Part shown: positions 1 through 64,000 of the stretch, one piece after another
Layout of the letters: each line of letters opens with the position of its first letter
How positions within the stretch are numbered: position 1 is the first letter of the stretch
NCBI RefSeq assembly: GCF_041661885.1
Contig: NZ_JBAZTL010000009.1
Location: 3,381 to 67,380 of the forward strand
Origin: Sphingomonas sp.
GTDB taxonomy: Bacteria > Pseudomonadota > Alphaproteobacteria > Sphingomonadales > Sphingomonadaceae
Direction: 5' to 3'
Length of the DNA: 64,000 nucleotides
Notes under the pieces: model-generated
Told to the model about the DNA's origin: nothing
What the model saw: only the letters and a program-made list of their open reading frames with translations
Databases searched by the model: none
Made by a program: the position numbers and the translations under genes

Positions 1-2909
1 GCGAGCCCCTTGATGCTCTCGGGCGATTCGGTCCAGGCGACGGCATATTGGTCATAGGTCACCTTCCAGCGCGCGCGCTGAATCGCGATCGTCAGGTCCT
101 GATCTTCCGCAAGCGTGTCGTCCGGGTAGCCGCCGACTTGCTGGATCGCGGCCAGCCGCCAGGCACCGACTGCACCCGGCACCACCGTCACCGCATCCAG
201 CCGCGCCAGCGCCCGCCGCTCAAGATTCTGTGCCGTGATATATTCGACCGCCTGGAATTTGGTCAGCAGGTTGACGCGGTTGCCAACCTTGGCGTTGCCC
301 GCCACGGCACCGATCTTCGGGTCCACAAACCACCGCGCCAGCCGCGCAATGGTGGTCGGTTCGAATTGGGTATCGGCATCGAGCGCAATGACGATCTCGC
401 CCGTCGCCAGCGCGAGCGCGTGGTTGAGCGCGCGCGCCTTGCCGCCATTTTCGAGCGTCAACAGCTTTACCCGCGGGTCCTGTGCAAAGGCGGACGCGAC
501 GACTTCGCTGGTTTCGTCGCTGGAGCCATCGTCGATCACGATCACTTCAACGCGCACGTCGGTCGAGGCGAGCACACCGCGCACCGCCCGCTCGATCACC
601 AGTTCCTCGTTAAACGCAGGGATCATGACGGTGACGAAGCGAGTCGGGTCGATCTCGGGGAAGATCGTCCGGCTCTCACGCCGTGCCTGAATCAACGCCA
701 GCGCCGACAAGATCACCGCACGCGCGATACCGATGGCGATGGCAAAGAAGAAAATCCACCCCAGGGCGATAACGATCCCGCCGAGTGCGCTGAAGATGAA
801 CAGGTCGGTTGCCGCCGCTGCCTGGTCACTCGCGGACAGCTTCGGCATCACGATATCGCGCGGGAGGCCAGCCAGCGTCGACACCGGCACGAAGGTATAG
901 CCCTTGCCGCGCAATTGATCGATGATTTGTGGCAAAGCCTCGACCGTTTGAGAGCGCTCCCCGCCGGCGTCGTGGAGCAGCACGATATTGCGACTGCATT
1001 GCGGTTCGGGATTGCTCAGGTCGCACTTTGCCGCAGGATCGGTTACCTGCGCCACCGTCGAATCGATGATATTCTGGACGCCCGGGCGCTTCCAATCACC
1101 CGGATCGACGTGCAACCCGACCGAGATATAGCCGCGGTCCTGCGCTTGCAGCGCCGGTTCGATTTCGTCCGCCGTGGTCGGTTCGGCATCGCCAAAATAG
1201 GGGGCACGGAACAGCCGGAGCGAATGGCCGGTAAAGGCCTGAAACAAGCGTTGCGTGGTGTTGAGCTGGAAGGTCGTCTCGGCAAGCGACGCGCCCGCCA
1301 GATTGGGGTGGGTGTAAGTGTGGCTGCCGATTTCGTGGCCCTCGCGGACCATGCGTTCCAGCAACGGGCGCTGGGTCAGCGCATTTTCGCCGACGATGAA
1401 GAAGGTTCCCGGCACCTTCTTTTCCTTCAGGATGTCGAGCACCTTCGGGGTCCAGGTCGGATCGGGGCCGTCATCGAAGGTCAGCGCGACAAGTCCGGGC
1501 TTATAGCCCGTGCGCGCCACGATATAGGGTGAGGGCAAGGTTTCGAACACGGTATTGGCAATCGCGCCGCCCTTGGTGGTCTGGACGCGGCGCACGCCTT
1601 GCACGGGCACGCCTGCAATCTTCAGGATCTCGCCACTGCCGTCGATGTCCACATCGGTGCCAGCCGGAATTTTTTCGATCGAGGACGCGGGCGGCAAGGT
1701 GCGGTGCGAGCGGCCAAAGATCGACCAAAGCCCCGGATCCTCCGATCCCAATCGCCACACGGCAACCCCGTCCAGCCCCGACCGCTCCAGGAAGCGCAAC
1801 TGGTTGTAGGCGGATGCGGCATCCAGCATCCACACCTCATGACGACTGCCGTTTTCCTCATAGGCAAAGCCGGAATTGCCGCTGGCCTTGTCGAACACCG
1901 GCATCGCGTTCGATTGGCGCGCCGTCTCCCACGCTTCATCGACGGCGAGGGGCTCGCCGGTATGGTCGTGCCAATTATAGGCATAGCTGCCGATCGCCAC
2001 CACGATCTTGCTGCGGGGCAAACCGTGCGCCGCGCGGGCGACGGATTGTTCGAACCACGCCTGCGACGCAATCGGCCCAGCGTCGCCGCCAACTTCATGC
2101 TCGTCATAGGCCATCAGAAAAATACGATCGACCACCGGGGCGAAGGCCCGCAGGTTCCAGCCATTCTGCCCATCGGCCTCGCCAATCGGCACCGCGATCG
2201 CGATGACCCAATTATGCTTTGCAAAGCGCGCGCGCGCTTCGGCCAGAAAGGTGCGGAAATCGGCCTGCCCCTTTGCCGACAATTCCTCGAAATCAAAAAA
2301 TGCGCCGCCAGCCCGGTTTGCCACCAGCCACGGTTCGAGCTTGTCGAGAAGGGCCTTGCGCTGCGTAGGGGTGCGCAGCAACGCCTCCATGCCCCGCGCG
2401 TCCCAATCGCCGTTCACCGCATTTTGGATCATCGGCAACAGCAACGGACGGTGCGGCGAGTGGTTGATGATCTCCCGCCCCGCGACATCGCGGAACACGG
2501 TAACCTTATGATTGGGCCCGGTGACCGAAACCCAGCCAGGAATCAGCCAGTCAAGCTCGGCGATATTGCGGCGCAGCGACGCTGAAGAGGATTCGTCCCA
2601 CGGCACATGAAAGGCAATGGCCAGCGGCTGGTCAACGCCAACGCCGCGCGGGCGGGCACCAAGCAGCCGCGCATAATCGGTCAGGTCACCGCGCGCGCTC
2701 TTCAACAGCGGTTCGTGTGGCGGCGGAAGCCTGGTCAATGCGGGGTGTTCGGCTTCGACCGGCAGCAACGGCGCGCGCGGAACCGCGCCGATCGATATGC
2801 CAAGGGCGACTACAGCCACCACGATCAACAAAATAAACGCTGCCACCGCGATCGCGAAGCGGCGGCGGCGCCGCCCCGAAGCATCGTAGAATACGGGGGC
2901 ACTGCTCAT
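1..2909 (-). CDS. Glycoside hydrolase 18-like / NodB polysaccharide deacetylase / GT2 glycosyltransferase fusion (3' end runs off the window)
   Basis: Translated by hand from ATG at 2909 (MSSAPVFYDASGRRRRRF, then a TM segment). Contains GGAFFDFE (GH18-like), LTFDDGPDP and GHEIGSHTYTHP (NodB motifs), and AEDQDLT and AVAWTESPE (processive GT2 motifs). Missing from the ORF track because its stop lies outside the window. Confidence 0.9.
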   Translation of the reverse strand, partial: MSSAPVFYDASGRRRRRFAIAVAAFILLIVVAVVALGISIGAVPRAPLLPVEAEHPALTRLPPPHEPLLKSARGDLTDYARLLGARPRGVGVDQPLAIAFHVPWDESSSASLRRNIAELDWLIPGWVSVTGPNHKVTVFRDVAGREIINHSPHRPLLLPMIQNAVNGDWDARGMEALLRTPTQRKALLDKLEPWLVANRAGGAFFDFEELSAKGQADFRTFLAEARARFAKHNWVIAIAVPIGEADGQNGWNLRAFAPVVDRIFLMAYDEHEVGGDAGPIASQAWFEQSVARAAHGLPRSKIVVAIGSYAYNWHDHTGEPLAVDEAWETARQSNAMPVFDKASGNSGFAYEENGSRHEVWMLDAASAYNQLRFLERSGLDGVAVWRLGSEDPGLWSIFGRSHRTLPPASSIEKIPAGTDVDIDGSGEILKIAGVPVQGVRRVQTTKGGAIANTVFETLPSPYIVARTGYKPGLVALTFDDGPDPTWTPKVLDILKEKKVPGTFFIVGENALTQRPLLERMVREGHEIGSHTYTHPNLAGASLAETTFQLNTTQRLFQAFTGHSLRLFRAPYFGDAEPTTADEIEPALQAQDRGYISVGLHVDPGDWKRPGVQNIIDSTVAQVTDPAAKCDLSNPEPQCSRNIVLLHDAGGERSQTVEALPQIIDQLRGKGYTFVPVSTLAGLPRDIVMPKLSASDQAAAATDLFIFSALGGIVIALGWIFFFAIAIGIARAVILSALALIQARRESRTIFPEIDPTRFVTVMIPAFNEELVIERAVRGVLASTDVRVEVIVIDDGSSDETSEVVASAFAQDPRVKLLTLENGGKARALNHALALATGEIVIALDADTQFEPTTIARLARWFVDPKIGAVAGNAKVGNRVNLLTKFQAVEYITAQNLERRALARLDAVTVVPGAVGAWRLAAIQQVGGYPDDTLAEDQDLTIAIQRARWKVTYDQYAVAWTESPESIKGL

Positions 2910-3097
2910 CGGGTTAGGTGTCCTCGGGGTAAAATCTCATGATCGCATCGGCCCTTTCGCATGGCCGAAACACGACGCCAACATGACATTCATTTCATTC
3001 GGGACTGTACCTTCATCGTGACACACAAGGCTAGGGGTGAACGCGTGCTTGCCCCTGCCAAGCCCGACGCTAGGATATGGCCAACAGGAGGGCCCCC

Positions 3098-4393
3098 ATG
3101 CGTCACATCGCCATCATTGGCTCCGGCCCGGCGGGATATTATACGGCGGAGGGTTGCCAAAAAACGTTCGGCGATACCGCGCGAATCGACATTCTCGATC
3201 GCTTGCCCGTCCCCTACGGCCTCATCCGCAGCGGTGTCGCACCCGACCATCAATCGATCAAAAACGTGGCACGGCGGTATGAAACGGTTGCCTTGAGCGA
3301 CACGGTCCGTTTTGTCGGCAATGTTACCGTGGGAACCGATATTTCGATTTCCGAATTGCTCGATCGCTACGATGCCGTCGTCCTTGCCACCGGCGCGCCC
3401 GCCGACAAATCGCTGGGCGTGGCGGGCGACGATCTTCCAGGCGTCATCGGCTCTGCCGCCTTCGTCGGCTGGTACAACGGCCATCCCGACTTTGCCGACC
3501 TTGCCCCCCCACTTGGCGGCGGCGATGCGGTGGTGATCGGCGCGGGCAACGTCGCGCTCGATGTCGCCCGCATCCTGGCCAAGGCGGAGGACGAATTTGC
3601 GGGGTCCGACATCGCCGCCCACGCGCTGGGGCGATTGCGCGACACACACACCTCCACGATCACCTTGCTCGCGCGGCGCGGGCCACAGCAAATCGCGATG
3701 ACCCCAAAGGAGCTTGGCGAGCTTGCCCATCTCTCGCGCGCGCTGCCCGTGGTCGATCCCGCCGACTTGCCGCCGCCGGAGAGCGATGCCGCACTGGAAC
3801 CCGGTTTGCGAAAATCGGTCTCGCATTTGCGCGCCTTCGCCGAACGCCGCGACGACAAGCCGATTCGCATCGCCTTCGATTTCTTTGCCCGACCGCTGCG
3901 GATTGAAGGCGACGGCCAAGTCGAGCGCGTCATCGTCGCCCGTACCGCGATCGACGATGCGGGAGAGGTGCGGGACACAGGCGAAACCTATGCGGTGCCT
4001 GCCAGCCTTGTCGTCAGTTGCATCGGCTATCGCACGCCGCCGATCGCGGGTGTGCCCTATGACGAAAAGCGCGGGCGCTTCGCCAATGTCGATGGACGGA
4101 TCGCGCCGGGATTATACGCGGTGGGCTGGGCACGGCGTGGGCCAACCGGCACGATCGGCACCAACCGCCCCGATGGCTTCGCCATTGCGGAGTTGATCGC
4201 TGCGGATATCCCGCCGAACAGCGGCAAGCGCGGGCGCGCCGATCTCGACGTGCTCCTGGCGGAACGCGGCGTTGCGGTGGTCACCTTCCGCGATTGGCAA
4301 AAGATCGAAGCTGCGGAAATCGCGCGCGCGCGCAGCGGGGCTCCGCGCGAAAAATTCGCGACGATCGATGCGATGCTCGCCGTGCTCCGGTGA
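3098..4393 (+). CDS. FAD-dependent ferredoxin-NADP+ reductase (adrenodoxin reductase/FprA type)
   Basis: IIGSGPAGYY FAD motif, PYGLIRSGVAPDH, VIGAGNVALD NADPH motif, GWARRGPTG; SD AGGAGG upstream. Confidence 0.9.
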   Translation: MRHIAIIGSGPAGYYTAEGCQKTFGDTARIDILDRLPVPYGLIRSGVAPDHQSIKNVARRYETVALSDTVRFVGNVTVGTDISISELLDRYDAVVLATGAPADKSLGVAGDDLPGVIGSAAFVGWYNGHPDFADLAPPLGGGDAVVIGAGNVALDVARILAKAEDEFAGSDIAAHALGRLRDTHTSTITLLARRGPQQIAMTPKELGELAHLSRALPVVDPADLPPPESDAALEPGLRKSVSHLRAFAERRDDKPIRIAFDFFARPLRIEGDGQVERVIVARTAIDDAGEVRDTGETYAVPASLVVSCIGYRTPPIAGVPYDEKRGRFANVDGRIAPGLYAVGWARRGPTGTIGTNRPDGFAIAELIAADIPPNSGKRGRADLDVLLAERGVAVVTFRDWQKIEAAEIARARSGAPREKFATIDAMLAVLR

Positions 4394-4491
4394 CAAAGCG
4401 AGCCGTGCCGCCAACACCGCGCGCGATCACTACGTTTTTTTGACTTGCTACCGCCGCGCCCTGCGGCTACGCGCTGCGCCCTGCAATGTGT

Positions 4492-4568
4492 CGGGGCGTG
4501 GCGCAGTCTGGTAGCGCACTGGTCTCGGGGTCCAGGGGTCGTAGGTTCGAATCCTATCGCCCCGACCA
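4492..4568 (+). tRNA. tRNA-Pro (anticodon CGG)
   Basis: Cloverleaf: acceptor CGGGGCG/CGCCCCG, D arm GCGC/GCGC, anticodon loop CT-CGG-GG, T arm GTAGG-TTCGAAT-CCTAT, encoded 3' CCA. Confidence 0.97.
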
Positions 4569-4901
4569 TTGCTGGGCTGAATCGAGGATGTGCGCTCCAG
4601 GCGCTGCTCGATAATGAAAGCGGGTTGTCGCGATGGCATGTCGCCGCGACACACTATGCCGCTCCAGTCATCCCCGCATCGTTGAGAACGTGCTGAGCCG
4701 CTCAGCGGCCACCGCGTGACGCGGCGCTTCCCCCTCACAGTCCGGACCAACGTTGCAAAACCGCAACATATCACCATTATCTTGAATTATTACAAAATAT
4801 AGCCGTTTCGGCCTCGATGGGCCTTGAGCTTTTTGCGCCCCATATTTAGCGTCTACGGCACGATGGCGCGGCAGGGGCAGCCCCATCTGGGGGGAATATC
4901 G

Positions 4902-7900
4902 ATGATCACATTTCGCACTCGTGCATTTGCGGCACGCTCGACGCTTTTGGCGTCTGCTGCGACATGGTCGCTCTTGGCCAGTGGCGCGGTACAGGCCACG
5001 ACGCTCAACGACACGCCCGTTGCCGGCAGCAATGGGGCCTATGTGCTTGAGGCGCAGACCAACAAAACCACGCTCCCGGCATCCGACCCCAGCATCGTCA
5101 TCGCGCCCCCCGGAACCTCGGTAACCGATCGCGATCCGGTCAACGTTACCGGCATCGGGCAAATGATCATCGACCAGAGAAATGGTTTCATCGGCCTGTG
5201 TACCGGTACGCTCATCAACCCGCGCACGGTGATCTTTGCGGCGCACTGCGTGAACGAAAGCCCGACCGGTTCCGCGATGAATCCGTGGGGTTATGGCACT
5301 GGCGCGGGCCAATTGCCGATCGCATTTGGATTTCAGGCCAACAACAATCTCGCGGGGAATTCAGCCTTCGGCCATTGGCTCAACGGCACGGCGGGCGGGG
5401 CCAAATATCTGACCTCGGTTTCGGAATATCTCTACAACGTCAACCAGGTTCAATATAACGCGCACTCGCTCGACCTCGGTCTTGCCAACAATTTCCTGCA
5501 GGCCGATGTCGCGATCGCATCGCTCGATACACCTGCGGCGAACGTGCCGACCTGGGCGTTGCTCTTCTCCGCACTGCCTGCGCCAGGATCGATTAGTGAT
5601 ACGACCGGCACCGGTTATCACGTTGCGCTTGCCGGCTATGGCAACACCGGAACGGCGACCAGCGGCACCAATGTCGGCGTCGATTACCGCCGTCGGCTTG
5701 CTGAAAACTATCTTGGCCTGCTGGGCTCGCTGGATGACATCGACATCGGCCTGTTCGGCATCACGCCGCGCGGTCGCCCACAGAATCTTTACCAGATCGA
5801 CTTCGACAGCAGCGGTGCTCCAAATGCACGCAGTAACCGTTTCGATTTCAATATCTTCAAGGATAACGCGCTCCCCGGGGAGGGCATTACCGGCCCCGGC
5901 GATTCGGGTGGCCCGCTGATTCTCGACCGCACCTACGCCAAACAATTGGTGATCGCCGTGCTCTCCGGCGGCACCCGCTATTTCGGCGCGCAGCCCTCGG
6001 GCAGCTACGGCACCAGCGCCTTCTATCAGCCGCTATATCTATATTGGGATTATATCGCCGCTGCGAACCCGTATCGCTACGTCAGCACGCTGGCGGGTGA
6101 CGGCAATTGGACCGACCCGACACACTGGGTGACCAATATCGATCCAGCGTACAACATCATCGTCAACGGTGCGCTGGTCAACGGTGTGCCGACCACGCCC
6201 GGTGAAGGTATAGCGGGCACTGCAGGCAAATTCGGGCAAATCTGCGATCAGGAACCCAATTTCGCCTCCGATGTCTGCTACGATGTAAGGACCGGTGTTT
6301 ATTACGACCACGGCGTCGCGGTCACCGACCCAGTTCCCGGCACTGCCGCTGGCTCGGCTGTTCTGCCTGCAGCCACGCTCGCCAATGGTTTGCCCGGCGC
6401 AACCAACTTCGTCCCCAACAACATCAACCCCGATTCGGTAAACCAGATCAACGCACGTTATTTCGACGTGACGCTGGCCGCCGCTGGCACCACCACGCTT
6501 GGCACATCTGTGACTATCGACCGGCTGACGCTCAACGGCACCGCCGCCAAATTGACCGTCAATAGCGGGGCATCGCTGACCAGCCTCATCAACATCAACC
6601 ATTTGCAGGGCCTTGTTACCAACAACGGCACCATCACCTCGGTCGGCGATTATTTGTTGCTGACGGGCGGCATCACCGGTTCCGGGCGGTTCAACGCCCC
6701 GTATTTCACCAGCGTGAGCGGCATGATCCTACCGGGAACCGCCGGGACGCTGGGCACCATCACCTTCGGCGGCAATCTGGTCCTCTCGTCGGGAACGGTG
6801 CAATTCATCGACCTCGGCCCGGCGGGCACGTCCGACAGGCTCGCCGTCACGGGTGTCGCAAGCGTTGGCGGTGTGGTGGGCTTTGCGCCGGTTGCTGGTC
6901 ACACCATTCGCTATGGCGATCTCTACACGATCCTGACCGCGCAAGGCGGCGTGACCGGGACCTATGCCGCCCCGATTCCGCTCAGCGCGATCCTGACGCC
7001 GCGCTTCGTCTATTCGGCCAATGCGGTACAGGTGGCAATCGACGCCGGACTGTACGCAAACGTCGTCGGCAGTTCGCCGGTACAGCGCGCTTATGCGCAA
7101 CTGCTCGACCAGAACCGGACGATCTACAACACCTTTGCCGATGTTTATGGTCCGCTCGATCTGCAGAATGCCGCCACCATTCAAGGTACGCTCGACAGTC
7201 TTGCGCCGCGTGAGCAGACGCTGAAGCGCGCGCTTGGCACGGTGGCGGTGGACAATATTCAGCGCTTCAACGCCGCTCGCCTGGCCAATCTCGATCATGG
7301 GGATGCCGACGGGACGCTCGCGATCATCGGCAATCCGCTTCTCTTCGCCGCAAGCCGCGCGTCGGGAGAGGTCGCCGCGGGTGGCGCTGGCCTTGCCACC
7401 AACGACACGACACTGCGCCCAGGCAAGTTGCCCGACACGATCAACGGCTTCATCGCCGCTGGCTATCTCAACGGTAGCAGCCGCCCCATGCCAACCGCCG
7501 TTCCCCTTGGCGCGCGGGACCGTTTTGACGGCTTTTATGTCGCAGGCGGCATTGAGGGCGAGCTTAGCCGCCGCACCCTTGCCGGCCTGTCCTTCTCCTA
7601 CACCAATGCCAGCGGTTCGACGACGGGCGGCCAATATGCCCGCGCCGACCTGTTCCAGACCAGCGCCTATGGCAAGGTTACGCTTGCTGGCCCGCTCACG
7701 CTCGACGGCCAGGCCAATTTGGGTTTTCTCGATACCACAACGCGCCGCAACGTCGGGCTGGTGGGAACGCCCTTCACGCTGCGCGGGCATGAAAGCTCGC
7801 TCACCTATTCAGGCCAAATCGGGCTCGGCTATGCGGTCGGCGTGGGCGGTGGCGTGACGGTGACGCCACGGGCAGCGCTCCGTGCCGGGCGGATCGACTG

Positions 7901-8264
7901 GGCGGGTGCGAACGAGACCGGTCACGGAACCGCGCTGCGGATTGCTCCCCTTCCGGCGGACAGTGTCCAGGCATTGACCGGGCTTAACCTGAGCGGGGGC
8001 AAGGCGATCAAGCCGTACCTTTCCGCTTATTATGTCCACGATTTCGTCGACCACCCGACCTCTTTCGGTGCCAATTTCGTCGGCGGCGTCGGGCCGAACG
8101 CGCTGTTCGCACTGGGCGCGCAGGACAAGGACTGGGGCGAAATTGGCGGTGGCCTGTCTTATACCACCAAGGACGTCACACTCTCGGTTGGGGCCGACAC
8201 CACGGTTGGTCGTGGCGATATCTCAAACCAGAGCTACCGCGCGGCGATCAAGATCGCTTTCTAA
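4902..8264 (+). CDS. Autotransporter with N-terminal trypsin-like (S1) serine protease passenger and C-terminal beta-barrel
   Basis: Signal peptide, CTGTLINPRTVIFAAHC (His), ADVAIA (Asp), GDSGGP (Ser), G/T/N-rich passenger, amphipathic C-terminal barrel ending in Phe (IKIAF). Confidence 0.88.
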   Translation: MITFRTRAFAARSTLLASAATWSLLASGAVQATTLNDTPVAGSNGAYVLEAQTNKTTLPASDPSIVIAPPGTSVTDRDPVNVTGIGQMIIDQRNGFIGLCTGTLINPRTVIFAAHCVNESPTGSAMNPWGYGTGAGQLPIAFGFQANNNLAGNSAFGHWLNGTAGGAKYLTSVSEYLYNVNQVQYNAHSLDLGLANNFLQADVAIASLDTPAANVPTWALLFSALPAPGSISDTTGTGYHVALAGYGNTGTATSGTNVGVDYRRRLAENYLGLLGSLDDIDIGLFGITPRGRPQNLYQIDFDSSGAPNARSNRFDFNIFKDNALPGEGITGPGDSGGPLILDRTYAKQLVIAVLSGGTRYFGAQPSGSYGTSAFYQPLYLYWDYIAAANPYRYVSTLAGDGNWTDPTHWVTNIDPAYNIIVNGALVNGVPTTPGEGIAGTAGKFGQICDQEPNFASDVCYDVRTGVYYDHGVAVTDPVPGTAAGSAVLPAATLANGLPGATNFVPNNINPDSVNQINARYFDVTLAAAGTTTLGTSVTIDRLTLNGTAAKLTVNSGASLTSLININHLQGLVTNNGTITSVGDYLLLTGGITGSGRFNAPYFTSVSGMILPGTAGTLGTITFGGNLVLSSGTVQFIDLGPAGTSDRLAVTGVASVGGVVGFAPVAGHTIRYGDLYTILTAQGGVTGTYAAPIPLSAILTPRFVYSANAVQVAIDAGLYANVVGSSPVQRAYAQLLDQNRTIYNTFADVYGPLDLQNAATIQGTLDSLAPREQTLKRALGTVAVDNIQRFNAARLANLDHGDADGTLAIIGNPLLFAASRASGEVAAGGAGLATNDTTLRPGKLPDTINGFIAAGYLNGSSRPMPTAVPLGARDRFDGFYVAGGIEGELSRRTLAGLSFSYTNASGSTTGGQYARADLFQTSAYGKVTLAGPLTLDGQANLGFLDTTTRRNVGLVGTPFTLRGHESSLTYSGQIGLGYAVGVGGGVTVTPRAALRAGRIDWAGANETGHGTALRIAPLPADSVQALTGLNLSGGKAIKPYLSAYYVHDFVDHPTSFGANFVGGVGPNALFALGAQDKDWGEIGGGLSYTTKDVTLSVGADTTVGRGDISNQSYRAAIKIAF

Positions 8265-8287
8265 ACCACGCGCCGCGCAAACACACG

Positions 8288-8319
8288 GGGCCGTCCGGAC
8301 AACCGGGCAGCCCTTTGTG
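8288..8319 (+). terminator. Putative intrinsic terminator after the autotransporter gene
   Basis: GGGCCGTCCGG-ACAA-CCGGGCAGCCC stem (one mismatch, one G.T pair) followed by TTTGT. Confidence 0.5.
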
Positions 8320-8366
8320 CATCGATGCTCGACGCGCGGCGGCGCACCCTGCTACCGCTCCGCACC

Positions 8367-8936
8367 ATGACCGTTCTCGAAATCGTTGCGTTCCTGCTTG
8401 GCCTCGCCAACGTCACGCTGGTCGTGCTGCGCAGCATTTGGAACTATATCTTCGGCCTCGCGATGGTTGCGCTTTACGCGATCATCTTTCTTGACGCGCG
8501 GCTGTACAGCGATGCGCTGCTGCAGGTGTTTTTCTTCGTCGTGCAAATCTATGGCTGGTGGAACTGGTCCCGCGTCCGCGCGCAAGCAGGCGAAGTGACG
8601 ATCGGGCTTCTGACCAACCGCACCCGCTTGCGCTGGGCGATCGGATGCCTGATTGCGGCCGCCCTGTGGGGATTTGGGATGCACCGCTTTACCAATGCGG
8701 CCCTACCCTGGGCCGATGCGACGCTCGCGGTGATGAGTATCGCAGCGCAGACGTTGCAATCGCGCCGCACGGTTGAAAGCTGGTGGTTGTGGATCGCGGT
8801 CGATATCGGCTCGCTTGGCCTTTATGCCGCCAAGGGATTATGGCTGACAATGCTGCTCTACGCCATCTTCCTGGGGCTGGCGATTTGGGGCCTGCTCGAC
8901 TGGCAACGCGTTGCGCGACGGACCGTTGCGGCATGA
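8367..8936 (+). CDS. pnuC: PnuC-family vitamin (nicotinamide riboside-type) transporter
   Basis: Hydrophobic 189-aa protein with YGWWNW and ESWWLWIAVD motifs typical of PnuC. Confidence 0.9.
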   Translation: MTVLEIVAFLLGLANVTLVVLRSIWNYIFGLAMVALYAIIFLDARLYSDALLQVFFFVVQIYGWWNWSRVRAQAGEVTIGLLTNRTRLRWAIGCLIAAALWGFGMHRFTNAALPWADATLAVMSIAAQTLQSRRTVESWWLWIAVDIGSLGLYAAKGLWLTMLLYAIFLGLAIWGLLDWQRVARRTVAA

Positions 8937-9454
8937 CCGTGATTTGCCTGCACGGGCCCGAAAGCACAGGCAAGTCGACGCTGATCGAACAGCTCGCCAC
9001 GCACTATGCGACGGTGTTCGTCCCCGAATATGGCCGCACGTTCGCCGAACAGCATGGGACCGATTTTACAATGGCCGATCTGGTTGAGATCGCGCAGACG
9101 CATGATGCGATGACGCAAGCCGCGCTCAGCACCGGTGCCGACCCCGTGTTGCTCGATACCGACCCGCTGATGACGGCGGTGTGGGCCGACATGCTGTTCG
9201 GCACGCGCGACCCGTGGTTCGACGCATGGCACAATACCGCCGACCTGTACCTGCTGCTCGACATCGATTTGCCGTGGATCGATGACGGCACGCGCCTGTT
9301 CGGCAGCACAGCGGAGCGACAGCGCTTCTTCGACCTGTCGCGCGCCGAGTTGGAGCGGCGCCACCTGCCCTACACAATCGTCGCCGGTCGCGGCCCCGCT
9401 CGCCTTGCCGCCGCATGTACGGCGATCAGGGCGGCGGGGTTCGGCCTTGGTTAG
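8933..9454 (+). CDS. NadR-type AAA kinase (ribosylnicotinamide kinase-like, AAA_28)
   Basis: GPESTGKST Walker A, VPEYGR, DTD, LPWIDDGTR motifs; ATGA overlap with pnuC. Confidence 0.85.
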   Translation: MTVICLHGPESTGKSTLIEQLATHYATVFVPEYGRTFAEQHGTDFTMADLVEIAQTHDAMTQAALSTGADPVLLDTDPLMTAVWADMLFGTRDPWFDAWHNTADLYLLLDIDLPWIDDGTRLFGSTAERQRFFDLSRAELERRHLPYTIVAGRGPARLAAACTAIRAAGFGLG

Positions 9455-9459
9455 CGGCT

Positions 9460-10002
9460 TCAGCCCTTATGCTTGGCGCGCCAATCCTTGACCGCCTGCA
9501 ACGTTGCCTCGACATGCCCAACCGGGTTGTTCTGCGTCAATTCGTAGATAACCGTGCCATCGGGCGCGATGACGTAAGAGGTGCGGCTGGTGATCGAGGC
9601 ACCCGCTTTATACGGCACGCCATAACCCGTAATCATCGCAGGCGTTGCGGCCGCGACCGGAAACTTATTGCGACATTCTTCCTTGGAGAAGGCGGCGATC
9701 TTGTCGACATTACCCGCCGTCAGCCCGATCAGGGTCGCGCCGTTCTTGGCATAATCCGCCGCCGCTTCGGCAAAATTATGCGCCTCGATCGTGCAGCCGG
9801 TCGTGAAGGCGGCTGGGAAGAAATAGACGACGACCGGCCCCTTTTTCAGCGCCTTGGCCAGCGTGAAGCTGAAAGGCGCTCCGGCAAGCGCCCCCTGCGT
9901 GGTGAAATCGGGAGCCTTCGCTCCAACCTTGAGCGCAGCGGTGGCGGGCGTCGCCATCGCGAGGGCGAGGCCGACGACGACAAGCGGGGTGGCGAACTTC
10001 AT
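9460..10002 (-). CDS. Peroxiredoxin (BCP/AhpC-TSA family) with predicted signal peptide
   Basis: FFPAAFTTGCTIE (PxxxTxxC peroxidatic motif), SRTSYVIAPDG; hydrophobic N-terminus ending in an AxA site. Confidence 0.88.
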   Translation of the reverse strand: MKFATPLVVVGLALAMATPATAALKVGAKAPDFTTQGALAGAPFSFTLAKALKKGPVVVYFFPAAFTTGCTIEAHNFAEAAADYAKNGATLIGLTAGNVDKIAAFSKEECRNKFPVAAATPAMITGYGVPYKAGASITSRTSYVIAPDGTVIYELTQNNPVGHVEATLQAVKDWRAKHKG

Positions 10003-10075
10003 GGCACTGTCTCCTAAATCGGAGGATCACCCTAGCCCGTCGCCGCTATCGCCGCCAGCCCGCTCCTCCGCTCCG

Positions 10076-11044
10076 TTACCGTGACGGCGCGAGCTTGGTG
10101 TTGAGCACCCAGCCGACATTGTCATTCTCGTCAGCGACTTCCCACCACAGGCCGTTCTTGTTGCCGGTGGGGTAAACGATCGCCCCGGCAGGCAAGGTCC
10201 GCAACACGCGACCGGTTGCGCTCGCACTCGTGCGCAAGGCGAGCGGGCCTTGCGCCGTGAAGGTCTTGGCGGGAGCGGCTTCGGCGGTGCCGGTGTCACC
10301 CGGCGTCACGTAACCGAGATCGTTGACGAGCTTGGCATAGGCCTGAATGAACGCCAGCGTTACGATCCGGCCAATATCGGTATTGTCATAACCGCCACCG
10401 ATTACGCCGCCACCGACACCCCCGCCAAACACGCCGCCACCACCGCCAAAGCTGAGGCTGTTCTTCGCAGCATAGCCATCTTCGGTTGCCAGCGTCTCCG
10501 TGGTACGCACATTGGTGATCGACAGCACGACATTGGCTTCCATCTTTCGGCTGCGCACGCCGCCGACGATCCCGCCGATCGGTCCGCCGATCAAGCCACC
10601 GAGCCCCGCCGCAACGCCGCTGCCGCTGGCGTTGCTGTTGGCACCCTGCACTTCGGCCTGCAGGACATAGTCGGCGGCCTTGATCTGGCCCTGGCCGACA
10701 TTGGAACCGCGCTGCAGCCCCAAATTCCCGCCAATATCGCGCTCACGCTGCGCTGCCTGCAGACCGCTGCCGCGATCGACGATGTTGAAACAGCCCGAAC
10801 GCTGCACCAGCACCTTGAGCAATTTCTGGGGCGGCGCGAGGTTATATTGCGTCCAGCCGCGCGAATCGTCGCCATCGACAATCGAGATCGTGCCATGTTT
10901 GCGCGCGCAATGTGGCACGTCGTTCATGGTCGCTTCCTGCAACTTCTGCGTACCCGACGGCTTCGCCAGTCGCTGCGCCTCAACCTGCACCGGCACGCTA
11001 CCGATGATCGCCGCCATCGCCATTCCGGTCGCGAATTTCGACAT
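10076..11044 (-). CDS. CsgG/HfaB-family protein with glycine-zipper segment and C-terminal SH3-like domain
   Basis: [10 protein letters not shown]...ERD and [10 protein letters not shown] CsgG-like motifs; C-terminal [18 protein letters not shown]...WWEV...GWV is SH3b-like. Confidence 0.75.
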
Positions 11045-11200
11045 ACTCTGCCCCCCCGCTTAGAGTCGTTACACTGGCTGGATATCCGATTTGCGGCGAG
11101 TGGCATAGGCCATCGCGACGATGATGACGGGCTTTGTGCCCACGCGCTGGCGATGCTATGGGCCGCTTTTCCTTTCCGCAGCATTCATCCGGGCGAATTC

Positions 11201-13009
11201 GTGACCCCTCTCCAAAACATCCGCAATTTCAGCATCATCGCCCATATCGATCATGGCAAGTCGACGCTTGCCGATCGCCTGATCCAGGCGACCGGTGGCC
11301 TCAGCGACCGTGAAATGTCCGAACAAGTTCTTGATAACATGGACATTGAGAAAGAACGCGGCATCACCATCAAGGCACAGACGGTGCGGCTGCGCTATAC
11401 CGCCAAGGACGGGATCGAATATGCCCTCAACTTGATGGACACGCCGGGCCATGTCGACTTCGCCTATGAAGTCAGCCGCAGCCTCGCCGCGTGTGAAGGC
11501 GCGCTGCTGGTGGTCGATGCGGCGCAAGGCGTCGAGGCGCAGACGCTCGCCAACGTCTATCAGTCGATCGAGCATGACCATGAGATCGTGCCCGTCATCA
11601 ACAAAATCGACCTCCCCGCCGCCGACCCGGACAAGGTGAAGGCCGAGATCGAGGAAGTGATCGGCCTCGATGCCAGCCAGGCGGTGCTGACCAGCGCCAA
11701 GGCCGGCATCGGCATTGCCGAAGTCCTCGAAGCGATCGTCACGCGCATCCCGCCGCCCAAGGGCGATGCCGATGCGCCGCTCAAAGCCATGCTGGTCGAT
11801 AGCTGGTACGACCCCTATCTCGGCGTCGTCATCCTCGTCCGCGTGATGGCGGGCGTGCTGAAAAAGGGCCAGCAGATCAAGTTCATGCAAGCGGGCACGC
11901 TGCATCTGGTCGACCGCGTCGGCTGCTTCCGCCCCAAGATCGAGCAATTGACCGATCTCGGCCCCGGCGAGATCGGCTTCATTACGGCGCAGATCAAGGA
12001 AGTCGCGCAGACCCGCGTCGGCGACACCATCACCGACGCCAAGCGCCCCGCCGCCGAGCCGCTGCCGGGCTTCAAGGAAGTTCAACCGGTGGTGTTTTGC
12101 GGCCTGTTCCCGGTCGATGCGAACGATTTCGAGAAACTGCGCGAAAGCATCAGCAAGCTGCGCCTCAACGACGCGTCGTTCAGCTTCGAGATGGAAACCT
12201 CGGCCGCGCTCGGTTTCGGCTTCCGCTGCGGTTTCCTCGGCCTGCTCCACCTCGAAATCATCCAGGAGCGCCTCACGCGCGAATATGATCTCGACCTCAT
12301 CACCACAGCGCCGTCGGTGGTCTATGAAATCGAGCTGACGCATGGCGGTGGGCAAATCGAGCTGCACAACCCCGCCGACATGCCCGATCCCAACAAGATC
12401 GAGAGCATTTCCGAACCGTGGATCGAAGCGGTGATCTACGTTCCCGACGAATATCTCGGCAGCATCCTGAAGCTGTGCCAGGACCGGCGCGGCATCCAGA
12501 AGGACCTGACCTATGTCGGCGGGCGCGCGCAGGCGACCTATGAGCTGCCGCTCAACGAAGTGGTGTTCGACTTCTATGACCGGCTGAAGAGCATTTCGCG
12601 CGGCTATGCCTCGTTTGATTATCACCAGATCGGCTATCGCGAGGGCGACCTCGTCAAGATGAGTATCCTCGTCAACAACGAGCCTGTCGATGCGCTGTCG
12701 ATGATCGTCCACCGCGGCACCGCCGAGACGCGCGGGCGTGGGATGTGCGAGCGCCTCAAGGATCTGATCCCGCGCCATCTGTTCAAAATCCCGATCCAGG
12801 CGGCGATCGGCGGCAAGGTGATCGCGCGCGAGACGATCGCGGCGATGCGCAAGGACGTGACCGCGAAATGTTACGGGGGCGACGCCAGCCGCAAGCGCAA
12901 GCTGCTCGACAAGCAGAAAGAGGGCAAGAAGCGGATGCGCGAATATGGCTCGGTCAGCATCCCGCAGGAGGCGTTTATCGCGGCGCTGCGGATGGGGGAT
13001 GAGGGGTAG
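11201..13009 (+). CDS. lepA: Translation elongation factor 4
   Basis: [47 protein letters not shown]; GTG start. Confidence 0.98.
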
Positions 13010-13137
13010 CGCTGGACTGGACGGCGGCGGCTACGGCGGACACCGGGCGATGGGGATTTGATGGGCCGCTATGCGCCTCAAATTTGGTGATTTGGATCGG
13101 TAAATTTCCGGTCGAGGGACGCCAAGATTGCGGGTTG

Positions 13138-14811
13138 TTACCCGAGCGCCGCGCAACGCACTTCATCGCGGCTCCATGCGAGGAAGGCGGCTTCGTCCAT
13201 TGGCTGGGCGATCACATAGCCCTGGATCACGTCGCAGCCGATGACGCGCAGAATGTCGGCCTGGGCGTGGGTTTCGACGCCTTCGCCAACGGCTTCGCAA
13301 CCAAGGCCGTGGATCAGCCCGATCACTGCATGGGCAATCGTGCGTGCGGCGGCATCGTCGACGATATGTTCGACCAGGCTGCGGTCGAGCTTGATCCGGT
13401 CGAGCGGGAGCGCGCGCAGCCGGGCGATGTTCGAATAGCCGGTGCCGAAATCGTCGATCGCGATCGTCGCGCCATCGGCACGCAACAGCGCAATCGCCTC
13501 CAGCACGTCGTCGCTGCAATGCATCGCCAGCGTTTCAGTGATTTCGAGTTCGAGCAGGCGCGCGGGTGCGTCGGCGCGGTGCATCGCCTCGCGCAGGCGG
13601 CGGAAGAAGCTGGCATGGTCGAGCTGACGCGGCGAGACATTGACGGCGAGCCGCTGCTCGATCCCCATCCGGCTCCAGCGCGCGATCGTCTCGGCAACAC
13701 TGTGGACGACCCATTCGCCGATCTCAACGATCAGCCCGGTTTCCTCGGCGCGCTCAAGGAAGGTGCCGGGCAGGCGCAGCCCGTCACGCGGATGGCGCCA
13801 GCGCAGCAGCGCCTCGGCGGCGACGATCTGGCCCTTGCCGGTGCTCACCTGCGGTTGAAAGACGAGGGTAAATTCATCGCGGTCAATCGCCTCGCGCAAA
13901 TCGCTTTCGAGGCCGGCGCGCTCCTCGATCTGCGCGGCCAGTTCCGCCGAGAAATGCTCGGTCCGACCGCGACCACTGCCCTTAGCGTGATACATGGCGG
14001 CGTCGGCAGCGCGCATCAGGTCAGTCAGCGTCTCGCCGTGGTCAGGCCGCAACGCAACCCCGATCGACGCGCCGATCGTGACTTGCGTGCCCGCCAGATC
14101 GAACGGCTCGGCCAGCGCGAACAAAACCGCGCGCCCGATCCGCGCCGCCTCGACCGTGTCGACATGCGCGAAGAACATCGTAAATTCATCCCCCGCCAGG
14201 CGACCGATCAGCGGCGCCGGCCCCGCGTCGGGAATTGCGACGCCATCGGCAACCGCGCGCAGCCGGTTGGCAACCATCCCCAGCAGCATGTCGCCGCAGG
14301 CATGGCCCATCGTATCGTTGACGCTCTTGAAGCGATCGAGGTCGATGAAGAACAACGCCCCGCCAATGCCCGGCTGGACAATCGACAACAGACGCTCGCA
14401 CGTCCGGCGGAAATTGGTGCGGTTGGCGAGCCCGGTCACCGGATCAAACATGGCCAGCCGTTGCACGCTGTCGAGATTGGCGTTCAACTGCGCGAACAGG
14501 CCGTGCATGGCGGCGGCGAGTTGCGGTACATTGTCGCCGATTTCCGCGGGAATCTGGTCGCTGAGGTCGCCATGCGCGGCTTGCGACAAGCGCGCAATGG
14601 CCGCGTCGATCGCCGAGGCGATGCCCGAAATGCTGCGCTCGGCCGACGCCCAGCACATGATCGCGCACACGATTGCCGGGATCAGCGCGCGCGAAATGTT
14701 GCTGATATCGACGCCGCCGGACGAGGTGGCGGCCAAAGCGAGGATGAACGCCACCGCACCGGCGCTGATCGCAAAGACGATCGCGCGGCTCTTGAGCGTT
14801 ACCCCTTCCAT
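13138..14811 (-). CDS. Membrane-anchored (2 TM + HAMP-like) GGDEF-EAL protein
   Basis: DLDRFKSVND, RLAGDEF, EALLRW, ELEITET, DDFGTGYS, EGVET, QGY motifs. Confidence 0.92.
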   Translation of the reverse strand: MEGVTLKSRAIVFAISAGAVAFILALAATSSGGVDISNISRALIPAIVCAIMCWASAERSISGIASAIDAAIARLSQAAHGDLSDQIPAEIGDNVPQLAAAMHGLFAQLNANLDSVQRLAMFDPVTGLANRTNFRRTCERLLSIVQPGIGGALFFIDLDRFKSVNDTMGHACGDMLLGMVANRLRAVADGVAIPDAGPAPLIGRLAGDEFTMFFAHVDTVEAARIGRAVLFALAEPFDLAGTQVTIGASIGVALRPDHGETLTDLMRAADAAMYHAKGSGRGRTEHFSAELAAQIEERAGLESDLREAIDRDEFTLVFQPQVSTGKGQIVAAEALLRWRHPRDGLRLPGTFLERAEETGLIVEIGEWVVHSVAETIARWSRMGIEQRLAVNVSPRQLDHASFFRRLREAMHRADAPARLLELEITETLAMHCSDDVLEAIALLRADGATIAIDDFGTGYSNIARLRALPLDRIKLDRSLVEHIVDDAAARTIAHAVIGLIHGLGCEAVGEGVETHAQADILRVIGCDVIQGYVIAQPMDEAAFLAWSRDEVRCAALG

Positions 14812-14881
14812 TGCGATGTCGCAAACTCCCCCTAGCCGGATGCAAAACGCACCGGCGCGAGAGGAACATGGCAGCGAAAGG

Positions 14882-15478
14882 TTAAGACTTTCGCGAGGCC
14901 CGCGCGCGTTTCAGCACGATGTAGAGCGCGCCACTGCCGCCGTGACGCGGATGCGCCGCGCGCACCGCCGCGATTGCATCGGCGTGGCGCGATCCGGCGA
15001 GCCAGTCTCCCGTCGCCGCGCGGATTGCACCGCGTGCGTGCGGCCGCTCGCTGGTCGGGCGCGGCGGTTTGCCGGTCACCAGCAGGATCGTACGATCGCC
15101 CGCCCGGATCGCGGCATCCAGGGCACCGTCCAGCACAGTATAGGCCGATTGCAGCGTGTGCCCGTGCAAATCGATCGTGCGATCGGGCGACACCAGCCCG
15201 CGCGCAATCTGCTTGTCCCATGTGCCGTCGAGCGTGTTGGCAGGGGGTTTTGGCGCGGCGAGCGGTCGCACGGTTCTGGTGGCGACCGGAACAGCGGCGG
15301 AAGGGCGGATGGCGGGGCGTTTGGCCGGTTCCACGCGGGCAGCCTCGGGCACGGCAACCGGCTTGGCTGCGCTTGCTGTGGCGGGCTTGGGCGGGGCGGG
15401 CTTGGCCAACGGGCGTACCCCCGCCATCACCCGCGCCCATAGCGCCGCTTCATCAGAACTGAGGCGACGCGTTCCCAT
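14882..15478 (-). CDS. Smr/MutS2 domain protein
   Basis: IDLHG, LLVTGKG-like VTGK and HGGSGALY Smr motifs. Confidence 0.88.
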   Translation of the reverse strand: MGTRRLSSDEAALWARVMAGVRPLAKPAPPKPATASAAKPVAVPEAARVEPAKRPAIRPSAAVPVATRTVRPLAAPKPPANTLDGTWDKQIARGLVSPDRTIDLHGHTLQSAYTVLDGALDAAIRAGDRTILLVTGKPPRPTSERPHARGAIRAATGDWLAGSRHADAIAAVRAAHPRHGGSGALYIVLKRARASRKS

Positions 15479-16817
15479 CGGGCCTCTCACCAAACCGACG
15501 GGCGCCCGTCAGCCGCTGAATCGTGCCCGTCGGCAGCAGCAGAAAGGCGGTTCCGCGCGCCGCCATGCCGCCGGCGATCGCCTCTGCATCTGGCCCCGCG
15601 CCCCAAAAGGTGTCGATGCGATTGGCACCCTTGATCGCGCCCCCGGTATCCTGCGCAATCCACAGGCGGCTGGCATCGGTACGGTCCATCGACAACAGCA
15701 CCGGCGCGCCCAGCGGCACGAAATGCGGATCGGCGGCGGCACTGACTCCGCCTGTTACCACAATCCCGAGCGCACCAAGCGGCGGCCCGGACAGTTCGCG
15801 GAAGAACACATAGCTCTTATTCTCGCGCATGATGTCGCGGCCCTGCTCGGGATGATCGTGCAGCCATTGCGACAGGCCCTGCATTGAACTTTGGCCGGGT
15901 GCGAGCAGCCCGCGCTTCTTCATCAGTGCGCCAATGCCCGTGTAATCACGCCCGTTCTGATTGTCATAGCCGATCCGCAGGATCGAGCCGTCGGGCAAGC
16001 GCAACCGCCCCGAGCCCTGCACTTGCAGGAAGAACAAATCGACCGGGTCCGCCGCCCAGGCCAGCACCGTCGCGCGCCCGGCAAGTGTACCGGTCTCGAT
16101 CGCGGTACGATCATCATAGGGTATGAAATTGCGACCATCGACGCGGCCACGAATCTTCTTGCCCTTCAGCGTATCGTTGAACTGCCCGAGATCAACCTCG
16201 ATCAGATCGTTCGGCCGGGCATAAACCGGCACTTCATACCCGCGCCGCCGCTCGCGCGCACCGCGGATTTCGGGTTCGTAATAACCGGTGGCAAAGGCCT
16301 TGCCGTCGCCGATTTGCGCCGTTTCGAAATACTCGGCGAAGAAAGCACGCGCTTCGCCGGCACGCACGCTTTTCGCCGCGCTGCACGCCGGGGCCCAATC
16401 CTCGCCCCGCGTCAGCCCGGACACATCGGGACGGCGCATCAGGGACGGGCACGACGCCTGAAAGGCAAGGAGCGCACGCGCCGCCGCATCGTCATCAATC
16501 GGTAGCGTGTAAACCGGCGGGCCAGCCACAACCCCGGCACCGACGGCGGTTGCGGTGCCGGGCGCAATCGGCGCGGCTGGGAGCGGCGTAATCGGGGTTG
16601 CCGCCACGGGTTTGCGAACCGGAACCGGACGATTGCCGACAGGGCGCGGACGCTCGACCTGGCCACCACAGGCAGCAAGCAACATGGTGAGCACCCCCGC
16701 CAGCAGGATCCGCCCCGACCGAAAACCACCGGAACGGCGGGAAACCGCCGACCGTGCCCCGTCCCTCGCCGCTACCGACGCGAACGCAAGATCGTCGATG
16801 CTTCTGCCCCCCAGCAT
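15453..16817 (-). CDS. mltA: Membrane-bound lytic murein transglycosylase A
   Basis: Lipobox LLAAC, ATGYYEP, FFLQVQGSG, QDTGGAIKG...DTFWG; start codon uncertain. Confidence 0.92.
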   Translation of the reverse strand: MLGGRSIDDLAFASVAARDGARSAVSRRSGGFRSGRILLAGVLTMLLAACGGQVERPRPVGNRPVPVRKPVAATPITPLPAAPIAPGTATAVGAGVVAGPPVYTLPIDDDAAARALLAFQASCPSLMRRPDVSGLTRGEDWAPACSAAKSVRAGEARAFFAEYFETAQIGDGKAFATGYYEPEIRGARERRRGYEVPVYARPNDLIEVDLGQFNDTLKGKKIRGRVDGRNFIPYDDRTAIETGTLAGRATVLAWAADPVDLFFLQVQGSGRLRLPDGSILRIGYDNQNGRDYTGIGALMKKRGLLAPGQSSMQGLSQWLHDHPEQGRDIMRENKSYVFFRELSGPPLGALGIVVTGGVSAAADPHFVPLGAPVLLSMDRTDASRLWIAQDTGGAIKGANRIDTFWGAGPDAEAIAGGMAARGTAFLLLPTGTIQRLTGARRFGERPDGNASPQF

Positions 16818-16822
16818 TGGCG

Positions 16823-17467
16823 TTATGCCTCGTCGGTGTCGGCGAGTTTCCAATTCGGGTCGCTGCTCTTGAGCGTGCGCACGAAGGTCCACACATCATG
16901 CGTTTCGACCGCATCGGTCATCGAGCCCGCAATCACCGTGCCATCGGCATCGCGCGTCACCGCAGCAATATCGGCATCGAAGCGCACCGTGACCCGCGCG
17001 ACCTTGCCCTCAAGCGAAGCGTCGGAGATGATCGCGCGTTCGATCGAAATGAGCCGGTTGTCGAGCACATGGCCCGCCGTGTTGCGCGCCAGAATTGCGG
17101 TGGTGAAGGCATCGCGCACCGAATCCTCGGCCAGCCAGCCAAGCTGTTCCTCGTCGCCCTTCCAGAACGCCTCCAAGATCATGCGATAGGCGGCCTGTGC
17201 CCCCCCCAGAAAGCGCGTGACGTCGAAGGTGGAATCGGCGGCGATGATCGCGCGGATACCGGCCTCCGCCTTGGGTTCGATGTTGCGGATAACAGGTTCG
17301 CGTACCTCGCCGATTGCCTCAACCTGGCGCGGGACCACCGTCAACGGCGCGCGTTCTTCGGCGGGCTTTGGCATGGGCTGTTCATGCCCCGTGCGCTTGC
17401 CCAGCACCCGGTACAGGTTGAGCGCGAGGAACGCGGTCAGCATTACGAGAATAACGGTCAGGAACAC
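16823..17467 (-). CDS. Tim44/TimA-family inner-membrane protein
   Basis: N-terminal TM then LYRVLGKRTG, FLGGAQAAYRMILEAF, DVWTF..PNWKL Tim44 motifs. Confidence 0.88.
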   Translation of the reverse strand: MFLTVILVMLTAFLALNLYRVLGKRTGHEQPMPKPAEERAPLTVVPRQVEAIGEVREPVIRNIEPKAEAGIRAIIAADSTFDVTRFLGGAQAAYRMILEAFWKGDEEQLGWLAEDSVRDAFTTAILARNTAGHVLDNRLISIERAIISDASLEGKVARVTVRFDADIAAVTRDADGTVIAGSMTDAVETHDVWTFVRTLKSSDPNWKLADTDEA

Positions 17468-17556
17468 GCGGCCTCCGGGGCTTTCAATAGAGGGGACACA
17501 TAGGCCGATCGCGCCCAGGATTCAAATCGTGCAATGAGATGACGCGTCGCACCGAG

Positions 17557-17585
17557 TTGAACTCGGCCCACCCCCCTGCTAGGCG
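17557..17585 (+). promoter_or_regulatory. Putative sigma70-type promoter of secB
   Basis: TTGAAC-N17-TAGGCG, with GC before the -10. The -35 lies inside the palindrome CCGAGTT-G-AACTCGG (17552-17566). Confidence 0.5.
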
Positions 17586-17646
17586 CGCGCTTTCGACGAA
17601 GCCACGGAAGTGTGGCGCTTATACGATCAGGGTAAGGACGAGTTCC

Positions 17647-18168
17647 ATGAGCGAGCAGGACGACGGCTTCATCACCACCACGGTTCCGACGACCGACCCC
17701 TATGGCAATGGCGCGGACACGACTCCTGCCGCCGGCCTCATCTCGCAATATGTGAAGGACTTGTCGTTCGAAAATCCGAACGCGCCGGCCATTTTCCAGA
17801 ACCAGACCGCGCCTGCCATCGACGTGCAGTTCAATATCGCCTCGGCGCAAGTTGGCGACGATGTCTATGAAATCGTGTTGCGCATCGAGGTGAAGGCAGA
17901 GGCAGAGGGCACCGTCGCCTTCCTGGTCGATCTTTCCTTTGCCGGGCTGTTCGGCCTGCGCAATTTCCCCGCCGAGCATCTCCAGCCGTTCCTGCTGGCC
18001 GAAGCGCCGCGCCTGATCTTCCCGTTCGCGCGCCGCGTGTTGGCCGACGCGATCCGCGACGGTGGTTTCCCGCCGCTGCTGCTCGAACCGATCGATTTCG
18101 CCAGCGTCTTCCTGCAGCAGCAGGAAGCCGCCGAAGAGGCGATCGGCGAGACGGTCGGCAACGCATAA
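17647..18168 (+). CDS. secB: Protein export chaperone SecB
   Basis: QYVKDLSFENP, PRLIFPFAR, LLLEPIDF motifs. Confidence 0.96.
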   Translation: MSEQDDGFITTTVPTTDPYGNGADTTPAAGLISQYVKDLSFENPNAPAIFQNQTAPAIDVQFNIASAQVGDDVYEIVLRIEVKAEAEGTVAFLVDLSFAGLFGLRNFPAEHLQPFLLAEAPRLIFPFARRVLADAIRDGGFPPLLLEPIDFASVFLQQQEAAEEAIGETVGNA

Positions 18169-18233
18169 GTGGCCTTGTCATCCCCTTCCGCCACGGTTTG
18201 CGCTGAAGGGGATGTTTTTGTGAAGACAGCGCC

Positions 18234-19832
18234 ATGAACCTCGTCAAGTCGCTTGGCTCGATCGGCGGCCTGACGCTGGCCAGCCGCGTGCTCGCTTTGG
18301 TGCGCGATTCGCTGGCGGCGCGCTATGTCGGGGCGGGCTTCGCGTCGGACGCGTTCAACGGCGTTGCCTTCCGTTTGCCCAACATGTTCCGCGCCTTGTT
18401 TGCGGAAGGCGCGTTTTCCGCTGCCTTCATCCCGATGTTCAACAAGAAGGCCGCCGGGCCCGACGGCATCGCCGGCGGCTATCAATTCGCCGAGCGCGCG
18501 CTGGCGGTGCTGCTGCCGATCCTGATCCTGTTCACAGGCGCGCTGATCCTGGCGGCCTGGCCGATCACCTGGCTGCTCTCGGGCGGTTTCGCGCGCCAGC
18601 ATCCGACCCACGAGCAATTCGCCTTTGCGGTGATGCTCTCGCGGATCACGCTGCCTTATCTGGCGCTGATTTCGCTGGCGTCGCTCTTGGGGGGCATCCT
18701 CAATTCGCTCGACAAATTCTGGGTCAATGCCGCCGCCCCGATCCTGCTCAATCTCGCGATGATCGTCGGGCTGTGGTTCTTCCACGGCACCGACGTCTAT
18801 CAGACCGCGCGCGTGCAGGCGATCTCGGTAACGGTCGGCGGCGTGTTGCAATTGCTGTGGCTGATATGGGCGTGCCACCGCGCTGGAGTCGACATGCGGC
18901 TGCGCTTGCCCCGCCTCGATGCCGATGTGCGCGAGATGTTGCGGTTGATCGTCCCCGCCGCCGCCGGAGCGGGTGCATCGCAGATCAATTTGCTGATCTC
19001 GACCTCGCTCGCGGGCAGCCTGCTCGCCTCGGGCTCGATCACCTATATCTATTATGCCGACCGGCTGAACCAGTTACCGCTCGGACTGATCGGGATTGGC
19101 CTGGGCACGATTCTGTTGCCGACCATCTCCCGCCTGCTCTCGACCGGGCAGGACAGTGCCGCGATGGAAACGCAGAATCGCGGGATCGAGTTGGCGCTGT
19201 TCCTCACCCTCCCCGCCACCGTCGCCTTCATGGTCGCCGCCGAGCCGATCGTGCGCGGGCTGTTCCAATATGGGCATTTCACCGCGATGGACGCGCGCCG
19301 CTGCGGCTGGGCGCTCAGCGCCTTCTCGATCGGCCTGCCATCCTATGTGCTCGTGAAGGTGCTGACGCCCGGTTATTATGCGCGCGGCGATACCAGGACG
19401 CCGGTGCGCTACGCGATGATTTCGATTGCGGTGAACATCGTCGGCAACCTCATCCTGATCCCGCTGATCGGCCATATCGGCCCGCCGCTCGCCACCGCGC
19501 TCGCCTCGACTGTGAATGTCGCGATGCTGTATCGCACACTCGTTGCGCGCGGCCATTTTACAGCGGACAGCGCTCTGCGCCGCAAGGTCCCGCGCCTGCT
19601 GCTCGCAGCATTACTGATGGGCGCCACCGTTTTCGCGTTCGAGCGCTTGCTCACTCCCTATCTCGGCGGCGCGCTGATCGTGCGCTATGCCGCCCTTGGC
19701 GTACTGGTCGGCGCGGGCAGCGCGGTCTATGGCGTGGCCTGTTTCGTCACCGGTGCTTACCGGATCGCGGACCTGAAGGCGCTGATGCGGCGGCGCGGCG
19801 CCTCCAACACCCCCAAGCCCGCCCAGGAATAA
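18234..19832 (+). CDS. murJ: Lipid II flippase MurJ (MviN)
   Basis: SRVLALVRD, FRLPNMFRALFAEGAFSAAF, YYADRLNQLPLG motifs. Confidence 0.96.
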   Translation: MNLVKSLGSIGGLTLASRVLALVRDSLAARYVGAGFASDAFNGVAFRLPNMFRALFAEGAFSAAFIPMFNKKAAGPDGIAGGYQFAERALAVLLPILILFTGALILAAWPITWLLSGGFARQHPTHEQFAFAVMLSRITLPYLALISLASLLGGILNSLDKFWVNAAAPILLNLAMIVGLWFFHGTDVYQTARVQAISVTVGGVLQLLWLIWACHRAGVDMRLRLPRLDADVREMLRLIVPAAAGAGASQINLLISTSLAGSLLASGSITYIYYADRLNQLPLGLIGIGLGTILLPTISRLLSTGQDSAAMETQNRGIELALFLTLPATVAFMVAAEPIVRGLFQYGHFTAMDARRCGWALSAFSIGLPSYVLVKVLTPGYYARGDTRTPVRYAMISIAVNIVGNLILIPLIGHIGPPLATALASTVNVAMLYRTLVARGHFTADSALRRKVPRLLLAALLMGATVFAFERLLTPYLGGALIVRYAALGVLVGAGSAVYGVACFVTGAYRIADLKALMRRRGASNTPKPAQE

Positions 19833-19836
19833 GCGT

Positions 19837-20853
19837 ATGCGTGTCGTCTCCGGCATCCAGCCAACCGGCAACCTTCACCTCGGCAATTATCTTGGTGCGA
19901 TCAAGCAGTGGGTGGCCCTTCAAGATTCAATGGGGCAGGATGCGATGCCGGAAGGCGATGATTGCCTGTTCTTCCTGGCCGATCTCCACGCGCTGTCGCA
20001 GCCGGTCATCCCGGCGGAACTCAACGCCCACACCACCGAAATGGCCGCAACCTTGCTCGCCTGCGGCATCGACCCCAAACGCGCGATCCTGTTCAACCAG
20101 GCGCGTGTGCCCGCGCACAGCGCGCTCCATTGGATTCTGGGCGGCACCGCACGCATGGGCTGGCTCGGCCGCATGACGCAGTGGAAGGACAAGGCCGGCA
20201 AGAAGGGCGAGACGCAAAGCGTCGGCCTGTTCACTTACCCCGTGCTGCAAGCCGCCGACGTGTTGCTCTATCAGGCGACGCATGTGCCGGTCGGCGAGGA
20301 CCAGAAGCAGCATCTGGAACTCGCGCGCGACATCGCGGTGAAGTTCAACACCGATTATGGCGACACCTTCACCCTGCCCGAGCCGTTCATCTCCAAGGCC
20401 GCCCCGCGCATCATGAGCTTGCGCGATGCGAGCGCGAAAATGTCCAAGTCCGATCCGTCGGACGCCAGCCGAATCAATCTGGTCGATGACGACGACACGA
20501 TCGCGGGCAAGATCCGCAAGGCCAAGAGCGATGCCGATGGCTTGCCGGGCGAAGTTGCCGGCCTCGCCGAACGCGCGGAGGCGCGCAATCTGGTGACGAT
20601 CTACGCAGCCCTTGCCGGCGTGACGCCCGATACGGTGCTGGCGCAATTTGCGGGGCAAGGCTTCGGCGCGTTCAAACCCGCGCTGGCCGATCTGGCAGTG
20701 GCGACGCTCTCGCCGATCCGCCAGCGGCTGACGGGGTTGCTCGACGATCGCGCGGCGGTGAGCGCCGTGCTGGCCGAGGGCGCAGCGCGCGCGAGCGTGC
20801 TGGCGGCCCCGACGCTGGCGGCGGCGCAGGCGGCGGTCGGGTTGCAGGTGTAA
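19837..20853 (+). CDS. trpS: Tryptophan-tRNA ligase
   Basis: SGIQPTGNLHLGNY, YPVLQAAD, VPVGEDQ, KMSKS. Confidence 0.98.
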   Translation: MRVVSGIQPTGNLHLGNYLGAIKQWVALQDSMGQDAMPEGDDCLFFLADLHALSQPVIPAELNAHTTEMAATLLACGIDPKRAILFNQARVPAHSALHWILGGTARMGWLGRMTQWKDKAGKKGETQSVGLFTYPVLQAADVLLYQATHVPVGEDQKQHLELARDIAVKFNTDYGDTFTLPEPFISKAAPRIMSLRDASAKMSKSDPSDASRINLVDDDDTIAGKIRKAKSDADGLPGEVAGLAERAEARNLVTIYAALAGVTPDTVLAQFAGQGFGAFKPALADLAVATLSPIRQRLTGLLDDRAAVSAVLAEGAARASVLAAPTLAAAQAAVGLQV

Positions 20854-20866
20854 CCTCCGCCGCAGG

Positions 20867-20957
20867 CCGACCCACCCCCGGCCCCTCCCTTCCAGGGAGG
20901 GGAGGAAGATGGCCGCGCACGTCTCCCCTCCCTGAAAGGGAGGGGTTGGGGGTGGGT
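20867..20957. repeat. REP-like element: two inverted ~35-38 bp units, each with an internal hairpin
   Basis: CCGACCCACCCCCGGCCCCTCCCTTCCAGGGAGGGGAG ... CTCCCCTCCCTGAAAGGGAGGGGTTGGGGGTGGGT; the same unit recurs at 25055-25161. Confidence 0.85.
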
Positions 20958-20995
20958 TGCTCTCCGTATCGTGAAACGCCAGCCTAACGGAAAAT

Positions 20996-21018
20996 TCTCT
21001 CTCCCAGCGGGAGAGGGA
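20996..21018. repeat. Short GC hairpin (terminator or REP-like) just downstream of dnaA
   Basis: TCTCTCTCCC-AGC-GGGAGAGGGA, 5 bp after the dnaA stop. Confidence 0.5.
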
Positions 21019-21023
21019 AAACC

Positions 21024-22436
21024 TTACCCCTCCAGCTCGCGCAGCAAATAGCGCACGGCGGTGTCGATCTCGCGATCCTTGTCGCGCAATTCCTCGATCC
21101 GACGCACCGCGTGGATCACGGTCGAATGGTCGCGCCCACCGAACTTGCGCCCAATCTCGGGCAGCGAGCGCGTCGTCAGCCGCTTGGCGAGGTACATGGC
21201 GATCTGGCGCGGCCGTGCCACCACCACCGCGCGCCGCGCCGAGACCAGATCGACCGGCTTCAGCTCGAAATGCGCCGACACCGCCTTCTGGATCTCGTCG
21301 ATCGTCACGCGACGTTCCGCCCCGCGCAGCACGTCGCCCAGCGTCGCCACCGCGAAATCCAGATCGATCTCGACCCCGGTCAGTTGTGCATAGGCCACCA
21401 CGCGGTTGAGCGCGCCTTCCAGATCGCGAATGTTCGCGGTGATGCGCGACGCCAGCAAATCGAGCACCTCGCCCGGCACCTTGGCCCCCGGCATGTCGAC
21501 CAGCTTGCGCGCCAGCACCGCGCGGCGCAGCGCCAGATCGGGTGCCTTGATGTCGGCCACCAGCCCGCACGACAGCCGCGAAGTGATCCGCGCCTCCACG
21601 CCGTCCAGCCCCTGCGGGCAGCGATCGGCCGAGATGACCAGCCGCTTGCCCGCCCCCATCACTTCGTTGATCGTGTGGAAGAACTCTTCCTGCGTCGAAT
21701 CCTTGCCCGCGATGAACTGCAGATCGTCGACCAGCAGCAGATCAGCCGAGCGCAGCCGCGTCTTGAAGCTGTGCGTGTCGCGGTTGCGCAGCGCCTGCAC
21801 GAAATCGAACATGAAGCGTTCCGCCGACATCAGCAGCACGCGCGCACCGGGCACCGCCGCAAGATAGGCAGCACCAATCGCATGCATCAGATGCGTCTTG
21901 CCCTGCCCGGTGCCGCTGTGGAGGAACAGCGGGCTGAAGCGCGGCACGCCGGGCTCGGCCAACGCGCGCGCGGCATTGTACGCGACCATGTTGGACGCAT
22001 CGACCACGAAACGATCGAAGGTGAAGCGCGGGTCGAGCGCGGGGCGATCGGCCACGACCACCGGCGTTTCGACCGGCGCGGGGAGCGTATCGACCGTCAG
22101 CACCGCCGGGGCCGCAACCGTGGCGGCTCCCGTCTCGATCGACACGGCGCGCACGCCCGGCAATACCGCGCGGAATTCCTGCAGCAGCCGGTCGGCATAA
22201 TGGTTGCGGACCCAATTGGTCATAAACGCCGACGGCAACGCCAGCCGCACCACACCGCCACCGCTGGACGGCAACAGCGCCATCGGCTTCAGCCACTGAT
22301 CGAACAACCGCGCCCCGGCTGATTCGCGCAAATGCGCGCGCACGGTGTTCCAGGCCTGCACGACGGAATCATCGCCGCGCACGCCATCCACGTTTGTGCC
22401 GTTCGCGCTCGCCCCCCCGTTCAACGTCACGACCAC
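21024..22436 (-). CDS. dnaA: Chromosomal replication initiator DnaA
   Basis: FSPLFLHSGTGQGKTHL, LLVDDLQF, TQEEFFHT, RPRQIAMYL, GGRDHSTV. GTG start is tentative. Confidence 0.98.
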   Translation of the reverse strand: MVVTLNGGASANGTNVDGVRGDDSVVQAWNTVRAHLRESAGARLFDQWLKPMALLPSSGGGVVRLALPSAFMTNWVRNHYADRLLQEFRAVLPGVRAVSIETGAATVAAPAVLTVDTLPAPVETPVVVADRPALDPRFTFDRFVVDASNMVAYNAARALAEPGVPRFSPLFLHSGTGQGKTHLMHAIGAAYLAAVPGARVLLMSAERFMFDFVQALRNRDTHSFKTRLRSADLLLVDDLQFIAGKDSTQEEFFHTINEVMGAGKRLVISADRCPQGLDGVEARITSRLSCGLVADIKAPDLALRRAVLARKLVDMPGAKVPGEVLDLLASRITANIRDLEGALNRVVAYAQLTGVEIDLDFAVATLGDVLRGAERRVTIDEIQKAVSAHFELKPVDLVSARRAVVVARPRQIAMYLAKRLTTRSLPEIGRKFGGRDHSTVIHAVRRIEELRDKDREIDTAVRYLLRELEG

Positions 22437-22511
22437 ACCAAAAACCTTTGTTTCGCCGCGATGGCTTTCGCCCCGCCGCCGGAATTACACAGACAAAGCC
22501 CCCCACAGCCG

Positions 22512-22758
22512 GAATCACCGCCTGCATGACGTTGCCATTCGAATTGAGTCGCGAGACGCTCGGTCTGCGCGTTGGGAGGTCAGTTATGAAGATCGCAGCG
22601 AGTCGATCAAGGCCTCGCCCTGTCAGATTATTGAAATAATCTGGATTGACTCGGTTTCTGCCACGGATTCGCGTCGAATTTCTTATAAGTGATTGTTATA
22701 TAACAATTTCACTCGTGACACTTTCGTGTCGGTTTTGCGAATCGCGGTGAATCCGTGG
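22512..22758. promoter_or_regulatory. dnaA upstream regulatory region with GANTC cluster, IHF-like sites and palindromes
   Basis: 7 GANTC sites in 22512-22753; TAAGTGATTGTTA is one mismatch from YAANNNNTTGATW; perfect palindrome ATTGTTATATAACAAT at 22692-22707. Confidence 0.6.
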
Positions 22759-22840
22759 GTTGTGATCTTTTGCGGTGCGCGCGGTCCCGGAACGTTCCAT
22801 GCACGCGCGATCGGGATCGGATAAAAGCGACACCAACGAC

Positions 22841-22877
22841 AAAAAGCCCGCCAGATTTGCATCCAGCGGGCGTTTTT
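22841..22877 (-). terminator. Intrinsic terminator of rpsT (possibly bidirectional)
   Basis: AAAAA-GCCCGC-N14-GCGGGC-GTTTTT. Confidence 0.7.
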
Positions 22878-22896
22878 ACCGCAAAATCGGCGAGAA

Positions 22897-23160
22897 TCAG
22901 GCCAGCGCGGAGAGGCGCTTGGTCAGGCGCGAGAACTTGCGGCTCGCAGTGTTCTTGTGCAGCACGCCCTTGGCAACGCCACGCATCAGCTCGGGCTGGA
23001 CCAGCGCCATCGCAGCGGTGGCTGCGGCCTTGTCACCCGCTTCCAGTGCATTCTCGACCTTCTTGACGAAAGTCCGGATGCGACCGGTACGGTTGCCGTT
23101 TACCAGTGTCCGCGCGGCGTTACGACGGATACGCTTTTTCGCCTGTGGCGTGTTCGCCAT
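22897..23160 (-). CDS. rpsT: 30S ribosomal protein S20
   Basis: [12 protein letters not shown]...[15 protein letters not shown]. Confidence 0.98.
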
Positions 23161-23223
23161 GAAGCCCTCTGATTCTGCAAATAAGAAAGGGCGGGAGAAA
23201 GCTCCCGACCCCGGAAGCCGTGC

Positions 23224-23252
23224 GCCTTAGCGAGAACACGCGTGCCGGTCAA
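23224..23252 (-). promoter_or_regulatory. Putative sigma70 promoter of rpsT
   Basis: TTGACC-N17-TAAGGC on the minus strand, overlapping the mutM stop region. Confidence 0.65.
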
Positions 23253-24062
23253 TCACCGCTGGCATTTTGGACACCAAAATGTCGAGCGTCCGCCCTCGGC
23301 GTAGCGCGCCACCGTCCCGCCACAGCCACAGGCCTGCCCTTCACGGCCATAGACCGCGAATTGCTTGGAGAAATAGCCGAGTTCCCCATCGGGCCGCGCA
23401 TAATCGCGCAAGGTTGATCCGCCCGCCTCGATCGCTGACTGCAACACCGCGCGAATCGCCGCGATGAGTCGCTCCAGCTCTGTATGCGACAGCTCGCCCC
23501 CGCCCCGCTTGGGTGAAATGCCGGCGAGATGAAGTGCCTCGCACACATAGATGTTGCCGAGCCCGGCGACGATTCGCTGGTCGAGCAGCAACAGCTTGAT
23601 CGAGGCCACCCGCCCGGCGAGCGCGGCTTGCAGCGAAGCCACGGTCAAATCCGGACCGAGCGGTTCCGGCCCCAAGGCCTTGAAGGCCGGAAAATCGGGG
23701 AGCGCGGTCGTCGCCAGCAAATCGACCGAGCCGAAGCGCCGCGCGTCGTTGAGCGCGAGCCGCCGTGTCGCGGTTTCGAGAATCAGGTGATCGTGCGGCA
23801 GCACCTCGCCAGGGTCGATGCGCCAGCGCCCCGACATGCCGAGGTGGAACACCACCGTGTCACCGCGATCGGTTTCGATCAGCCCATATTTGGCGCGCCG
23901 CGAAAGGCCCGTAACCGTCGCCCCGGTCAGGCGCTGGCCGAGATCAGCCGGAAAGGGTCGCCGCAAATCGGGGCGGCGGAGCTGGACCAATATGATGCGC
24001 TGACCCTCCAGCACGGGCCGCAGCCCGCGCACGGTGGTTTCGACTTCGGGTAATTCGGGCAT
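23253..24062 (-). CDS. mutM: Formamidopyrimidine-DNA glycosylase
   Basis: MPELPEVET, HLGMSG, GLGNIYVCE, C-terminal CxC...CPKCQ zinc finger. Confidence 0.98.
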   Translation of the reverse strand: MPELPEVETTVRGLRPVLEGQRIILVQLRRPDLRRPFPADLGQRLTGATVTGLSRRAKYGLIETDRGDTVVFHLGMSGRWRIDPGEVLPHDHLILETATRRLALNDARRFGSVDLLATTALPDFPAFKALGPEPLGPDLTVASLQAALAGRVASIKLLLLDQRIVAGLGNIYVCEALHLAGISPKRGGGELSHTELERLIAAIRAVLQSAIEAGGSTLRDYARPDGELGYFSKQFAVYGREGQACGCGGTVARYAEGGRSTFWCPKCQR

Positions 24063-24118
24063 TCCCCGCTTTTGCCCGAACGGTGCCAGGGGTCAACGTG
24101 CCTACCGTGCTATTGCGT

Positions 24119-24183
24119 CTCTGCGTCCTCTGCGCCTCTGCGCGAACCAATTTTGTTCGCGCAGAGGCGCAGAGGACGCGGAG
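24119..24183. repeat. 29-bp-stem palindromic element built from CTCTGCG units
   Basis: CTCTGCGTCCTCTGCGCCTCTGCGCGAAC-CAATTTT-GTTCGCGCAGAGGCGCAGAGGACGCGGAG; only one G.T pair in the stem. Confidence 0.85.
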
Positions 24184-24275
24184 AAGAAGAGATTCCTCGG
24201 CCACGCGCGGAGCAATTTGACGGAGCAGCAACGCGATGGTTTGCGCCGCCGCTTCGCTCGGCTAGAGCGTGCGGC

Positions 24276-25037
24276 ATGACCGACACCCATTCCGGCTCCG
24301 ATAGCGCCCCCGGCACCGTCACCTTCGGCTACGAAGACATTCCCGCCACCGAAAAAACCGCGCGCGTCGGCGGGGTGTTTTCCAGCGTGGCGCGCAGCTA
24401 TGACATCATGAACGACGCGATGTCGGGCGGGATGCACCGCCTGTGGAAGGATCGCTTCGTCCGCCGCGTGAAGCCACGCGCGGGCGAGCAGATCCTCGAT
24501 ATGGCAGGCGGCACCGGCGACATCGCCTTCCGCCTGGCCGAATCGGGCGCGAGCGTGACCGTCGCCGACATCAACCCGCAAATGCTCGAAGTCGGCATGG
24601 AACGCGCCGCCAAGCGCGGCATTGACGGCCTGGTATGGACCGAGGCCAATGCCGAGACGCTGGTCTTCCCCGACCGATTCTTCGATGCCTATACGATCGC
24701 CTTTGGCATCCGCAACGTAACCGACATCCCCAAGGCACTGCGTGAGGCGCACCGCGTGCTGCGTCGCGGTGGGCGGTTCTATTGCCTGGAATTCTCGACC
24801 ACGCTGTGGCCCGGTTTCGCCGATGTTTATGACGTTTATTCGCACAAGGTGGTGCCGCAACTCGGCAAGCTGCTGGCGCAGGATGCCGACAGCTATCGCT
24901 ACCTGATCGAATCGATTCGCCGCTTTCCCGATATGCCGACGTTCGAGGGCATGATCTGCGATGCCGGCTTCGTGCAGACCGGAGTCGAGCCGATGCTCGG
25001 CGGGCTGGTCGCGATCCACCACGGGTGGAAGATTTGA
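24276..25037 (+). CDS. ubiE: Ubiquinone/menaquinone C-methyltransferase
   Basis: YDIMNDAMSGGMHRLWK, LDMAGGTGD, IAFGIRNVT, YLIESIRRFP. Confidence 0.96.
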   Translation: MTDTHSGSDSAPGTVTFGYEDIPATEKTARVGGVFSSVARSYDIMNDAMSGGMHRLWKDRFVRRVKPRAGEQILDMAGGTGDIAFRLAESGASVTVADINPQMLEVGMERAAKRGIDGLVWTEANAETLVFPDRFFDAYTIAFGIRNVTDIPKALREAHRVLRRGGRFYCLEFSTTLWPGFADVYDVYSHKVVPQLGKLLAQDADSYRYLIESIRRFPDMPTFEGMICDAGFVQTGVEPMLGGLVAIHHGWKI

Positions 25038-25171
25038 TGGGCAGCGCCGTTATTCTCCCCTCCCTGGAAGGGAGGGGTTGGGGGTGGGTTGGCCCGTTGC
25101 TGACCGCTGTCCTCTCCACGGGCCGACCCACCCCCTACCCCCTCCCTTCCAGGGAGGGGAGAAGGCAGTGA
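25037..25171 (+). CDS. Putative 44-aa bridging ORF across the REP-like insertion (not in the ORF track)
   Basis: ATG overlaps the ubiE stop (TGATG); TGA overlaps the ubiB start (GTGA). Reads MGSAVILPSLEGRGWGWVGPLLTAVLSTGRPTPYPLPSREGRRQ. Confidence 0.35.
   Translation: MGSAVILPSLEGRGWGWVGPLLTAVLSTGRPTPYPLPSREGRRQ
25055..25161. repeat. Second REP-like element (two inverted units) between ubiE and ubiB
   Basis: CTCCCCTCCCTGGAAGGGAGGGGTTGGGGGTGGGT ... CCGACCCACCCCCTACCCCTCCCTTCCAGGGAGGGGAG. Confidence 0.85.
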
Positions 25172-26703
25172 CCGCCCCCGTTATCCACCTGTGGCGCCTG
25201 CTCAAATGGGGTCGCATCCTCGCGCGGCACGGCGCGCTCTCGGGCATCGAGCGCGATCCCAATACGCCGACGCCGGTGCGTCGCCTCGCGCGGATCGCAC
25301 GGATCGGCGCGCGCGTCCCCGCCGTGCCGCGCTATGCCGATGCGTTTCAGGCGATCGGCCCCGCCGCGATCAAGCTCGGCCAGACGCTGGCGACGCGTCC
25401 CGACATTGTCGGCGAAGCGGCGTCCGACGATCTGATGCGGCTGCAGGACGCGCTGCCCCCCGTGCCGTACGACACGATCCACGCCGCGATGACGCGCGCG
25501 TTCCAGCGTGATCCGGCAGACTTGTTCGCCTCGATCGATCCCGTCCCGGTCGGCGCGGCGTCGATCGCGCAAGTCCATCGCGGGGTTACCACCGATGGCC
25601 GCACCGTCGCAATCAAGGTGCTGCGCCCCGGCGTCGAGGAGGACTTCACCCGCGCGATCGACACCTATGAATGGGCGGCGGCGCAAGTCGAGGCGATGGG
25701 CGGCGAACTGTCGCGGCTGCGCCCACGGCTGGTGATCGAGACGTTCAAGCGCTGGACCGCGCGCGAGCTCGATTTGCGGCGCGAAGCCGCCTCGGCTTCC
25801 GAACTGGCCGATGCGATGATGGCCGAGCCCGATTTTCTCGTGCCCAGGATCGATTGGCAGCGCACCACCGGCCGTGTGCTGACGCTCGAATGGATCGACG
25901 GAATCAAGCTGTCCAACCGCGCGGCGCTGGTCGAAGCCGGCTATGACATGCAGGCGCTGGCCAACACGCTCGTCCACGCTTTCCTGCGCCAGGCGATCGC
26001 CGAAGGCTTCTTCCATGCCGACATGCACCAGGGCAATCTGTTCGCGCTGCCGGGTGGCAAGATCGCTGCGATCGACTTTGGCATCATGGGCCGGATCGAC
26101 CGGCGCGCGCGGGTGTGGCTCGCCGAAATTCTCTACGGGCTCATCACCGGCAACTACCGGCGCGTCGCCGAGATTCATTTCGAGGCGGGCTATGTGCCGC
26201 CGCACCACAATGTCGCCGAGTTCGCGACGGCGCTGCGCGCGGTTGGCGAACCGATGCGCGGCATGGCGGTGAAGGACATGTCGATCGGCATGATGCTCGA
26301 CGGCCTGTTCAACATCACCCGCGATTTTGACATGCAGACGCAGCCGCATTTGCTGCTGCTGCAAAAGACGATGGTGATGGTGGAGGGCGTGGCGACCAGC
26401 CTCGACCCCGAGATCAATTTGTGGGACGCCGCCGCCCCGTTCGTGCGCGAATGGATCCGCACCGAACTCGGCCCCGAAGCGGCGGTGGCCGACCGGCTGG
26501 TCGAGGGCTTCCGGACGCTGTCGCGCTTGCCCGATCTGGTGCGCAACATCGAACGGCGCTTCCCCAATCCGCCCGGCGCACCGCCCGAGCCGCCGCTCAA
26601 GCATATCGAGGTGCTGCGTTTTGGCGGCGGCTGGCGTTATGCGTTGGTCGCGCTGCTGAGCTCCGGCGCGAGCCTCGGCCTGGGGTGGATGCTCTGGGGG
26701 TGA
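25168..26703 (+). CDS. ubiB: Ubiquinone biosynthesis kinase-like protein UbiB
   Basis: IKLGQTLATRPD, AASIAQVH, VAIKVLRP, FFHADMHQGN, DFGIMG, LLQKT. Confidence 0.96.
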   Translation: MTAPVIHLWRLLKWGRILARHGALSGIERDPNTPTPVRRLARIARIGARVPAVPRYADAFQAIGPAAIKLGQTLATRPDIVGEAASDDLMRLQDALPPVPYDTIHAAMTRAFQRDPADLFASIDPVPVGAASIAQVHRGVTTDGRTVAIKVLRPGVEEDFTRAIDTYEWAAAQVEAMGGELSRLRPRLVIETFKRWTARELDLRREAASASELADAMMAEPDFLVPRIDWQRTTGRVLTLEWIDGIKLSNRAALVEAGYDMQALANTLVHAFLRQAIAEGFFHADMHQGNLFALPGGKIAAIDFGIMGRIDRRARVWLAEILYGLITGNYRRVAEIHFEAGYVPPHHNVAEFATALRAVGEPMRGMAVKDMSIGMMLDGLFNITRDFDMQTQPHLLLLQKTMVMVEGVATSLDPEINLWDAAAPFVREWIRTELGPEAAVADRLVEGFRTLSRLPDLVRNIERRFPNPPGAPPEPPLKHIEVLRFGGGWRYALVALLSSGASLGLGWMLWG

Positions 26704-27818
26704 AGGACACCGCGCCCCTCTGGCTCACGGCGCCCTCGCGCTTTGCCGTGTTGAAGCCGCAGGGGGCTCGCCTTGGCCTTGCGCTGCTCGCGCTGCTGCT
26801 GCTCGCAACGTTGCTCGCGCTGGCCAGCCCGGGGCCGCCGCCGACCAGCCATGATCCGGCCCACCGTGCCGACGATCAAGCCGATGTCGTGCTCTACGAA
26901 ACCATCGTCCAGGGCATTCGTGGTGGTGGCAGTTACTATCCGGTCGCCGCGCAAGCGTTGCGCGGCGGGGATTATCCGATGCGTCCGTTCGTAACCTTCC
27001 GGCTGCCGACGCTCGCGGTCGTGCAGGCGACACTGCCGCCGACGACGATGCTGATCCTCCTCTATGCGCTGGTGGCGGGTGTCGTATTCGCCTGGTATCG
27101 GCGGTTGCGCGGGGCTTTTATCCGCCCCGCACCGCAGGGGATTGCGATGGCCTTGCTCGCGGGCGGCCTGGTCGCCTTCGTCCAAAGCGAGCTGGCCAGC
27201 TTTCATGAGATTTGGGCGGGTCTGCTCGTCGCGCTGTCGCTCGCCGTGCGTCGCGACGGCAAATGGGTGGAAGCGGTCGCCATCGGCCTTATCGCGATGC
27301 TGATCCGCGAAACCGCCGCGCTTTATGTCGCGATCATGGCGGTGTTCGCCTTTGCCGAGGGCAATCGCAAGGAAGCGATCGGCTGGGCCGCGACGTTGGG
27401 CGTGTTCGCGATCGTGATCGCCGCACATGCCCATGCCGTCTCGCTCGTGGTGCGCGAAACCGATCCCGTGTCGCCGGGCTGGGCCGGGCTGCTGGGCTTC
27501 GGCTTCTTCGTGAAGACGATGCAGCTTTCGACCGCGTTGGCAATGGCACCCCTGTGGCTCGCCGCCCCGTTGGTTGGCCTTGCGCTGTTCGGCTGGTCGG
27601 CGTGGAACAGCGCGCTTGCCCTGCGCACGCTTGCGACCCTGGTGGCCTATGCGGTGCTGCTGGCCCTGTTCGGGCGCGCCGACACCTTCTATTGGGGGCT
27701 GATGATCGCGCCCACGCTCCTGATCGGCCTTGCCTTCGCGCCCGATGGCGTGCGCGATTTGATCGCGCGCGCGCAGGACCCGCGCCGCAAGATCACCGTG
27801 ACGCGGGTGGTGCGATGA
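26700..27818 (+). CDS. Multi-pass membrane protein of unknown function (possibly GT-C-like)
   Basis: 372 aa with about 9-10 hydrophobic segments; GTGA overlap with ubiB and ATGA overlap with coaC. Confidence 0.75.
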   Translation: MKDTAPLWLTAPSRFAVLKPQGARLGLALLALLLLATLLALASPGPPPTSHDPAHRADDQADVVLYETIVQGIRGGGSYYPVAAQALRGGDYPMRPFVTFRLPTLAVVQATLPPTTMLILLYALVAGVVFAWYRRLRGAFIRPAPQGIAMALLAGGLVAFVQSELASFHEIWAGLLVALSLAVRRDGKWVEAVAIGLIAMLIRETAALYVAIMAVFAFAEGNRKEAIGWAATLGVFAIVIAAHAHAVSLVVRETDPVSPGWAGLLGFGFFVKTMQLSTALAMAPLWLAAPLVGLALFGWSAWNSALALRTLATLVAYAVLLALFGRADTFYWGLMIAPTLLIGLAFAPDGVRDLIARAQDPRRKITVTRVVR

Positions 27819-28348
27819 AGATCCTGCTGATCGTCGGCGGCGGCATTGCCGCCTACAAGGCGTGCGAGCTGATCCGGCTGTGCCGCAAGGGGGGCATTGC
27901 GGTGAAGTGCGTGCTGACCGATGGCGGCGCGCATTTCGTCACGTCGATGACGCTGGCGGCTTTGTCCGAAAATCAGGTCCATACCAGCCTGTGGGACCTG
28001 AAGGATGAAGTCGAGATGGGCCATATCCAGCTCAGCCGCGAGGCCGACCTGATTGTGATCGCGCCCGCCACCGCCGATTTGATGGCAAAGATGGCCGCCG
28101 GTATCGCCGATGACCTGGCAACCACCCTGTTGCTGGCGACCGACAAGCCCGTGCTTGCGGCGCCCGCGATGAACGTGCGCATGTGGCAACACCCCGCGAC
28201 GCGGCGCAACGTCGCCACGCTGCGCGGCGATGGCGTGACGGTGCTGGAACCCGATGACGGCGCGATGGCGTGCGGCGAATACGGCCCGGGCCGCCTGCCC
28301 GAGCCCCCGGCGATTTTCGCGGCGATCCTGGCGGCGTTGGCGGGGTGA
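27815..28348 (+). CDS. coaC: Phosphopantothenoylcysteine decarboxylase (CoaC half, standalone ORF)
   Basis: GGIAAYKA, HIQLSREAD, APAMN, MACGEYGPGRLPEP; stop TGA at 28346-28348. Confidence 0.88.
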   Translation: MKILLIVGGGIAAYKACELIRLCRKGGIAVKCVLTDGGAHFVTSMTLAALSENQVHTSLWDLKDEVEMGHIQLSREADLIVIAPATADLMAKMAAGIADDLATTLLLATDKPVLAAPAMNVRMWQHPATRRNVATLRGDGVTVLEPDDGAMACGEYGPGRLPEPPAIFAAILAALAG

Positions 28349-28983
28349 CCCGCCCCCACATCCTCGTCACCGCCGGCCCGACCCATGAACCGATCGACCC
28401 GGTGCGGTATCTCGCCAATCGCTCATCGGGCAAACAGGGCTTTGCGATCGCCGCCGCGCTGGCCGAACGCGGCGCGCGGGTGACGCTGGTGGCGGGGCCG
28501 GTCACCCTTCCCACGCCGCCAGGCGTGACGCGCATCGATGTCGAGACTGCGCGGGAGATGGCCGCAGCGGTCGACGCCGCGCTCCCGGTCGATGCTGCGG
28601 TGATGGTCGCCGCCGTCGCCGACTGGCGCGTCGAAAGCGCTGGCCAGAAGATCAAGAAAGGCGCGGGCGGACCGCCGACGCTGCGGCTCGTCGAAAACCC
28701 CGACATTCTCGCCACGCTCGGTGCCAGTACGCAGCGCCCGCGTTTGCTGATTGGCTTCGCAGCGGAAACCGAACGCGTGATCGAGCACGCCACCGCCAAG
28801 CGCGCGCGCAAAGGCGCCGACTGGATCGTCGCCAACGATGTGTCGGGCGACGTGATGGGCGGTGCAGCCAACACCGTCCACATCGTGACTGCGGCAGGGG
28901 TCGAAAGCTGGGAACGCCTGCCCAAGGACGCCGTCGCTGCGCGGCTGGCCGACCGCATCATGATGGCGCTCGCCACGGGGTAA
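28345..28983 (+). CDS. coaB: Phosphopantothenate-cysteine ligase (CoaB half, standalone ORF)
   Basis: GTG start overlapping the coaC stop; TAGPTHEPIDPVRYLANRSSGKQG, GFAAET, IVANDV. Confidence 0.88.
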   Translation: MTRPHILVTAGPTHEPIDPVRYLANRSSGKQGFAIAAALAERGARVTLVAGPVTLPTPPGVTRIDVETAREMAAAVDAALPVDAAVMVAAVADWRVESAGQKIKKGAGGPPTLRLVENPDILATLGASTQRPRLLIGFAAETERVIEHATAKRARKGADWIVANDVSGDVMGGAANTVHIVTAAGVESWERLPKDAVAARLADRIMMALATG

Positions 28984-29060
28984 CCATTGCGCGGACGAAT
29001 CCGGCGGCATAGGCTCGCACCGGTTGCCGCGTACCGATCAGCAGGGAAGGTTTGCACGGG

Positions 29061-29399
29061 ATGGTCCGAATTCTGATCGCGTCGGGGGTGCTCGCCGGAT
29101 CGCTCGCGCTTGGTGGATGTGTGGCGGGCGTGGCCGTGGGTGCGGTCGATCTTGCGGCGCGCTCCGCCAAGGGGCGGCCCGTCCCGAACGCCTATCTGCA
29201 GCCGACCGCCACCAACGACTGCACCAGCTATGCCACGCGCTATGGCACCGTCCACATCATCGACGTCGAACAACATACCCCGTCCAGGATCATCGTGTGG
29301 GGCACGGTCGATGACGGCAAGGAAAAGCGGTCGTTCCAGTGCAATTACGGCTCCAAGATCACCGGTTTCAAACTGCGCGCGATCAAGACCCGCGACTGA
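29061..29399 (+). CDS. Small hypothetical lipoprotein
   Basis: Lipobox-like LALGGC after a hydrophobic N-terminus; fills the gap between coaB and dut. Confidence 0.65.
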
Positions 29400-29442
29400 C
29401 GCCCCCTTCGACAGGCCGGATGCGCCTTGCTATGAGCGCATC

Positions 29443-29889
29443 ATGACTGCCCCGATCACGATCGCGCTGAAACGCCTGCCACATGGCGCGGGCCTGCCCC
29501 TGCCCGCTTATGCCACCGCGGGCGCGGCGGGCATGGATGTCGTCGCCGCCGAGGATTGCGTGCTGGCCCCAGGCGGGCGGGCCGCGATTGCAAGCGGCTT
29601 CGCCATCGCCATTCCCGAAGGTTATGAGGTGCAGGTACGCCCACGCTCGGGCCTGGCGCTGAAGCACGGCGTCACCTGCCTCAACACGCCGGGCACGATC
29701 GACAGCGATTATCGCGGCGAAGTGAAGGTGATTCTCGCCAATCTGGGGCAGGACCCATTCCCGATTGCGCGCGGCGACCGGATCGCACAGCTTGTCCCCG
29801 CCCCCGTACAACGCGCGATGCTGGAGGTGGTGGAGACGCTCGACGACACGGTGCGCGGCTCCGGGGGCTTTGGATCGACCGGACGATGA
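29443..29889 (+). CDS. dut: dUTP diphosphatase
   Basis: [38 protein letters not shown]. Confidence 0.97.
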
Positions 29890-30266
29890 TCGCGCTGCTT
29901 TTGCTTCAGGCGGCAGAATTGCCCGCCCTCCCCGCCGACTGGTCGGCGCTCGCGCCGATTCCCTATGTTGCGGCCCCCAAGGTGACGCCCGAACTGTCAG
30001 GCTTCGTCGCGAATGAGATCACCGCCGGACGTTGCACCGTGCCCAAGCCCGCCGACGGCCATTATGTCGTCCGCGTCGATGTCGCCACGCTGGTCGCCGC
30101 CGACGGGACGGTCCGCCGCACGATGCCGCACGCCATCGCCTGCCCGACGGTCGAGCAATATGCGGCGGGCCTCGTCACCGGTTTCGCGCGCGGCAATTTG
30201 CCGATGCGGCCCGGCGCAGTCGATGCCTGGTATCGCGCGACGATCGTGTTCGAATGGAACGCCTGA
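29886..30266 (+). CDS. Hypothetical exported protein (126 aa, two Cys)
   Basis: ATGA overlap with dut; short hydrophobic N-terminus. Confidence 0.65.
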
Positions 30267-30274
30267 GACCCTTG

Positions 30275-31024
30275 GTGACGCTCTCCGACGAGGAACTGAA
30301 CCGTTACGCCCGCCACATCGTGCTGCGCGAGGTTGGCGGCGCGGGGCAGATGCGGCTGAAAGCCGCGTCGATCGCGTTTGTCGGCGCAGGCGGCATTGGT
30401 AGCCCGGCGATTCAATATCTGGCCGCCGTAGGCGTCGGGCGGCTGGTGCTGATCGACGATGACACGGTCGATCTGTCCAACCTGCAACGCCAGACGTTGT
30501 TCGGCGATGCCGATATCGGCGCGGGCAAGGTCGCAGCGGCGGCGCAAGCCGCACGCCGGATCAACCCGCACGTCCTGATCGACCAACGCGCAGAACGGTT
30601 GACCCCGGACAATGCCGCGTGCCTGCTTGGCGGAGCGGACGTCGTGATCGACGGCACCGACAGTTTCGCGACACGTCTGGCCGTCGCCGACGCCGCACAC
30701 GGCCTGCGCATCCCGCTTGTCTCGTCCGCAGTCGGGCAGTTCGAGGGGCAGCTCGGCGTGTTTCGCGGCTGGGAGGCGGACAAGCCGTGCTATCGCTGCT
30801 TCGTCGGCGGCGCGGTCGATCAGGCGGGCGACAGTTGCGCCGAACAGGGCGTGCTGGGCGCGATGACCGGGGTGATGGGCAGCCTCGCCGCGCTGGAGGC
30901 GATGCGCAGCGTGGTGGGGTTCGGTGATGACAGCGCGGGTAAGCTGCTGCTGATCGATGCGCTCGCCTTTCGCTTCCGCACGATCGCATTGCCCAAGGAT
31001 CCGGGATGCAAGGGATGCGGTTAG
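30275..31024 (+). CDS. moeB: HesA/MoeB/ThiF-family adenylyltransferase
   Basis: RYARHIVL, VGAGGIGSP, SNLQRQ, CYRC and C-terminal CKGC zinc motifs. Confidence 0.88.
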   Translation: MTLSDEELNRYARHIVLREVGGAGQMRLKAASIAFVGAGGIGSPAIQYLAAVGVGRLVLIDDDTVDLSNLQRQTLFGDADIGAGKVAAAAQAARRINPHVLIDQRAERLTPDNAACLLGGADVVIDGTDSFATRLAVADAAHGLRIPLVSSAVGQFEGQLGVFRGWEADKPCYRCFVGGAVDQAGDSCAEQGVLGAMTGVMGSLAALEAMRSVVGFGDDSAGKLLLIDALAFRFRTIALPKDPGCKGCG

Positions 31025-31059
31025 CGGGGTTTTAAGGGAGCGCGCGCTATGCGCCTGCC

Positions 31060-32190
31060 ATGACCTCTCCGCGCATCCTCGTTATCTTCGGCACCCGGCC
31101 CGAAGCGATCAAACTCTTTCCCGTGGTTGCGGCGCTCAAGGCGCAGGGTGGCCTTGATGTGCGCACCTGCGTGACCGCGCAGCATCGCGGGCTGCTCGAC
31201 CAAGTGCTCAGCATCGCCAATCTGCGCCCCGATATCGATCTCGACCTGATGGAGCCGGGCCAGACGCTCGACCGCCTGACCGCGCGGCTGCTGATCGGGC
31301 TTGGCGATGTGATGGATGCCGAAAAGCCCGACCGGGTGATGGTGCAGGGCGACACCGCCACTGCGATGGTCGGTGCGCTGGCGGCATATTATCGCAAGGT
31401 GCCGGTCAGCCATGTCGAGGCGGGCTTGCGCTCGGGCGACATTTACCAGCCCTGGCCCGAGGAAGTGAACCGCCGGATCGTCGCGCCGATCGCAGACCAG
31501 CATTTCGCGCCGACCGAGACCGCCGCCGACGCACTGCGCCGCGAAAATATCGCCCCCGCGACGATCCACGTCACCGGCAACACCGTGATCGATGCGCTCT
31601 ACGCAACACGCGCCAAGCTCGCCGCCGACCCCACGCTCGCCAGCGGGCTCGACGGTATTGCGCAGCGTTTCGCGGGCAAGCGCATCATCCTGGTCACCAC
31701 CCACCGGCGCGAGAATTTCGGTGGCGGCATGGACAATATCGCGCACGCGCTCGCCCGCATCGCCGCGCGCGATGACGTGGCGATCCTGTTCCCGATGCAC
31801 CCCAACCCCAATGTGGTGGAGGCGATGAACCGCGTGCTGGGCGACCGGTCCAACATCGCGCGGATCGATCCGCTCGATTACCCCCACTTTATCCGCGCGC
31901 TGGAGCTGTGCGACATCGCGCTGACCGATTCGGGCGGCGTGCAGGAGGAAGCGCCCGCGCTTGCCAAGCCCGTGCTTGTGATGCGCGAGACGACCGAACG
32001 CCCCGAAGGCGTAGCGGCAGGCACCGCCAAGCTGATTGGCACCGATCCCGAGCGGATCGTTTCCGAAATATCAACCCTCCTCGACGACAAGGGCGCGTAC
32101 CAGGACATGGCACGCGCCCACAATCCGTTCGGCGACGGCCATGCGTCCGGCAGGATCGCAAAGGTAATCGCCGATGGTTTCGGATGCTGA
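31060..32190 (+). CDS. wecB: UDP-N-acetylglucosamine 2-epimerase (non-hydrolysing)
   Basis: FGTRPEAIK, HVEAGLRS, PEEVNR, TDSGGVQEEAP. Confidence 0.96.
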   Translation: MTSPRILVIFGTRPEAIKLFPVVAALKAQGGLDVRTCVTAQHRGLLDQVLSIANLRPDIDLDLMEPGQTLDRLTARLLIGLGDVMDAEKPDRVMVQGDTATAMVGALAAYYRKVPVSHVEAGLRSGDIYQPWPEEVNRRIVAPIADQHFAPTETAADALRRENIAPATIHVTGNTVIDALYATRAKLAADPTLASGLDGIAQRFAGKRIILVTTHRRENFGGGMDNIAHALARIAARDDVAILFPMHPNPNVVEAMNRVLGDRSNIARIDPLDYPHFIRALELCDIALTDSGGVQEEAPALAKPVLVMRETTERPEGVAAGTAKLIGTDPERIVSEISTLLDDKGAYQDMARAHNPFGDGHASGRIAKVIADGFGC

Positions 32191-33472
32191 ACTGAAGGTT
32201 GTCGTGGTCGGGCTGGGCTATATCGGCCTGCCGACCGCCGCCGTGATCGCGCGCACGGGTGCCAAGGTGCTCGGCATCGACGTGTCGGAACATGTCGTCG
32301 AAACGGTCAATTCGGGCAAAATCCATATCGAGGAAGTCGATCTCGACGGCCTCGTCTCGGGCGTGGTCGCGCGTGGCACCTTGCGTGCGGCGACACAGAT
32401 CGAACCCGCCGATGTGTTCGTCATCGCAGTGCCGACGCCCTTTGCCGACGATCATGCGCCCAATATCGGCTATGTCCTGCGCGCCGCGACCACCATTGCC
32501 GCCGTGCTGAAGGCAGGCGATGTCATCATCCTCGAATCGACCTCCCCCGTCGGCACGACCGAGAAGGTGCGCGACTTGCTCGCGCAATTGCGGCCCGATC
32601 TGAAGGTGCCCGGCAAGACCGGCGAGAGCGCCGACATTGCCATCGCCTATTGCCCCGAGCGCGTTTTGCCGGGGCGCATTCTGGTCGAGCTGATCGACAA
32701 TGACCGTGTGATCGGCGGCATCACCCCGCGTTGTGCGCGGAAAGCGCTGCAATTCTACCGCCGCTTCGTGCGCGGCGCGTGCGTCACCACCACCGCGCGC
32801 GCGGCGGAGATGACCAAGCTGACCGAAAACGCGTTTCGCGACGTCAACATCGCCTTCGCCAATGAACTGAGCCGCGTCGCCGACACGATGGAGGTCGATG
32901 TGTGGGAGGTGATCCGCCTCGCCAACCGCCACCCGCGCGTCAACATCCTCTCGCCCGGCCCCGGCGTCGGCGGGCATTGCATCGCGGTCGATCCGTGGTT
33001 CCTGGTTCATGCCGATCGCGACAACACCCCGCTGATCCGCACCGCGCGCGAAGTGAATGACGCCAAGATCGACTATGTCGTCGAGCGCGCCGAGGCGATG
33101 GTCGCGGCGCATCCGGGCGCGCGCGTCGCCTGTCTGGGCCTCGCCTTCAAGGCCAATATCGACGATTTCCGCGAGAGCCCCGCACTCAAGGTGGCGACCG
33201 CACTCGCGCAGCGCTTCGGCGATCGGCTCGACGTGGTCGAGCCTTATACCCGCGCCCTGCCCGCTGCGTTTGACGGCACTGGTGCGACGCTGACCGACAT
33301 CGATACCGCGATCGAGACATGCGGTATCATGATCGTGCTGGTCGACCATGATGTGTTCAAATCGGTGCCGGTCGATGAGCGCGCCGACAAGATCGTCTAT
33401 GACACGCGCGGCATCTGGCCCGATCAGCCGCGCGCGCCTGCTCGCACGGAAGCGTTGCGCCTCGCCAGCTAA
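32174..33472 (+). CDS. wecC: UDP-N-acetyl-D-mannosamine dehydrogenase
   Basis: GLGYIGLP, ESTSPVGT, CPERVLPG, GPGVGGHCI, FRESP. Confidence 0.95.
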   Translation: MVSDAELKVVVVGLGYIGLPTAAVIARTGAKVLGIDVSEHVVETVNSGKIHIEEVDLDGLVSGVVARGTLRAATQIEPADVFVIAVPTPFADDHAPNIGYVLRAATTIAAVLKAGDVIILESTSPVGTTEKVRDLLAQLRPDLKVPGKTGESADIAIAYCPERVLPGRILVELIDNDRVIGGITPRCARKALQFYRRFVRGACVTTTARAAEMTKLTENAFRDVNIAFANELSRVADTMEVDVWEVIRLANRHPRVNILSPGPGVGGHCIAVDPWFLVHADRDNTPLIRTAREVNDAKIDYVVERAEAMVAAHPGARVACLGLAFKANIDDFRESPALKVATALAQRFGDRLDVVEPYTRALPAAFDGTGATLTDIDTAIETCGIMIVLVDHDVFKSVPVDERADKIVYDTRGIWPDQPRAPARTEALRLAS

Positions 33473-33490
33473 GGCCTGATAGGGAACGCC

Positions 33491-34528
33491 ATGTCGACCG
33501 ATCCCATCCTCGTCACCGGTGTCGCCGGGTTCATCGGTATGCACGTCGCGCGCGCGCTGCTGGCGCGGGGTGAGCACGTCATCGGCATCGATAATTTCAA
33601 CGATTATTATCCCGTCAGCCTGAAGGAAGCGCGCGTCGCGGCGATTGCGGCAGAGGCAGACGGCCGCTTCACGCTGCACCGCGTCGATTTCGCCGATCAT
33701 GCCGTGCTCGATGCCGCGCTCGGGTCGGCGCACTTTTCCCGCATCGTCCATCTCGGGGCCCAAGCCGGGGTGCGCTATTCGATCGACAATCCGCGGGCCT
33801 ATATCCATTCGAACATCGCAGGGCACCTCAACCTGCTCGAACTCGGGCGGCAGCGCGGCGTCGCGCATCTCGTTTATGCGTCGTCCTCCTCCATCTATGG
33901 CGGCGATGCGAACGTCCCGTTCAAGGTCGATGACCGCGCCGACCGACCCTTGTCGCTCTATGCAGCAACCAAGCGCGCCGACGAGTTGATGAGCGAAACC
34001 TACGCGCATCTCTATCGCCTGCCGCAAACGGGGTTGCGCTTCTTCACGGTCTACGGGCCGTGGGGGCGGCCCGACATGGCAATGTGGCTGTTCACCAGCG
34101 CGATCCTCGAAGGTCGCCCGATTCAGGTGTTCAACAACGGCGATATGCGGCGCGATTTTACCTATATCGACGATATCGTCGCCGGGATCATCGCCTGCCT
34201 CGACCATCCGCCTGCGGACGACGGCAGCATCAAGGCCGGCGGCAGCCCGGCCCCGCACCGGCTCTACAATATCGGCAACCACCGCTCGGAGCGGCTCGAC
34301 CGGCTGATCGACCTGATCGAGGCGGCGTGCGGCAAGCCCGCGATCCGCATCAACGCGCCGATGCAGCCGGGCGACATGCAGGATACCTTCGCCGACATCA
34401 GCGCGATCCAGCACGACCTTGGCTTCGCGCCGACCACGCCGATCGATGTCGGCGTACCGCGCTTTGTGGAATGGTATCGCGGTTACAAAGAGCACGGATC
34501 TTCGCAAACGCAGCACTGGACTGGCTAG
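33491..34528 (+). CDS. UDP-glucuronate 4-epimerase-like SDR
   Basis: TGVAGFIG, AQAGVRYS, YAATKRADE, FFTVYGPWGRPDMA, RDFTYIDD. Confidence 0.88.
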   Translation: MSTDPILVTGVAGFIGMHVARALLARGEHVIGIDNFNDYYPVSLKEARVAAIAAEADGRFTLHRVDFADHAVLDAALGSAHFSRIVHLGAQAGVRYSIDNPRAYIHSNIAGHLNLLELGRQRGVAHLVYASSSSIYGGDANVPFKVDDRADRPLSLYAATKRADELMSETYAHLYRLPQTGLRFFTVYGPWGRPDMAMWLFTSAILEGRPIQVFNNGDMRRDFTYIDDIVAGIIACLDHPPADDGSIKAGGSPAPHRLYNIGNHRSERLDRLIDLIEAACGKPAIRINAPMQPGDMQDTFADISAIQHDLGFAPTTPIDVGVPRFVEWYRGYKEHGSSQTQHWTG

Positions 34529-34572
34529 GACAGGCTGCTATGGCTCGGGCTTCATATGCCGGGGACATGTAG

Positions 34573-35673
34573 ATGACGAAGACCGCGCTGATCACCGGGA
34601 TCACCGGGCAGGACGGGGCCTATCTTGCCGAACTGCTGCTCGCCAAGGGCTATGAAGTCCACGGCATCAAGCGACGTTCGTCCTCGTTCAATACCGGCCG
34701 GATCGACCATCTCTATCAGGACCCGCACGAACTCGGCGCGCGGTTGCACCTGCATTATGGCGACATGACCGATTCGATGAATTTGACGCGGATCGTCCAG
34801 GAAACCCGGCCCGACGAAATCTACAATCTGGCGGCGATGAGCCATGTTCAAGTCAGTTTCGAAACCCCCGAATATACCGCCAATGCCGACGGCATCGGTA
34901 CGCTGCGCCTGCTCGAGGCGATCCGGCTGCTGAAGATGACCGAGACCACGCGCATCTATCAGGCGTCGACGTCGGAGCTGTACGGGCTGGTGCAGGAAGT
35001 GCCGCAGTCGGAAACCACGCCCTTCTACCCGCGCTCACCTTATGCCGCCGCCAAGATGTACGCCTATTGGATCACGGTGAATTACCGTGAGGCCTATGGA
35101 ATGCACGCCTCCAACGGCATCCTGTTCAACCATGAAAGCCCGCTGCGCGGCGAGACCTTCGTCACCCGCAAGATCACCCGCGCCGTCGCGGCGATCCACC
35201 TTGGCCATCAGGATATGCTGTGGCTCGGCAATCTTGACGCCAAGCGCGACTGGGGCCATGCGCGCGATTATGTCGAGGGCATGTGGCGGATCGTGCAACA
35301 GCCTAAGGGCGACGATTTCGTGCTGGCGACGGGCGTTACGCAAACCGTGCGCTCGTTCGTCGAACTCGCCTTTGCCGAGGTCGACACGCAGATTTCGTGG
35401 AGCGGCGAAGGCGTCGATGAGGTCGGCGTCTGCGCCAAGACCGGCAAGACGCTGGTCAAGGTTGATCCGCGCTATTTCCGCCCGACCGAAGTCGATTTGC
35501 TGATCGGCAATCCCGCCAAGGCCAAGCGCGTGCTCGGCTGGGAAGCGACCACCACGCTCGGCGAATTGTGCGCGGAAATGGTGCGCGAGGATTTGAAGGT
35601 CATCGCGCGCGAGGCCGCGCAGCGCCGCCCCGACGAAGAGCGCCCCGCCTCGCTTTATGCGATCAAGGGCTGA
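34573..35673 (+). CDS. gmd: GDP-mannose 4,6-dehydratase
   Basis: [36 protein letters not shown]. Confidence 0.97.
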
Positions 35674-35678
35674 ACCGC

Positions 35679-36623
35679 ATGACCGTCCCCTTCTCCCTTG
35701 AGAACAAGCGCGTCTGGGTTGCGGGCGAGCGCGGCATGGTCGGGCGCGCGATCGTGCGGCGGCTGGCCGGGGAAGGCTGCACGATCGTCTCGCCCGAGCG
35801 CCGGATCGATTTGCGCGACCAGGCAGCGACCTTCGCCTGGCTGGACGAAGCGAAAATCGACCTGATCTTCCTCGCCGCCGCCAAGGTCGGCGGGATTGCC
35901 GCGAACAACGCGTTTCCGGGTGAGTTCCTCTACGACAATCTGATGATCGAGGCCAACGTGATCGAAGGCGCGCGCCGCGCCAGGGTCGCCAAGCTGGTGT
36001 TCCTCGGCTCGTCGTGCATCTTCCCCAAGATGGCGCCGCAACCGATCCCCGAAAGCGCGCTGCTGACCGGGCCGCTCGAGCCGACCAACGAATGGTATGC
36101 CATCGCCAAGATCGCCGGGTTGAAGCTGTGCGCCGCCTATCGCCGCCAATATGGCTGTGACTTCATTTCCGCGCAGCCGACCAACCTGTACGGCCCATTC
36201 GACAATTTCGATCTCGAATCGAGCCATGTCCTGCCCGCGCTGCTGCGCAAGGCGCATGAAGCGAAGCTGGCGGGCGCCGCCGAGATGACGGTATGGGGCA
36301 GCGGCACGCCACTGCGCGAATTCCTGCATGTCGACGATCTCGCCGACGCGCTGGTGTTCCTGGCGCAGACCTATTCGGCCGAAGATTTCGTCAATATCGG
36401 CACGGGCGAGGAATTCAGCATCGCCGAGCTTGCGCATATGGTGAGCGCGGCGGTCGGCTTTCCGGGCACGCTGGTGTTCGACGCGACGCGCCCCGACGGC
36501 ACGCCGCGCAAGCTGATCGACACCACGCGGCTGCAGGGCCTGGGCTGGAAACCGTCAATCCCGATGCAGCGCGGGCTGGCGGAGGTGTATGACTGGTTCC
36601 TGGAGCACCGCGCATCCGCCTGA
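35679..36623 (+). CDS. fcl: GDP-L-fucose synthase
   Basis: AAKVGGI, GSSCIFPK, YAIAKIAG, PTNLYGP, REFLHVDD. Confidence 0.95.
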   Translation: MTVPFSLENKRVWVAGERGMVGRAIVRRLAGEGCTIVSPERRIDLRDQAATFAWLDEAKIDLIFLAAAKVGGIAANNAFPGEFLYDNLMIEANVIEGARRARVAKLVFLGSSCIFPKMAPQPIPESALLTGPLEPTNEWYAIAKIAGLKLCAAYRRQYGCDFISAQPTNLYGPFDNFDLESSHVLPALLRKAHEAKLAGAAEMTVWGSGTPLREFLHVDDLADALVFLAQTYSAEDFVNIGTGEEFSIAELAHMVSAAVGFPGTLVFDATRPDGTPRKLIDTTRLQGLGWKPSIPMQRGLAEVYDWFLEHRASA

Positions 36624-36665
36624 AATACTGACGTTGCCTAAGGTCATGCCCTCATTTTTCTACGG

Positions 36666-37442
36666 ATGCCCTTCATGAAAAAAGCCCTAAAACGCAGTGC
36701 CCGTTTCCTGCAGCGTGTCACCGGCCTTGACCCGAAGGCCTTGGCCAATGCCCGCTATTTCCCGCGTTATTGGCGCGAATTGCAGGCGTTTCGGGCGCAA
36801 GGCGGCACGGTCGAGCGACTATGGCCGATTCTGGGGGATTATCACGACAGTTCGGGCTCGGCCTCGGGCCATTATTTCCATCAGGATTTGCTGGTGGCGC
36901 AATTCATCTATACCGCCAATCCCGACGCGCATCTGGACGTAGCCTCGCGCATCGACGGGTTCGTTGCACATGTCGCCACGTTCCGGGCGATCGACGTGCT
37001 CGACATCCGCCCGCTGCCACCGACCGCGCACGCCAATATCCGCTTCGTCCAGGCCGATCTCATGCAGCCGCAACCCGAATTGCAGGCGCGCTATCCCTCG
37101 GTCAGTTGCCTGCACGCGCTCGAACATTTCGGGCTGGGCCGCTATACCGACAGCATCGACGTCAACGGTCACCGCAAGGGCTTCGACGCGATCGCCGCCT
37201 TGGTTGCGCCGGGCGGCGTATTCTATCTAAGCTTCCCGGTCGGGCGATCCCGCGTCGAATTCAACGCGCACCGCGTCTTCGCGCCGGGCGAACCGCTGGA
37301 ATGGGCGGACGGTCGCTTTACACTCGAGCGCTTCGACTATGTCGATGACGCTGGCGCGTTGCACGTCTCCGCCAAGGTCGAGGATGCCGCCGCGCTCGAT
37401 TATGGTTGCGGCATTTATACGCTGCGCAAGGCTGACCAATAG
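36666..37442 (+). CDS. DUF268 domain protein (methyltransferase-like)
   Basis: YFHQDLLVA, SRIDGFVAHVA, SCLHALEHFGLGRY, FNAHRVF recognised as the DUF268 pattern. Confidence 0.75.
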   Translation: MPFMKKALKRSARFLQRVTGLDPKALANARYFPRYWRELQAFRAQGGTVERLWPILGDYHDSSGSASGHYFHQDLLVAQFIYTANPDAHLDVASRIDGFVAHVATFRAIDVLDIRPLPPTAHANIRFVQADLMQPQPELQARYPSVSCLHALEHFGLGRYTDSIDVNGHRKGFDAIAALVAPGGVFYLSFPVGRSRVEFNAHRVFAPGEPLEWADGRFTLERFDYVDDAGALHVSAKVEDAAALDYGCGIYTLRKADQ

Positions 37443-37460
37443 TCAGCCTTGCGCGAAGCC

Positions 37461-38213
37461 TCAGGCTTCCAGAGTGAAGATCGTATTGATCGAATCGGCG
37501 TAAAACTCGCGATAGCCGTTCGCCAGCAGGCTGGCGCGCACTTCACGATGCGATGTCTGCAACGACGCGTCGCCTTCAAAATCGCTGTGCCGATCGATCA
37601 GCTCGACGATCATCACGCGTGGACGCCACGCGCTTTGCAGCAACGTCGCGACAATCGCTTGCTCGCCCCCCTCGACATCGATCACCATCAAATCGAAACG
37701 GTGCGGGATCGCATTGCGTTGAAAAACCGTCTCCAGTCGGTCGGTACGGATTGACTGCGACGTTGCGGCCCGAGACGCGTCCTGCGCCCAACTGATGGTG
37801 TTATAGAGTTCCGCAGTCGGCGCGTTCATGGTCGAAAGCGGGCCCATCACGCTGATCTCTGCGGTGCCAGCGGTGTCGGCAATACCGACATTCTCGGCAA
37901 CCACGCGATTGAACAGGTGGCGCGCCCGCGCGCGCGCGTGATAAGCGGGGATCGGTTCAACATAGACGCCGCGCCACCCCTGATCCGCAAGAAACGACGT
38001 GTTCGACCAGGTTTCCCCGTCAAATGCGCCGACTTCCACGAAAACACCCGTATCGGGTGCCAGGCCCAGCGCGCTGTATTTCTCCCGAAGCTGCGGGATT
38101 TGGCACGTCGCCGAAATCGTTGCTTGCCCCGACAATTTCGCCTGAAGGCCGCGCGAAACGGCGAAGCCCAAGGAGCGGCCAAGCTCCAAAACACTTTTGG
38201 CCTGCTTACGCAT
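37461..38213 (-). CDS. FkbM-family methyltransferase
   Basis: FVEVGAFDG..SNT, VEP, IDVEGGE motifs. Confidence 0.88.
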   Translation of the reverse strand: MRKQAKSVLELGRSLGFAVSRGLQAKLSGQATISATCQIPQLREKYSALGLAPDTGVFVEVGAFDGETWSNTSFLADQGWRGVYVEPIPAYHARARARHLFNRVVAENVGIADTAGTAEISVMGPLSTMNAPTAELYNTISWAQDASRAATSQSIRTDRLETVFQRNAIPHRFDLMVIDVEGGEQAIVATLLQSAWRPRVMIVELIDRHSDFEGDASLQTSHREVRASLLANGYREFYADSINTIFTLEA

Positions 38214-38243
38214 CACGTGTCTCCAAGATGATAGCGCGCCGGC

Positions 38244-39476
38244 TCACGCCGTTGCGCCGCGCTGTAGCGCCGAGAAAAAGGTTTCTTCGGCCGCGCGGGG
38301 ATGGAAAAGTTGGTCGCCGACCGCTTTTGCTCGTTCCGCCAGCGCGAGCGTCCGTGGGCGATCCTCGAACAGGCGCGTGACTGCCGTCCTCAGCGCTTCC
38401 GGCGTTTCGTCGGTGATGACCGCCGCGACGCCGGGGTAGCTCCGTTCCCACTGCACTGCCGAGCAATAATCGGGGCCAGTGGCGAGGATCGGCAAGCCGA
38501 CATTGCAATAATCGGTCAACTTGCTGGGAAAGGAGAGGCGCATATTGTCGTGATATTTCGGTTCCGACCACATCGGCAGGAACAGATAATCAATCTCCGT
38601 GCGCAAGGCATCGCTTAGCGCATTGGGTGTCAGCAAACCGCGAAATTCGATATTGGGCAAGTCGAGTTCGGGCTGCGTCTCGCGCGTTGCCGGGCCATAG
38701 ATCACCAACTTGCCCCCCAACGGGGCGAGCACGGCAGCGAGCCGGGCGTTGGCCGCGACCATGCCGATGGTGTTCATCGACCCTGCAAAGGCGAAAGTGC
38801 GCCCACCCGCCCCCGACATCAGCCGGGGCGAAACCCCGCGATAGACCGGAGCCTGATAAGATCGAGCGGGATACAGAATCGTTCCAGGCGCACCGTAAAG
38901 AGCGCTATAATCATCGGCCATCGCCGGGGAAACGCACAGGCGGGTGCTGGCCTGGCGATAAAGGCGCGCGAACACCTTTTGCTTCCAGGGCTCCAATTGC
39001 GGCAGCGTCAGTTGCGTTCGCGCCCATTCGTCATGGCAGATGAGGTGCAGCGGAAGCCCCCGCTCCCGCGCAATCGTCGCGGCGTTAATCCACGCATTGC
39101 CGTGCGTCACGGTCAACACCGCATCCGCTTCGAACGGGCCGATCGCCTTGCGTACCGCGCCAACGCGCCAGGTCTCCGTCAACAACGCCACGCTGCCCGC
39201 AATTTGCGCCCAGCGTGTACGCTTGATCCGCGACAGCGTTTCCGGCGCGTACCGATAATCAACCCCTGCAAGCCTGCGTTCGGGAAGCGAAGCGTGCGCC
39301 ACCTCGACAATCCGTAGCCGTTCGACGGGATAGTTCAACAGCAGGCGATATAGCAGACTGGAACCGTGATAGCTGTTCTCGATCGGCACCTCGCCAACAT
39401 AGAGCAGGCGCGGCAGACGCGCGGGATCGACGTGCTTCCCGTCGACCATATCCTGAACTGTTTCGCTCGATAGCAT
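38244..39476 (-). CDS. Glycosyltransferase (GT-B, family 4-like)
   Basis: SFPSKLTDYCNVGLPIL C-terminal GT-B motif; start uncertain (39476 or 39449). Confidence 0.8.
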   Translation of the reverse strand: MLSSETVQDMVDGKHVDPARLPRLLYVGEVPIENSYHGSSLLYRLLLNYPVERLRIVEVAHASLPERRLAGVDYRYAPETLSRIKRTRWAQIAGSVALLTETWRVGAVRKAIGPFEADAVLTVTHGNAWINAATIARERGLPLHLICHDEWARTQLTLPQLEPWKQKVFARLYRQASTRLCVSPAMADDYSALYGAPGTILYPARSYQAPVYRGVSPRLMSGAGGRTFAFAGSMNTIGMVAANARLAAVLAPLGGKLVIYGPATRETQPELDLPNIEFRGLLTPNALSDALRTEIDYLFLPMWSEPKYHDNMRLSFPSKLTDYCNVGLPILATGPDYCSAVQWERSYPGVAAVITDETPEALRTAVTRLFEDRPRTLALAERAKAVGDQLFHPRAAEETFFSALQRGATA

Positions 39477-39493
39477 ATCGCCGACAGCCGCCG

Positions 39494-40543
39494 TCACCCG
39501 CGCCGCGCTTGCGCTTCGTGGATTTCCTGGATCGTCACGCCGACCGATTTGGTAATCTCCCACCCCGGATAATGCGCCTTGATCTTGGCGAGGTCGGAAT
39601 AATAGCAAATGTGGTCGCCCGCGCGGTTCTGGTCGACATATTCGGACACCATCGCCTTGCCGCTCACCGCCTCGGCGATCTTGAATGCCTCCAGGATCGA
39701 CACCGAATTGTCCTTGCCGCCGCCGAGATTGTACACCTCCCCGCTGCGCGGCTTGTCGATGAAGCGGACAATGAATTCGCCCACGTCAAAACTGTGGATG
39801 TTGTCGCGGACCTGTTTGCCCTTGTAGCCGAAGATCCGGTACAATTTGCCCTCAGCATTGGCGCGCACGAGATAGCTGAGAAAGCCGTGCAGCTCGACGC
39901 CGCTATGGCTCGGGCCGGTCAGACAGCCCCCACGCAGCGCGCAGGTCGGCATACCGAAATAGCGGCCATATTCCTGTACCATTACGTCGGCGGCGACCTT
40001 GGACGCGCCGAAGATCGAATGCTTGCTGCGATCGATGCGGAAATCCTCGGCAATACCCTCGGCATAGGCCGGGTCGGCATAGTCCCAGCGCGTTTCCAAT
40101 TCGGTCAGCGCGATCTCGTTGGGCGCATCACCATACACCTTGTTGGTGCTCATGTGGACGAACGGGCTTTCCGCGCAATGCTGGCGCGCGGCCTCCAGCA
40201 GGTTGAGCGTGCCGACCGCATTGGTATCAAAATCGTCAAACGGACGCGAGGCGGCGAGATCGTGGCTCGGCTGTGCCGCGCAATGTACGATCGCATCGGG
40301 CTTGAGCGCGGCGATCAACGTATCAACGCCCTTGCGATCCCGAATGTCGAGCTCGGCATGTTCGAATGAGGCATAAGTGTCGATCAGCCGCGCCTGGTTC
40401 CAGCGCGTGTCGCCACCGGGACCAAAGAAATCCGCCCGCATATTGTTGTCGACCCCGACAACGCGCCATCCATCGGCCGCGAGCCGCGAGACGACCTCCG
40501 AGCCGATGAGACCAGAAGAACCGGTGACGAGCGCTTTTTTCAT
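39494..40543 (-). CDS. NAD-dependent epimerase, CDP-paratose 2-epimerase (RfbE/Tyv)-like
   Basis: [40 protein letters not shown]. Confidence 0.8.
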
Positions 40544-40722
40544 GGGAACCTACGGTCTGGATGAAGCTGTCAAAGCTATTGCTGCTGCGCAACAACAACA
40601 CAAGGCGATTCGAGCACCGCAAATTGCTGCAACAGGACCGCGGGATTTGCCCGCGCGCCGGATGCGCGGTTGAATTGCCCCAAGCTGCCCCTAAAGCACG
40701 GAAGCTTGCATCCGGGGGGCCA

Positions 40723-42750
40723 ATGGATCACCGTTCCTATCGTCGCGATATCGATGGCCTGCGCGCGGTCGCTATCATCCCCGTCGTGCTGTTCCATGCA
40801 GGTGCCACGCTCTTCCTGGGCGGGTTCGCCGGGGTTGACGTATTTTTTGTCATCTCCGGTTTTCTCATTACCGGCACGTTATTTACCGAATTGGAAGCGA
40901 GTGGGCAGATCAGCATTCTGCGCTTTTATGGCCGCCGGATCGCGCGGATTTTCCCGGCATTGTTGCTGGTTGTGGCCATCACCTTGCTGGCTGGCCTGCT
41001 GCTGCTCTCGCCCGCCTTGTACGAGATTCACAGTCTTGCCAAATCGGTAATCGCGAGCGTCGGCTTTGTCGCCAACCTCTATTTCCTGTTCGTCACCGAC
41101 ACTTACTTCGCGCCCGATACCGCCACGCTGCCGTTGTTGCACATGTGGTCGCTCGCGGTGGAAGAGCAATATTATCTGGTGTGGCCCTTGCTGATGATCG
41201 CGGCGATGCGCTTGCCGGATCGCTTCGCCTCGCTGCGCAGTCGCTGCCTCGCGGCGGTGCTGGCGATTACGGTTGCGTCCTTGCTGAGCTGCATCGCGAT
41301 CAACGCCTCGCACCCCGCCGCGGCCTTTTATTTGCCCTTCACGCGCGCGTGGGAATTGGGCCTTGGGTCTGCGCTGGCCTTGCTGCGACCGCGCGATGTC
41401 GCACGCGTGTGGCTCGGGCTTGCCGGGTTCGTCGGGGTGGCATTGGTATTGGTTGGCTATGTCGTGATCCGCGAGAGCGGCAGCTTCCCCTTCCCCCTCG
41501 CCTTGCTGCCAACGATCGGTACGTGCCTGTTGATCTGGGGGGGGGGGGGAGATTCCCGCACGCCGGTGGCGCGCGTACTGGCGACGGCACCGCTCATATC
41601 GATCGGTCGTGTCTCCTATGCGTGGTATCTATGGCACTGGCCATTACTCGCCTTTGCCAATATCCTTTCCGTAGGCACACCCTCCCCGGAGTTGCGCGCG
41701 GCGTGTGTGCTGGGATCGCTCCTGCTGTCCTACCCCACCGTAGCATGGGTGGAAAAGCCGGTCCGATTCGGCTTCTCCCGCCGGGTGGGCCCGGCAAAAT
41801 CCGTTATCGCCGGGCTGGCCGCAGGGTTCGCGCTGATTCTTTTGTCGGGCGGCGTATATGGGGCCGCGCGTTTCGGGCTACTGAATAGCGATCCGATGAT
41901 TGCTGCCGCGCTGACCGATGTCCCGAAGCGCACGAGCACTTGCCTGCGCCTTGAAGGAAGCACCGAAAAGGTAGTGGTGCCCCCAAAATGCCTTGGCCAA
42001 GCCGGGCACCCGCGCATTGTCCTGTGGGGAGATTCCTTTGCCAATCAATGGCGCCCCGCCCTTGACCAGTGGCAAGATCGGCACCACGACTGGCGTATTG
42101 AACAGCTTACGGTCGCCAATTGTCCTCCGCTGCTGAGCGTGCGGCCAGGAGCAGTTAATGAACGAACCGCGCCCTATGCCGAATGCGTTGCGCTCAACGC
42201 CGCCGTCGCACAGCGACTTGCCCAGCAGGACAGCCCGTCAACCGTTGTCATCCTTGCCGCCAATTGGCTGGCACGCGAGGGGGGCGATACGCCGACAGGG
42301 TTGCCGCCAACGCCGCTGACTTTCGACGTTAGCGCAAAGGACATCCCCGCCTCGCTTGCGGCATTGGCGCGCGGCCTCGACAACAGTTTGACGATGCTCG
42401 ACCACTGGAAGCTACGCTCGATCGTGGTCCTGCAATCGCCGCGCTTCGTGCGCTCGCCCGCCGCGTGCGTGCAGCGGTTGGGTGCGACCGTCTGCGCCAT
42501 GCGCCGCGACGACTTCGACAGGATGGCAAGCCGAGTTAACGCCATCCTTCGCGACACGGTTGCGCGACATCCGACGGCGACTGTGCTCGACCCACGCGAT
42601 ATCTTGTGCTCCGCGACGATCTGCCCCGTTGTGAGCGATAGCCGGATCGCTTATTCCGATACCGTCCACGTTGCCGCATCGACCGCAGCCGCGCCGCGCT
42701 CCGTAAAGGTTTGGGGCAGCCTGCTGGATCGATCGGTTACCGAGCACTGA
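40723..42750 (+). CDS. O-acetyltransferase, Acyl_transf_3 + SGNH domains (OafA-like)
   Basis: YRRDIDGLRA, GVDVFFVISGF, HMWSLAVEEQYY, SYAWYLWHWP, then WGDSFA and SDTVHV (SGNH). Confidence 0.92.
   Translation: MDHRSYRRDIDGLRAVAIIPVVLFHAGATLFLGGFAGVDVFFVISGFLITGTLFTELEASGQISILRFYGRRIARIFPALLLVVAITLLAGLLLLSPALYEIHSLAKSVIASVGFVANLYFLFVTDTYFAPDTATLPLLHMWSLAVEEQYYLVWPLLMIAAMRLPDRFASLRSRCLAAVLAITVASLLSCIAINASHPAAAFYLPFTRAWELGLGSALALLRPRDVARVWLGLAGFVGVALVLVGYVVIRESGSFPFPLALLPTIGTCLLIWGGGGDSRTPVARVLATAPLISIGRVSYAWYLWHWPLLAFANILSVGTPSPELRAACVLGSLLLSYPTVAWVEKPVRFGFSRRVGPAKSVIAGLAAGFALILLSGGVYGAARFGLLNSDPMIAAALTDVPKRTSTCLRLEGSTEKVVVPPKCLGQAGHPRIVLWGDSFANQWRPALDQWQDRHHDWRIEQLTVANCPPLLSVRPGAVNERTAPYAECVALNAAVAQRLAQQDSPSTVVILAANWLAREGGDTPTGLPPTPLTFDVSAKDIPASLAALARGLDNSLTMLDHWKLRSIVVLQSPRFVRSPAACVQRLGATVCAMRRDDFDRMASRVNAILRDTVARHPTATVLDPRDILCSATICPVVSDSRIAYSDTVHVAASTAAAPRSVKVWGSLLDRSVTEH
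41537..41549 (+). repeat. G13 homopolymer inside the O-acetyltransferase CDS
   Basis: TGG GGG GGG GGG GGA (W-G-G-G-G), currently in frame. Confidence 0.9.
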
Positions 42751-42756
42751 GCACAC

Positions 42757-44004
42757 TCACTCCAACCCGCACGCCGCAAACAATTGCTGGAAGCGGTTTT
42801 CCCAGCGATGGTCGCGACGTGCACGCCGCCAGCCGGCCTCGCGCAAGGCCTCGGCGGCGTCGGGGTGGCTCAGGTAAAAGCGCGTCTTGTCGACCAGTTC
42901 CTCCGCCGAGCGATAGCAATCGATCTCGCGACCGACCTCGAAGAAATGCTCGATCTCGTCGGTATAGCCCGTCAGATAGCAGGCACGCGACATCGGCCCT
43001 TCGAAATCGCGCAAGCGTACATGCGGGATCAGCGTCGAGCCGGGCTTGCCGTCGCTCCACACATTGCTGAAATTGAGCACCACCGCGTGGCCTGCGAACG
43101 CCTGCGCGACATCGGCGGCATACCCGCCATAATGGGCCGATAACGCGGCGCGCATCGGCCCCGCCGTTCGCCGCTCACGCACGCGATCCACAATCCGTGC
43201 CGCGCCACCCACGATGCCCTGCTCCCGAAAAATCCGCCCGAATTCGGTGAGGTAGGCGGCCATGCTCCCCGGAGGCGCCACCGGTCGCCCAAGGCTTACA
43301 CTGCTGCCCTGATCGGTCCCGGACCGATGCGTCGCGAGCATATCCGACCAGCCGCGCCCGTGCAGCGTGAGCGGCACGCCGGCATGGTGCAGCGCATAGA
43401 GCAGCCGGTCGCGATCGGCATAGCGTTGCCCGACGAAACACGCGTCCGCAGCTTGGGTAATCTCGGGATAAGGGCGATAGACATCTGGGTCGGCGGCCAT
43501 CTGCACCCACACCGGATTGGCCCCGACCGCGCGATAGGCTGCCGCTGCGTGCATTTCGGCATGCCAGGCAAAATCGACCGCCGGGGCAATCGCCGCGACC
43601 AAATCGAACTGATACATGCTGTTACAGTAAAAATTGACGGTGGGGATGCCCAGCGCACGGATATCCGCAAAGCCCGCCGGATCGAAATGCGCATTGTAAA
43701 AATAGCTGAGAAACAGGTCGATCGGCTTTTCGCGATGCGCCGCGCGCACCTCATCGAGGATCGCTTGCGTGATCCCCGCGCGGGTTTCAGCTTCTTCCGC
43801 CGTGAAATTCCCTGCCACCTGCATGAAGTCGCTCGCAGGGAGCAGATCGACTTGCGATTCGACCAGATCGTGCCCCATGCGCCGCAGCGCCGGGTAGAAA
43901 TTGCTGGTCCATAAATCCGAAAAATACTGTTTCGGATCTTTGGCGTGACGGATGGCGACGAAGATCCGCAGCCTGCGCCCGCTCGACGGAACGGTGACCG
44001 ACAA
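42757..44004 (-). CDS. CgeB-family glycosyltransferase (Glyco_trans_1_2)
   Basis: FVGQRYADR, LRDFEGPMS, FFEVGREI, GWRRARRDHRWENR; TTG start tentative (44004 or 44025). Confidence 0.8.
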   Translation of the reverse strand: MSVTVPSSGRRLRIFVAIRHAKDPKQYFSDLWTSNFYPALRRMGHDLVESQVDLLPASDFMQVAGNFTAEEAETRAGITQAILDEVRAAHREKPIDLFLSYFYNAHFDPAGFADIRALGIPTVNFYCNSMYQFDLVAAIAPAVDFAWHAEMHAAAAYRAVGANPVWVQMAADPDVYRPYPEITQAADACFVGQRYADRDRLLYALHHAGVPLTLHGRGWSDMLATHRSGTDQGSSVSLGRPVAPPGSMAAYLTEFGRIFREQGIVGGAARIVDRVRERRTAGPMRAALSAHYGGYAADVAQAFAGHAVVLNFSNVWSDGKPGSTLIPHVRLRDFEGPMSRACYLTGYTDEIEHFFEVGREIDCYRSAEELVDKTRFYLSHPDAAEALREAGWRRARRDHRWENRFQQLFAACGLE

Positions 44005-44014
44005 ACCTGCGCCC

Positions 44015-45301
44015 TTACGCGGCAACGACGGGTTGCACGTCGTCGATTCGCTTGATCACAATCTCACCGACGGGAGGCAGCGCCAAACTGCCATAACCTG
44101 ACGATTGCTGGAAATTGTACGCGCCCCCTGCAGGGTTCGACCAGTTCACTTCGAACTCCAGCGCCTGCAAAATCTCGTGGTCCCAATTGTTATTGATGAC
44201 CGCAGTGTACAAATCGAGAAAATATCCACCTGCGGCGAGCTGGAGCTGCCCCAGCGACACGCGCATCGTGTAACGCCCGGCCTCGCGTGGCAGCGCCTGG
44301 TCGGCGAAATGGCTGAGCGAGAACATCCCGATCCGCAAACATTGCGCGTCGGTGAGCATTACCTCCAGCGACAAACGCGGCGACCCGTCGGTTTCGAACT
44401 CAACTTCGAGAACCAGCGGATCATTGGGGTCGTAAATCTTGATAGCCTGCCCCGCAGAGCCGACCAGCCGCGCCGAAACCAGCCGGGTATGCTGGCCACG
44501 CCCCTTGAACACCGCACCCGCCGGCGCGACACTACCCGCCGCCTGATACACCGCGATCGCCTCTTCGGTCGGGCCGCTGAACACCACACGCCCCGCGTCC
44601 AGCACCACGCATTTGGTGGTCAGGCTCTTCACCGCCGCCATATTGTGGCTCACGAACAACACGGTACGGCCCTCGCCAGCGATGTCGTGCATACGGCCAA
44701 GGCATTTGCGCTGGAACTCGGCATCGCCCACCGCCAGAACTTCATCGACGACCAGAATCTCCGAATCGAGATGCGCGGCCACCGCAAAGGCAAGCCGCGT
44801 GTACATGCCACTCGAATAGCGTTTCACCGGCGTATCGAGAAAACGCTCCACACCGGCGAAGGTGACGATTTCGTCGAAGCGCTGCTTGATCTCGGCCCGC
44901 TTCATGCCAAGGATCGTGCCGTTGAGGAAGATATTCTCGCGGCCGGTCAGCTCGGGATGGAAGCCGGTGCCGACTTCCAGCAAGCTCGACACACGCCCGG
45001 CGACGCGGATTTCACCGGCACTTGGCTCGGTGATCCGCGACAGGACCTTCAGGAAGGTGCTCTTGCCCGCCCCGTTGCGACCGATGACGCCAATCGCATC
45101 GCCGCGCGCGACGTCGAACGTCAGGTCGCGCAGCGCCCAAAATTCCTCGTGCGTCGGTCGCCCGGAGCGATTGAACAGCCCCATCGGGCCGCGCATGATC
45201 GCATCGCGCAGCGAGGTGTAGCTCTCACGCTGGCCGTTATGGTTGATATTGTACTTCTTGCCCAAGCCCTGGACGCGGATCGCGTAATCGGTCGCGCTCA
45301 T
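44015..45301 (-). CDS. wzt: Polysaccharide ABC transporter ATPase with C-terminal Wzt_C-like domain
   Basis: GRNGAGKST, GFHPELTGREN, YSSGMYTRLAF, DEVLAVGDAEFQ, plus ~170-aa beta-rich C-terminal extension. Confidence 0.93.
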   Translation of the reverse strand: MSATDYAIRVQGLGKKYNINHNGQRESYTSLRDAIMRGPMGLFNRSGRPTHEEFWALRDLTFDVARGDAIGVIGRNGAGKSTFLKVLSRITEPSAGEIRVAGRVSSLLEVGTGFHPELTGRENIFLNGTILGMKRAEIKQRFDEIVTFAGVERFLDTPVKRYSSGMYTRLAFAVAAHLDSEILVVDEVLAVGDAEFQRKCLGRMHDIAGEGRTVLFVSHNMAAVKSLTTKCVVLDAGRVVFSGPTEEAIAVYQAAGSVAPAGAVFKGRGQHTRLVSARLVGSAGQAIKIYDPNDPLVLEVEFETDGSPRLSLEVMLTDAQCLRIGMFSLSHFADQALPREAGRYTMRVSLGQLQLAAGGYFLDLYTAVINNNWDHEILQALEFEVNWSNPAGGAYNFQQSSGYGSLALPPVGEIVIKRIDDVQPVVAA

Positions 45302-46152
45302 ATGATGTCCGCAAAGCTGCGCTCGGTCTTGCGGAAATATCCGACGCCGATGACGAGGAAAATAACGACCACGACGAGATTGATCGCCAAGCCCAACGGA
45401 TTGAGGGGGTTGGCCCCGCGCAACAGGCACCAGCGGAACCCCTCAATCGCGCCGACGGCGGGGTTGAGGTACATCAGCAACTGCCACTTCGCCGGAAGCA
45501 CGCTCAGCGAAAAACCGACCGGCGAAACATAAACGCCAAATTGGATGACGAACGGGATGATGTAGCGGAAATCGCGATATTTCACGTTCATCGCCGTCAC
45601 CAACAAGGCTGGCCCAAGGCTCGCCAGCAACCCCAGCAGCGTGAAAATCGGCAACGCCAAAATCTGCGGCCCCGGCACGAAGCCGTACCAGACGAACAAA
45701 ACCGCCAACAGCAGCAGGTTGATGCCGAGATCGACCATTGCCACCATCGCCGCAGCCACCGGCACGATCAGGCGCGGGAAATACACCTTGCTGATAAGGT
45801 TTGCGTTGCCGATCAAGCTCGCCGAAGCTTCGCCCAGAATGGTGGTGAACAAGAACCACGGAAGCAACGCCGAAAACACCATCAGCGAATAGGGCACGCC
45901 GACCATCGTCGGCAGTTTCGCAACACGACCGAACACGAAGGCAAGCACCACCATCGTCAGCAGCGGGCGGATAATCGCCCAGGCAACGCCGATCGCGGTC
46001 TGTTTGTACCGCACCGCAATATCGCGCCATGCCAGCACCGCGAACAATTCGCGATACCGCCACAGATCGCGCCAATATTGCCCGCCCGAACGCCCGGGGG
46101 CCAATATCAATATGTCGGACGTTCGGTGGTGATCGATCGTATGGTCACTCAT
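45298..46152 (-). CDS. wzm: Polysaccharide ABC transporter permease
   Basis: RDIAVRYKQT, LISKVYFPR, KYRDFRY, YLNP motifs; ATGA overlap with wzt. Confidence 0.93.
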   Translation of the reverse strand: MSDHTIDHHRTSDILILAPGRSGGQYWRDLWRYRELFAVLAWRDIAVRYKQTAIGVAWAIIRPLLTMVVLAFVFGRVAKLPTMVGVPYSLMVFSALLPWFLFTTILGEASASLIGNANLISKVYFPRLIVPVAAAMVAMVDLGINLLLLAVLFVWYGFVPGPQILALPIFTLLGLLASLGPALLVTAMNVKYRDFRYIIPFVIQFGVYVSPVGFSLSVLPAKWQLLMYLNPAVGAIEGFRWCLLRGANPLNPLGLAINLVVVVIFLVIGVGYFRKTERSFADII

Positions 46153-46248
46153 GTGATGTCATCGCGATATGCGCCCCCAGGCAAATCCCGCCTTGGGCCA
46201 GCGGATAGCCGATCCCCAAGGGGGGGACAAGGCAACGCCCGTAATGCC

Positions 46249-47133
46249 TCATAGCTGGACCGGCCCGCTCTTCTTCAACCGACGGTACAGGCGATAGGTC
46301 TGCCGCGATACCGGTTTGCGCTTGGTGCGCGGCAATAGCCGATAGCCGTCAAGCAAGGCCCCCGCGCGCACCTTCAGCCGCGGCCATAGACGCGTGTGCA
46401 GCAAAGCCTTTACGGTCGAAACGAACAGCGTCGGCACCATGTCCGGCATCGGTACGTTCTGCCAGGCGAACAGCACGAGATTGCGGCTGCCATAATAATC
46501 CATCCGCCGATGATCGCGCTTGGGCGATTCGTAGTGCAGGATCGGGTCGCTGACGCCGAGCTCGACCCTGTACCCGGCATCGATCAGGCGGAGGGTATAA
46601 TCCCCTTCCTCCCCCTGATGAATCAACGCCTCGCGATACCCGCCCAGCGCCAAAAACAGGTCCCGCCGGAGCGCATGGGCGGTGCCAATGAAGCTATAGG
46701 TGGCCCAGCCGGCCTCAGGCGTTGGCGGCTGCTGGAACAACAGATCACCCGTCTTGTGGGGTTCCTTGAACGGAATGGCGATCGCCCCGACCTGCTCATC
46801 GGCAAAACCGCGTAACGCTTGCTCGACCACATGCGGTGTGGAAAATTCCGCATCGTCGTCAATCGACACGATGATCGGCGCCCGCGCCAAGCGCGCACCC
46901 AAATTGCGCCGGACAATAAGCCCCGCCGATTCCGCCTGCTGTTCCAGCCTGACCATCGGAAACCGCGTGCGCACCATTTCCGATGTACCGTCATCGGAGC
47001 CATCATCGATGACGATGACTTCGACCGGAGCCGATTGCGCAATCGCGGAGGCGAGCGCGATGGCAAGCTCATCCTTGCGATTTTTCGTGGTGATGACGAT
47101 GGTGGCCGCCGGATTTTGCGTTTCAATTCGCAT
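46249..47133 (-). CDS. Glycosyltransferase family 2
   Basis: ITTKNR, IDDGSDD, SIDDDA, QGEEGD. Confidence 0.88.
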   Translation of the reverse strand: MRIETQNPAATIVITTKNRKDELAIALASAIAQSAPVEVIVIDDGSDDGTSEMVRTRFPMVRLEQQAESAGLIVRRNLGARLARAPIIVSIDDDAEFSTPHVVEQALRGFADEQVGAIAIPFKEPHKTGDLLFQQPPTPEAGWATYSFIGTAHALRRDLFLALGGYREALIHQGEEGDYTLRLIDAGYRVELGVSDPILHYESPKRDHRRMDYYGSRNLVLFAWQNVPMPDMVPTLFVSTVKALLHTRLWPRLKVRAGALLDGYRLLPRTKRKPVSRQTYRLYRRLKKSGPVQL

Positions 47134-47689
47134 CGTGGCGCCGCTCCCGTGCTTTGGCCGGCACCCCGACGACAACCTCTCCGGTCGCTACCGGACGCGA
47201 CACAACCGCGCCTGCCGCAACAACGGCACCGTTGCCGATGGTCACTCCCTTCAAGATGATCGCGCCAGCCCCGATCCAGACATTGTCTCCAATCCGGGTC
47301 GGAGCCCCCTGGAGCGGCTGATCCTTGATCAGGATACCGGGCGCGAAGCCGTGGTCGTGATCGGTCAGGTAACAATGCGGCCCGATCATGCAATCGCGCC
47401 CGATTTCGATCGCGATCGAGGCATCAATCATCGAAAAGCGATTGATATACGTGCCTTCGCCGATACGGATAATGTCGGCTCGCCCATCGCCTGTGCAAAG
47501 CAACACGACATGGTCATCGAGCATAACCCCACGCCCGAGCGTTATACTGGCGAAATCGCGCGGGATCGACACCCGGCGGAGCCAGGCATAACCCTCAATC
47601 TTCACCCCCAATTGGCGAAACCACACATTGCGCCAGCGGGACGCGAGCCCCGCCGAAAGACGCAGCCAACCGAGCGCCAGCGTCCTCAC
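47123..47689 (-). CDS. Hexapeptide-repeat (left-handed beta-helix) acyltransferase
   Basis: IGEGTYIN, IGRDCMIG, IGDNVWIGAGAIILKGVTIGNGAVVAAGAVV, GVPAK; GTGA overlap with the upstream GT2. Confidence 0.88.
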   Translation of the reverse strand: MRTLALGWLRLSAGLASRWRNVWFRQLGVKIEGYAWLRRVSIPRDFASITLGRGVMLDDHVVLLCTGDGRADIIRIGEGTYINRFSMIDASIAIEIGRDCMIGPHCYLTDHDHGFAPGILIKDQPLQGAPTRIGDNVWIGAGAIILKGVTIGNGAVVAAGAVVSRPVATGEVVVGVPAKARERRHDAN

Positions 47690-48618
47690 CGCCGCGCACC
47701 CCGCATCACGCCCGCCACCATCACCGCAGGCGCAGCCAGCACGAATTTCCACCGCCTCGCCGCCACGTTCAAACCAATCGCGCGGCGGTACAGCGCGAAG
47801 CTGTCGCGCAGCAGGCCATTACGCGCCAAAGACACCACCGCAGACCGCACATGGCTGCCGACCATATCCCCCGCGATCCGCCGCGCTCGCGCGCTCGTCC
47901 CATAGAACCCAGCCTCGAAATGGGCCAACAGCGCGGTACATCCCGGGCCCATCAAGGAAAGCGATTTGGAGATCGATCCGGCATGGTCGTGCTTGACGTA
48001 GGTCGGTGGCGCGGCGACGTGGACGAATCCCGGCCGCTCGCCCAGACGCAGCATCAGGTCATGGTCCTCGGCGACCTTGATCGCCGGGTCGAAACCGCCG
48101 CTCGCCAGAAACACACGGCGCTTGACCGCAATCATTCCACCCGCCGCATACAGGCCGGTCTCGGCCGCCGCGAGATAGTCTCGATATGGGACAATTTTCG
48201 ACTCGCACCATGCGATCGCTGGCGGTACATCGACAAATTCAACGAAATTCCCGCAAACGATGTCGGGGTCTTCCCCAGCTTCGATCGCCGCCGCGAAGCA
48301 CTGCAGCGTCCACGGCAACGCCAGATCATCACTATCAAGAAAGAAGATATATCGCCCGCGCGCCGCCGCTACCCCGAAGTTGCGCGCGCTGGATGGACCG
48401 CCATTGGCCTTGGTCAACACCCGTACATCGGCTTCGCCAACGAACGAATCGCACGTCCCATCGGTCGATCCGTCGTCGACCACGATGAGTTCGAAATCCC
48501 GAAATGTTTGCGCCCGCAGGCTTGCAACACACGCAGCCAACTGCACGACCCGGTTGTACACCGGGATAATCACCGAAAAGGTGAAGTCCGCAGTTTCGGA
48601 GGAAACCGTGGCTTCCAA
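47686..48618 (-). CDS. Glycosyltransferase family 2
   Basis: SVIIPVYNR, VDDGSTD, FLDSDD, AEDHDL; TTG start with AGAGGA SD (alternative GTG at 48645). Confidence 0.88.
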   Translation of the reverse strand: MEATVSSETADFTFSVIIPVYNRVVQLAACVASLRAQTFRDFELIVVDDGSTDGTCDSFVGEADVRVLTKANGGPSSARNFGVAAARGRYIFFLDSDDLALPWTLQCFAAAIEAGEDPDIVCGNFVEFVDVPPAIAWCESKIVPYRDYLAAAETGLYAAGGMIAVKRRVFLASGGFDPAIKVAEDHDLMLRLGERPGFVHVAAPPTYVKHDHAGSISKSLSLMGPGCTALLAHFEAGFYGTSARARRIAGDMVGSHVRSAVVSLARNGLLRDSFALYRRAIGLNVAARRWKFVLAAPAVMVAGVMRGARR

Positions 48619-48908
48619 GATCGATCCTCTAAAAAACCGTGGCACCGGGTGCGGATGTGGGCCTCCTAGGGACCCTTTCCGTCGCTCGTCAATTCGATTG
48701 TGTCAGCTTACGATCAAAAGCGGGTATTGCGCAGCGGAGACGATGAGGAACCGACAGTACGCGCTCGCCGCACCCTTTGCTGCACCACCGCCTTGCAATT
48801 TGCAGCAAGCGATGGATGTGTTACGGCACCGCAGCATCGATCCAACGGTCAGGCGCGACGGTGCGTGGCCGAACGGACGTCGGCGAAACCGCTGAATGGG
48901 GGCAAATC

Positions 48909-50204
48909 ATGATGAATGTCAGCCAGGCAGCAAATCTCGGCAAAGCAACGATCAGCCGAAAATCGATCATCGGCAACAGCCTGATTCAGGTGTCTGTGGC
49001 GCTTGTACTGGCCTTTTCGGTGCCGACCGCCTTGTTCTGGCTCAGCGGGTGGATCCTGCTCGAGGACGCGCGAATCAACGTTTATATCGGCATTGCCGCT
49101 GCGGTGATCGTTGGCCATTATTTCTTCCGGCGCTTGATCGCCTTTCCCGGTGCGCGCAGCTCATCCTATGTCATGCCGATTTTCAGCACGACCTTTCTGT
49201 GCGTCGTGACGGGCTTCTTTTTCCTGCGCGTCGATTACAACCGCACCTTCATCGTCGCGGCTTATGCCTCGGGTGTGACGTGGTATTTTGCCTGCCATTT
49301 CATCGGTTCACGGGCGCGCCAGCGACGGCTCGCGGTGGTGCCGCTGGGCAAGGCACGCAAGGTCAACCGCATTCCCAACATCGATTGGATGTGGCTGCAC
49401 GATAGCGCGCATATGCTGCCCGAATGCGATGGCATCGTCGTGGATTTGCACGCCAACCTGCCCGATCAATGGGAGCGTTTCATCGCGGAGCAGGCGATTT
49501 CCGGCACGCCGGTCTATCACGTCAAACAGATCGAAGAATCGGTGACCGGGCGCGTCGATATCGAGCATCTGTCGGAAAACAGCTTCGGTTCGCTGATCCC
49601 GGGGCTTGCCTATATCAAGATCAAACAGTGGATTGACGTCAGCGCGGCGCTTGTCGCGGGCGTCATTCTGTTGCCGGCGCTCATTCTGATCGCCCTCGCG
49701 GTCAAACTCGATTCGCCCGGCCCCGCTTTCTTTTGGCAGCGGCGCGTGGGCTATCGGGCCTATCCCTTCCCGATCTTCAAATTTCGCACGATGCATCACC
49801 GCCCGGTCGAAAGCCATGACGCGCGGCACAGCGCGATCACGCGCGACGGGGACGATCGCATCACAGGTCTGGGCCGTTTTCTCCGCCGCAGCCGCATCGA
49901 CGAACTGCCGCAGATTCTGAACATCCTGCGCGGCGAAATGAGCTGGATCGGCCCGCGCCCGGAAGCCTGCGCCCTGTCCGAATGGTATGAGGCGGAGATC
50001 CCCTTCTATCGCTATCGTCACATCGTCCGGCCCGGCATCACCGGGTGGGCGCAAGTCAATCAGGGGCATGTCGCGACCGTCGAAGACGTCAACGACAAGC
50101 TGCAATATGACTTTTATTACATCAAATATTTTTCGCCCTGGCTCGATATGCTGATCGTTTTTCGCACGATCCGCACGATGCTGACCGGCTTCGGATCGAA
50201 ATAA
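48909..50204 (+). CDS. Priming polyprenyl-phosphate glycosylphosphotransferase (WcaJ/WbaP type)
   Basis: 4 N-terminal TMs, KFRTM, RIDELPQILNILRGEMSWIGPRP, PGITGWAQV, D.YYI. Confidence 0.92.
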   Translation: MMNVSQAANLGKATISRKSIIGNSLIQVSVALVLAFSVPTALFWLSGWILLEDARINVYIGIAAAVIVGHYFFRRLIAFPGARSSSYVMPIFSTTFLCVVTGFFFLRVDYNRTFIVAAYASGVTWYFACHFIGSRARQRRLAVVPLGKARKVNRIPNIDWMWLHDSAHMLPECDGIVVDLHANLPDQWERFIAEQAISGTPVYHVKQIEESVTGRVDIEHLSENSFGSLIPGLAYIKIKQWIDVSAALVAGVILLPALILIALAVKLDSPGPAFFWQRRVGYRAYPFPIFKFRTMHHRPVESHDARHSAITRDGDDRITGLGRFLRRSRIDELPQILNILRGEMSWIGPRPEACALSEWYEAEIPFYRYRHIVRPGITGWAQVNQGHVATVEDVNDKLQYDFYYIKYFSPWLDMLIVFRTIRTMLTGFGSK

Positions 50205-50216
50205 AGCAGCCGAGGC

Positions 50217-51455
50217 TTACTTGGTGGGCAATTCCCGAAACAGGGCGTCCCATCGGGTGAACGCAGCGCCACGCCCATAATCGCGTTCCAGCACGCCCCG
50301 CGCGCGCGCGCCCATTGCGTCACTTTTACTCGCGTCCGCTGCCAGTGCCACAATCGCCTCGGCCAGCCCGGCACAATCGCCAGGTTCCACCACCACCCCG
50401 CATTTTTCGCGCGTTACGATTCGCGCAATCTCGCCATCGGGGTCGGTGATGGCGATCACGGGGCGGCCGGCCGCGGCGATACCGTAGAATTTGCTCGGCA
50501 CGATCAGCCCCTCCAACGCAGGGCGCAGCGACAGCCAATGCACGTCAGCCACCGCGAGGGACTGGCCTAGCTGCGCCCGCGGTTGATACGGTCGGAACTG
50601 AAAACGATCCGCCAAGCCCGCCGCAGCGACGCGCTCGGCCAGCCGGGTGCTCTCATGCCCGCTGCCGATCATCAGAAAAACGATATCGGCGCGCTCACGC
50701 AACAAGGCCGCCGCGCCGAGGATGGTTTCTGGTTCGTGCGCGCGGCCCAAATTGCCCGAATAGCCAATCACGAAGGCCTCGCTCAGCCCCCACTCCTTAC
50801 GCAAGCTGGCCTGCTCACGGGGAATGGGGCGGACCGCACTCTCGTCGCTCCAATTGGGCATCACCGCCACCCTTGCCGACGCGACGCCCTCGGCCCGCAA
50901 ACGCTCCGCCATCCGCTCGCCGATCGCGACGTTCATCACGGCGGCCCGCAGCGAAATGTTGCGCAGCACGCGCAAGGCCGTTCCAACCGGGCCGCGCAAA
51001 GCCTCCACGCCCAGTTCGACGGCGACCTCGGGGTAAAGGTCCTGCAGCCAGTTGACCAGCCGCGCCCCGCGCAGCTTTGCCGCAACCACTACCATCACCG
51101 AAACCAGCGGCGGGTCGGTTTTGGCAACGACCAAATCCCCGCGCCGCGCTGTGGCGAGCAACGCAAAAAACGCGCTGCCGTAAAACGACAGGTAATCGAG
51201 CAAGCGACCAGCCAGCCCTGCCCGCCCGAAATGCGTCGTCGCCACACGACGGATGGTAACGCCGTGATGAACTTCGGCGGGGGCCAGGCTGGCAGAAGGT
51301 TCGTCATAGCGCAAACGGCTGGTGACGATCGTAACATCCCATCCAAGCACCGCCAGCGCTTCGGCGAGATCGGTCAGAATCTGCGCCGTGGCGCTATGGT
51401 CGGGATGGTAGAAGCGGTTGACGAAGACGATGCGGCGCGACGGCTGGGTCATCAT
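50217..51455 (-). CDS. Glycosyltransferase family 4 (WcaI/WbuB-like)
   Basis: NRFYHPD, WLQDLYPE, YSGNLGRAH, PSKFYGIAAAGRP. Confidence 0.9.
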   Translation of the reverse strand: MMTQPSRRIVFVNRFYHPDHSATAQILTDLAEALAVLGWDVTIVTSRLRYDEPSASLAPAEVHHGVTIRRVATTHFGRAGLAGRLLDYLSFYGSAFFALLATARRGDLVVAKTDPPLVSVMVVVAAKLRGARLVNWLQDLYPEVAVELGVEALRGPVGTALRVLRNISLRAAVMNVAIGERMAERLRAEGVASARVAVMPNWSDESAVRPIPREQASLRKEWGLSEAFVIGYSGNLGRAHEPETILGAAALLRERADIVFLMIGSGHESTRLAERVAAAGLADRFQFRPYQPRAQLGQSLAVADVHWLSLRPALEGLIVPSKFYGIAAAGRPVIAITDPDGEIARIVTREKCGVVVEPGDCAGLAEAIVALAADASKSDAMGARARGVLERDYGRGAAFTRWDALFRELPTK

Positions 51456-52648
51456 CCCTCCCGGTGCGCGTGGCTGCGCGGCGGCGTAGCCGGGGCGCCG
51501 AAGCGCAGATGCTGCTCGATCCAGCGGCGGACGATTGGCGTGTTCCGCTCGAACAACCACCATATGCTGCCCGCATAGGCCAGCACACCCACCAGGATAA
51601 GCGCGAGCATCGCGAACGACGACGCGCTGGGGGCCCATTGGACCGGCGCGAAGAACACGAAATAAATCCAGGCGAGCAGCGGAAAGTGGACGAGGTAGAG
51701 CGTGTAGGACATTTCCGACAAGGCGAACCCGGCCTTGCGATACCAGCCGAATCCCGTCCGCCCCCGCGCCAGCCACGGCAACGTCGCCGCGAACAAGGCA
51801 CCGATGATGAAATCGTCAAATTGCCCAGGATAGGCCCGGCTATAGACCAGGAACGCGGCCAGCACCGCCAACCCGGCCAGTCCAGCCCAGCCCCGCGCCA
51901 TAATCCCTGCCAATGCGGGATGATCGACCAACACGAACGCCGCGACACCGAACAACCAGACAATCCCGAGAAGAACAATTTCACGTGGGAGCACGATCAT
52001 CACCCCGGTCGCAAGCAGCGCCCCGGCAACCCGCCGACGCCAGGATCCGCCGCCAAGTGCGAGCGGTGCCGCAAGCGGGAACAGGATATAATACCAAAAT
52101 TCGTTGGCCAGGCTCCAAAGCGGCCCGTTCGATCCAAAGGAAGGCACCAGGATCGTTTGCAAAAAAGCGATATTGCCAAGACCCGTCGACAGCGAAAGAT
52201 CGTAATCCGTGGCCGGCCCACTCGCCAATTGCGTGTGATACAAGCCGGTATAAGCGGCCGGATTGATCTGTGCGCCCCACACATCCCAAAAGACGGTCAA
52301 CGTCAACGCGGGGACGATCACGATCCAGAGGCGGCAAAGCCTCCGCAGCAAATAGGGGCCCCAGAGAAACCGACCGCCCCGACATTGGCGTACAACGCTG
52401 CCACCAACCAGAAAACCGCTCAAAACGAAGAACACCATCACCGCCTGGTGATGCAGCCCTGACAGCAGGTAGATACCCTTGATCGCCAGGCTATGGCTCG
52501 TTTGCGCGTAATCGACCATGAAGAAGGCGCGCATATGCCCCAGCACAACCGCAACCGCTGCGAGGCCACGGATCATGTCGAGATGTTCCATGCGACCATC
52601 AGCAACAGCATGGCCTGACGTGCCTCGCGCCGTGGGGATCACCGCCAT
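51452..52648 (-). CDS. Membrane O-acyltransferase (Acyl_transf_3 only)
   Basis: LDMIRGLAA, FFVLSGFL, NGPLWSLANEFWYY, SYTLYLVHFP; start may be 52591. Confidence 0.88.
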   Translation of the reverse strand: MAVIPTARGTSGHAVADGRMEHLDMIRGLAAVAVVLGHMRAFFMVDYAQTSHSLAIKGIYLLSGLHHQAVMVFFVLSGFLVGGSVVRQCRGGRFLWGPYLLRRLCRLWIVIVPALTLTVFWDVWGAQINPAAYTGLYHTQLASGPATDYDLSLSTGLGNIAFLQTILVPSFGSNGPLWSLANEFWYYILFPLAAPLALGGGSWRRRVAGALLATGVMIVLPREIVLLGIVWLFGVAAFVLVDHPALAGIMARGWAGLAGLAVLAAFLVYSRAYPGQFDDFIIGALFAATLPWLARGRTGFGWYRKAGFALSEMSYTLYLVHFPLLAWIYFVFFAPVQWAPSASSFAMLALILVGVLAYAGSIWWLFERNTPIVRRWIEQHLRFGAPATPPRSHAHREG

Positions 52649-52906
52649 TTTGCCGCAGGGTGATAAGCAGCGAGCGAGTTCACGCACGGTTCCAAGCTTG
52701 AAGTGGCGGCACCGACATTCCGGACATCGTACGCTCCTGACGCGCCGGGCTGTGACACATCGCCTTGGTCGCTGGCAAATCCAAAAAAAGCTCTCCGATC
52801 GCGGGCGTTCTCCTTTTTGAGGCGGGCAAAATAAAGTGTTCGGTTGACCGTTTGTGGACTATGCGCAACGGCCAGCCTGTTACCGTCGACCATATAAGGG
52901 GGAAAA

Positions 52907-53866
52907 ATGGCGCGCTCTTACGATTCTACCAAACGCATTCTGGTAACCGGTGGTGCCGGGTTCGTCGGCTCGCATCTGATCGATTATCTTCTGGGTCAGG
53001 GCCATGACGTGTTGTGCGTGGACAATCTGTTCACCGGGTCCAAGCGCAACATCGCGCACCTGCACAACCACCCGCGCCTGGAATTCCTGCGCCACGACGT
53101 GTGCTTTCCGCTCTATGTGGAAGTCGACGAAATCTACAACATGGCTTGCCCGGCCTCCCCGGTGCATTACCAATATGATCCGGTGCAGACGACCAAAACG
53201 TCGGTGCATGGCGCGATCAACATGCTCGGTCTGGCCAAGCGCCTGAAAGCGCGCATCCTGCAGGCTTCGACCAGCGAAGTGTATGGCGATCCGTCGGTGC
53301 ATCCGCAGACCGAAGACTATTGGGGCAACGTGAACCCGATCGGCATTCGCTCGTGTTATGACGAGGGCAAGCGCTGCGCGGAAACGCTGTTCTTCGATTA
53401 TCACCGCCAACACGGTGTCGAGATCAAGGTTGCGCGCATCTTCAATACCTATGGTCCGCGTATGCACCCCTCCGATGGGCGCGTGGTTTCCAACTTTATC
53501 GTCCAGGCGCTCGCCGGCGAGCCGATCACGATTTACGGCAATGGCGCGCAGACGCGCTCCTTCTGCTATGTCGAGGATCTGGTGCGCGGGCTGGTCGCGT
53601 TGATGGAAAGTCCGGCTGAGGTGACCGGTCCGGTCAATCTCGGCAATCCGGTCGAATTTACCATCCGTCAGTTGGCCGAACAGGTGCTGGAGCTGACCAA
53701 TTCGAAGTCCGAGCTGATCGAACTGCCTTTGCCGCAGGACGATCCGCGCCAGCGGCAACCCAATATTACCCAGGCAAAGACCAAGCTCGGCTGGGAACCG
53801 AAATTTCCGCTCGCGCAGGGGCTGCCCGCGACCATCGAGTATTTCGCGGCGTTGATGAACAAATGA
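52907..53866 (+). CDS. UDP-glucuronate decarboxylase (UDP-xylose synthase)-like SDR
   Basis: [48 protein letters not shown]. Confidence 0.88.
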
Positions 53867-53954
53867 CGTTTCGCCGCCGTGCGTCCAAGGGGCGCACGGC
53901 GGTATGTCTCACGATCACGCGGTGCGTCGAGCGCCCGGCAACGCAGGCGTTACT

Positions 53955-55343
53955 TCAGACGTCGGCCTGAATCATCTTGCCACGTCCCGATCGCCCACCT
54001 TCCGAGAAGGGTTGTGCGGTTACGGTCGCCAACGGCCGCGCAACCATCGCGCAGCACGCCGCGAACAACGTCGCAATTGCGGCGGTCCGCATCGGATAAT
54101 CCATCAGACTGTGCGCCATGACCAGCGCCGACGCGATGCTCGCTGCTCGTGCAAAGCGCGCGCGCGGCCCGCCATCACGCCAGGCGAAAAATGTCTGCCG
54201 CGCCCACCAAACCAGGAACAGCACGACAAGCACCGCCCCTGCCACGCCCGTTTCGAGCAGGAATTCGAGATAGTCGCTATGCGCGTGGTTGACGTAAACG
54301 GCGGTCGCCAGACCATTCGGCGCGAAACCAGGATAAACGAGCAGGAACGACCCAAGCCCCGAACCAGTCGGCGCGAACGCCCTGACTGCATTCCACGTCG
54401 TTTTATAGATGTCCGGACGCGAGCCGGTGCCAACGCCAAGATCGGTTTGGCCGAATCCATTCAAAAGCGGGCTGTAAAAGGCGATCACCACGAACAACGC
54501 CAAGGCGGCCACCACGACCCCGACCACAACCGGCAAGGCGATGCCCGCCCGTTCGGTCCGCAGCAACACAAAGCAGCCAATCAGCGAAGGCACCAGCAAC
54601 AGGATGCCGGCGACCGACCCATCGGCCACGACGCCCAAAATGATAAATCCGGTCAGGCAGGCAAGCGCCGCAAATTTCCCGGCATTGTGGGTCAACTCCT
54701 GCCGCCGCCCATCATCGCGCCCCGACAGGGCCACCACAAAGGGCAAGGCCATTACGCCCAGGGTCGCCATGTGGTTGCTGTTGGCAAACCACCCGACCAG
54801 TTGATCGCGATTGGTGTAGTGATAAAAATAAAAGGGTGATTGCTGCCCGCCCGCAAGCTGTACGAACCCCACCAGGAACCCCGCTGCAGTCAAGATCACG
54901 AGAGTCCACGCAAAAACCTTCAAACTCTCCACACCGCCAAAGGCAAGCAGCACGATGATCGTCAGCGGTGGGAGCAAAGCAACCAACGCTGATACCGTCG
55001 CCGCCGGCCACAAGGAAACCGGCAACCACGGCAGCGGCGCTTTCATCAGCGCGAACCCATGAACAATATCCGCCCGACCGCCGAGATGCGTCCAAACTGC
55101 GGGCGGCAGCGGAATGAGCTGGACAAGCCCCACCAGCAACAACGCGACACCGAACAGAATCAGGTGCCGCTCGCTGCGCACGATCTTTAGCGTCCGCCCC
55201 GAAGCGAACACTATGACCATCAGACCGACACCAAGCAGTTGCAACGCCATAGTGGCGAGAACCCCTGCGTTGCTCGCCCCGCCCAAAAGCAGGCACAGCG
55301 CGAGATACGCGCTCGGCAAAATTTCACGCACGCGCGGCATCAT
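53955..55343 (-). CDS. O-antigen ligase family (WaaL/Wzy_C) membrane protein
   Basis: About 12 TMs, FANSNH, GSGLGSF, NHAHSDYLE motif. Confidence 0.85.
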   Translation of the reverse strand: MMPRVREILPSAYLALCLLLGGASNAGVLATMALQLLGVGLMVIVFASGRTLKIVRSERHLILFGVALLLVGLVQLIPLPPAVWTHLGGRADIVHGFALMKAPLPWLPVSLWPAATVSALVALLPPLTIIVLLAFGGVESLKVFAWTLVILTAAGFLVGFVQLAGGQQSPFYFYHYTNRDQLVGWFANSNHMATLGVMALPFVVALSGRDDGRRQELTHNAGKFAALACLTGFIILGVVADGSVAGILLLVPSLIGCFVLLRTERAGIALPVVVGVVVAALALFVVIAFYSPLLNGFGQTDLGVGTGSRPDIYKTTWNAVRAFAPTGSGLGSFLLVYPGFAPNGLATAVYVNHAHSDYLEFLLETGVAGAVLVVLFLVWWARQTFFAWRDGGPRARFARAASIASALVMAHSLMDYPMRTAAIATLFAACCAMVARPLATVTAQPFSEGGRSGRGKMIQADV

Positions 55344-56521
55344 CGTCCCCCGTCACTTCGCGTGATCGACACCGCTTTGATCTGTACGTCAGCCGATGCG
55401 GGATATTCGGACGGCGTCCCGTCGAGGCTAAGCTTTTGTGCTGGGCAATTGGCCGGCACCGTAAACATCACGCCATGCGCCTGCGACGCGGGGGCCACGG
55501 GGATATCGACGCGTCCCAACGTCGCCGCCGTACCGCCAATGCAGGAAATGCTCCACGCCACGTGATTGGCATCGCGATCGCTGGCATTGGTCGAGCGCGC
55601 GACGAATTTGAAACGGCCCCGCGGTAGTGTCAGCGTCTGCTCCAGCAAATGCACGGTGCCATCGCCATAATAGGAAATCTGGACGCCGCCCTCTTTCAGG
55701 AAATCGACCGACGCCATGTCGGATGAGGACAGATTCCAGTTGAACGGCAGCGCACCGGGCAACTGCCGAAAATTGCTGTCGTAAACATACCCGACCGCGC
55801 CAAGCGCCGATTGCGGCAGCGACGATACCCAGGCGAGATAGGCCGCATCATATTGCTGGCGCGCGACCAGCGATGCCACCAGCCCCGATTTACCCACCTC
55901 GCTCGCGTCCTCGCGCGCACTCGTGCCGCCCAGCAGGCGAAACACGAATGCGGGATCGCCACCGGGCTGCATCATGCCATCGGCAACGCCCTGCAGCCAG
56001 ATTGGCTTGCGCGCAGCAAACGCCTCGAACGCGGGTTGCGCTTGCGGAATTTTGGCCAGCGCGACCATCAACGGCGTAATTGCCGGGCGAGCAGATTCTC
56101 CAACAGCGAACAACCAGTCGAACTGACGAACCGCTTCGGGATAGCGCCCCTCCCGCACGGCATCGTTCGCCAGCCACAAGCGCGCCTCAAACAATTGCGG
56201 ATCGCGGCGCACCGCTTCGCGAACCAGGGCCCTGGCCCCCGCCGCGTTTCCGGCCTTGGCCTGCCGCTCCCCCTCCTCGAACAGCGGGAAACCTGCAAGC
56301 GGAGCACTCGCGAGCTGATCGGCCGGCGTCGCCGCTTTATGCAACAGCTTCGGCAACGGGCCGAGCACGTCGCCCGCATAATGCGGGAAATGCCCCGCGC
56401 GGCCATAATCGAAAGCGGCCGACTCGACGACGACCGCCGCCACCGCCAATCCCAGCCCAATCGCGGTCAGGCGCCGGACGGTGCTTACCCGAGGTTTACC
56501 CTGGTGGCGGGACGGTGCCAT
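55340..56521 (-). CDS. Membrane-anchored TPR-like protein with C-terminal beta-sandwich
   Basis: N-terminal TM, helical repeats (AVRRDPQ..ARLWL), beta-rich C-terminus (PFNW, WSISC). Confidence 0.7.
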   Translation of the reverse strand: MAPSRHQGKPRVSTVRRLTAIGLGLAVAAVVVESAAFDYGRAGHFPHYAGDVLGPLPKLLHKAATPADQLASAPLAGFPLFEEGERQAKAGNAAGARALVREAVRRDPQLFEARLWLANDAVREGRYPEAVRQFDWLFAVGESARPAITPLMVALAKIPQAQPAFEAFAARKPIWLQGVADGMMQPGGDPAFVFRLLGGTSAREDASEVGKSGLVASLVARQQYDAAYLAWVSSLPQSALGAVGYVYDSNFRQLPGALPFNWNLSSSDMASVDFLKEGGVQISYYGDGTVHLLEQTLTLPRGRFKFVARSTNASDRDANHVAWSISCIGGTAATLGRVDIPVAPASQAHGVMFTVPANCPAQKLSLDGTPSEYPASADVQIKAVSITRSDGGR

Positions 56522-56522
56522 C

Positions 56523-58796
56523 TTACCCTACCAGCTCGATCCTGCGCTTGCTGTTGCCGGTGTCGTCTTCGCCGCCATAGCTATAGGCCTTATTGCCGTA
56601 CCCATAGCCATAGCCATAACCGTAGCCATAGCCATAGCCATAGCCCGTGCTCTTCGCGTTGACCTTGGTCAGAATCGCACCAATCACCACTCCGCCCGAA
56701 CCACGCAAGCGCTCGACCGCGCTGACCATCGCCGGACGCCGCACTGCGGACGCTTGAATAATGAAGACCGTCGCCTGACACATCGAACTCAACAACGGCG
56801 TGTCGGCCAGGCCGAGCACCGGTGGTGCATCGACAATCACCACATCAAATTCCGCCTCGCACTCGGCAATGATGTCGCGCATTCTGCTACTCGACAGAAG
56901 TTCGGCCGGGTTTGGCGGGACGTGTCCGCCCGGCATCAACCACAAATTGGGGAAGCGGGTACCGACGACATGCGCGCGCAATTTGGTATCGGATGTGAGC
57001 AAATTCGCCAGTCCGACGATATCGGCACCTTCCTCCGGCGTAATGCGGAAGGTCGGCTTGCGCATATCGGCATCGATCAACAGCACGGACATGCCGCGCC
57101 GCGCGAAATTGTTGGCAATCGCAAAGGCCGAGCTCGATTTGCCTTCCGCCGCGCGCGAACTCGCCATCACGATCGACTTCGGCACGCCATGCGCGGTTGC
57201 GAATTCGATCGCGGTACAGGCCGAGAAATAAGCCTCCGACACCGCTCCCTTGGGGTCCGAAATCGCCTCGTAGAGTGAGACACCCTTGCTGGCCGATGGA
57301 ATCGCGCCGAGCGGCGTGATGTTGATCTTCTTGCGAATGTCGTCGGGCGACTTGATCGTATCGTCGATAAATTCGACCAGAAAGGCAAGACCAATCCCGA
57401 GGGCCGCGCCAATCACCAACGCGAGCGCCAAATTCGTCGACAGGCGCGGGCTATAGGGTCCGCCGGGTGGGTCTGCCCGATCGACGATCGACGCGACGCT
57501 GGCACCAACACCGCTTGCTACGCCAATGCCCTTGTAGCGCTGAAGCAGCGCGTCATACAGGGTGCGGTTGGTATCCACCTCACGCTGCAAAATGTTGTAC
57601 TGAATACCGCGACCGCGCGTATCCAAAACCGACGATTTCAATTGCGCAACCTTGGCGCGCAACTCGTTCTCGCGCGATACCGCCGCCTGATATTCGGACT
57701 TCGCAGCCGATACCACGCCGCCGCGCTGACGCTGCAATTGTGCATCGATCGCGGTAATGTGCGAGCGCAATTGCTGCATCAACGGAAAATCGGGCTTATA
57801 GAGGCTCAGCTTCTGGTCATATTCCGACTGTGCCTTTGCCCGTTCCGCAACCAGGCCCTGAACCGTCGGGTCGCCGATAATTTGGGCGGTGTGGTCGTTG
57901 CTGGCGTTCTGCTTGTATTTCTCTTCCGCCAAAATGCGCGCGTTGATCGCCTCAGCCAACGAGGCGTTGATCGCCGTCAACGATGCGGTATCGAGGGAAG
58001 TACTGTCGGAGCTGGATCCCTTGCCTTCCCCGCCACCAATCTGAACCAGCCCCTGCGCCTGCGCATATTGCACGAGCGCACGCTCAGAAGCTTCTAGCGC
58101 GACTTTCGTGCTGCTGATCCGGTTGAGCAAAAATTTTCGCGCATTGGCCGTCGCATCATATTTCCGCTGCAAATCGGATGCGATGAAGCTGTCCGCAAAA
58201 CCGTTAACCACCATCGCCGCAGTGGCAGGATTACCGCTTTCGAAGCTGATCGTCACCAGGCGACTGCTGGCGACCGGCAGCACGCTGAACCCGCCAACCG
58301 CCGTACCGGTCGCAATTTTCTCCCGCGTGGCGGGGTCCGCACTTTGCGGAGCGAACGCCGGATTTTTAGCGAGGTTCAAGTCCCGAACCACCCGCTCCGC
58401 CAGCGATCGGCTGCGCAAAAGGCCAAATTGCGTGGTCAGAAATTGCGGGTCGCGCACCGCCATCGGCTGAATGCCGCTCCCCTCAATCAGCTCCGCCTGG
58501 GGTTGGGTGATTTCGAGCGATGCCATCGCGCGATACCGTGGCGGGGTCAGCAGGGTCAGCACCACCGCGACAATCCCGGCGGCAAGGACGCAAACCAGGA
58601 TCAGCCAGCGCCACCGATAAAGAACTCGAAAAATTTCGCGTGGATTGAAAGCCGCCTCGTGATGCTCGGGCACCGCGAATTCACCGGGGATCGCCCTACC
58701 ATTGGGAAACGCCACCGCTCCCGCCCCGGCGGACACCACTCGCTGTGGACCGCCTTGCGCTCGATCCGAATCAACTATTGTGTTCATGTGTTCCAT
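56523..58796 (-). CDS. wzc: Polysaccharide co-polymerase / tyrosine autokinase (GumC/Wzc)
   Basis: Two TMs flanking a coiled-coil periplasmic region; EGKS, LIDADMRKP, PPNPAELL, IVDAPP; C-terminal Tyr cluster. Confidence 0.93.
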   Translation of the reverse strand: MEHMNTIVDSDRAQGGPQRVVSAGAGAVAFPNGRAIPGEFAVPEHHEAAFNPREIFRVLYRWRWLILVCVLAAGIVAVVLTLLTPPRYRAMASLEITQPQAELIEGSGIQPMAVRDPQFLTTQFGLLRSRSLAERVVRDLNLAKNPAFAPQSADPATREKIATGTAVGGFSVLPVASSRLVTISFESGNPATAAMVVNGFADSFIASDLQRKYDATANARKFLLNRISSTKVALEASERALVQYAQAQGLVQIGGGEGKGSSSDSTSLDTASLTAINASLAEAINARILAEEKYKQNASNDHTAQIIGDPTVQGLVAERAKAQSEYDQKLSLYKPDFPLMQQLRSHITAIDAQLQRQRGGVVSAAKSEYQAAVSRENELRAKVAQLKSSVLDTRGRGIQYNILQREVDTNRTLYDALLQRYKGIGVASGVGASVASIVDRADPPGGPYSPRLSTNLALALVIGAALGIGLAFLVEFIDDTIKSPDDIRKKINITPLGAIPSASKGVSLYEAISDPKGAVSEAYFSACTAIEFATAHGVPKSIVMASSRAAEGKSSSAFAIANNFARRGMSVLLIDADMRKPTFRITPEEGADIVGLANLLTSDTKLRAHVVGTRFPNLWLMPGGHVPPNPAELLSSSRMRDIIAECEAEFDVVIVDAPPVLGLADTPLLSSMCQATVFIIQASAVRRPAMVSAVERLRGSGGVVIGAILTKVNAKSTGYGYGYGYGYGYGYGYGNKAYSYGGEDDTGNSKRRIELVG
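56595..56645 (-). repeat. Hexanucleotide repeat encoding (Gly-Tyr)8 of Wzc
   Basis: GGCTAT-based units with 3 variant units. Confidence 0.9.
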
Positions 58797-58835
58797 ACCC
58801 TTGCGATGCCGCCGCACCCCGCAGCGCGCATCACA

Positions 58836-59534
58836 TCAGAAACGAGTAAAAAGACCGACCAGCGGAACAGTCTGCAACGCCGTTTGGAGCAACTTGGCAT
58901 TTTGATTGCCATCCACCACCACAATGTCGTTAGCGAAAATCTCGGGATCTTTTCCGGCGCCACGGCGAATGTCCGTAAGATCGAACGCCGCTGCCATGCG
59001 CTGGCCGTTGATCGTCCGGAAAATGACCGTGCGGCGCGGATTTGCGGAATCGTTCGTCCCGTGCGCCAGCGCGATTGCCTGCAACAACGTGGATTTACCC
59101 GCGATCGCATAAACCCCCGGGGCGCCGACCGCACCATCCACCGTAATGCGTTGGCTGGAAGCCGATTTGAGCTGCACCTGAACCTTCGGGTTGCGAAGAT
59201 AGCTGCGCTCAAGCGCGACGGTGACATCGTGCGCGGCATCGTCAGGCGACCGGCCCGACAACACCAGACTGCCGATCAACGGCAATTGGACCCGACCAAG
59301 TTCGTCGACGGCATAATCGCCCGAATATTCGGGCACCCCGAAGACGCTGATCGTCAGCACGTCGGACGGCCCGATCTTGTAAGCCTCGGTCACGGGAATG
59401 GCGGCAGGCGCGTCGGGTGCCACAAAGCCTGACGGATTATAAGGCACCTTTCCGCCGCGGGTAGCGCACCCGGTCAGCGACACCAATGCCAACAGCCCCG
59501 CAGTCATCCAGCCAAGAGATGCGCGCATTCTCAT
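58836..59534 (-). CDS. wza: Outer-membrane polysaccharide export lipoprotein
   Basis: Lipobox LTGC, YKIGPSDVL, GRVQLPLIG, YLRNPKV, SLBB-like VDGAVGAPG; SD GAGGA. Confidence 0.9.
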   Translation of the reverse strand: MRMRASLGWMTAGLLALVSLTGCATRGGKVPYNPSGFVAPDAPAAIPVTEAYKIGPSDVLTISVFGVPEYSGDYAVDELGRVQLPLIGSLVLSGRSPDDAAHDVTVALERSYLRNPKVQVQLKSASSQRITVDGAVGAPGVYAIAGKSTLLQAIALAHGTNDSANPRRTVIFRTINGQRMAAAFDLTDIRRGAGKDPEIFANDIVVVDGNQNAKLLQTALQTVPLVGLFTRF

Positions 59535-59760
59535 CTGTATCCTCACATCATGCGCCGGCAAAAGTCACCGCTCTGCCCAAGCCTCTAACGTGCAGGGGAT
59601 TAGCGTCAAGCATCGACGTGTCGCTTCGAGGCAATGATCGTGTCGCCAACGACCGCTCCTTTGCGTCGCGGCCATCTCGCGCCAGTTAATGCGAAGCGAC
59701 CTCGGCAATTGACATCACGTCGCAACGCCGAGCAAGGGTTGGCGGATTCGGGGGGCCCAA

Positions 59761-60747
59761 ATGACCAGTGCACAACCTACAGTGCTCGTGACCGGTGGTG
59801 CCGGCTACATCGGCAGCCATGCCTGCAAGGCGCTGGCCGCCGCTGGATATCTGCCGGTTGCGCTCGACAGCCTGGTTTATGGTCATGAATGGGCCGTGCA
59901 ATGGGGACCGCTGGAGCAAGGCGACATTCTCGATCGTGCCTGGCTCGACCGGATCCTCCAGCAATATCGCCCGGCGGCGATCATGCATTTTGCGGCCTTC
60001 GCTTATGTGGGGGAATCGGTCACCAATCCCGGAAAATACTATCGCAACAACGTCGCGGGCACCCTGACGCTGCTCGAGGCGATGCGCGACAATGGCGTCG
60101 GTCGCTTTGTATTTTCGAGCACCTGCGCGACTTATGGTATCCCCGACACGGTCCCGATCGTCGAATCCACCATCCAGCAACCAATCAATCCCTATGGCGC
60201 CTCCAAGCTGATGGTGGAACGGATGTTGGCAGATTTCGAGGCCGCCCACGCGCTGCGCTGGATCGCGTTGCGCTATTTCAACGCCGCCGGCGCTGACCCG
60301 CACAACATGATCGGCGAAGCGCATGATCCCGAGACGCACCTCATTCCGCTGGCGCTCGATGCGGCGGCAGGGCGCGGCCCTGCGCTAACCGTGTTCGGGG
60401 ACGATTATAACACCCGCGACGGCACCTGCATTCGCGATTATATTCACGTTACCGACCTTGCCCAGGCGCACGTGCTGGCGCTGACCGCGCTGGAGCGCGG
60501 CGAGGCATCGCAACCAATTAACCTGGGCAACGGAGCCGGGTTCACCGTGCGGGAAGTAATTGCCGCAGTCGAACGCGTAACCGGGCTTTCCGTACCCCAC
60601 ACCATCGGCCCCCGTCGTGCCGGGGACCCGCCTTCGCTCATCAGCGATGCCGAACGAGCCCGGACGACACTAGGTTGGCGACCGGCTTATGCCGACCTCG
60701 ACCAGATCATCGCGACAGCGTGGGCCTGGCATCAGCGACGAATGTAA
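59761..60747 (+). CDS. galE: UDP-glucose 4-epimerase
   Basis: GGAGYIGSH, VGESV, YGASK, LRYFNAAGA, IRDYIHV. Confidence 0.94.
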   Translation: MTSAQPTVLVTGGAGYIGSHACKALAAAGYLPVALDSLVYGHEWAVQWGPLEQGDILDRAWLDRILQQYRPAAIMHFAAFAYVGESVTNPGKYYRNNVAGTLTLLEAMRDNGVGRFVFSSTCATYGIPDTVPIVESTIQQPINPYGASKLMVERMLADFEAAHALRWIALRYFNAAGADPHNMIGEAHDPETHLIPLALDAAAGRGPALTVFGDDYNTRDGTCIRDYIHVTDLAQAHVLALTALERGEASQPINLGNGAGFTVREVIAAVERVTGLSVPHTIGPRRAGDPPSLISDAERARTTLGWRPAYADLDQIIATAWAWHQRRM

Positions 60748-60785
60748 CGCGGGCTACAAGCGTTACAAAGCTTCTCAGTCTGCGG

Positions 60786-62132
60786 TCACCCGGTCAACCC
60801 GACACTCGACGCTCGGAAGTCGGGGCGAGCCGCGCGATGCCGACTGAAGTATTCAGCTATAATAACAAGAATATAAGCCAATGCCATTGGCCACAGCACG
60901 AACATGGTGATGTTGCGCCCGAGATTGAATGTCAGGCCGATACCGAACAGAAACAGGCAAGCTCGTAAAATCGTACCTTGCGCCCACAAGCGAGCCAGAA
61001 AAGCGCACCAAAGCCCCATCAACGCCGCAGAAAAAATAGGGCCAAAGATAAAGCCAAACTCCAGCACCCCTTGACCAATCATTCCTGTCGAAATGGTCGC
61101 CACCACACCAATATCGCCGGAACCTCCACTAAATCCACGGGCGATCGCATAATCGATACCTATCAACGGTTTGTCGGCCCAAATTGCTCGTGGAATGATG
61201 TTGCCGAGCTCCTGCAAAATTCCCACACCAAAGGTCTGATTTAATATACCAGTCCTGATGAATCCAATACAATACGTTAATTCAGACGCCATATTTAGAC
61301 CGGCGTGGCCTTTATCCTGCAAATTCTGCACCGTATCGAATCCAAAATTTCGGAATGTCACAATAAGTCGCATAGCTCTTTCAATAAAAATCCACGATGA
61401 AATAAGTAAAAATACCTTCCATACAGGACTAATTTTAGAAAAAATGAGATATGAAAAAATCATAGGCACAAATACGGCCAATGTTACGTTTCTGCTTCCT
61501 TGCAGAAAAGCGTATGGCCATGAAATTAAAATAACAAGGATGCATATTATTTGCATTCTTCGCTTTTTTAGCAAAGGCAGAAGCATTCCAAATGCTGCCA
61601 GAACCAAAATATAAAAATACCCGGCTAACGATACCGCGAAACCCAACGATCCCGCATCTGCGCCAGCCGCCCTTAACCACATTGAGTTCCCATTACGCGC
61701 CTCTACGGGAAAAAGGGCTGTAATAATATCTCCATTCAGCCTAAAAATACCAATAGAAAGGAGAGTCAACCAAAAAAAGATGATATACTTCAAAATACTG
61801 TCTGCAGGCAAATTATCCGATTCAATTTTATTTATCTTTTTAGGAGTCATCATTGAATAAAATAAAGTGGCCATGAAACGAAATGCTATTAAGAAAATCA
61901 TTACCGCAACAAAGCTTGTACTAATCTCATCCGCAGAAAATGTATTCATCATGTCGACCGATTCAATCGGTTCTAGCATGTACCAACCAAGAACTGTCGC
62001 ATAGATCATGAGCGCGGGCGCTGCCCATTTTTCACGCCACCGCAGACCCGCTTCAAAAACCAACGCAGCCAGAACCGCCAGGGCAAGCCAATAGCCGTCT
62101 GGTAGCGACCAAATAATCCCCAGATCACTCAT
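60786..62132 (-). CDS. Low-GC multi-pass membrane protein, putative Wzy polymerase
   Basis: 448 aa, about 10-11 TMs, AT-rich core, located between GTs in a polysaccharide locus. Confidence 0.65.
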   Translation of the reverse strand: MSDLGIIWSLPDGYWLALAVLAALVFEAGLRWREKWAAPALMIYATVLGWYMLEPIESVDMMNTFSADEISTSFVAVMIFLIAFRFMATLFYSMMTPKKINKIESDNLPADSILKYIIFFWLTLLSIGIFRLNGDIITALFPVEARNGNSMWLRAAGADAGSLGFAVSLAGYFYILVLAAFGMLLPLLKKRRMQIICILVILISWPYAFLQGSRNVTLAVFVPMIFSYLIFSKISPVWKVFLLISSWIFIERAMRLIVTFRNFGFDTVQNLQDKGHAGLNMASELTYCIGFIRTGILNQTFGVGILQELGNIIPRAIWADKPLIGIDYAIARGFSGGSGDIGVVATISTGMIGQGVLEFGFIFGPIFSAALMGLWCAFLARLWAQGTILRACLFLFGIGLTFNLGRNITMFVLWPMALAYILVIIAEYFSRHRAARPDFRASSVGLTG

Positions 62133-62962
62133 CGCGACGCGATTCCCTTCTGATGCGAATCCGTGCCGAGCGCCCCGCGCAGAGACCGGTCGTTGATTTC
62201 AATCGCCAACATGAGTTCCGCCAGCACGCGTTGGAAACAATAATAGAGTCCCGCCCGACCGTCCCACACATATCCGCGCCAGAATAGCGTGTAGCCCAGC
62301 ATGATGAAGGGAGCAGGCCAGCCGCGCTTCCGAAGACGGTCGATCCGCTTCAAGGTGGTGCGTTCGACCGACAACAGATGTTCAGCCTCCGCCTGTGCAT
62401 AGCGAATCTGGCTTTGAAACCAGCGTCCGATCGGTTTGCGATCGTCATGCGCGATCTTGCCGGCAAGGGCATCCACCCTCCCCTCGACAAGCACGCGATG
62501 CCCGTGGCCGTCATTACGGTATCGCGCCAGCGAACGGCGATACAATACCGTGCGCGCTGGATATAGCGTGCTGCGCAATGGCGTGCCGAACACACAATAA
62601 ACGAAATCGGCCATGAAACCTGCCACCGCGCTTGGCGGATCGAGCCGCGCGATTTCCCGTTGCAACGCCTCGCTCAGAACATAGTCGGCGTCGAGCGAAA
62701 GCACCCACTCGGTTTCAATTTGATCGAGTCCAAAATTGCATTGCTCTGCGAAACTGTCGAACGCGCGGTGGACGACCCGAACGCGCGGATGCGCGGCAAG
62801 AATGTCCAGCGTGCCATCGGTACTACCGCTATCGACCACCACGATCGAGCGCGCCCACGCCAGGGAATCAAGCGTGCGCGCGATGTTTTCCTTCTCGTTG
62901 AAGGTCAAAATAAGCGGCGTCACGAGCTGCGAGAAAGGGCCAGGATCAAGCAGATCGGTCAT
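62129..62962 (-). CDS. Glycosyltransferase family 2
   Basis: ILTFNE, VDSGSTD, SLDADY; ATGA overlaps at both ends. Confidence 0.88.
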   Translation of the reverse strand: MTDLLDPGPFSQLVTPLILTFNEKENIARTLDSLAWARSIVVVDSGSTDGTLDILAAHPRVRVVHRAFDSFAEQCNFGLDQIETEWVLSLDADYVLSEALQREIARLDPPSAVAGFMADFVYCVFGTPLRSTLYPARTVLYRRSLARYRNDGHGHRVLVEGRVDALAGKIAHDDRKPIGRWFQSQIRYAQAEAEHLLSVERTTLKRIDRLRKRGWPAPFIMLGYTLFWRGYVWDGRAGLYYCFQRVLAELMLAIEINDRSLRGALGTDSHQKGIASR

Positions 62963-64000
62963 ATTACGACCGTATCGGGCCTCGGCCCCTCCCGCAACAA
63001 CCAGGCATAAACGTCGCGCATCTGCCGCGCGATCTGATCCCACGTATAATGTTGCGCAACCAACGCCCGGCCACACCGCCCGATCGCGCGGCGCGCTTGC
63101 TCGTCCAGACCGAAAAGATCACCCAACCCGCCCGCGATCGAATCCGCCGACGGGCCAACCTCGACCGCTGCACCTGCCTCGAACGGGGCGTGCAAATTGC
63201 AGGCACGCGTCATCGCCACCGGCAGTTCGTAGGCAAGCGCCTCCAGCACCGCCATCGGGAACCCCTCGCTGTGCGAGGCAAGCACGAAGGCATCGCTCGC
63301 CGCAAGCATCGCGGTCTTCTCGCGATCGTAGAGCGGGCCCGCAAACACCACGCGATCGGCGAAAGGGGAAGCGGCGGCGCGCGCCTTCAACGTGGCGAGA
63401 TAGTCCTCCGGCCCCCAGCCAGCGATGACGAAACACCAATCGGGATGATGCGCCGCCGCCGCCAGGAAACCATCGAGGGTGGCCAGAACGTTCTTCTTGG
63501 GATGAATTCTGCTGAGATAGAGCAAAATCCGGCGCCCCTGGGCCTTTGCCGCGCGTGCGGCGGCGGGAGCATCCTGCAGGTCAATGCTGGTCAGATCGGG
63601 CAACGTCACCCCATTTGGAATAATACAGACCGGACCGTTGACGCCGAACGCCCGCGCAGATTGCAACTCCGCCTCGGTATTGACGTGCAAACACGCGGCA
63701 TCGCGCAACGCGGCGCGTTCGTAGAAAAAGGCCGCAGCCCGCTTCTTCAGTTGCGCATTGCCGACCGCCCACGGTTCCAACATGCCGTTTGCCGTCGTTA
63801 CATATGGGCCGCCCGTCCGCCGATGCCACTGGTGCGCGAGCACCGATGTGTACATCCACAGCGCGTGCAAATGCACGATGTCGGCATCGGCGGCGCGGAA
63901 AATGTCGCGCAATTGCGGCGAATAGCCAAAGCCGTGCGGCCCCCGCAACGCGCCCACATGCACCGGAATTTGGCGCCAGGCGGGCAAATCCTTGGCTGTT
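62959..64000 (-). CDS. Glycosyltransferase family 4 (5' end beyond the window)
   Basis: LSRIHPKKN, SEGFPMAVLEAL. Confidence 0.9.
   Translation of the reverse strand, partial: TAKDLPAWRQIPVHVGALRGPHGFGYSPQLRDIFRAADADIVHLHALWMYTSVLAHQWHRRTGGPYVTTANGMLEPWAVGNAQLKKRAAAFFYERAALRDAACLHVNTEAELQSARAFGVNGPVCIIPNGVTLPDLTSIDLQDAPAAARAAKAQGRRILLYLSRIHPKKNVLATLDGFLAAAAHHPDWCFVIAGWGPEDYLATLKARAAASPFADRVVFAGPLYDREKTAMLAASDAFVLASHSEGFPMAVLEALAYELPVAMTRACNLHAPFEAGAAVEVGPSADSIAGGLGDLFGLDEQARRAIGRCGRALVAQHYTWDQIARQMRDVYAWLLREGPRPDTVVI

What the first reader, a model, noticed from the sequence alone, without database searches (positions are those of the whole stretch)
25037..25171. 44-codon ORF bridging ubiE to ubiB through a REP-like insertion
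Seen: the ubiE stop overlaps an ATG (TGATG). That frame stays open for 44 codons across the whole inverted-repeat element and stops in a TGA overlapping the ubiB GTG (GTGA). The likely ubiB SD (GGGGAG/AAGG) is partly inside the repeat's terminal hairpin. The downstream genes are also chained by GTGA/ATGA overlaps (ubiB-hyp-coaC-coaB). The first codons (MGSAVI) loosely echo the ubiB start (MTAPVI). Inference: ribosomes are relayed through the insertion, melting the hairpin and preserving translational coupling of the ubiquinone/CoA operon. This would be a tolerance mechanism for repeat insertion and possibly a regulatory checkpoint.
Basis: partly seen in the sequence, partly recalled or inferred. 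Interest (0 to 1): 0.65.

Follow-up and report, generated by a model that had tools for sequence, protein, structure and literature searches.

The report
Relay ORF bridging an invaded operon junction
A hairpin-forming repeat has pushed the normally overlapping ubiE and ubiB genes 130 bases apart, and across more than 100 related Sphingomonas species the short reading frame through such inserts stays open and in phase, apparently to hand ribosomes from one gene to the next, as proposed for mycobacterial MIRU repeats.

Summary
The ubiE stop (TGA 25035-37) overlaps an ATG. That frame runs 44 codons through a two-armed palindromic repeat and ends in a TGA overlapping the ubiB GTG (25168). The predicted hairpin (-116 kcal/mol) pairs the ubiB Shine-Dalgarno site and start codon.

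In 164 congeners the junction is a 4-nt TTGA overlap in 35 species. The other 129 carry a spacer of 4-427 nt, made of several unrelated repeat families.
- Phase: 44 of 53 distinct spacer lengths are 1 mod 3 (P = 1e-13).
- Openness: the bridging frame has 0 stops in 3442 codons, against 66 and 60 in the other two frames.
- Exceptions: nearly all have one stop 1-7 nt before the ubiB start.
- Peptide: its sequence is not conserved.

hisG-hisD, sufD-sufS and gspE-gspF in this genome show the same architecture. The first two also show it across relatives.

The idea is not new. MIRUs and integron attI/attC short ORFs are precedents, so this is a new member of a known kind.

The repeat units have the BoxC/PIT triplex-motif architecture. 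They look like gene-less copies of hairpin-bracketed DUF559 nuclease cassettes. Translation itself is untested.

The parts
24273..25037 (+). ubiE (C-methyltransferase), upstream gene. Its last codons ATT TGA contain the TTG that serves as the ubiB start codon in relatives without an insert.
   Evidence: NCBIfam TIGR01934, 260 bits, above cut-off. The TTGA overlap state occurs in 35 of 164 congeners.
25037..25171 (+). 44-codon relay ORF. Its ATG overlaps the ubiE stop (TGATG) and its TGA overlaps the ubiB start (GTGA).
   Evidence: The frame is open and in phase in 104 of 117 unique congener junctions. The peptide is not conserved and has no Pfam match.
25057..25089 (+). Left repeat unit with three blocks: CCCCTCCCT, loop GGA, AGGGAGGGG, loop TTG, GGGGTGGGT. 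This is a hairpin plus a mirror-image G/T block, the BoxC/PIT/TMECO-type architecture.
   Evidence: 9/9 Watson-Crick pairs and 9/9 mirror triads. About 58 such hairpins lie in the genome. TMECO consensus from PMC4666352.
25126..25159 (-). Right repeat unit, an inverted copy of the left one. With the left unit it forms a REPIN-like dimer.
25053..25163 (.). The whole inverted-repeat element: 43-nt arms and a 25-nt centre. It forms a long hairpin in the mRNA.
   Evidence: the repeat finder pair I1. Fold of -116.4 kcal/mol, z = -10.6.
25156..25165 (+). ubiB Shine-Dalgarno-like stretch GGGGAGAAGG. GGAG at 25158-61 lies 6 nt before the GTG. Most of the stretch belongs to the right arm and is base-paired in the predicted fold.
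   Evidence: Pair table of the minimum-energy fold. An SD-like motif is present in 55 of 84 unique junctions with long spacers and in 0 of 7 unique overlap-state junctions.
25168..26703 (+). ubiB, downstream gene. Its GTG start is paired with 25045-25047 in the predicted fold. Its second codon ACC supplies the A of the relay ORF's TGA.
   Evidence: NCBIfam TIGR01982, 521 bits, above cut-off. The start is fixed by alignment of 164 homologues, all matching from query residue 1 with an NTG start. Pairing.
26700..28348 (+). Downstream chain of 4-nt stop/start overlaps: GTGA at 26700, ATGA at 27815 and GTGA at 28345. It shows that the operon is otherwise tightly coupled.
   Evidence: Sequence read. 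CoaC-like and CoaB-like halves identified.
20860..20958 (.). A second copy of the same repeat family in the window. Its two units are in divergent orientation, behind a stop codon and not inside an operon junction.

Best explanation
The 44-codon frame is a relay ORF, kept by selection for being translated and not for its peptide.

History. In this genus, and across the order, ubiE and ubiB are adjacent and tightly linked. The basal arrangement is a 4-nt overlap in which the ubiB TTG start shares bases with the ubiE TGA stop (TTGA). A palindromic repeat landed in this junction. It is a REPIN-like dimer of two BoxC/PIT-type hairpin units, probably a gene-less derivative of hairpin-bracketed DUF559 nuclease cassettes. 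The insert moved the ubiB start 130 nt downstream.

Proposed mechanism (inferred):
1. Ribosomes finishing ubiE restart at the old initiation site, now TTG-ATG on the ubiE stop.
2. They translate through the insert in the frame of the ancestral ubiB start. In doing so they unwind a hairpin of about -116 kcal/mol that otherwise pairs the ubiB SD (GGAG 25158-61) and GTG.
3. They terminate on the TGA inside GTGAcc, exactly on the ubiB start codon, where they can reinitiate or leave the site open for a new 30S subunit.

Shown here: the anatomy, the predicted pairing of SD and start, and strong purifying selection on the phase and openness of this frame across many independent length changes, repeat families and three junctions.

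Inferred: that the frame is translated, and that its translation raises UbiB synthesis.
For: - Anatomy: TGATG start, GTGA end; SD and GTG are paired in the minimum-energy fold.
- Spacer states: of 164 congeners, 35 have the TTGA overlap and 129 have spacers of 4-427 nt.
- Phase: 104 of 117 unique junctions and 44 of 53 distinct lengths are 1 mod 3 (P = 1.3e-13).
- Openness: the bridging frame has 0 stops in 3442 codons, against 66 and 60 in the other frames. For spacers of 100 nt or more it is open in 55 of 55, against 22 and 16 of 55.
- Exceptions: of the 13 loci out of phase, 9 carry a single stop in the bridging frame 1-7 nt before the ubiB start, and one carries it 35 nt before. The other 3 have 5-6 nt spacers behind a TAA or TAG stop, with no start codon on the stop.
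- Tree test: 78 spacer-length changes but only 11 phase changes. The null mean is 42.6 and the minimum 31.
- Unrelated inserts: at least four repeat families, plus a whole DUF559 gene in L069, occupy the site and all obey the rule.
- Start codons: a start codon sits on the ubiE stop in 63 of 84 long-spacer junctions and 3 nt earlier in 13 more. After separation ubiB mostly has ATG or GTG and an SD-like motif.
- No peptide conservation: species read the same arms in different phases.
- Other junctions: the same architecture occurs in this genome at hisG-hisD, sufD-sufS and gspE-gspF. In relatives it occurs in 8 of 10 hisG-hisD inserts and 10 of 14 sufD-sufS inserts.
- Control: outside the family, where spacers are tiny and ubiB lacks the NTGAcc start, the three phases are mixed (7, 9 and 5 loci).
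- Other signals: no promoter-like or intrinsic-terminator-like site in 24700-25500.
- Precedent for the mechanism: MIRUs (review PMC12548453) and short ORFs in integron attC and attI sites (PMC8876359).
Against: - No ribosome profiling, proteomic or reporter data exist for this organism. RNA evidence is one low-depth contig from a run only guessed to be RNA. It spans ubiE into the element (24655-25161).
- Eight of 84 long-spacer junctions, and many 7-10 nt spacers, have no canonical start codon on the ubiE stop (CTG only) yet keep the phase. Phase could therefore partly reflect inheritance or a constraint other than relay.
- The repeat arms contain no stop codon in any frame of this strand. 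An open frame alone is therefore cheap: the other frames are open in 30-40% of long spacers.
- Five other same-strand dimers in this genome lack a bridging ORF, so the relay is not universal for the repeat family.
- The sequences are related species, so the binomial P values overstate independence. The tree-based test answers this only in part, and that tree rests on 444 nt.
Confidence: 0.75

Rival explanations
1. Insulation only. The old initiation site at the ubiE stop stays active whether or not this is useful. Selection then only ensures that these ribosomes stop before they run out of frame over the ubiB start. The ORF limits damage and does not deliver ribosomes.
For: The phase rule places the stop exactly at NTGA. 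In out-of-phase spacers a stop lies just before the start. Phase is also kept in tiny spacers that have no good start codon.
Against: Under pure insulation an early stop anywhere in the spacer would serve equally well. Yet there are 0 premature stops in 3442 codons, against about 63 expected from the other frames. Most long spacers have gained a strong ATG on the ubiE stop, 55 TGATG among 84. That gain is the opposite of what damage limitation predicts.
Confidence: 0.08
2. Anti-polarity. Translation of the spacer is kept because an untranslated, C-rich, structured stretch inside the operon would expose the mRNA to Rho-dependent termination or RNase attack. Ribosome cover protects the ubiB-coaBC part of the transcript without feeding ubiB initiation directly.
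For: The right arm is very C-rich and G-poor (CCGACCCACCCCCTACCCCCTCCCTTCC). The whole spacer is kept translatable up to the next start. The downstream genes are chained by overlaps.
Against: The C-rich arm is predicted to be paired with the G-rich arm, which disfavours Rho loading. This model does not require termination exactly on the start codon, which is what is observed. It is compatible with the relay model and may act together with it.
Confidence: 0.1
3. The frame is intrinsic to the mobile element and not host-selected. The repeat derives from DUF559 cassettes whose ORF reads through the arms and ends on the next gene's start. The open frame would be a legacy of that design, or of a phase-specific insertion mechanism, as proposed for MIRUs.
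For: In L069 a whole DUF559 gene fills the site with overlaps at both ends. Of 31 DUF559 ORFs, 14 end on the start codon of a long downstream ORF. The sORF tail ...PLPSREGRRQ* resembles DUF559 ORF tails such as ...PLPFREGRKK*.
Against: Dimers of this family vary in unit spacing (68-71 nt) without a fixed phase. Different species read the same arms in different phases. Unrelated repeat families and non-repeat spacers obey the same phase rule. After insertion, 78 length changes still preserved phase. Five same-strand copies elsewhere in the genome have no bridging frame.
Confidence: 0.05
4. The ORF encodes a functional small protein, or it is a chance open frame in G+C-rich DNA.
For: A 44-aa ORF has good start and stop contexts. 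High G+C makes stops rare, and the ubiB frame is also open across the element.
Against: Peptide length ranges from 1 to 142 codons. Sequences are unrelated between species and are read in different phases. There is no Pfam match. Chance is excluded by the phase and stop statistics.
Confidence: 0.02

Closest known systems
MIRUs, mycobacterial interspersed repetitive units in intercistronic regions such as senX3-regX3 (Supply et al. 1997, Mol Microbiol 26:991, as summarised in review PMC12548453)
   Same: A short dispersed repeat sits at a stop/start junction inside an operon. It carries a small ORF whose ends overlap the flanking genes' stop and start. The proposed role is to keep translational coupling so that the insertion is harmless.
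   Different: MIRUs are direct, tandem-type units with an ORF built into the unit. Here the elements are palindromic hairpin dimers that bury the downstream SD and start. The frame is not fixed relative to the element, because species read the arms in different phases. Several unrelated repeat families at one site follow the rule. The host is an alphaproteobacterium. The support here is comparative: 164 species and three junctions.
Short ORFs in integron attC sites, and ORF-11, ORF-17 and ORF-18 in attI1 (Hanau-Bercot et al. 2002; Jacquier et al. 2009; Papagiannitsis et al. 2017; reviewed in PMC8876359)
   Same: A hairpin-forming recombination or repeat site between co-transcribed genes hinders translation of the next gene. 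A short ORF of no peptide value runs through it, prevents stem-loop formation and passes ribosomes on by termination-reinitiation.
   Different: Those are integron recombination sites on mobile resistance platforms and were shown by mutagenesis. Here the sites are chromosomal housekeeping operons, the elements are BoxC/PIT-like repeats, and the evidence is evolutionary only.
BoxC / PIT / TMECO intrastrand triplex-motif repeats of E. coli and many bacteria (PMC4666352)
   Same: The unit architecture is identical: a pyrimidine block, a loop, the complementary purine block, a 3-nt loop, then a mirror G/T block. Units are intergenic and often occur as inverted pairs.
   Different: This concerns the DNA element, not the relay ORF. 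That paper found no link to gene expression, operon arrangement or mobility genes in E. coli. Here the copies sit in operon junctions with a selected reading frame, and the family brackets DUF559 genes.
REP/REPIN elements with RAYT transposases, and REP effects on translation and mRNA stability
   Same: Short palindromic extragenic repeats occur singly or as inverted dimers, typically just behind stop codons, in tens of copies per genome.
   Different: The genome has no Y1 transposase (RAYT) gene. The units carry a third mirror block. The associated gene is a DUF559 (Vsr-like fold) nuclease.
Rickettsia palindromic elements (RPEs) inserted in frame in protein genes (own knowledge: Ogata et al. 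2000)
   Same: Palindromic repeats are tolerated inside translated sequence because they keep a reading frame open.
   Different: RPEs become part of the host protein. Here the frame is a separate ORF between two genes, although C3:316470 in this genome may be an RPE-like in-frame case.

Membership tests
Relay (bridging) ORF in an intercistronic repeat, MIRU-like | The repeat lies between two co-oriented genes of one operon that overlap or abut in genomes without the repeat. | tested here: met
   There is a TTGA overlap in 35 of 164 congeners. ubiE and ubiB are adjacent in all 30 loci fetched across the order.
Relay (bridging) ORF in an intercistronic repeat, MIRU-like | The small ORF's start overlaps or abuts the upstream stop, and its stop overlaps or abuts the downstream start. 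| tested here: met
   TGATG at 25035-39 and GTGA at 25168-71. The same holds in 104 of 117 unique congener junctions.
Relay (bridging) ORF in an intercistronic repeat, MIRU-like | The frame is maintained by selection while the peptide is not. | tested here: met
   0 stops in 3442 codons against 66 and 60. 44 of 53 lengths are in phase. 78 length changes against 11 phase changes. Peptides are unrelated and read in different phases.
Relay (bridging) ORF in an intercistronic repeat, MIRU-like | The ORF is translated, and its translation is needed for expression of the downstream gene. | not testable with these tools
   No Ribo-seq or reporter data. Only one low-depth contig from a run guessed to be RNA spans ubiE into the element.
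BoxC / PIT / TMECO intrastrand triplex motif | Three consecutive blocks: a pyrimidine block, the complementary purine block, then a third block mirroring the purine block (G*G, and A or T opposite A), with short loops. | tested here: met
   Both units give 9/9 Watson-Crick pairs and 9/9 mirror triads, the same layout as E. coli TMECO no. 2 (consensus in PMC4666352).
BoxC / PIT / TMECO intrastrand triplex motif | The unit forms an intrastrand DNA triplex. | not testable with these tools
   Triplex formation was shown in vitro only for E. coli oligonucleotides (PMC4666352). Nothing was measured for this sequence.
REP/REPIN-RAYT system | A RAYT (Y1 transposase, PF01797) gene is present and flanked by the genome's REPs. 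| tested here: not met
   PF01797 has no match in the 100%-complete genome, while the control genomes score.
REP/REPIN-RAYT system | Short palindromic units, dispersed in tens of copies, occur singly and as inverted dimers. | tested here: met
   45 full units and 58 hairpin cores in 38 loci, with many convergent dimers at 68-71 nt spacing.
Gene-less (MITE-like) derivative of hairpin-bracketed DUF559 cassettes | A DUF559 gene in the same genome is bracketed by inverted copies of the same repeat family. | tested here: met
   C3:121980-122285 is flanked by family-a units at 121890(+) and 122304(-). All 5 DUF559 genes of the genome, and 29 of 31 across relatives, are flanked by inverted hairpin arms, with a median score of 65 against 19 for controls.
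Gene-less (MITE-like) derivative of hairpin-bracketed DUF559 cassettes | The DUF559 protein recognises or mobilises the repeats. | not testable with these tools
   Association only. No paper in the library describes it.
Intrinsic terminator or promoter in the spacer | A G+C-rich hairpin followed by a T-run, or -35/-10 hexamers. | tested here: not met
   0 terminator-like and 0 promoter-like sites in 24700-25500.

The most novel reading that the evidence does not exclude
The BoxC/PIT-type hairpin repeats of these bacteria may be the ends of a family of small selfish cassettes whose only gene is a DUF559 (Vsr-fold) nuclease. These cassettes and their gene-less dimers may preferentially settle on, or survive at, NTGA stop/start overlaps of housekeeping operons. 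Observed sites are ubiE-ubiB, trpB-trpA, accD-folC, hisG-hisD, sufD-sufS and gspE-gspF. They may be 'translationally transparent': their arms are stop-free in all frames. The nuclease would be expressed by coupling to the upstream host gene and would end on the downstream start. The gene-less copies would leave a relay ORF that the host then maintains.
Probability: 0.3. Interest if true: 0.8.

Novelty: new member of a known kind. Interest (0 to 1): 0.55.

Why it matters
Relay ORFs through intercistronic repeats were proposed for MIRUs in 1997 and shown for integron sites, but they are still treated as curiosities. This locus gives an unusually clean natural experiment. One junction was invaded again and again by different repeats in a genus of over 400 species. 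Phase and openness of one frame were conserved through about 78 length changes, while the peptide drifted freely.

That is direct evolutionary evidence that bacteria pay to keep ribosomes travelling across inserted hairpins. It also explains how palindromic repeats can sit inside essential operons without harm.

There are three practical consequences:
- Annotators should not call such frames 'hypothetical proteins', nor ignore them.
- Operon engineers get a natural design rule: start on the stop, stop on the start, spacer length 3n+1.
- The link to DUF559 cassettes offers a handle on the long-orphan BoxC/PIT repeats.

Tried and rejected
- Rfam search of 24800-25400 at E <= 1: only sub-threshold hits to eukaryotic miRNA-precursor hairpins. 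This is generic hairpin noise, not a known RNA family.
- RAYT search: none, so I do not file the element as REP/RAYT.
- Promoter and terminator scan: nothing.
- Public reads: only Logan contigs of metagenomes and a few RNA or guessed-RNA runs at depth 2-5. They do not show translation and barely show co-transcription. REP copies from elsewhere pile up on the arms, so depth there is meaningless.
- The 'MGSAVI/MTAPVI echo' read as a target-site duplication: rejected. Identity is 83% over 12 nt, it is not shared by relatives, and other copies of the family show no duplication at their flanks.
- My first gene-likeness filter was too strict and missed ubiE. I replaced it with a local test.
- An off-by-one error gave wrong phase classes. 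It was corrected, and only one search is cited for statistics.
- The frame chooser picked wrong frames for some DUF559 loci and crashed. It was redone with tblastn-anchored frames.
- Literature searches for DUF559 with repeats found no description of the association.
- A functional micropeptide was considered and rejected.
Full report
**1. What is there**

Its genome is 3.66 Mb with 63.9% G+C. It carries ubiE at 24273-25037 and ubiB at 25168-26703. Both score above the NCBIfam cut-offs for TIGR01934 and TIGR01982.

The ubiE stop TGA (25035-37) shares its A with an ATG. That frame is open for 44 codons. Its TGA (25169-71) shares TG with the ubiB GTG start.

Between the genes lies an inverted repeat with 43-nt arms (25053-95 and 25121-63), and each arm holds its own 9-bp hairpin. 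As RNA the region folds at -116 kcal/mol, z = -10.6. In the minimum-energy fold the ubiB SD-like GGAG (25158-61) and the GTG itself are paired, the GTG with 25045-47 inside the small ORF. There is no promoter-like or terminator-like site and no Rfam family.

**2. What the element is**

The unit CCCCTCCCT-GGA-AGGGAGGGG-TTG-GGGGTGGGT occurs about 45-58 times in the genome. Copies are single, or paired in convergent or divergent orientation. One more copy lies in the window at 20860-20958.

The unit has three blocks: a hairpin followed by a mirror-image G/T block. Both units of this element score 9/9 pairs and 9/9 mirror triads. This is the BoxC/PIT/TMECO 'intrastrand triplex motif' architecture described for E. 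coli and many other bacteria (PMC4666352).

The genome has no RAYT gene, so this is REP-like in form but not a REP/RAYT system. It does have five DUF559 genes, and every one is bracketed by inverted hairpin arms. One of them (C3:121980) has arms of exactly this family. Across this genome and relatives, 29 of 31 DUF559 genes are so bracketed, with a median inverted-repeat score of 65 against 19 for shifted controls. The dimer between ubiE and ubiB therefore looks like a gene-less copy of such a cassette.

Earlier notes of this scan made the same DUF559/BoxC link in other genomes. I treated them as leads and tested the link here. The paper library holds no description of it.

**3.

I collected the ubiE-ubiB junction from 164 species of the genus. 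The ubiB start is fixed by homology: all align from residue 1, with an NTG codon.
- 35 species have a 4-nt overlap, TTGA. The ubiB TTG start lies on the ubiE stop, the classical coupled arrangement.
- The other 129 have spacers of 4-427 nt.
- Spacer lengths fall almost only on 3n+1: 4, 7, 10, 13, 16, 19, 25... 130... 316, 427.
- That is 104 of 117 unique junction sequences, and 44 of 53 distinct lengths (binomial P = 1.3e-13).

With that phase, the frame that begins on the last base of the ubiE stop ends on the TGA inside NTGAcc at the ubiB start. It is also the frame of the ancestral TTG start.
- In all 104 in-phase unique junctions this frame has no stop: 0 in 3442 codons. The other two frames have 66 and 60.
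- For spacers of 100 nt or more it is open in 55 of 55, against 22 and 16 of 55.
- Thirteen loci are out of phase. Nine carry one stop in this frame 1-7 nt before the ubiB start, and one carries it 35 nt before. The other three have 5-6 nt spacers behind a TAA or TAG stop.
- On a tree of the flanking coding sequence, parsimony infers 78 changes of spacer length but only 11 changes of phase. The null mean is 42.6 and the minimum of 1000 shuffles is 31.

**4. Independence and controls**

The spacers belong to several unrelated families:
- the CCCCTCCC/GGGAGGGG type with different loops;
- a CCTCCCCGG...GGGGAGGGGGACC type;
- a GCGAAGGCGCGAAG-rich type of 117-316 nt that uses TAGTG as its start overlap;
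- CCCCGGC types;
- short non-repeat spacers.

In L069 a complete DUF559 gene sits between REP arms and is read in one frame from an ATGA overlap to the NTGA overlap.

Close relatives of the window's genome differ. One has a 127-nt insert of another loop type. Two have a 13-nt spacer that reads TTG ATG GGG CGT AGG AAA TGA. The same arms are read in different phases in different species, for example LPSLEGRG, PLPGREG and PLPAREG. The peptide is therefore not conserved and the frame is not fixed to the element. Dimers elsewhere in the genome vary from 68 to 71 nt in unit spacing, so the element itself has no fixed phase.

Outside the family ubiE and ubiB are still adjacent with tiny gaps, but the ubiB start is not NTGAcc there. 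In those loci the three phases are mixed, at 7, 9 and 5.

**5. Start signals**

Among 84 unique long spacers (25 nt or more), an ATG or GTG lies on the ubiE stop in 63 and an NTG lies 3 nt earlier in 13. Eight have none. TGATG cannot be inherited from the TTGAcc state, so it was gained with or after insertion.

After separation, the ubiB start codon is ATG in 39, GTG in 39 and TTG in 6, where the overlap state has almost always TTG. An SD-like motif, often supplied by the right arm, is present in 55 of 84. In 52 of 81 unique junctions with spacers of 30 nt or more, at least 75% of positions -15 to -4 are paired in the predicted fold.

**6. Generality**

In this genome three more dimers between co-oriented genes have the same architecture:
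- hisG-GTGA...42 codons...TAATG-hisD;
- sufD-GTGA...43 codons...ATGA-sufS;
- gspE...TTG, 57 codons, ending on ATGCCTGA of gspF.

In congeners the basal state of hisG-hisD and sufD-sufS is again an NTGA overlap. A relay frame from the old start codon to the new one is present in 8 of 10 hisG-hisD inserts and 10 of 14 sufD-sufS inserts. For the sufD-sufS misses the start assignment is uncertain.

Five other same-strand dimers have no bridging frame. In those the downstream gene has its own SD beyond the hairpin, so they are probably not coupled pairs.

**7. Mechanism and rivals**

The absence of premature stops argues that ribosomes must reach the ubiB start, not merely be stopped before it. That favours a relay over pure insulation. 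The relay could work by termination-reinitiation at NTGA, by unmasking the paired SD and start, or by both.

Protection from Rho or RNases by ribosome cover is a compatible co-benefit that sequence cannot separate. A functional peptide and chance are excluded. An element-intrinsic frame explains part of the pattern: DUF559 ORF tails read the right arm as ...PLPxREG...* and 14 of 31 end on a downstream start. It does not explain the phase rule across unrelated spacers and later length changes.

**8. What is known**

The idea has clear precedents:
- MIRUs, whose small ORFs overlap the flanking genes (Supply et al. 1997, via PMC12548453).
- Integron attI ORF-11, ORF-17 and ORF-18, and short ORFs in attC hairpins, which relieve the stem-loop barrier by termination-reinitiation (PMC8876359).

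Other agents of this scan reported similar relay ORFs in other phyla. Those are unchecked AI notes and I did not use them as evidence.

I therefore class this as a new member of a known kind. It is notable for the depth of the comparative evidence and for the link between BoxC/PIT-type repeats, DUF559 cassettes and operon junctions.

**9. Limits**

Translation of the frame is inferred. The only RNA hint is one low-depth contig spanning 24655-25161 in a run guessed to be RNA. The P values treat lengths or sequences as independent. The tree test rests on 444 nt of flanks. Gene calls for the genome-wide survey were home-made.

Noticed in passing
Own genome G000: C3:121980-122285, C4:287331-287651, C4:289477-289794, C3:426477-426776, C6:43484-43795 (loci L166-L170); relatives L171-L197: Every DUF559 (PF04480) gene of the genome is bracketed by inverted hairpin-plus-G-box arms, and each has its own arm family with 8-68 gene-less copies. 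Across relatives 29 of 31 are bracketed. No RAYT gene is present. DUF559 looks like the partner gene of these BoxC/PIT-type repeats.
   Followed up: partly
G000 C4:287331-287651 and C4:289477-289794: Two DUF559 cassettes sit inside classical coupled junctions. One lies between accD-like and folC-like genes, and its ORF ends TGATG on the folC start. The other lies between trpB (ATGA) and trpA, and its ORF ends GTGA on the trpA start. Overall 14 of 31 DUF559 ORFs end on the start codon of a long downstream ORF.
   Followed up: partly
L069 (G294:C188:987-1744): At the same ubiE-ubiB site this relative carries a whole DUF559 gene between REP arms. It is read as one 142-codon frame from an ATGA overlap with ubiE to an NTGA overlap with ubiB.
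   Followed up: partly
L022, L110, L131, L133-L135, L160, L161, also L117, L142, L145, L036, L153, L104 (ubiE-ubiB spacers of 117-316 nt): A different, unidentified repeat family occupies the junction in a clade whose ubiE ends in TAG. It is rich in GCGAAGGCGCGAAG / CTCCGCGTCTCCGCG inverted runs. The relay frame starts with GTG on the stop (TAGTG) and stays open for up to 105 codons, while the other frames hold 3-4 stops.
   Followed up: no
G000 C3:316470-316572: Here an ATG overlapping the upstream stop (ATGA) opens a frame that runs through the repeat in frame with the 375-codon downstream gene. The repeat may be translated as an N-terminal extension, as with Rickettsia palindromic elements, or the true start lies beyond it.
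   Followed up: no
window 25032-25037 and the same place in relatives: The last sense codon of ubiE is ATT (Ile) in most species, although third positions of this genome's gene-like ORFs are about 70-90% G+C. ATT+TGA creates the TTG that is the ubiB start in the overlap state. The rare codon looks maintained for that reason.
   Followed up: no
window 20860-20958: A second copy of the repeat family has its two units in divergent orientation. It lies about 10 nt behind a stop codon and before a convergent gene, so it is not at an operon junction and has no bridging frame.
   Followed up: partly
window 27815-28983: coaC and coaB are separate ORFs joined by a GTGA overlap instead of a fused coaBC. 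Each half matches half of TIGR00521.
   Followed up: no
window 25038-25246, run X2: A related strain in a public run ('organism A') has a contig that matches ubiE up to 25038 and then skips or replaces about 207 nt. This is another junction variant in nature.
   Followed up: no

Follow-up and report, generated by a model that had tools for sequence, protein, structure and literature searches.

A Sphingomonas capsule-type polysaccharide island that carries Wzm/Wzt and no Wzx gene

For the ABC-exported O-antigens of Escherichia coli O9a and Klebsiella, the last steps are ligation to lipid A-core by WaaL and transport by Lpt, and the dual-chain cell-wall polysaccharides of Lactococcus and Enterococcus consist of an ABC-exported rhamnan and side chains that are flipped and polymerised separately. 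ABC-dependent capsules exit Gram-negative cells via a PCP and an OPX protein, and this combination with the ABC exporter is the only established Gram-negative envelope route for an ABC-made capsule (review PMC12220298). [quoted passage not shown] 2014, PMC4241560); the same work names further, separate polymerases and a flippase, placing the capsule MOP flippase outside this cluster (PMC4241560). In Sphingomonas LM7, cluster B carries wzyB (RS19300), a gene assigned to the "Wzy family", next to Wzc (RS19310), a GT4 and an EpsG-family gene, and deletion of wzyB yields denser cells (Hershey lab, J Bacteriol 2024, PMC11340318).

The window analyzed here, a stretch of 64,000 nucleotides from a groundwater Sphingomonas, contains a capsule-type polysaccharide gene island of ~41 kb whose unusual mixture of genes is real. 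The island begins at 31060, immediately after a ThiF-family gene (30032-31024), and its right end was placed at ~71.4 kb, ~8 kb beyond the window end, using a contig (L083) that is 100% identical to window positions 53360-64000. Genes in the additional ~8 kb encode two GT4 enzymes, a metallophosphatase, a small secreted protein, RmlB and a pair of NTP-transferases; FKBP genes come after these, and all intergenic gaps in the locus are at most ~270 bp. Every component listed in the earlier note, from the ABC exporter to the single priming transferase, was recovered by Pfam and NCBIfam searches where it had been placed or close by. The sphingomonad host considered there is likewise borne out, as TrpS and MurJ cluster at 90% identity or more with proteins of S. 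echinoides and other Sphingomonas, and homologues of the Wzy_C protein carry the names Sphingomonas or Sphingomonadaceae. The genes are as follows.

31060-32190, +, wecB-like UDP-GlcNAc 2-epimerase (Pfam Epimerase_2, 3.5e-116)
32174-33472, +, wecC-like UDP-sugar dehydrogenase (Pfam UDPG_MGDP_dh N, central and C domains)
33491-34528, +, NAD-dependent epimerase
34573-35673, +, GDP-mannose 4,6-dehydratase Gmd (TIGR01472 gmd, 588.9 bits, cut-off 415)
35568-36623 (ORF; match from residue 46), +, GDP-L-fucose synthase Fcl (NF047922, 486 bits, just under the cut-off of 500)
36666-37442, +, DUF268-type methyltransferase (PF03269, 3.3e-11)
37461-38216, -, FkbM family methyltransferase (PF05050, 1e-19; TIGR01444 fkbM_fam, 46 bits, cut-off 37.7)
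38244-39608, -, GT4 glycosyltransferase, distal part of the ABC operon (Pfam)
39494-40543, -, NAD-dependent epimerase/dehydratase, distal part of the ABC operon (Pfam)
40561-42750, +, AT3-SGNH O-acyltransferase, OafA-like (PF01757 and PF19040)
42757-44025, -, glycosyltransferase GT1_2 (Pfam Glyco_trans_1_2)
44015-45301, -, wzt (Pfam ABC_tran; Wzt_C 22.7 bits, below GA 30.4)
45298-46152, -, wzm (Pfam ABC2_membrane)
46249-47175, -, glycosyltransferase GT2a (Pfam GT2)
~47123-47752, -, hexapeptide acetyltransferase (tblastn; matches WbbJ/WcaF-like models)
47686-48645, -, glycosyltransferase GT2b (Pfam GT2)
48777-50204, +, priming polyprenyl-phosphate hexose-1-phosphate transferase, PGT (Bac_transf PF02397, 9.1e-59; TIGR03025, 276.8 bits, cut-off 295.6)
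50217-51452, -, WcaI-family GT4 (Pfam; NF007640, 195 bits, cut-off 276)
51452-52687, -, AT3 acyltransferase (Pfam)
52907-53866, +, SDR epimerase/dehydratase (Pfam)
53955-55340, -, Wzy_C-family protein, 461 aa (Pfam Wzy_C)
55340-56521, -, membrane-anchored protein, weakly TPR-like (Pfam/NCBIfam)
56523-58787, -, Wzc, PCP-2a tyrosine autokinase (Walker A/A'/B motifs, GYGYGY tyrosine tail)
58836-59534, -, Wza, short OPX lipoprotein (Pfam/NCBIfam; lipobox LTGC)
59761-60747, +, GalE UDP-glucose 4-epimerase (TIGR01179, 439.6 bits, cut-off 262)
60786-62132, -, Pol448, second polymerase-like membrane protein (TIGR04370, 37.4 bits, 1.4e-9, cut-off 40)
62129-62962, -, glycosyltransferase GT2c (Pfam)
62959 to past the window end, -, glycosyltransferase GT4c, 391 aa in full (Pfam; L083 gene calls)

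Gene calls in 50217-53866 were taken from a 96% identical strain (L080), and mapping to L083 places GT2c and GT4c in an operon that runs on outside the window with GT4d. The hexapeptide acetyltransferase had been overlooked in the first reading. The two methyltransferases, DUF268-type and FkbM, are candidates for glycan methylating or capping enzymes. The island has a single priming transferase, a large WbaP/WcaJ-type enzyme divergent from the ABC operon, with a likely start giving 430 aa, the length also of its orthologues in L082 and L084. Metatranscriptome contigs span wzt, wzm, PGT, Wzy_C, Wzc, Wza, Pol448 and GT4c.

The core of the ABC exporter cassette (42757-48645, minus strand) forms one operon of GT2b, the hexapeptide acetyltransferase, GT2a, wzm, wzt and GT1_2, in which the start codon of wzt (ATG) and the stop codon of wzm overlap. 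Residues 251-428 of Wzt are 39-51% identical to homologues with PF14524, marking the C-terminal domain, by sequence, as the cap-binding type. The cassette is kept in L001, L005, L082, L084 and L091. The last of these, a 62% relative, shares the wecB-like/wecC-like pair with its ThiF flank, the GT4 and epimerase/dehydratase downstream of wzt and GT1_2 on the same strand, and the DUF268 methyltransferase gene of the ABC block; it lacks at that position the AT3-SGNH O-acyltransferase, which in the window is opposite in orientation to the surrounding block. As in the O9a and Klebsiella O-antigen systems, an ABC-2 permease and a nucleotide-binding protein with a Wzt_C-type C-terminal domain are translationally coupled and share an operon with glycosyltransferases and methyltransferases. 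Unlike those systems, the cassette lies inside a Wzc/Wza capsule island, beside a WbaP-type PGT rather than WecA, in a genus without LPS (PMC11165598).

These features raise the possibility of two ordinary neighboring pathways, which we regard as a serious contender although on the doubtful side: a Wzy-dependent capsule made by PGT, the GT4 and GT2 enzymes, Pol448, Wzy_C, Wzc and Wza, with Wzx or a promiscuous flippase encoded elsewhere, and an independent, cytoplasm-made, methyl-capped O-polysaccharide-like polymer exported by Wzm/Wzt, whose acceptor and outer-membrane route are not assigned to the island. The cassette is indeed self-contained, with four glycosyltransferases, an acetyltransferase, a methyltransferase, an epimerase and Wzm/Wzt with a Wzt_C-type domain, and its closest non-sphingomonad relatives, from other phyla at 53-60% identity, fit a mobile O-polysaccharide cassette. 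Capsule genes in Caulobacter are spread over more than one locus (PMC4241560), and deletion of the LM7 cluster A Wzx had no phenotype, a dispensability for which the authors invoke redundancy (PMC11340318). Against two pathways, the island has one priming transferase and contains no second ligase, PCP or OPX, leaving Wza-Wzc as its only PCP and OPX pair, and the classical route by WaaL to lipid A-core and then Lpt is unavailable in an LPS-free host (PMC11165598).

The earlier note saw no Wzx in view and proposed inspecting the sequence past 64000, where a wzx just outside the window, together with a complete lipid A pathway in the genome, would indicate two adjacent loci. A Pfam scan of all open reading frames found no MOP/Wzx flippase in 31,001-72,818, extending the absence from the window to the whole locus, while the same method finds Wzx in related loci. 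The only reading frames in this interval that reach 250 aa and have six or more hydrophobic segments encode the two AT3 proteins, Wzy_C, Pol448 and Wzm. No homologues of KpsS, KpsC or VexE were seen in the island.

Comparison with related loci bears directly on which exporter serves the island. In three genomes with Wzx-type loci (L003/L087, L088 and L089), Wzx lies between GT2c and the polymerase-like gene in the order GT4d-GT4c-GT2c-Wzx-(AT3)-Pol-GalE-Wza-Wzc-TPR-Wzy_C-Epi3-GT4b-PGT-Fcl-Gmd, and no Wzm/Wzt occurs within the 20-33 kb in view. Five related genomes have Wzm/Wzt, and no Wzx was seen in them. The ABC cassette lies beside PGT in the window, L080/81/83, L082, L001 and L005/L084/L091, and in Sphingomonas immobilis (L090) the very slot of Wzx, between GT2c and a polymerase-like gene, is taken by GT2-MT-Wzt-Wzm. 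Wzx and Wzm/Wzt are thus mutually exclusive in otherwise syntenic loci, an observation on ~9 species-level loci that are interrelated and recombining and not a statistical test. Two independent pathways sit poorly with this pattern, as Wzx is present in every close relative without the cassette and was seen in no cassette-bearing locus (L082 and L001 end short of the GT2c-Pol slot). In the window-type layout a distance of ~14 kb also separates the cassette from the empty slot of Wzx, so that gain and loss were separate events, yet they co-occur. Across a wider sample of related loci, 79 in all, from Sphingomonadales, Brevundimonas and Algimonas, the flippase candidates lying no more than 10 kb from the Wza-Wzc module were of MOP type in five, fused ABC in five and Wzm/Wzt in three, and no locus had two kinds; the 66 with none are favorable to two pathways.

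Wza, Wzc, the TPR-like protein and the Wzy_C protein are encoded by one operon (53955-59534, minus strand), and the order Wza-Wzc-TPR-Wzy_C, with the metallophosphatase, recurs in most of the 79 loci, the Wzb-like metallophosphatase of this island lying ~3 kb past the window end and ~7 kb from wza. Module genes have dN/dS values of 0.03-0.17. The gene set is the same as that of CCNA_00162-00168, with orthology judged from gene set and context, and in Brevundimonas loci homologues of the window Wzy_C adjoin Wza-Wzc; CCNA_00164 exceeds 620 aa, compared with 461 aa for the window protein, and Caulobacter is LPS-bearing, encodes its MOP flippase elsewhere and has a model without Wzm/Wzt, which the window island has (PMC4241560). 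Compared by layout, the module probably also corresponds to LM7 cluster B, a large island (~48 kb) for a cell-associated polysaccharide in the same genus, although the authors report wzx homologues there and no Wzm/Wzt, the reverse of the arrangement here (PMC11340318). The wzyB-type layout, with an EpsG-family gene nearby, occurs in 18 of the 79 loci.

The earlier note took the Wzy_C protein, which carries an HSDYLE motif, as a WaaL-like ligase of the ABC pathway. In this reading, a WaaL- or PglL-type transferase would move the Wzm/Wzt-exported glycan from undecaprenyl diphosphate to a non-lipid A acceptor, whether a glycosphingolipid, another lipid or a protein. We consider this unlikely, and we know of no polymer-bearing glycosphingolipid. 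The motif (NHAHSDYLE) lies inside the Pfam Wzy_C-matched region (residues 233-373), and as that family also includes Wzy polymerases, the match is not ligase-specific. The protein has no match to NCBIfam ligase or oligosaccharyltransferase models and no PDB sequence match. Its AlphaFold model (pLDDT 81.7) has WaaL 7TPG as top structural match (E 4e-5), a point in favor of a transferase, but the fold match is modest (TM ~0.5) and shared with FtsW and RodA, and Wzy polymerases are expected to have the same fold. The protein matches the export proteins in its conservation between genera, with 47 invariant columns and 33-40% identity to the window versus 41-50% for Wza and Wzc, which is not expected of a repeat-unit-specific polymerase, and separate polymerase candidates adjoin it: Pol448 here, the EpsG-family protein in those 18 loci and a second Wzy_C in three. 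The LPS-free genus described in the literature also suits a transferase. However, Wzy_C accompanies Wza-Wzc-TPR in most of the 79 loci whether Wzm/Wzt is present or absent, including those of LPS-bearing Brevundimonas and Algimonas, and is therefore linked neither to the ABC pathway nor to an envelope that lacks LPS. With the same gene set serving capsule export in LPS-bearing Caulobacter, it is no evidence for an unusual acceptor, and the LM7 authors regard its probable counterpart as a polymerase (PMC11340318). The ligase assignment of the earlier note is accordingly not supported in the form given there, while the sphingomonad host that it considered and its absence of Wzx stand, and its option of Wzm/Wzt acting for Wzx gains support from the comparison of loci.

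Pol448, with ten predicted transmembrane segments, is a candidate Wzy-like repeat-unit polymerase, and its counterpart adjoins Wzx in related loci. It lies within a low-GC patch (0.51 vs ~0.62 nearby) and its family is rare: 216 clusters out of 1.84 billion representatives pass E<=1e-3, and TIGR04370 is the only model matched by 28 of 47 members. In the Wzx-less lineage, Pol448 and the neighboring glycosyltransferase genes are intact and show purifying selection (dN/dS 0.136 for Pol448 and 0.06 for GT2c).

Our preferred explanation, which we put slightly short of an even chance, is one island with one export module in which Wzm/Wzt provides the inner-membrane export step. Rather than an O-antigen locus equipped with a ligase, the region would be a single island for a cell-associated polysaccharide, built of a fixed alphaproteobacterial core (Wza, Wzc, the TPR-like protein, Wzy_C and the Wzb-like metallophosphatase) with variable glycan genes around it. 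The lineage would be missing the Wzx gene and would have gained, beside its single priming transferase, an O-polysaccharide-type cassette of Wzm, the cap-binding-type Wzt, four glycosyltransferases, an acetyltransferase and a methyltransferase. The priming transferase would initiate an undecaprenyl-diphosphate-linked glycan, which cytoplasmic transferases would extend from locus-made GDP-L-fucose, UDP-ManNAcA-type and UDP-Gal precursors. After methylation and acetylation, the glycan would be moved over the inner membrane by Wzm/Wzt in place of Wzx, acted on at the periplasmic face by the Wzy_C protein and Pol448, and brought to the surface by Wzc and Wza. Weighing against this, a Wzx elsewhere in the genome would suffice, the scan covering the locus 31,001-72,818, and the cap-binding Wzt with the cassette's own four glycosyltransferases and methyltransferase looks like a self-contained, fully cytoplasmic polymer pathway. 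Such a pathway needs no Wzy, which would leave the role of Pol448 unexplained.

We know of no experimentally shown Wzm/Wzt pathway with a PCP-2a and an OPX. The Lactococcus and Enterococcus loci likewise combine an ABC-2 exporter and a Wzy-like polymerase for one composite glycan, but in Gram-positive cells with a flippase for the second chain, attachment to peptidoglycan and no OPX. The Group 2/3 and Vi capsule systems (KpsMT or VexBC, PCP-3, OPX; PMC12220298) likewise pair an ABC exporter with a PCP and an OPX, but they assemble their polymers on a lipid-Kdo or diacyl-HexNAc anchor, use a PCP that lacks a kinase domain and have no Wzy-like protein, whereas the window has a Wzc kinase and Wzy-like proteins. 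The exchange of Wzx and Wzm/Wzt between related loci is newly found here, and this mutual exclusivity lends comparative support to the suggestion in the earlier note that Wzm/Wzt could replace Wzx and feed Wzy, Wzc and Wza.

This island belongs to a known alphaproteobacterial type of capsule locus. What is unusual about it is not the Wzy_C protein; it is that an O-polysaccharide-type ABC cassette stands in the place of Wzx. Coding frames were chosen by third-position GC and genes were then named through Pfam and NCBIfam scans, yielding a gene map without gaps from 31060 to the end of the window. This map confirmed the component list of the earlier note, which had proposed a hybrid glycan locus here, down to the HSDYLE motif (NHAHSDYLE) in the protein it had called a WaaL-like ligase, referred to below as the Wzy_C protein.

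Genes of the island (window coordinates, strand, content)
31060-36623, +: wecB-like and wecC-like genes, epimerase, gmd and fcl (GDP-L-fucose)
36666-38216: DUF268-type methyltransferase (+) and FkbM methyltransferase (-)
38244-40543, -: GT4 and epimerase
40561-42750, +: AT3-SGNH acyltransferase
42757-48645, -: single operon of GT2b, hexapeptide acetyltransferase, GT2a, wzm, wzt and GT1_2
48777-50204, +: WbaP/WcaJ-type priming transferase (PGT), divergently transcribed (PF02397, 9.1e-59)
50217-53866: WcaI-family GT4 and AT3 (-), SDR enzyme (+)
53955-59534, -: single operon of wza, wzc, a TPR-like gene and the Wzy_C gene
59761-60747, +: galE
60786-64000, -: polymerase-like 448-aa protein (Pol448, in a low-GC patch), GT2c and GT4c
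Past the window, on contig L083: GT4 (same operon), divergent GT4, metallophosphatase, 147-aa secreted protein, rmlB, two sugar-nucleotidyltransferases and two FKBP genes

Against TIGR03025 the priming transferase scored 276.8 bits, slightly under the cut-off of 295.6. The GT4c protein of the window (P0121) gave access to contig L083, which matches window 53360-64000 at 100% identity and runs on for another 8.8 kb, so that the island spans about 41 kb. Upstream of 31060 lie the housekeeping genes lepA, secB, murJ, trpS, dnaA, fpg, ubiE, ubiB and coaBC and a ThiF-family gene. With dnaA (21024-22436, - strand; murJ, trpS and secB nearby, window 18234-22436) only 9 kb upstream, the island would lie near the probable replication origin region; no turning point in cumulative GC skew was seen within the window. 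Toward the window start, a reading frame at 3-2909 (- strand, open at the window start) encodes a protein of more than 968 aa with GH18 chitinase-like, polysaccharide deacetylase (CE4) and GT2 domains, the last resembling a chitin or PNAG synthase, and this protein may combine synthase, deacetylase and hydrolase functions for a GlcNAc polymer in one fused chain. A 1146-aa autotransporter (4824-8264, + strand) carries a beta-domain at its C-terminus and, close to its N-terminus, a weak trypsin-like protease signal. Two known systems were rejected as identities for the island: a PEP-CTERM/exosortase system, for which sub-threshold TIGR030xx matches fell far below their cut-offs with no exosortase present, and a sphingan (gellan-type) cluster, which differs in gene set and order (comparison logic of PMC11340318).

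The host is a Sphingomonas; a sphingomonad host was the condition from which the earlier note had reasoned. The TrpS and MurJ proteins of the window fall into clusters at 90% identity or more with those of Sphingomonas echinoides and several other Sphingomonas isolates, and homologues of the proteins encoded in the island carry the names Sphingomonas or Sphingomonadaceae. Metagenomes from groundwater, freshwater and drinking water contain the sequence again. In published descriptions of the genus, glycosphingolipids take the place of LPS (PMC11165598; bioRxiv 10.1101/2022.09.04.506512).

Across the island (31,001-72,818), no ORF of the Polysacc_synt, Polysacc_synt_3 or MurJ type was found, and ORFs that reach 250 aa and contain six or more hydrophobic segments encode only the two AT3 proteins, the Wzy_C protein, Pol448 and Wzm, none of which belongs to the MOP family. 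The same procedure did recognise Wzx genes in related loci, and relatives L087, L088 and L089 carry a Wzx of 507-510 aa at the syntenic position. The remark that no Wzx was in view thus holds past 64000 as well, with no wzx just outside the window on the L083 extension. The sole MOP protein of the window is the housekeeping MurJ (18234-19832), which was rejected as the missing flippase as it sits among the housekeeping genes secB, trpS and dnaA, and is further disfavoured by clustering at 90% identity or more with the MurJ of many Sphingomonas. The 147-aa ORF past the window was likewise rejected as a small flippase, since beyond a signal peptide it shows just one hydrophobic segment, at the C-terminus.

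The ABC cassette encodes an ABC-2 permease (Wzm; PF01061, 3.5e-17) and, adjacent to it, a separate ATPase (Wzt; PF00005, 7.6e-20), the wzt ATG at 45301 overlapping the wzm stop codon. Wzt itself scores 22.7 bits against PF14524 (Wzt_C), below the GA of 30.4; over its 178 C-terminal residues (251-428) it shares 39-51% identity (E 1e-36 to 1e-46) with the C-termini of PF14524-bearing homologues, and homologues with 53-60% identity over about 95% of its length come from several phyla and mostly carry Pfam Wzt_C. The DUF268-type and FkbM methyltransferases are candidate chain-capping enzymes, and a methyltransferase also stands alongside Wzm/Wzt in L091 (a 62% relative) and L090 (Sphingomonas immobilis). 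In L091 the cassette forms one run of GT2b, hexapeptide acetyltransferase, GT2a, Wzm, Wzt, GT1_2, epimerase and GT4; behind it come the DUF268 methyltransferase, wecC and wecB, and it stops at a ThiF flank shared with the window. The cassette has the look of a complete, capped O-polysaccharide unit, and cap-binding-type Wzt domains are typical of polymers finished in the cytoplasm. Both this domain and the self-contained look of the cassette speak for the main rival explanation, in which the island holds two independent pathways and a Wzx is encoded elsewhere, as do the unlinked or redundant flippases published for Caulobacter (PMC4241560) and Sphingomonas sp. LM7 (PMC11340318). We consider this rival a serious possibility, if a doubtful one.

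Close relatives of the island fall into three layouts.

Layouts among close relatives
Type A (L003/L087, L088, L089): GT4d-GT4c-GT2c-Wzx-(AT3)-Pol-GalE-Wza-Wzc-TPR-Wzy_C-Epi3-GT4b-PGT-Fcl-Gmd; no Wzm/Wzt in the 20-33 kb of view
Type B (L090, Sphingomonas immobilis): GT2-methyltransferase-Wzt-Wzm exactly between GT2c and a different polymerase-like gene; no Wzx in view
Type C (the window and near-identical strains, L082, L001, L005/L084/L091): ABC cassette beside the PGT in all; no Wzx between the GT operon and Pol in the loci reaching the GT2c-Pol slot (window strains, L005/L084)

At species level these loci number eight or nine, and every one of them carries Wzx or Wzm/Wzt; none carries both and none lacks both. 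Since some 14 kb separate the type C cassette from the empty Wzx slot, its gain and the loss of Wzx were separate events. More widely, among the best 79 loci related through the Wzy_C gene, 66 have no flippase candidate within 10 kb of the module (Wza, Wzc, TPR protein and Wzy_C protein, with the metallophosphatase), and the remaining 13 never have two kinds (five MOP, five fused ABC half-transporters and three Wzm/Wzt). Such fused half-transporters (ABC_membrane and ABC_tran, PglK/MsbA-like, 580-680 aa) were observed near the module in several other Sphingomonadales capsule loci (L086 12691-15646; L136 at about 13-15 kb; also L017, L021, L036, L048 and L069), directly adjoining an EpsG-family polymerase candidate in L086 and L136, and are a second possible non-Wzx flippase in this family of loci. 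Four metatranscriptome runs contain contigs that match wzt, wzm, the PGT gene, the Wzy_C gene, wzc, wza, Pol448 and GT4c with 90-99% identity, which fits expression of both halves of the island; DNA carry-over is also possible.

On the export side, a PCP-2a protein with a C-terminal tyrosine autokinase and an OPX protein are both present by sequence. Wzc contains Wzz, GNVR and AAA_31 domains (TIGR01007 163.8 bits, above the cut-off of 108), Walker A, A' and B motifs, and a tail with at least eight tyrosines, including GYGYGY. In two metatranscriptome runs the tail region (56523-56650, - strand) shows a 6-base insertion (CCATAG on the + strand, one extra Tyr-Gly) and other rearrangements, so strains seem to differ in how many phosphorylatable tyrosines they have. 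Wza (58836-59534, - strand) has Poly_export and SLBB domains and a lipobox (LTGC) in a short form of 232 aa, the E. coli protein having 379 aa. Short OPX proteins in other bacteria pair with a separate beta-barrel porin, and none was seen in the island. The Wzb-like metallophosphatase is found past the window end, at L083 5232-5996 (window numbering: about 66.8-67.6 kb) and some 7 kb away from wza, whereas in most related loci it precedes wza. It adjoins the conserved 147-aa secreted protein with its one C-terminal hydrophobic segment, a pair also seen in S. immobilis and several metagenome loci. The canonical order metallophosphatase-Wza-Wzc-TPR-Wzy_C occurs in about 40 of the best 79 genome loci, plus further metagenome loci. 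A metagenome scan with the Wzy_C alignment returned 77 loci, among which there were no new close-clade layouts, and a metagenome query with the single Wzy_C protein found none.

By gene list, a cluster of metallophosphatase, OPX, PCP-2a kinase, Wzy_C protein and a TPR-like protein or lipoprotein of roughly 400 aa, the module matches the capsule export cluster of Caulobacter NA1000 (PMC4241560). [quoted passage not shown] Brevundimonas homologues share 32-35% identity and the same context. In Sphingomonas sp. LM7, cluster B has wzyB, a gene of the "Wzy family", next to Wzc, a GT4 and a gene of the EpsG family, and wzyB deletion resulted in denser cells (PMC11340318); this layout recurs in 18 of the best 79 related loci.

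The Wzy_C protein matches PF04932 at 52.4 bits (GA 31.7). Its AlphaFold model (built with 28 homologues, pLDDT 81.7) has WaaL 7TPG as its top predicted fold match in the PDB (E 4e-5, TM 0.47-0.52), and the matches listed go from WaaL to the SEDS proteins FtsW and RodA with no Wzy polymerase entry among them. Wzy polymerases and PglL share the Wzy_C domain and the WaaL-like fold, and as fold and motif are thus expected in Wzy polymerases too, neither identifies a ligase. A profile search of PDB sequences gave no match even at E<=10, and no NCBIfam match was obtained at E<=1e-3, hence no curated ligase model, nor was the gene linked to core-oligosaccharide genes. Its relatives occur in at least 568 genomes (scan of one genome per species), and the best 79 loci, almost all Sphingomonadales with some Brevundimonas and Algimonas, mostly place it next to Wza, Wzc and the TPR protein. 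Its distribution is independent of Wzm/Wzt and of LPS status. This finding does not sustain its assignment as a WaaL-like ligase for the ABC pathway, and makes it improbable that the ABC product is joined by it to a glycosphingolipid or a protein. Across genera its identity to the window protein is 33-40%, with 47 invariant columns, compared to 41-50% for Wza and Wzc, and a separate, variable polymerase candidate stands beside it (Pol448 here, an EpsG-family protein in 18 of the best 79 loci, a second Wzy_C protein in three). This near-export-protein conservation, together with the separate variable candidate, tends to speak against the Wzy_C protein as the repeat-unit-specific polymerase. It might serve as a co-polymerase, transfer to an anchor or take part in a hand-over step.

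Pol448 is a candidate Wzy polymerase, and the Wzy_C protein is a second candidate. The alignment of Pol448 to TIGR04370 ("oligosaccharide repeat unit polymerase") covers almost the whole protein and scores 37.4 bits, under the cut-off of 40; for 28 of 47 full-length relatives of Pol448, this model is essentially the sole match. The family is a rare one: at E<=1e-3, the 1.84 billion representatives include 216 clusters of it. Between the window and a 96%-identical strain, the gene has 38 non-synonymous and 74 synonymous differences, and the resulting dN/dS of 0.136 indicates that it is maintained by selection. GC dips to 0.51 at 60001-62000, exactly over Pol448, between flanks of about 0.61-0.62, and its dS relative to the sister strain is about twice that of its neighbours (0.28 vs 0.08-0.17), which is compatible with recombination or horizontal exchange. 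Values of dN/dS above 1 with dN above 2 for PGT (vs L082 and L084) and GT2a (vs L084) were discarded, as they were taken to be codon-alignment artefacts.

In total, a coupled working of one island is favoured by the exclusivity pattern, by the presence of just one PGT, by a polymerase-like gene that is retained and under selection, and by the absence from the island of any further outer-membrane route. This reading is drawn from a small, mutually related set of loci, and we give it slightly below even confidence. One priming transferase would start the glycan, Wzm/Wzt would supply the inner-membrane export step, Wzy-like proteins would act in the periplasm and Wzc/Wza would export the product. 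ABC-made capsules elsewhere exit through PCP and OPX proteins (PMC12220298). The observation in the earlier note is confirmed and extended; of its interpretation, the part in which Wzm/Wzt stands in for Wzx gained support, and the part invoking an unusual acceptor for a ligase did not. A more specific proposal, possible but rather unlikely in this full form, is that within one clade of LPS-free Sphingomonas a Wzm/Wzt with a cap-reading domain took over the inner-membrane step of the Wzy/Wzc/Wza capsule pathway from Wzx. The ABC-2 transporter would then export undecaprenyl-diphosphate-linked, methyl-tagged units or blocks, which the Wzy-like proteins would polymerise or transfer and the tyrosine-kinase PCP and OPX would secrete; as a further possibility, the conserved Wzy_C protein may anchor the product to a glycosphingolipid. 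We know of no demonstration of such a fourth way of combining the classical assembly modules.

The textbook view derives bacterial surface glycans from three distinct assembly kits, namely Wzx/Wzy, ABC transporter and synthase. In the loci compared here, a cassette with an ABC-2 exporter repeatedly takes the place of the Wzx gene in an otherwise conserved Wzy/Wzc/Wza capsule island. If the two pathways are independent, the locus is ordinary and still provides a capsule island with clear limits and, for the order, an export module that is both defined and conserved. If the substitution is functional, the kits would be more interchangeable than assumed, which bears on the prediction of glycan pathways from genomes, on glyco-engineering, and on how sphingomonads assemble and export outer-membrane glycans without lipopolysaccharide.

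What the first reader, a model, noticed from the sequence alone, without database searches (positions are those of the whole stretch)
41537..41549. In-frame G13 tract in the O-acetyltransferase: candidate phase-variation switch
Seen: TGG GGG GGG GGG GGA, 13 consecutive G, by far the longest homopolymer noticed in the window. It lies about 270 codons in, within the membrane domain and upstream of the SGNH domain. Gly elsewhere in these genes is mostly GGC, so three consecutive GGG codons are unexpected. Established: poly-G/C tracts in glycan O-acetyltransferase and GT genes drive slipped-strand ON/OFF switching in Neisseria, Haemophilus and Campylobacter. Inference: stochastic switching of surface O-acetylation, for example for phage evasion, in an environmental alphaproteobacterium.
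Basis: partly seen in the sequence, partly recalled or inferred. Interest (0 to 1): 0.75.

Follow-up and report, generated by a model that had tools for sequence, protein, structure and literature searches.

The report
Poly-G switch in Sphingomonas sugar O-acetyltransferase
A run of 13 G's inside a surface-sugar acetylating enzyme gene of a groundwater Sphingomonas differs in length between wild relatives, sometimes breaking the gene, so it looks like the mutational on/off switch known from pathogens, here in a free-living bacterium.

Summary
Window 41537-41549 is an uninterrupted G13, and the next longest homopolymer in 64 kb is C8. About 0.0005-0.007 such runs are expected by chance.

The tract lies in frame (I-W-G-G-G-G-D, residues 273-276) in an intact OafA/OafB-type AT3-SGNH O-acyltransferase (40723-42750, +). 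The gene sits in an ABC-transporter (Wzm/Wzt) polysaccharide island of a Sphingomonas. The glycines form the end of TMH8 and the loop before TMH9.

Near-identical copies occur in about 20 public runs, in at least five haplotype groups, and the tract length differs:
- G13 in three runs.
- G10, in frame.
- G3TG6, interrupted.
- G12, frame -1, in two runs.
- G13 plus an extra A, frame +1.

No other indel appears in the flanking roughly 1.1 kb. The +1 allele is otherwise an intact ORF under purifying selection (dN/dS 0.10 and 0.28). Orthologs at about 50% identity have WGGD/WGGT and no tract.

Best reading: a slipped-strand ON/OFF contingency switch, most like Neisseria pglI (G9-15) and Haemophilus oafA. 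It is a new member of a known kind in an unusual ecological setting.

Not shown: switching within a clone (only assembled contigs were available), the acetylated glycan, and any phage link.

The parts
41537..41549 (+). G13 homopolymer (TGG GGG GGG GGG GGA), the proposed slipped-strand switch. It encodes G273-G276.
   Evidence: Searches give sequence and rarity. Length differs between related runs: -3 nt (X9, X10), -1 nt (X16, X28), +A (X13 = L001), and unchanged in X1, X3, X4.
40723..42750 (+). AT3-SGNH O-acyltransferase gene (675 aa). The start at 40723 (MDHRSYRRDIDGLR...) matches the starts of homologs and the gene call on record.
   Evidence: Pfam PF01757 (3.7e-23) and PF19040 (2.9e-36). 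The exact 675-aa product is on record in NCBI, JGI, Logan and UniRef. AlphaFold2 model pLDDT 92.4, pTM 0.89.
40723..41871 (+). Membrane AT3 domain (residues 1-383, TM helices 1-11), with R14-X10-H25, FFVISG (41-46) and S298-X3-Y302 motifs.
   Evidence: Motif scan. Invariant columns R14, H25, S45, G46, S298, Y302 in 35 homologs. Helix map from the model: TMH8 is 261-274, loop 275-280, TMH9 is 298-315. Motif roles from PMC9833829.
41995..42747 (+). Periplasmic SGNH domain, with GDS at 436-438 and D646-x-x-H649.
   Evidence: The best PDB fold match is 6SE1, the Salmonella Paratyphi A OafB periplasmic domain (E 7e-6, TM 0.69 normalised to target).
41672..41674 (+). TAG stop reached in the -1 frame (G12 or G15 alleles). 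The product is 316-317 aa and lacks TMH9-11 and SGNH.
   Evidence: In-silico tract edits. Sequence.
41886..41888 (+). Stop reached in the +1 frame (G14 or G11 alleles). The product is 387-388 aa and lacks functional TMH9-11 and SGNH.
   Evidence: ORF 41145..41888. A real example is P0017 (388 aa...LLIWGGGGRFPHAGG...) from L001.
42757..46152 (-). Downstream neighbours on the opposite strand: a GT1-like glycosyltransferase (42757-44025), a Wzt ABC ATPase with Wzt_C domain (44015-45301) and a Wzm ABC-2 permease (45298-46152). This is the export pathway of the glycan that is presumably acetylated.
   Evidence: Pfam. The same neighbours occur in L001, L002 and L083.
31060..40543 (.). Upstream part of the polysaccharide island: wecB-like 2-epimerase, UDP-sugar dehydrogenase, three NAD epimerases/dehydratases, DUF268 and FkbM methyltransferases, and a GT4.
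   Evidence: Pfam.

Best explanation
The G13 tract is a hypermutable simple-sequence repeat inside the coding region of an OafA/OafB-type AT3-SGNH polysaccharide O-acyltransferase of a Sphingomonas. Gain or loss of one G by slipped-strand mispairing during replication moves the ribosome into a frame that stops at codon 316-317 (-1) or 387-388 (+1). That deletes TMH9, which carries the SXXXY motif lining the acyl-CoA cavity, along with TMH10-11 and the whole periplasmic SGNH transferase domain, so O-acylation of the Wzm/Wzt-exported surface polysaccharide is lost (OFF). A further +/-1 change restores the frame (ON). Changes of +/-3 nt (G10 versus G13) only shorten a poorly conserved flexible loop and keep the gene ON. 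Natural populations therefore hold a mixture of ON and OFF alleles, giving heritable but reversible heterogeneity in a surface glycan decoration. The most plausible selective agents are glycan-recognising phages or grazers. Shown: the tract, the intact enzyme, the frame consequences, length polymorphism between closely related populations, and the integrity of an OFF allele. Inferred: slippage as the mechanism, reversibility within a lineage, the rate, the acetylated substrate and the selective agent.
For: (1) The tract is extreme for this DNA: G13 against a next-longest run of 8, with 0.0005-0.007 expected. No G/C run of 9 or more lies in any other AT3-SGNH gene across 80 other AT3-SGNH loci (1.23 Mb); the only other long run is a G11 at the very end of locus L036, outside the gene. 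(2) The enzyme is intact: both Pfam domains, R14-X10-H25, FFVISG, SXXXY, GDS and DxxH, a confident model and an SGNH fold closest to OafB 6SE1. (3) Length alleles in contigs of independent runs are G13 (X1, X3, X4), G10 (X9), G3TG6 (X10), G12 (X16 and X28, same organism label, two runs) and G13+A (X13 = L001). No other indel was reported anywhere in the 600-1,100 bp laid, despite up to 26 substitutions. Within one haplotype group (X11, X13, X16, X17, X28) both a -1 and a +1 allele occur. (4) With the extra A removed, the L001 allele is a full-length ORF with no stops at 10% nucleotide divergence. Its dN/dS is 0.10 upstream and 0.28 downstream of the tract, so it is not a decaying pseudogene. 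(5) The glycines sit where length change is tolerable. G273 and G274 are moderately conserved (75 and 54 of 119), positions 275 and 276 are variable small residues, and local pLDDT dips to 81 at the TMH8-9 loop. (6) Precedent: Neisseria pglI has a genic G(9-15) tract with known phase variation (PMC5953494), and H. influenzae oafA, an AT3 enzyme, is phase variable (PMC9558356 and PMC11868660).
Against: No raw reads were available. Every run was Logan contigs, which drop minor variants, so within-population or within-clone heterogeneity was not measured. Several length calls come from contigs with only 7-15x word depth, where Illumina or PCR stutter at a G13 run could shift the consensus. The +1 allele is G13 followed by an extra A, which is not a textbook G-slippage product; it could be a G14 miscalled at the run's end or an independent insertion. 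At the observed divergence (dS 0.14-0.35), retention of the 3-4 synonymous G's is expected about 60% of the time, so conservation of the tract gives no proof of selection for mutability. No second long tract exists in the 64 kb. The gene is accessory, being absent from some related runs, so simple loss of function is also plausible.
Confidence: 0.62

Rival explanations
1. The homopolymer is incidental. It arose by chance synonymous drift in a Gly-rich loop and is a mutational hotspot, but it is not maintained for switching. The out-of-frame alleles are ordinary loss-of-function variants of a dispensable accessory gene on its way to being lost in some lineages.
For: The gene is absent from several related runs that share the flanks. 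The island has lower GC and a mosaic structure. Given the peptide WGGGG, codon usage alone yields a run of 13 or more about 1.3% of the time (0.234 cubed). Tract conservation has no statistical power at this divergence. There is only one long tract in 64 kb.
Against: The OFF allele in L001 shows no secondary damage and has dN/dS of 0.10-0.28. Two opposite frameshifts occur on one haplotype background. The tract stays at 10 G or more in all five haplotype groups, with only one interrupted copy. Mechanistically this rival still implies ON/OFF heterogeneity and differs only in whether that is selected.
Confidence: 0.27
2. The tract is really a stable G13 everywhere, and the apparent length differences and contig breaks are sequencing, PCR-stutter or de Bruijn assembly artefacts at a long homopolymer.
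For: Contigs break in or at the tract in X2, X5, X6, X7, X11, X14, X17, X18 and the JGI contig L002, whose first ~100 nt, up to the tract, are garbled. Variant lengths come from contigs at 7-15x depth. The 'extra A' looks like a phasing error.
Against: G12 is reproduced in two separate runs of organism E (X16 and X28). G13 is reproduced in X1, X3 and X4. The 3-nt-shorter form appears in two differently labelled organisms that share a haplotype. Random stutter would not give the same consensus twice, and it would rarely give a clean -3.
Confidence: 0.08
3. The tract's role is to vary the protein rather than switch it. In-frame changes (G10, G13, G16) alter the length of the TMH8-TMH9 loop and tune activity or specificity.
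For: Both G10 and G13 in-frame alleles exist. The loop is flexible and poorly conserved.
Against: Single-nucleotide slippage is far more frequent than 3-nt slippage in mononucleotide runs (general knowledge). Out-of-frame alleles are observed. Nothing suggests a one-glycine change in a cytoplasmic loop alters function.
Confidence: 0.03

Closest known systems
Neisseria pglI (NMB1836), the phase-variable pilin-glycan O-acetyltransferase
   Same: A poly-G tract inside the coding region (G9-15, 'genic', known phase variation; PMC5953494) of a membrane glycan O-acetyltransferase. A +/-1 change gives frameshift ON/OFF. The window's tract length of 13 falls within the pglI range.
   Different: pglI belongs to a host-restricted pathogen or commensal with dozens of SSR loci, and its substrate is a protein-linked glycan. 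Here the host is a free-living groundwater and drinking-water Sphingomonas, the gene lies in a Wzm/Wzt polysaccharide island, there is no evidence of other SSR loci, and switching has not been measured. Homology to PglI was not tested here.
Haemophilus influenzae oafA (AT3 LOS O-acetyltransferase)
   Same: An AT3-family enzyme whose expression is phase variable. It was frameshifted in the first sequenced strain and intact in others, and ON/OFF state changes surface antigenicity (PMC9558356 and PMC11868660).
   Different: The switch there is a tetranucleotide repeat (title of Fox et al. 2005, cited in PMC9558356), not a mononucleotide run. It acts on LOS heptose in a human pathogen.
Salmonella OafA/OafB (GtrC family II) AT3-SGNH O-antigen acetyltransferases
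   Same: The same two-domain architecture, the same R14/H25, FFXISG and SXXXY motifs, and an SGNH fold closest to OafB 6SE1. OafB expression is also phase variable and affects phage interaction (PMC9558356).
   Different: Salmonella uses epigenetic (Dam/OxyR-type) phase variation at the promoter, not an SSR in the ORF. Sequence identity is too low for a phmmer or profile hit to the PDB chain.
Campylobacter jejuni poly-G contingency genes for capsule/LOS modification
   Same: Homopolymeric G tracts in glycan-modifying genes create surface heterogeneity and phage-resistant subpopulations (PMC8437040 and PMC8224891, abstracts).
   Different: Campylobacter carries many such loci and, from my own knowledge, lacks MutS/MutL mismatch repair. 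Neither is known for this Sphingomonas.

Membership tests
AT3-SGNH carbohydrate O-acyltransferases (OafA/OafB type) | Acyl_transf_3 (PF01757) membrane domain above the gathering score | tested here: met
   82.5 bits against a cut-off of 31, residues 63-391 of the long ORF.
AT3-SGNH carbohydrate O-acyltransferases (OafA/OafB type) | C-terminally fused SGNH domain (PF19040) with a Ser-Asp-His triad | tested here: met
   125.9 bits against a cut-off of 27. G436-D437-S438 are invariant and D646/H649 are at least 90% conserved in 35 homologs. The best fold hit is 6SE1, the OafB periplasmic domain.
AT3-SGNH carbohydrate O-acyltransferases (OafA/OafB type) | Conserved AT3 motifs: R-X10-H in TMH1, FFXISG in TMH2, SXXXY in TMH9 | tested here: met
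   R14...H25, FFVISG 41-46 and S298...Y302, all invariant columns. Motif definitions from PMC9833829.
AT3-SGNH carbohydrate O-acyltransferases (OafA/OafB type) | [quoted passage not shown] | tested here: met
   The AlphaFold2 model (pLDDT 92.4) has long helices up to residue 383 followed by an alpha/beta domain. Orientation is inferred by analogy and was not computed.
AT3-SGNH carbohydrate O-acyltransferases (OafA/OafB type) | Demonstrated O-acylation of a defined glycan | not testable with these tools
   This needs NMR or MS of the polysaccharide from ON and OFF strains.
SSR-driven phase-variable (contingency) locus | A simple-sequence repeat in the ORF or promoter, long enough to be hypermutable (known genic poly-G phase-variable loci have 9 G or more) | tested here: met
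   G13 in the ORF. Neisseria ranges are G9-15 and G9-21.
SSR-driven phase-variable (contingency) locus | Repeat-number change toggles between a full-length and a truncated product | tested here: met
   G12 and G15 stop at 316-317 aa, G11 and G14 at 387-388 aa, and G10 stays full length. A natural truncated product is P0017.
SSR-driven phase-variable (contingency) locus | Tract-length polymorphism among closely related strains while the flanks stay collinear | tested here: met
   Five states across runs 96-100% identical, with no other indel in the flanks laid. Caveat: these are contig consensus sequences, some at low depth.
SSR-driven phase-variable (contingency) locus | OFF alleles are otherwise intact (reversible state, not a pseudogene) | tested here: met
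   The L001 allele has no stops after frame correction, with dN/dS of 0.10 and 0.28. Only one OFF allele could be read in full.
SSR-driven phase-variable (contingency) locus | High-frequency, reversible switching within a clonal lineage | not testable with these tools
   All 32 runs listed were available only as Logan contigs. Contig breaks at the tract are compatible with heterogeneity and equally with homopolymer sequencing error.
SSR-driven phase-variable (contingency) locus | Phenotypic ON/OFF difference with a selective consequence (phage, predator, immunity) | not testable with these tools
   No phenotype data exist.
SSR-driven phase-variable (contingency) locus | Genome carries several such loci (a 'phasome') | tested here: inconclusive
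   No other run longer than 8 nt in the 64-kb window. The rest of the genome was not available.

The most novel reading that the evidence does not exclude
This is a true evolved contingency locus in a free-living, oligotrophic-water Sphingomonas. Localized hypermutation is maintained by selection, most plausibly from glycan-binding phages, to keep ON and OFF O-acetylation states in every population. If so, SSR-based bet-hedging of surface glycans is not confined to host-adapted pathogens and also operates in groundwater and drinking-water alphaproteobacteria.
Probability: 0.4. Interest if true: 0.6.

Novelty: new member of a known kind. Interest (0 to 1): 0.5.

Why it matters
Phase variation through simple-sequence repeats has been studied almost only in host-adapted pathogens. 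A 2025 review explicitly names soil and ocean bacteria as a 'not looking' gap (PMC11868660). I found no paper on SSR phase variation in sphingomonads in the searchable library.

This locus gives a concrete, testable case. It is a single, very long tract in a well-understood enzyme class, in an organism that recurs in groundwater, freshwater, drinking-water and wood-decay data sets. Natural ON and OFF alleles are already visible in public assemblies.

If switching is confirmed, it would show that surface-glycan bet-hedging shapes phage-host dynamics in aquifers and water systems. It would also matter for MAG annotation, because such genes are easily miscalled as pseudogenes or split ORFs, as happened with P0001 and P0017. 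The mechanism itself would not be new.

Tried and rejected
- Raw-read tract-length distribution was not possible. Two run searches listed 32 runs, all kept as Logan contigs. A first try at the second search failed on a length limit.
- A metagenome-contig scan with both flanks and a variable gap found 0 hits.
- A second, looser scan found 69 hits. Only one, L122 (the same contig as L002), is homologous, and it is garbled upstream of the tract.
- The genome contigs protein scan found no close ortholog among GTDB species representatives. The best was 50% identity, in an uncultured Sphingomonas MAG, so the origin of the tract cannot be traced through intermediates. The protein database likewise jumps from 97-100% to 53% identity.
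- Contig breaks at the tract were considered as evidence of heterogeneity and then down-weighted. They occur mostly at 3-8x depth and are equally expected from homopolymer sequencing error.
- Conservation of the tract as evidence of selection was rejected for lack of power (dS 0.14-0.35, only 3-4 synonymous sites).
- A recombination breakpoint at the tract was rejected. The divergence jump between the window and L001 lies at 41923-42423, not at 41537.
- PDB sequence searches with the protein and with a 35-sequence profile gave no hit. Only the fold search found OafB.
- A promoter and terminator scan around the gene gave nothing above shuffles.
- Transcriptional slippage and ribosomal frameshifting were considered and not pursued. 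The reference allele is already in frame, and G runs are poor substrates for productive RNA polymerase slippage (my own knowledge).
Full report
**1. Observation**

Window 41537-41549 is an uninterrupted run of 13 G, flanked as ...CTGTTGATCT-G13-AGATTCCCGC....
- A census of all homopolymers in the 64 kb gives one G13. The next longest are a single C8 (17200-17207) and a handful of 7-mers.
- With the window's composition (62.9% GC), 0.007 (iid) or 0.0005 (first-order Markov) G runs of 13 or more are expected.
- The run lies in frame in ORF 40561..42750 (+). Homolog N-termini and the gene call on record place the start at 40723 (MDHRSYRRDIDGLR...), giving 675 aa.
- The tract reads TGG GGG GGG GGG GGA, which is W272 G273 G274 G275 G276.
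- Glycine codons in 40 window ORFs are 54% GGC, 23% GGG, 16% GGT and 7% GGA.

**2. What the gene is**

Domains, motifs and structure:
- Pfam finds Acyl_transf_3 (PF01757) and the AT3-fused SGNH domain (PF19040), both far above gathering scores.
- The motifs described for OafA/OafB are all present: R14-X10-H25, FFVISG (41-46), S298-X3-Y302, the GDS block (436-438) and D646-x-x-H649. All are invariant or nearly invariant in a 35-sequence alignment. Their roles are taken from PMC9833829.
- An AlphaFold2 model built on that alignment is confident (mean pLDDT 92.4, pTM 0.89).
- PDB sequence searches find nothing. A fold search puts the C-terminal domain closest to 6SE1, the periplasmic SGNH domain of Salmonella Paratyphi A OafB (E 7e-6, TM 0.69 on the target).

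Where the tract falls in the protein:
- In the model TMH8 is residues 261-274, a loop spans 275-280, and the SXXXY helix (TMH9) is 298-315. The four glycines cap TMH8 and open the TMH8-9 loop. Local pLDDT dips to 81 there.
- In 119 homologs position 273 is G in 75 (otherwise A or S) and position 274 is G in 54. Positions 275 and 276 are variable small residues.
- The closest full-length relatives (50-53% identity) read WGGD or WGGT at the same length. So W-G-G is ancestral, and two further codons became Gly, all as GGG/GGA, only in this lineage.

**3. Context**

- DnaA (21024-22436, -) is 93% identical to that of Sphingomonas sp. TF3 and 84-88% identical to other Sphingomonas. The organism is a Sphingomonas.
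- From about 31 kb to the window's end lies a polysaccharide island of lower GC, 0.59-0.64 against 0.65-0.68 in the housekeeping part.
- Its genes are a wecB-like epimerase, a UDP-sugar dehydrogenase, several NAD epimerases, DUF268 and FkbM methyltransferases, a GT4, the AT3-SGNH gene, a GT1-like gene, Wzt with a Wzt_C domain, Wzm, two GT2, a hexapeptide acetyltransferase, a Bac_transf initiating transferase, a GT1, a second AT3-only gene, a Wzy_C/ligase-like gene and a Wzc-like protein.
- The enzyme therefore most likely O-acylates an ABC-transporter-exported surface polysaccharide. Which polymer is unknown.

**4. Is the tract variable?**

All public runs that hold this DNA were available only as assembled Logan contigs, so per-read length distributions could not be made. 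The contigs give the following picture. I grouped runs by shared SNPs.

| Haplotype group | Runs | State of the tract |
|---|---|---|
| 1, identical to the window | X1 (SRR18595301, groundwater metagenome, depth ~440), X2 | X1 is G13 and identical to the window over 5,945 bp. X2 contigs break in the tract. |
| 2, 14 SNPs per 1.1 kb | X3, X4 (organism A, depth ~55) | G13 |
| 3 | X5, X6, X7, X14 (wood-decay and freshwater metagenomes, 4-9x) | Contigs start or stop at the tract. |
| 4 | X9, X10, X8, X18 | X9 (organism C, 14x) is 3 nt shorter, G10, in frame. X10 (organism D, 7x) is 3 nt shorter with a G>T, giving G3TG6. X8 and the aquifer metatranscriptome X18 break there. |
| 5, ~4% diverged | X16, X28, X13, X11, X17 | X16 and X28 (organism E, two runs, ~10x) are 1 nt shorter, G12, frame -1. 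X13 (SRR30809810, read as L001) is G13 followed by an extra A, frame +1. X11 and X17 break in the tract. |

- Across all these runs the only indels reported in the 300-1,100 bp laid are at 41537 and 41549, against up to 26 substitutions.
- The protein database independently contains the consequence. P0017 (388 aa...LLIWGGGGRFPHAGG...) is the frameshifted N-terminal product. P0001 and P0242 (394 aa) are a C-terminal fragment called from a JGI contig that is garbled over its first ~100 nt, up to the tract.

**5. Is the OFF allele a dead gene?**

- After removing the extra A, the L001 allele is collinear with the window gene over all 2,028 nt. It has no internal stop at 10.3% nucleotide divergence.
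- Its dN/dS is 0.10 upstream and 0.28 downstream of the tract. The downstream 400 codons are thus still under purifying selection, as expected for a recently or reversibly switched gene and not for a decaying pseudogene.
- In-silico edits show that G12 and G15 stop at 316-317 aa (TAG at 41672-41674), G11 and G14 stop at 387-388 aa (stop at 41886-41888), and G10 stays full length.
- Either frameshift removes TMH9-11 and the SGNH domain, which should be a null.

**6. How unusual is it?**

- In 80 loci (1.23 Mb) around AT3-SGNH homologs from diverse bacteria, the only other G/C run of 9 or more is a G11 at the very end of one contig, outside the gene.
- Within the window no other run exceeds 8 nt. 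The C8 lies in a Tim44-like housekeeping gene.

**7. Interpretation**

The anatomy matches SSR-driven phase variation: a very long mononucleotide run inside a surface-glycan modification gene, ON and OFF alleles in nature, and an intact OFF allele.
- The closest precedent is Neisseria pglI, with a genic G(9-15) tract and known phase variation (PMC5953494).
- H. influenzae oafA is an AT3 enzyme that is phase variable, through a tetranucleotide repeat according to the title of Fox et al. 2005 cited there (PMC9558356 and PMC11868660).
- Salmonella OafB shares the architecture but switches epigenetically.
- I put 0.62 on the slipped-strand ON/OFF switch.
- I put 0.27 on the same hotspot being incidental, with OFF alleles as plain loss of function in an accessory gene. 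The gene is absent from several related runs.
- I put 0.08 on the length differences being homopolymer artefacts. Against that, G12 is reproduced in two runs, G13 in three, and the -3 form appears in two.
- I put 0.03 on a loop-length tuning role.

What is missing is any measure of switching within a clone, the acetylated substrate, and any link to phage.

**8. Novelty**

- The mechanism is known. The setting, a free-living groundwater and drinking-water Sphingomonas, is not one where SSR phase variation has been described in the library I could search.
- A recent review names environmental bacteria as a gap.
- I rate it a new member of a known kind, with interest 0.5.

Noticed in passing
window 41923-42423; L001 7235-8155: Between the window and the related contig L001 the gene differs by 1-9 nt per 100 nt, except in 41923-42423 (linker and N-terminal SGNH), where it differs by 16-33 per 100 nt. 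L001 also carries about 0.9 kb extra between the AT3 gene and the glycosyltransferase, holding a 196-aa ORF and a Methyltransf_24 gene. The locus is a recombination mosaic.
   Followed up: partly
window 36001-46000 (runs X23, X25, X26, X27, X30, X31): Several runs (X25-X27, X30, X31) hold 0.21-0.35 of the sampled words of this 10-kb stretch but have no contig on the AT3-SGNH gene; X23 holds none of the words and was listed only by study. The gene, or this version of the island, is accessory within the clade.
   Followed up: partly
window 51452-52687 (-) and 47123-47752 (-): The same island holds a second acyltransferase-3 gene without an SGNH domain, and a hexapeptide-repeat acetyltransferase. 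Neither has a long homopolymer.
   Followed up: partly
window 60001-62000; ORF 60786-62132 (-): GC drops sharply to 0.507, against about 0.61-0.68 elsewhere, over a 448-aa ORF with no Pfam match. It is probably a horizontally acquired membrane protein (flippase or polymerase type) of the polysaccharide island.
   Followed up: no
window 44015-45301 (-), 36666-38216: The ABC ATPase carries a Wzt_C carbohydrate-binding domain (weak, 22.9 bits), and two methyltransferases (DUF268, FkbM) lie nearby. This is the arrangement of O-polysaccharide systems whose chain length is set by a terminal methyl cap. It is notable in a Sphingomonas, a genus that lacks classical LPS (my own knowledge).
   Followed up: no
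window 4824-8264 (+): A 1,146-aa autotransporter has a beta-domain (PF03797) and a faint trypsin-like match in the passenger domain.
   Followed up: no
window 21024-22436 (-): dnaA lies about 10 kb from the start of the polysaccharide island. The window may be close to the replication origin. Cumulative GC skew declines monotonically with no turning point inside the window.
   Followed up: no
window 46220-46226 and 17200-17207: A G7 run sits in the 96-bp gap between wzm and the GT2 gene, and a C8 run sits inside a Tim44-like housekeeping gene. These are the next longest G/C runs. No length variation was examined.
   Followed up: no
L002 / L122 1-110: The only JGI metagenome contig with this gene (Ga0172379_10042783) starts with about 100 nt of garbled sequence that ends in GGGGTGGGGGGGG. 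Gene callers therefore produced a 394-aa C-terminal 'protein' (P0001, P0242), now also in NCBI. This shows how such tracts corrupt assemblies and annotation.
   Followed up: yes
window 41322-41545 and 41700-41850 (run X18): An aquifer metatranscriptome holds low-depth contigs of this gene (haplotype group 4), one ending inside the tract. This suggests the gene is transcribed in situ, although DNA carry-over cannot be excluded.
   Followed up: no
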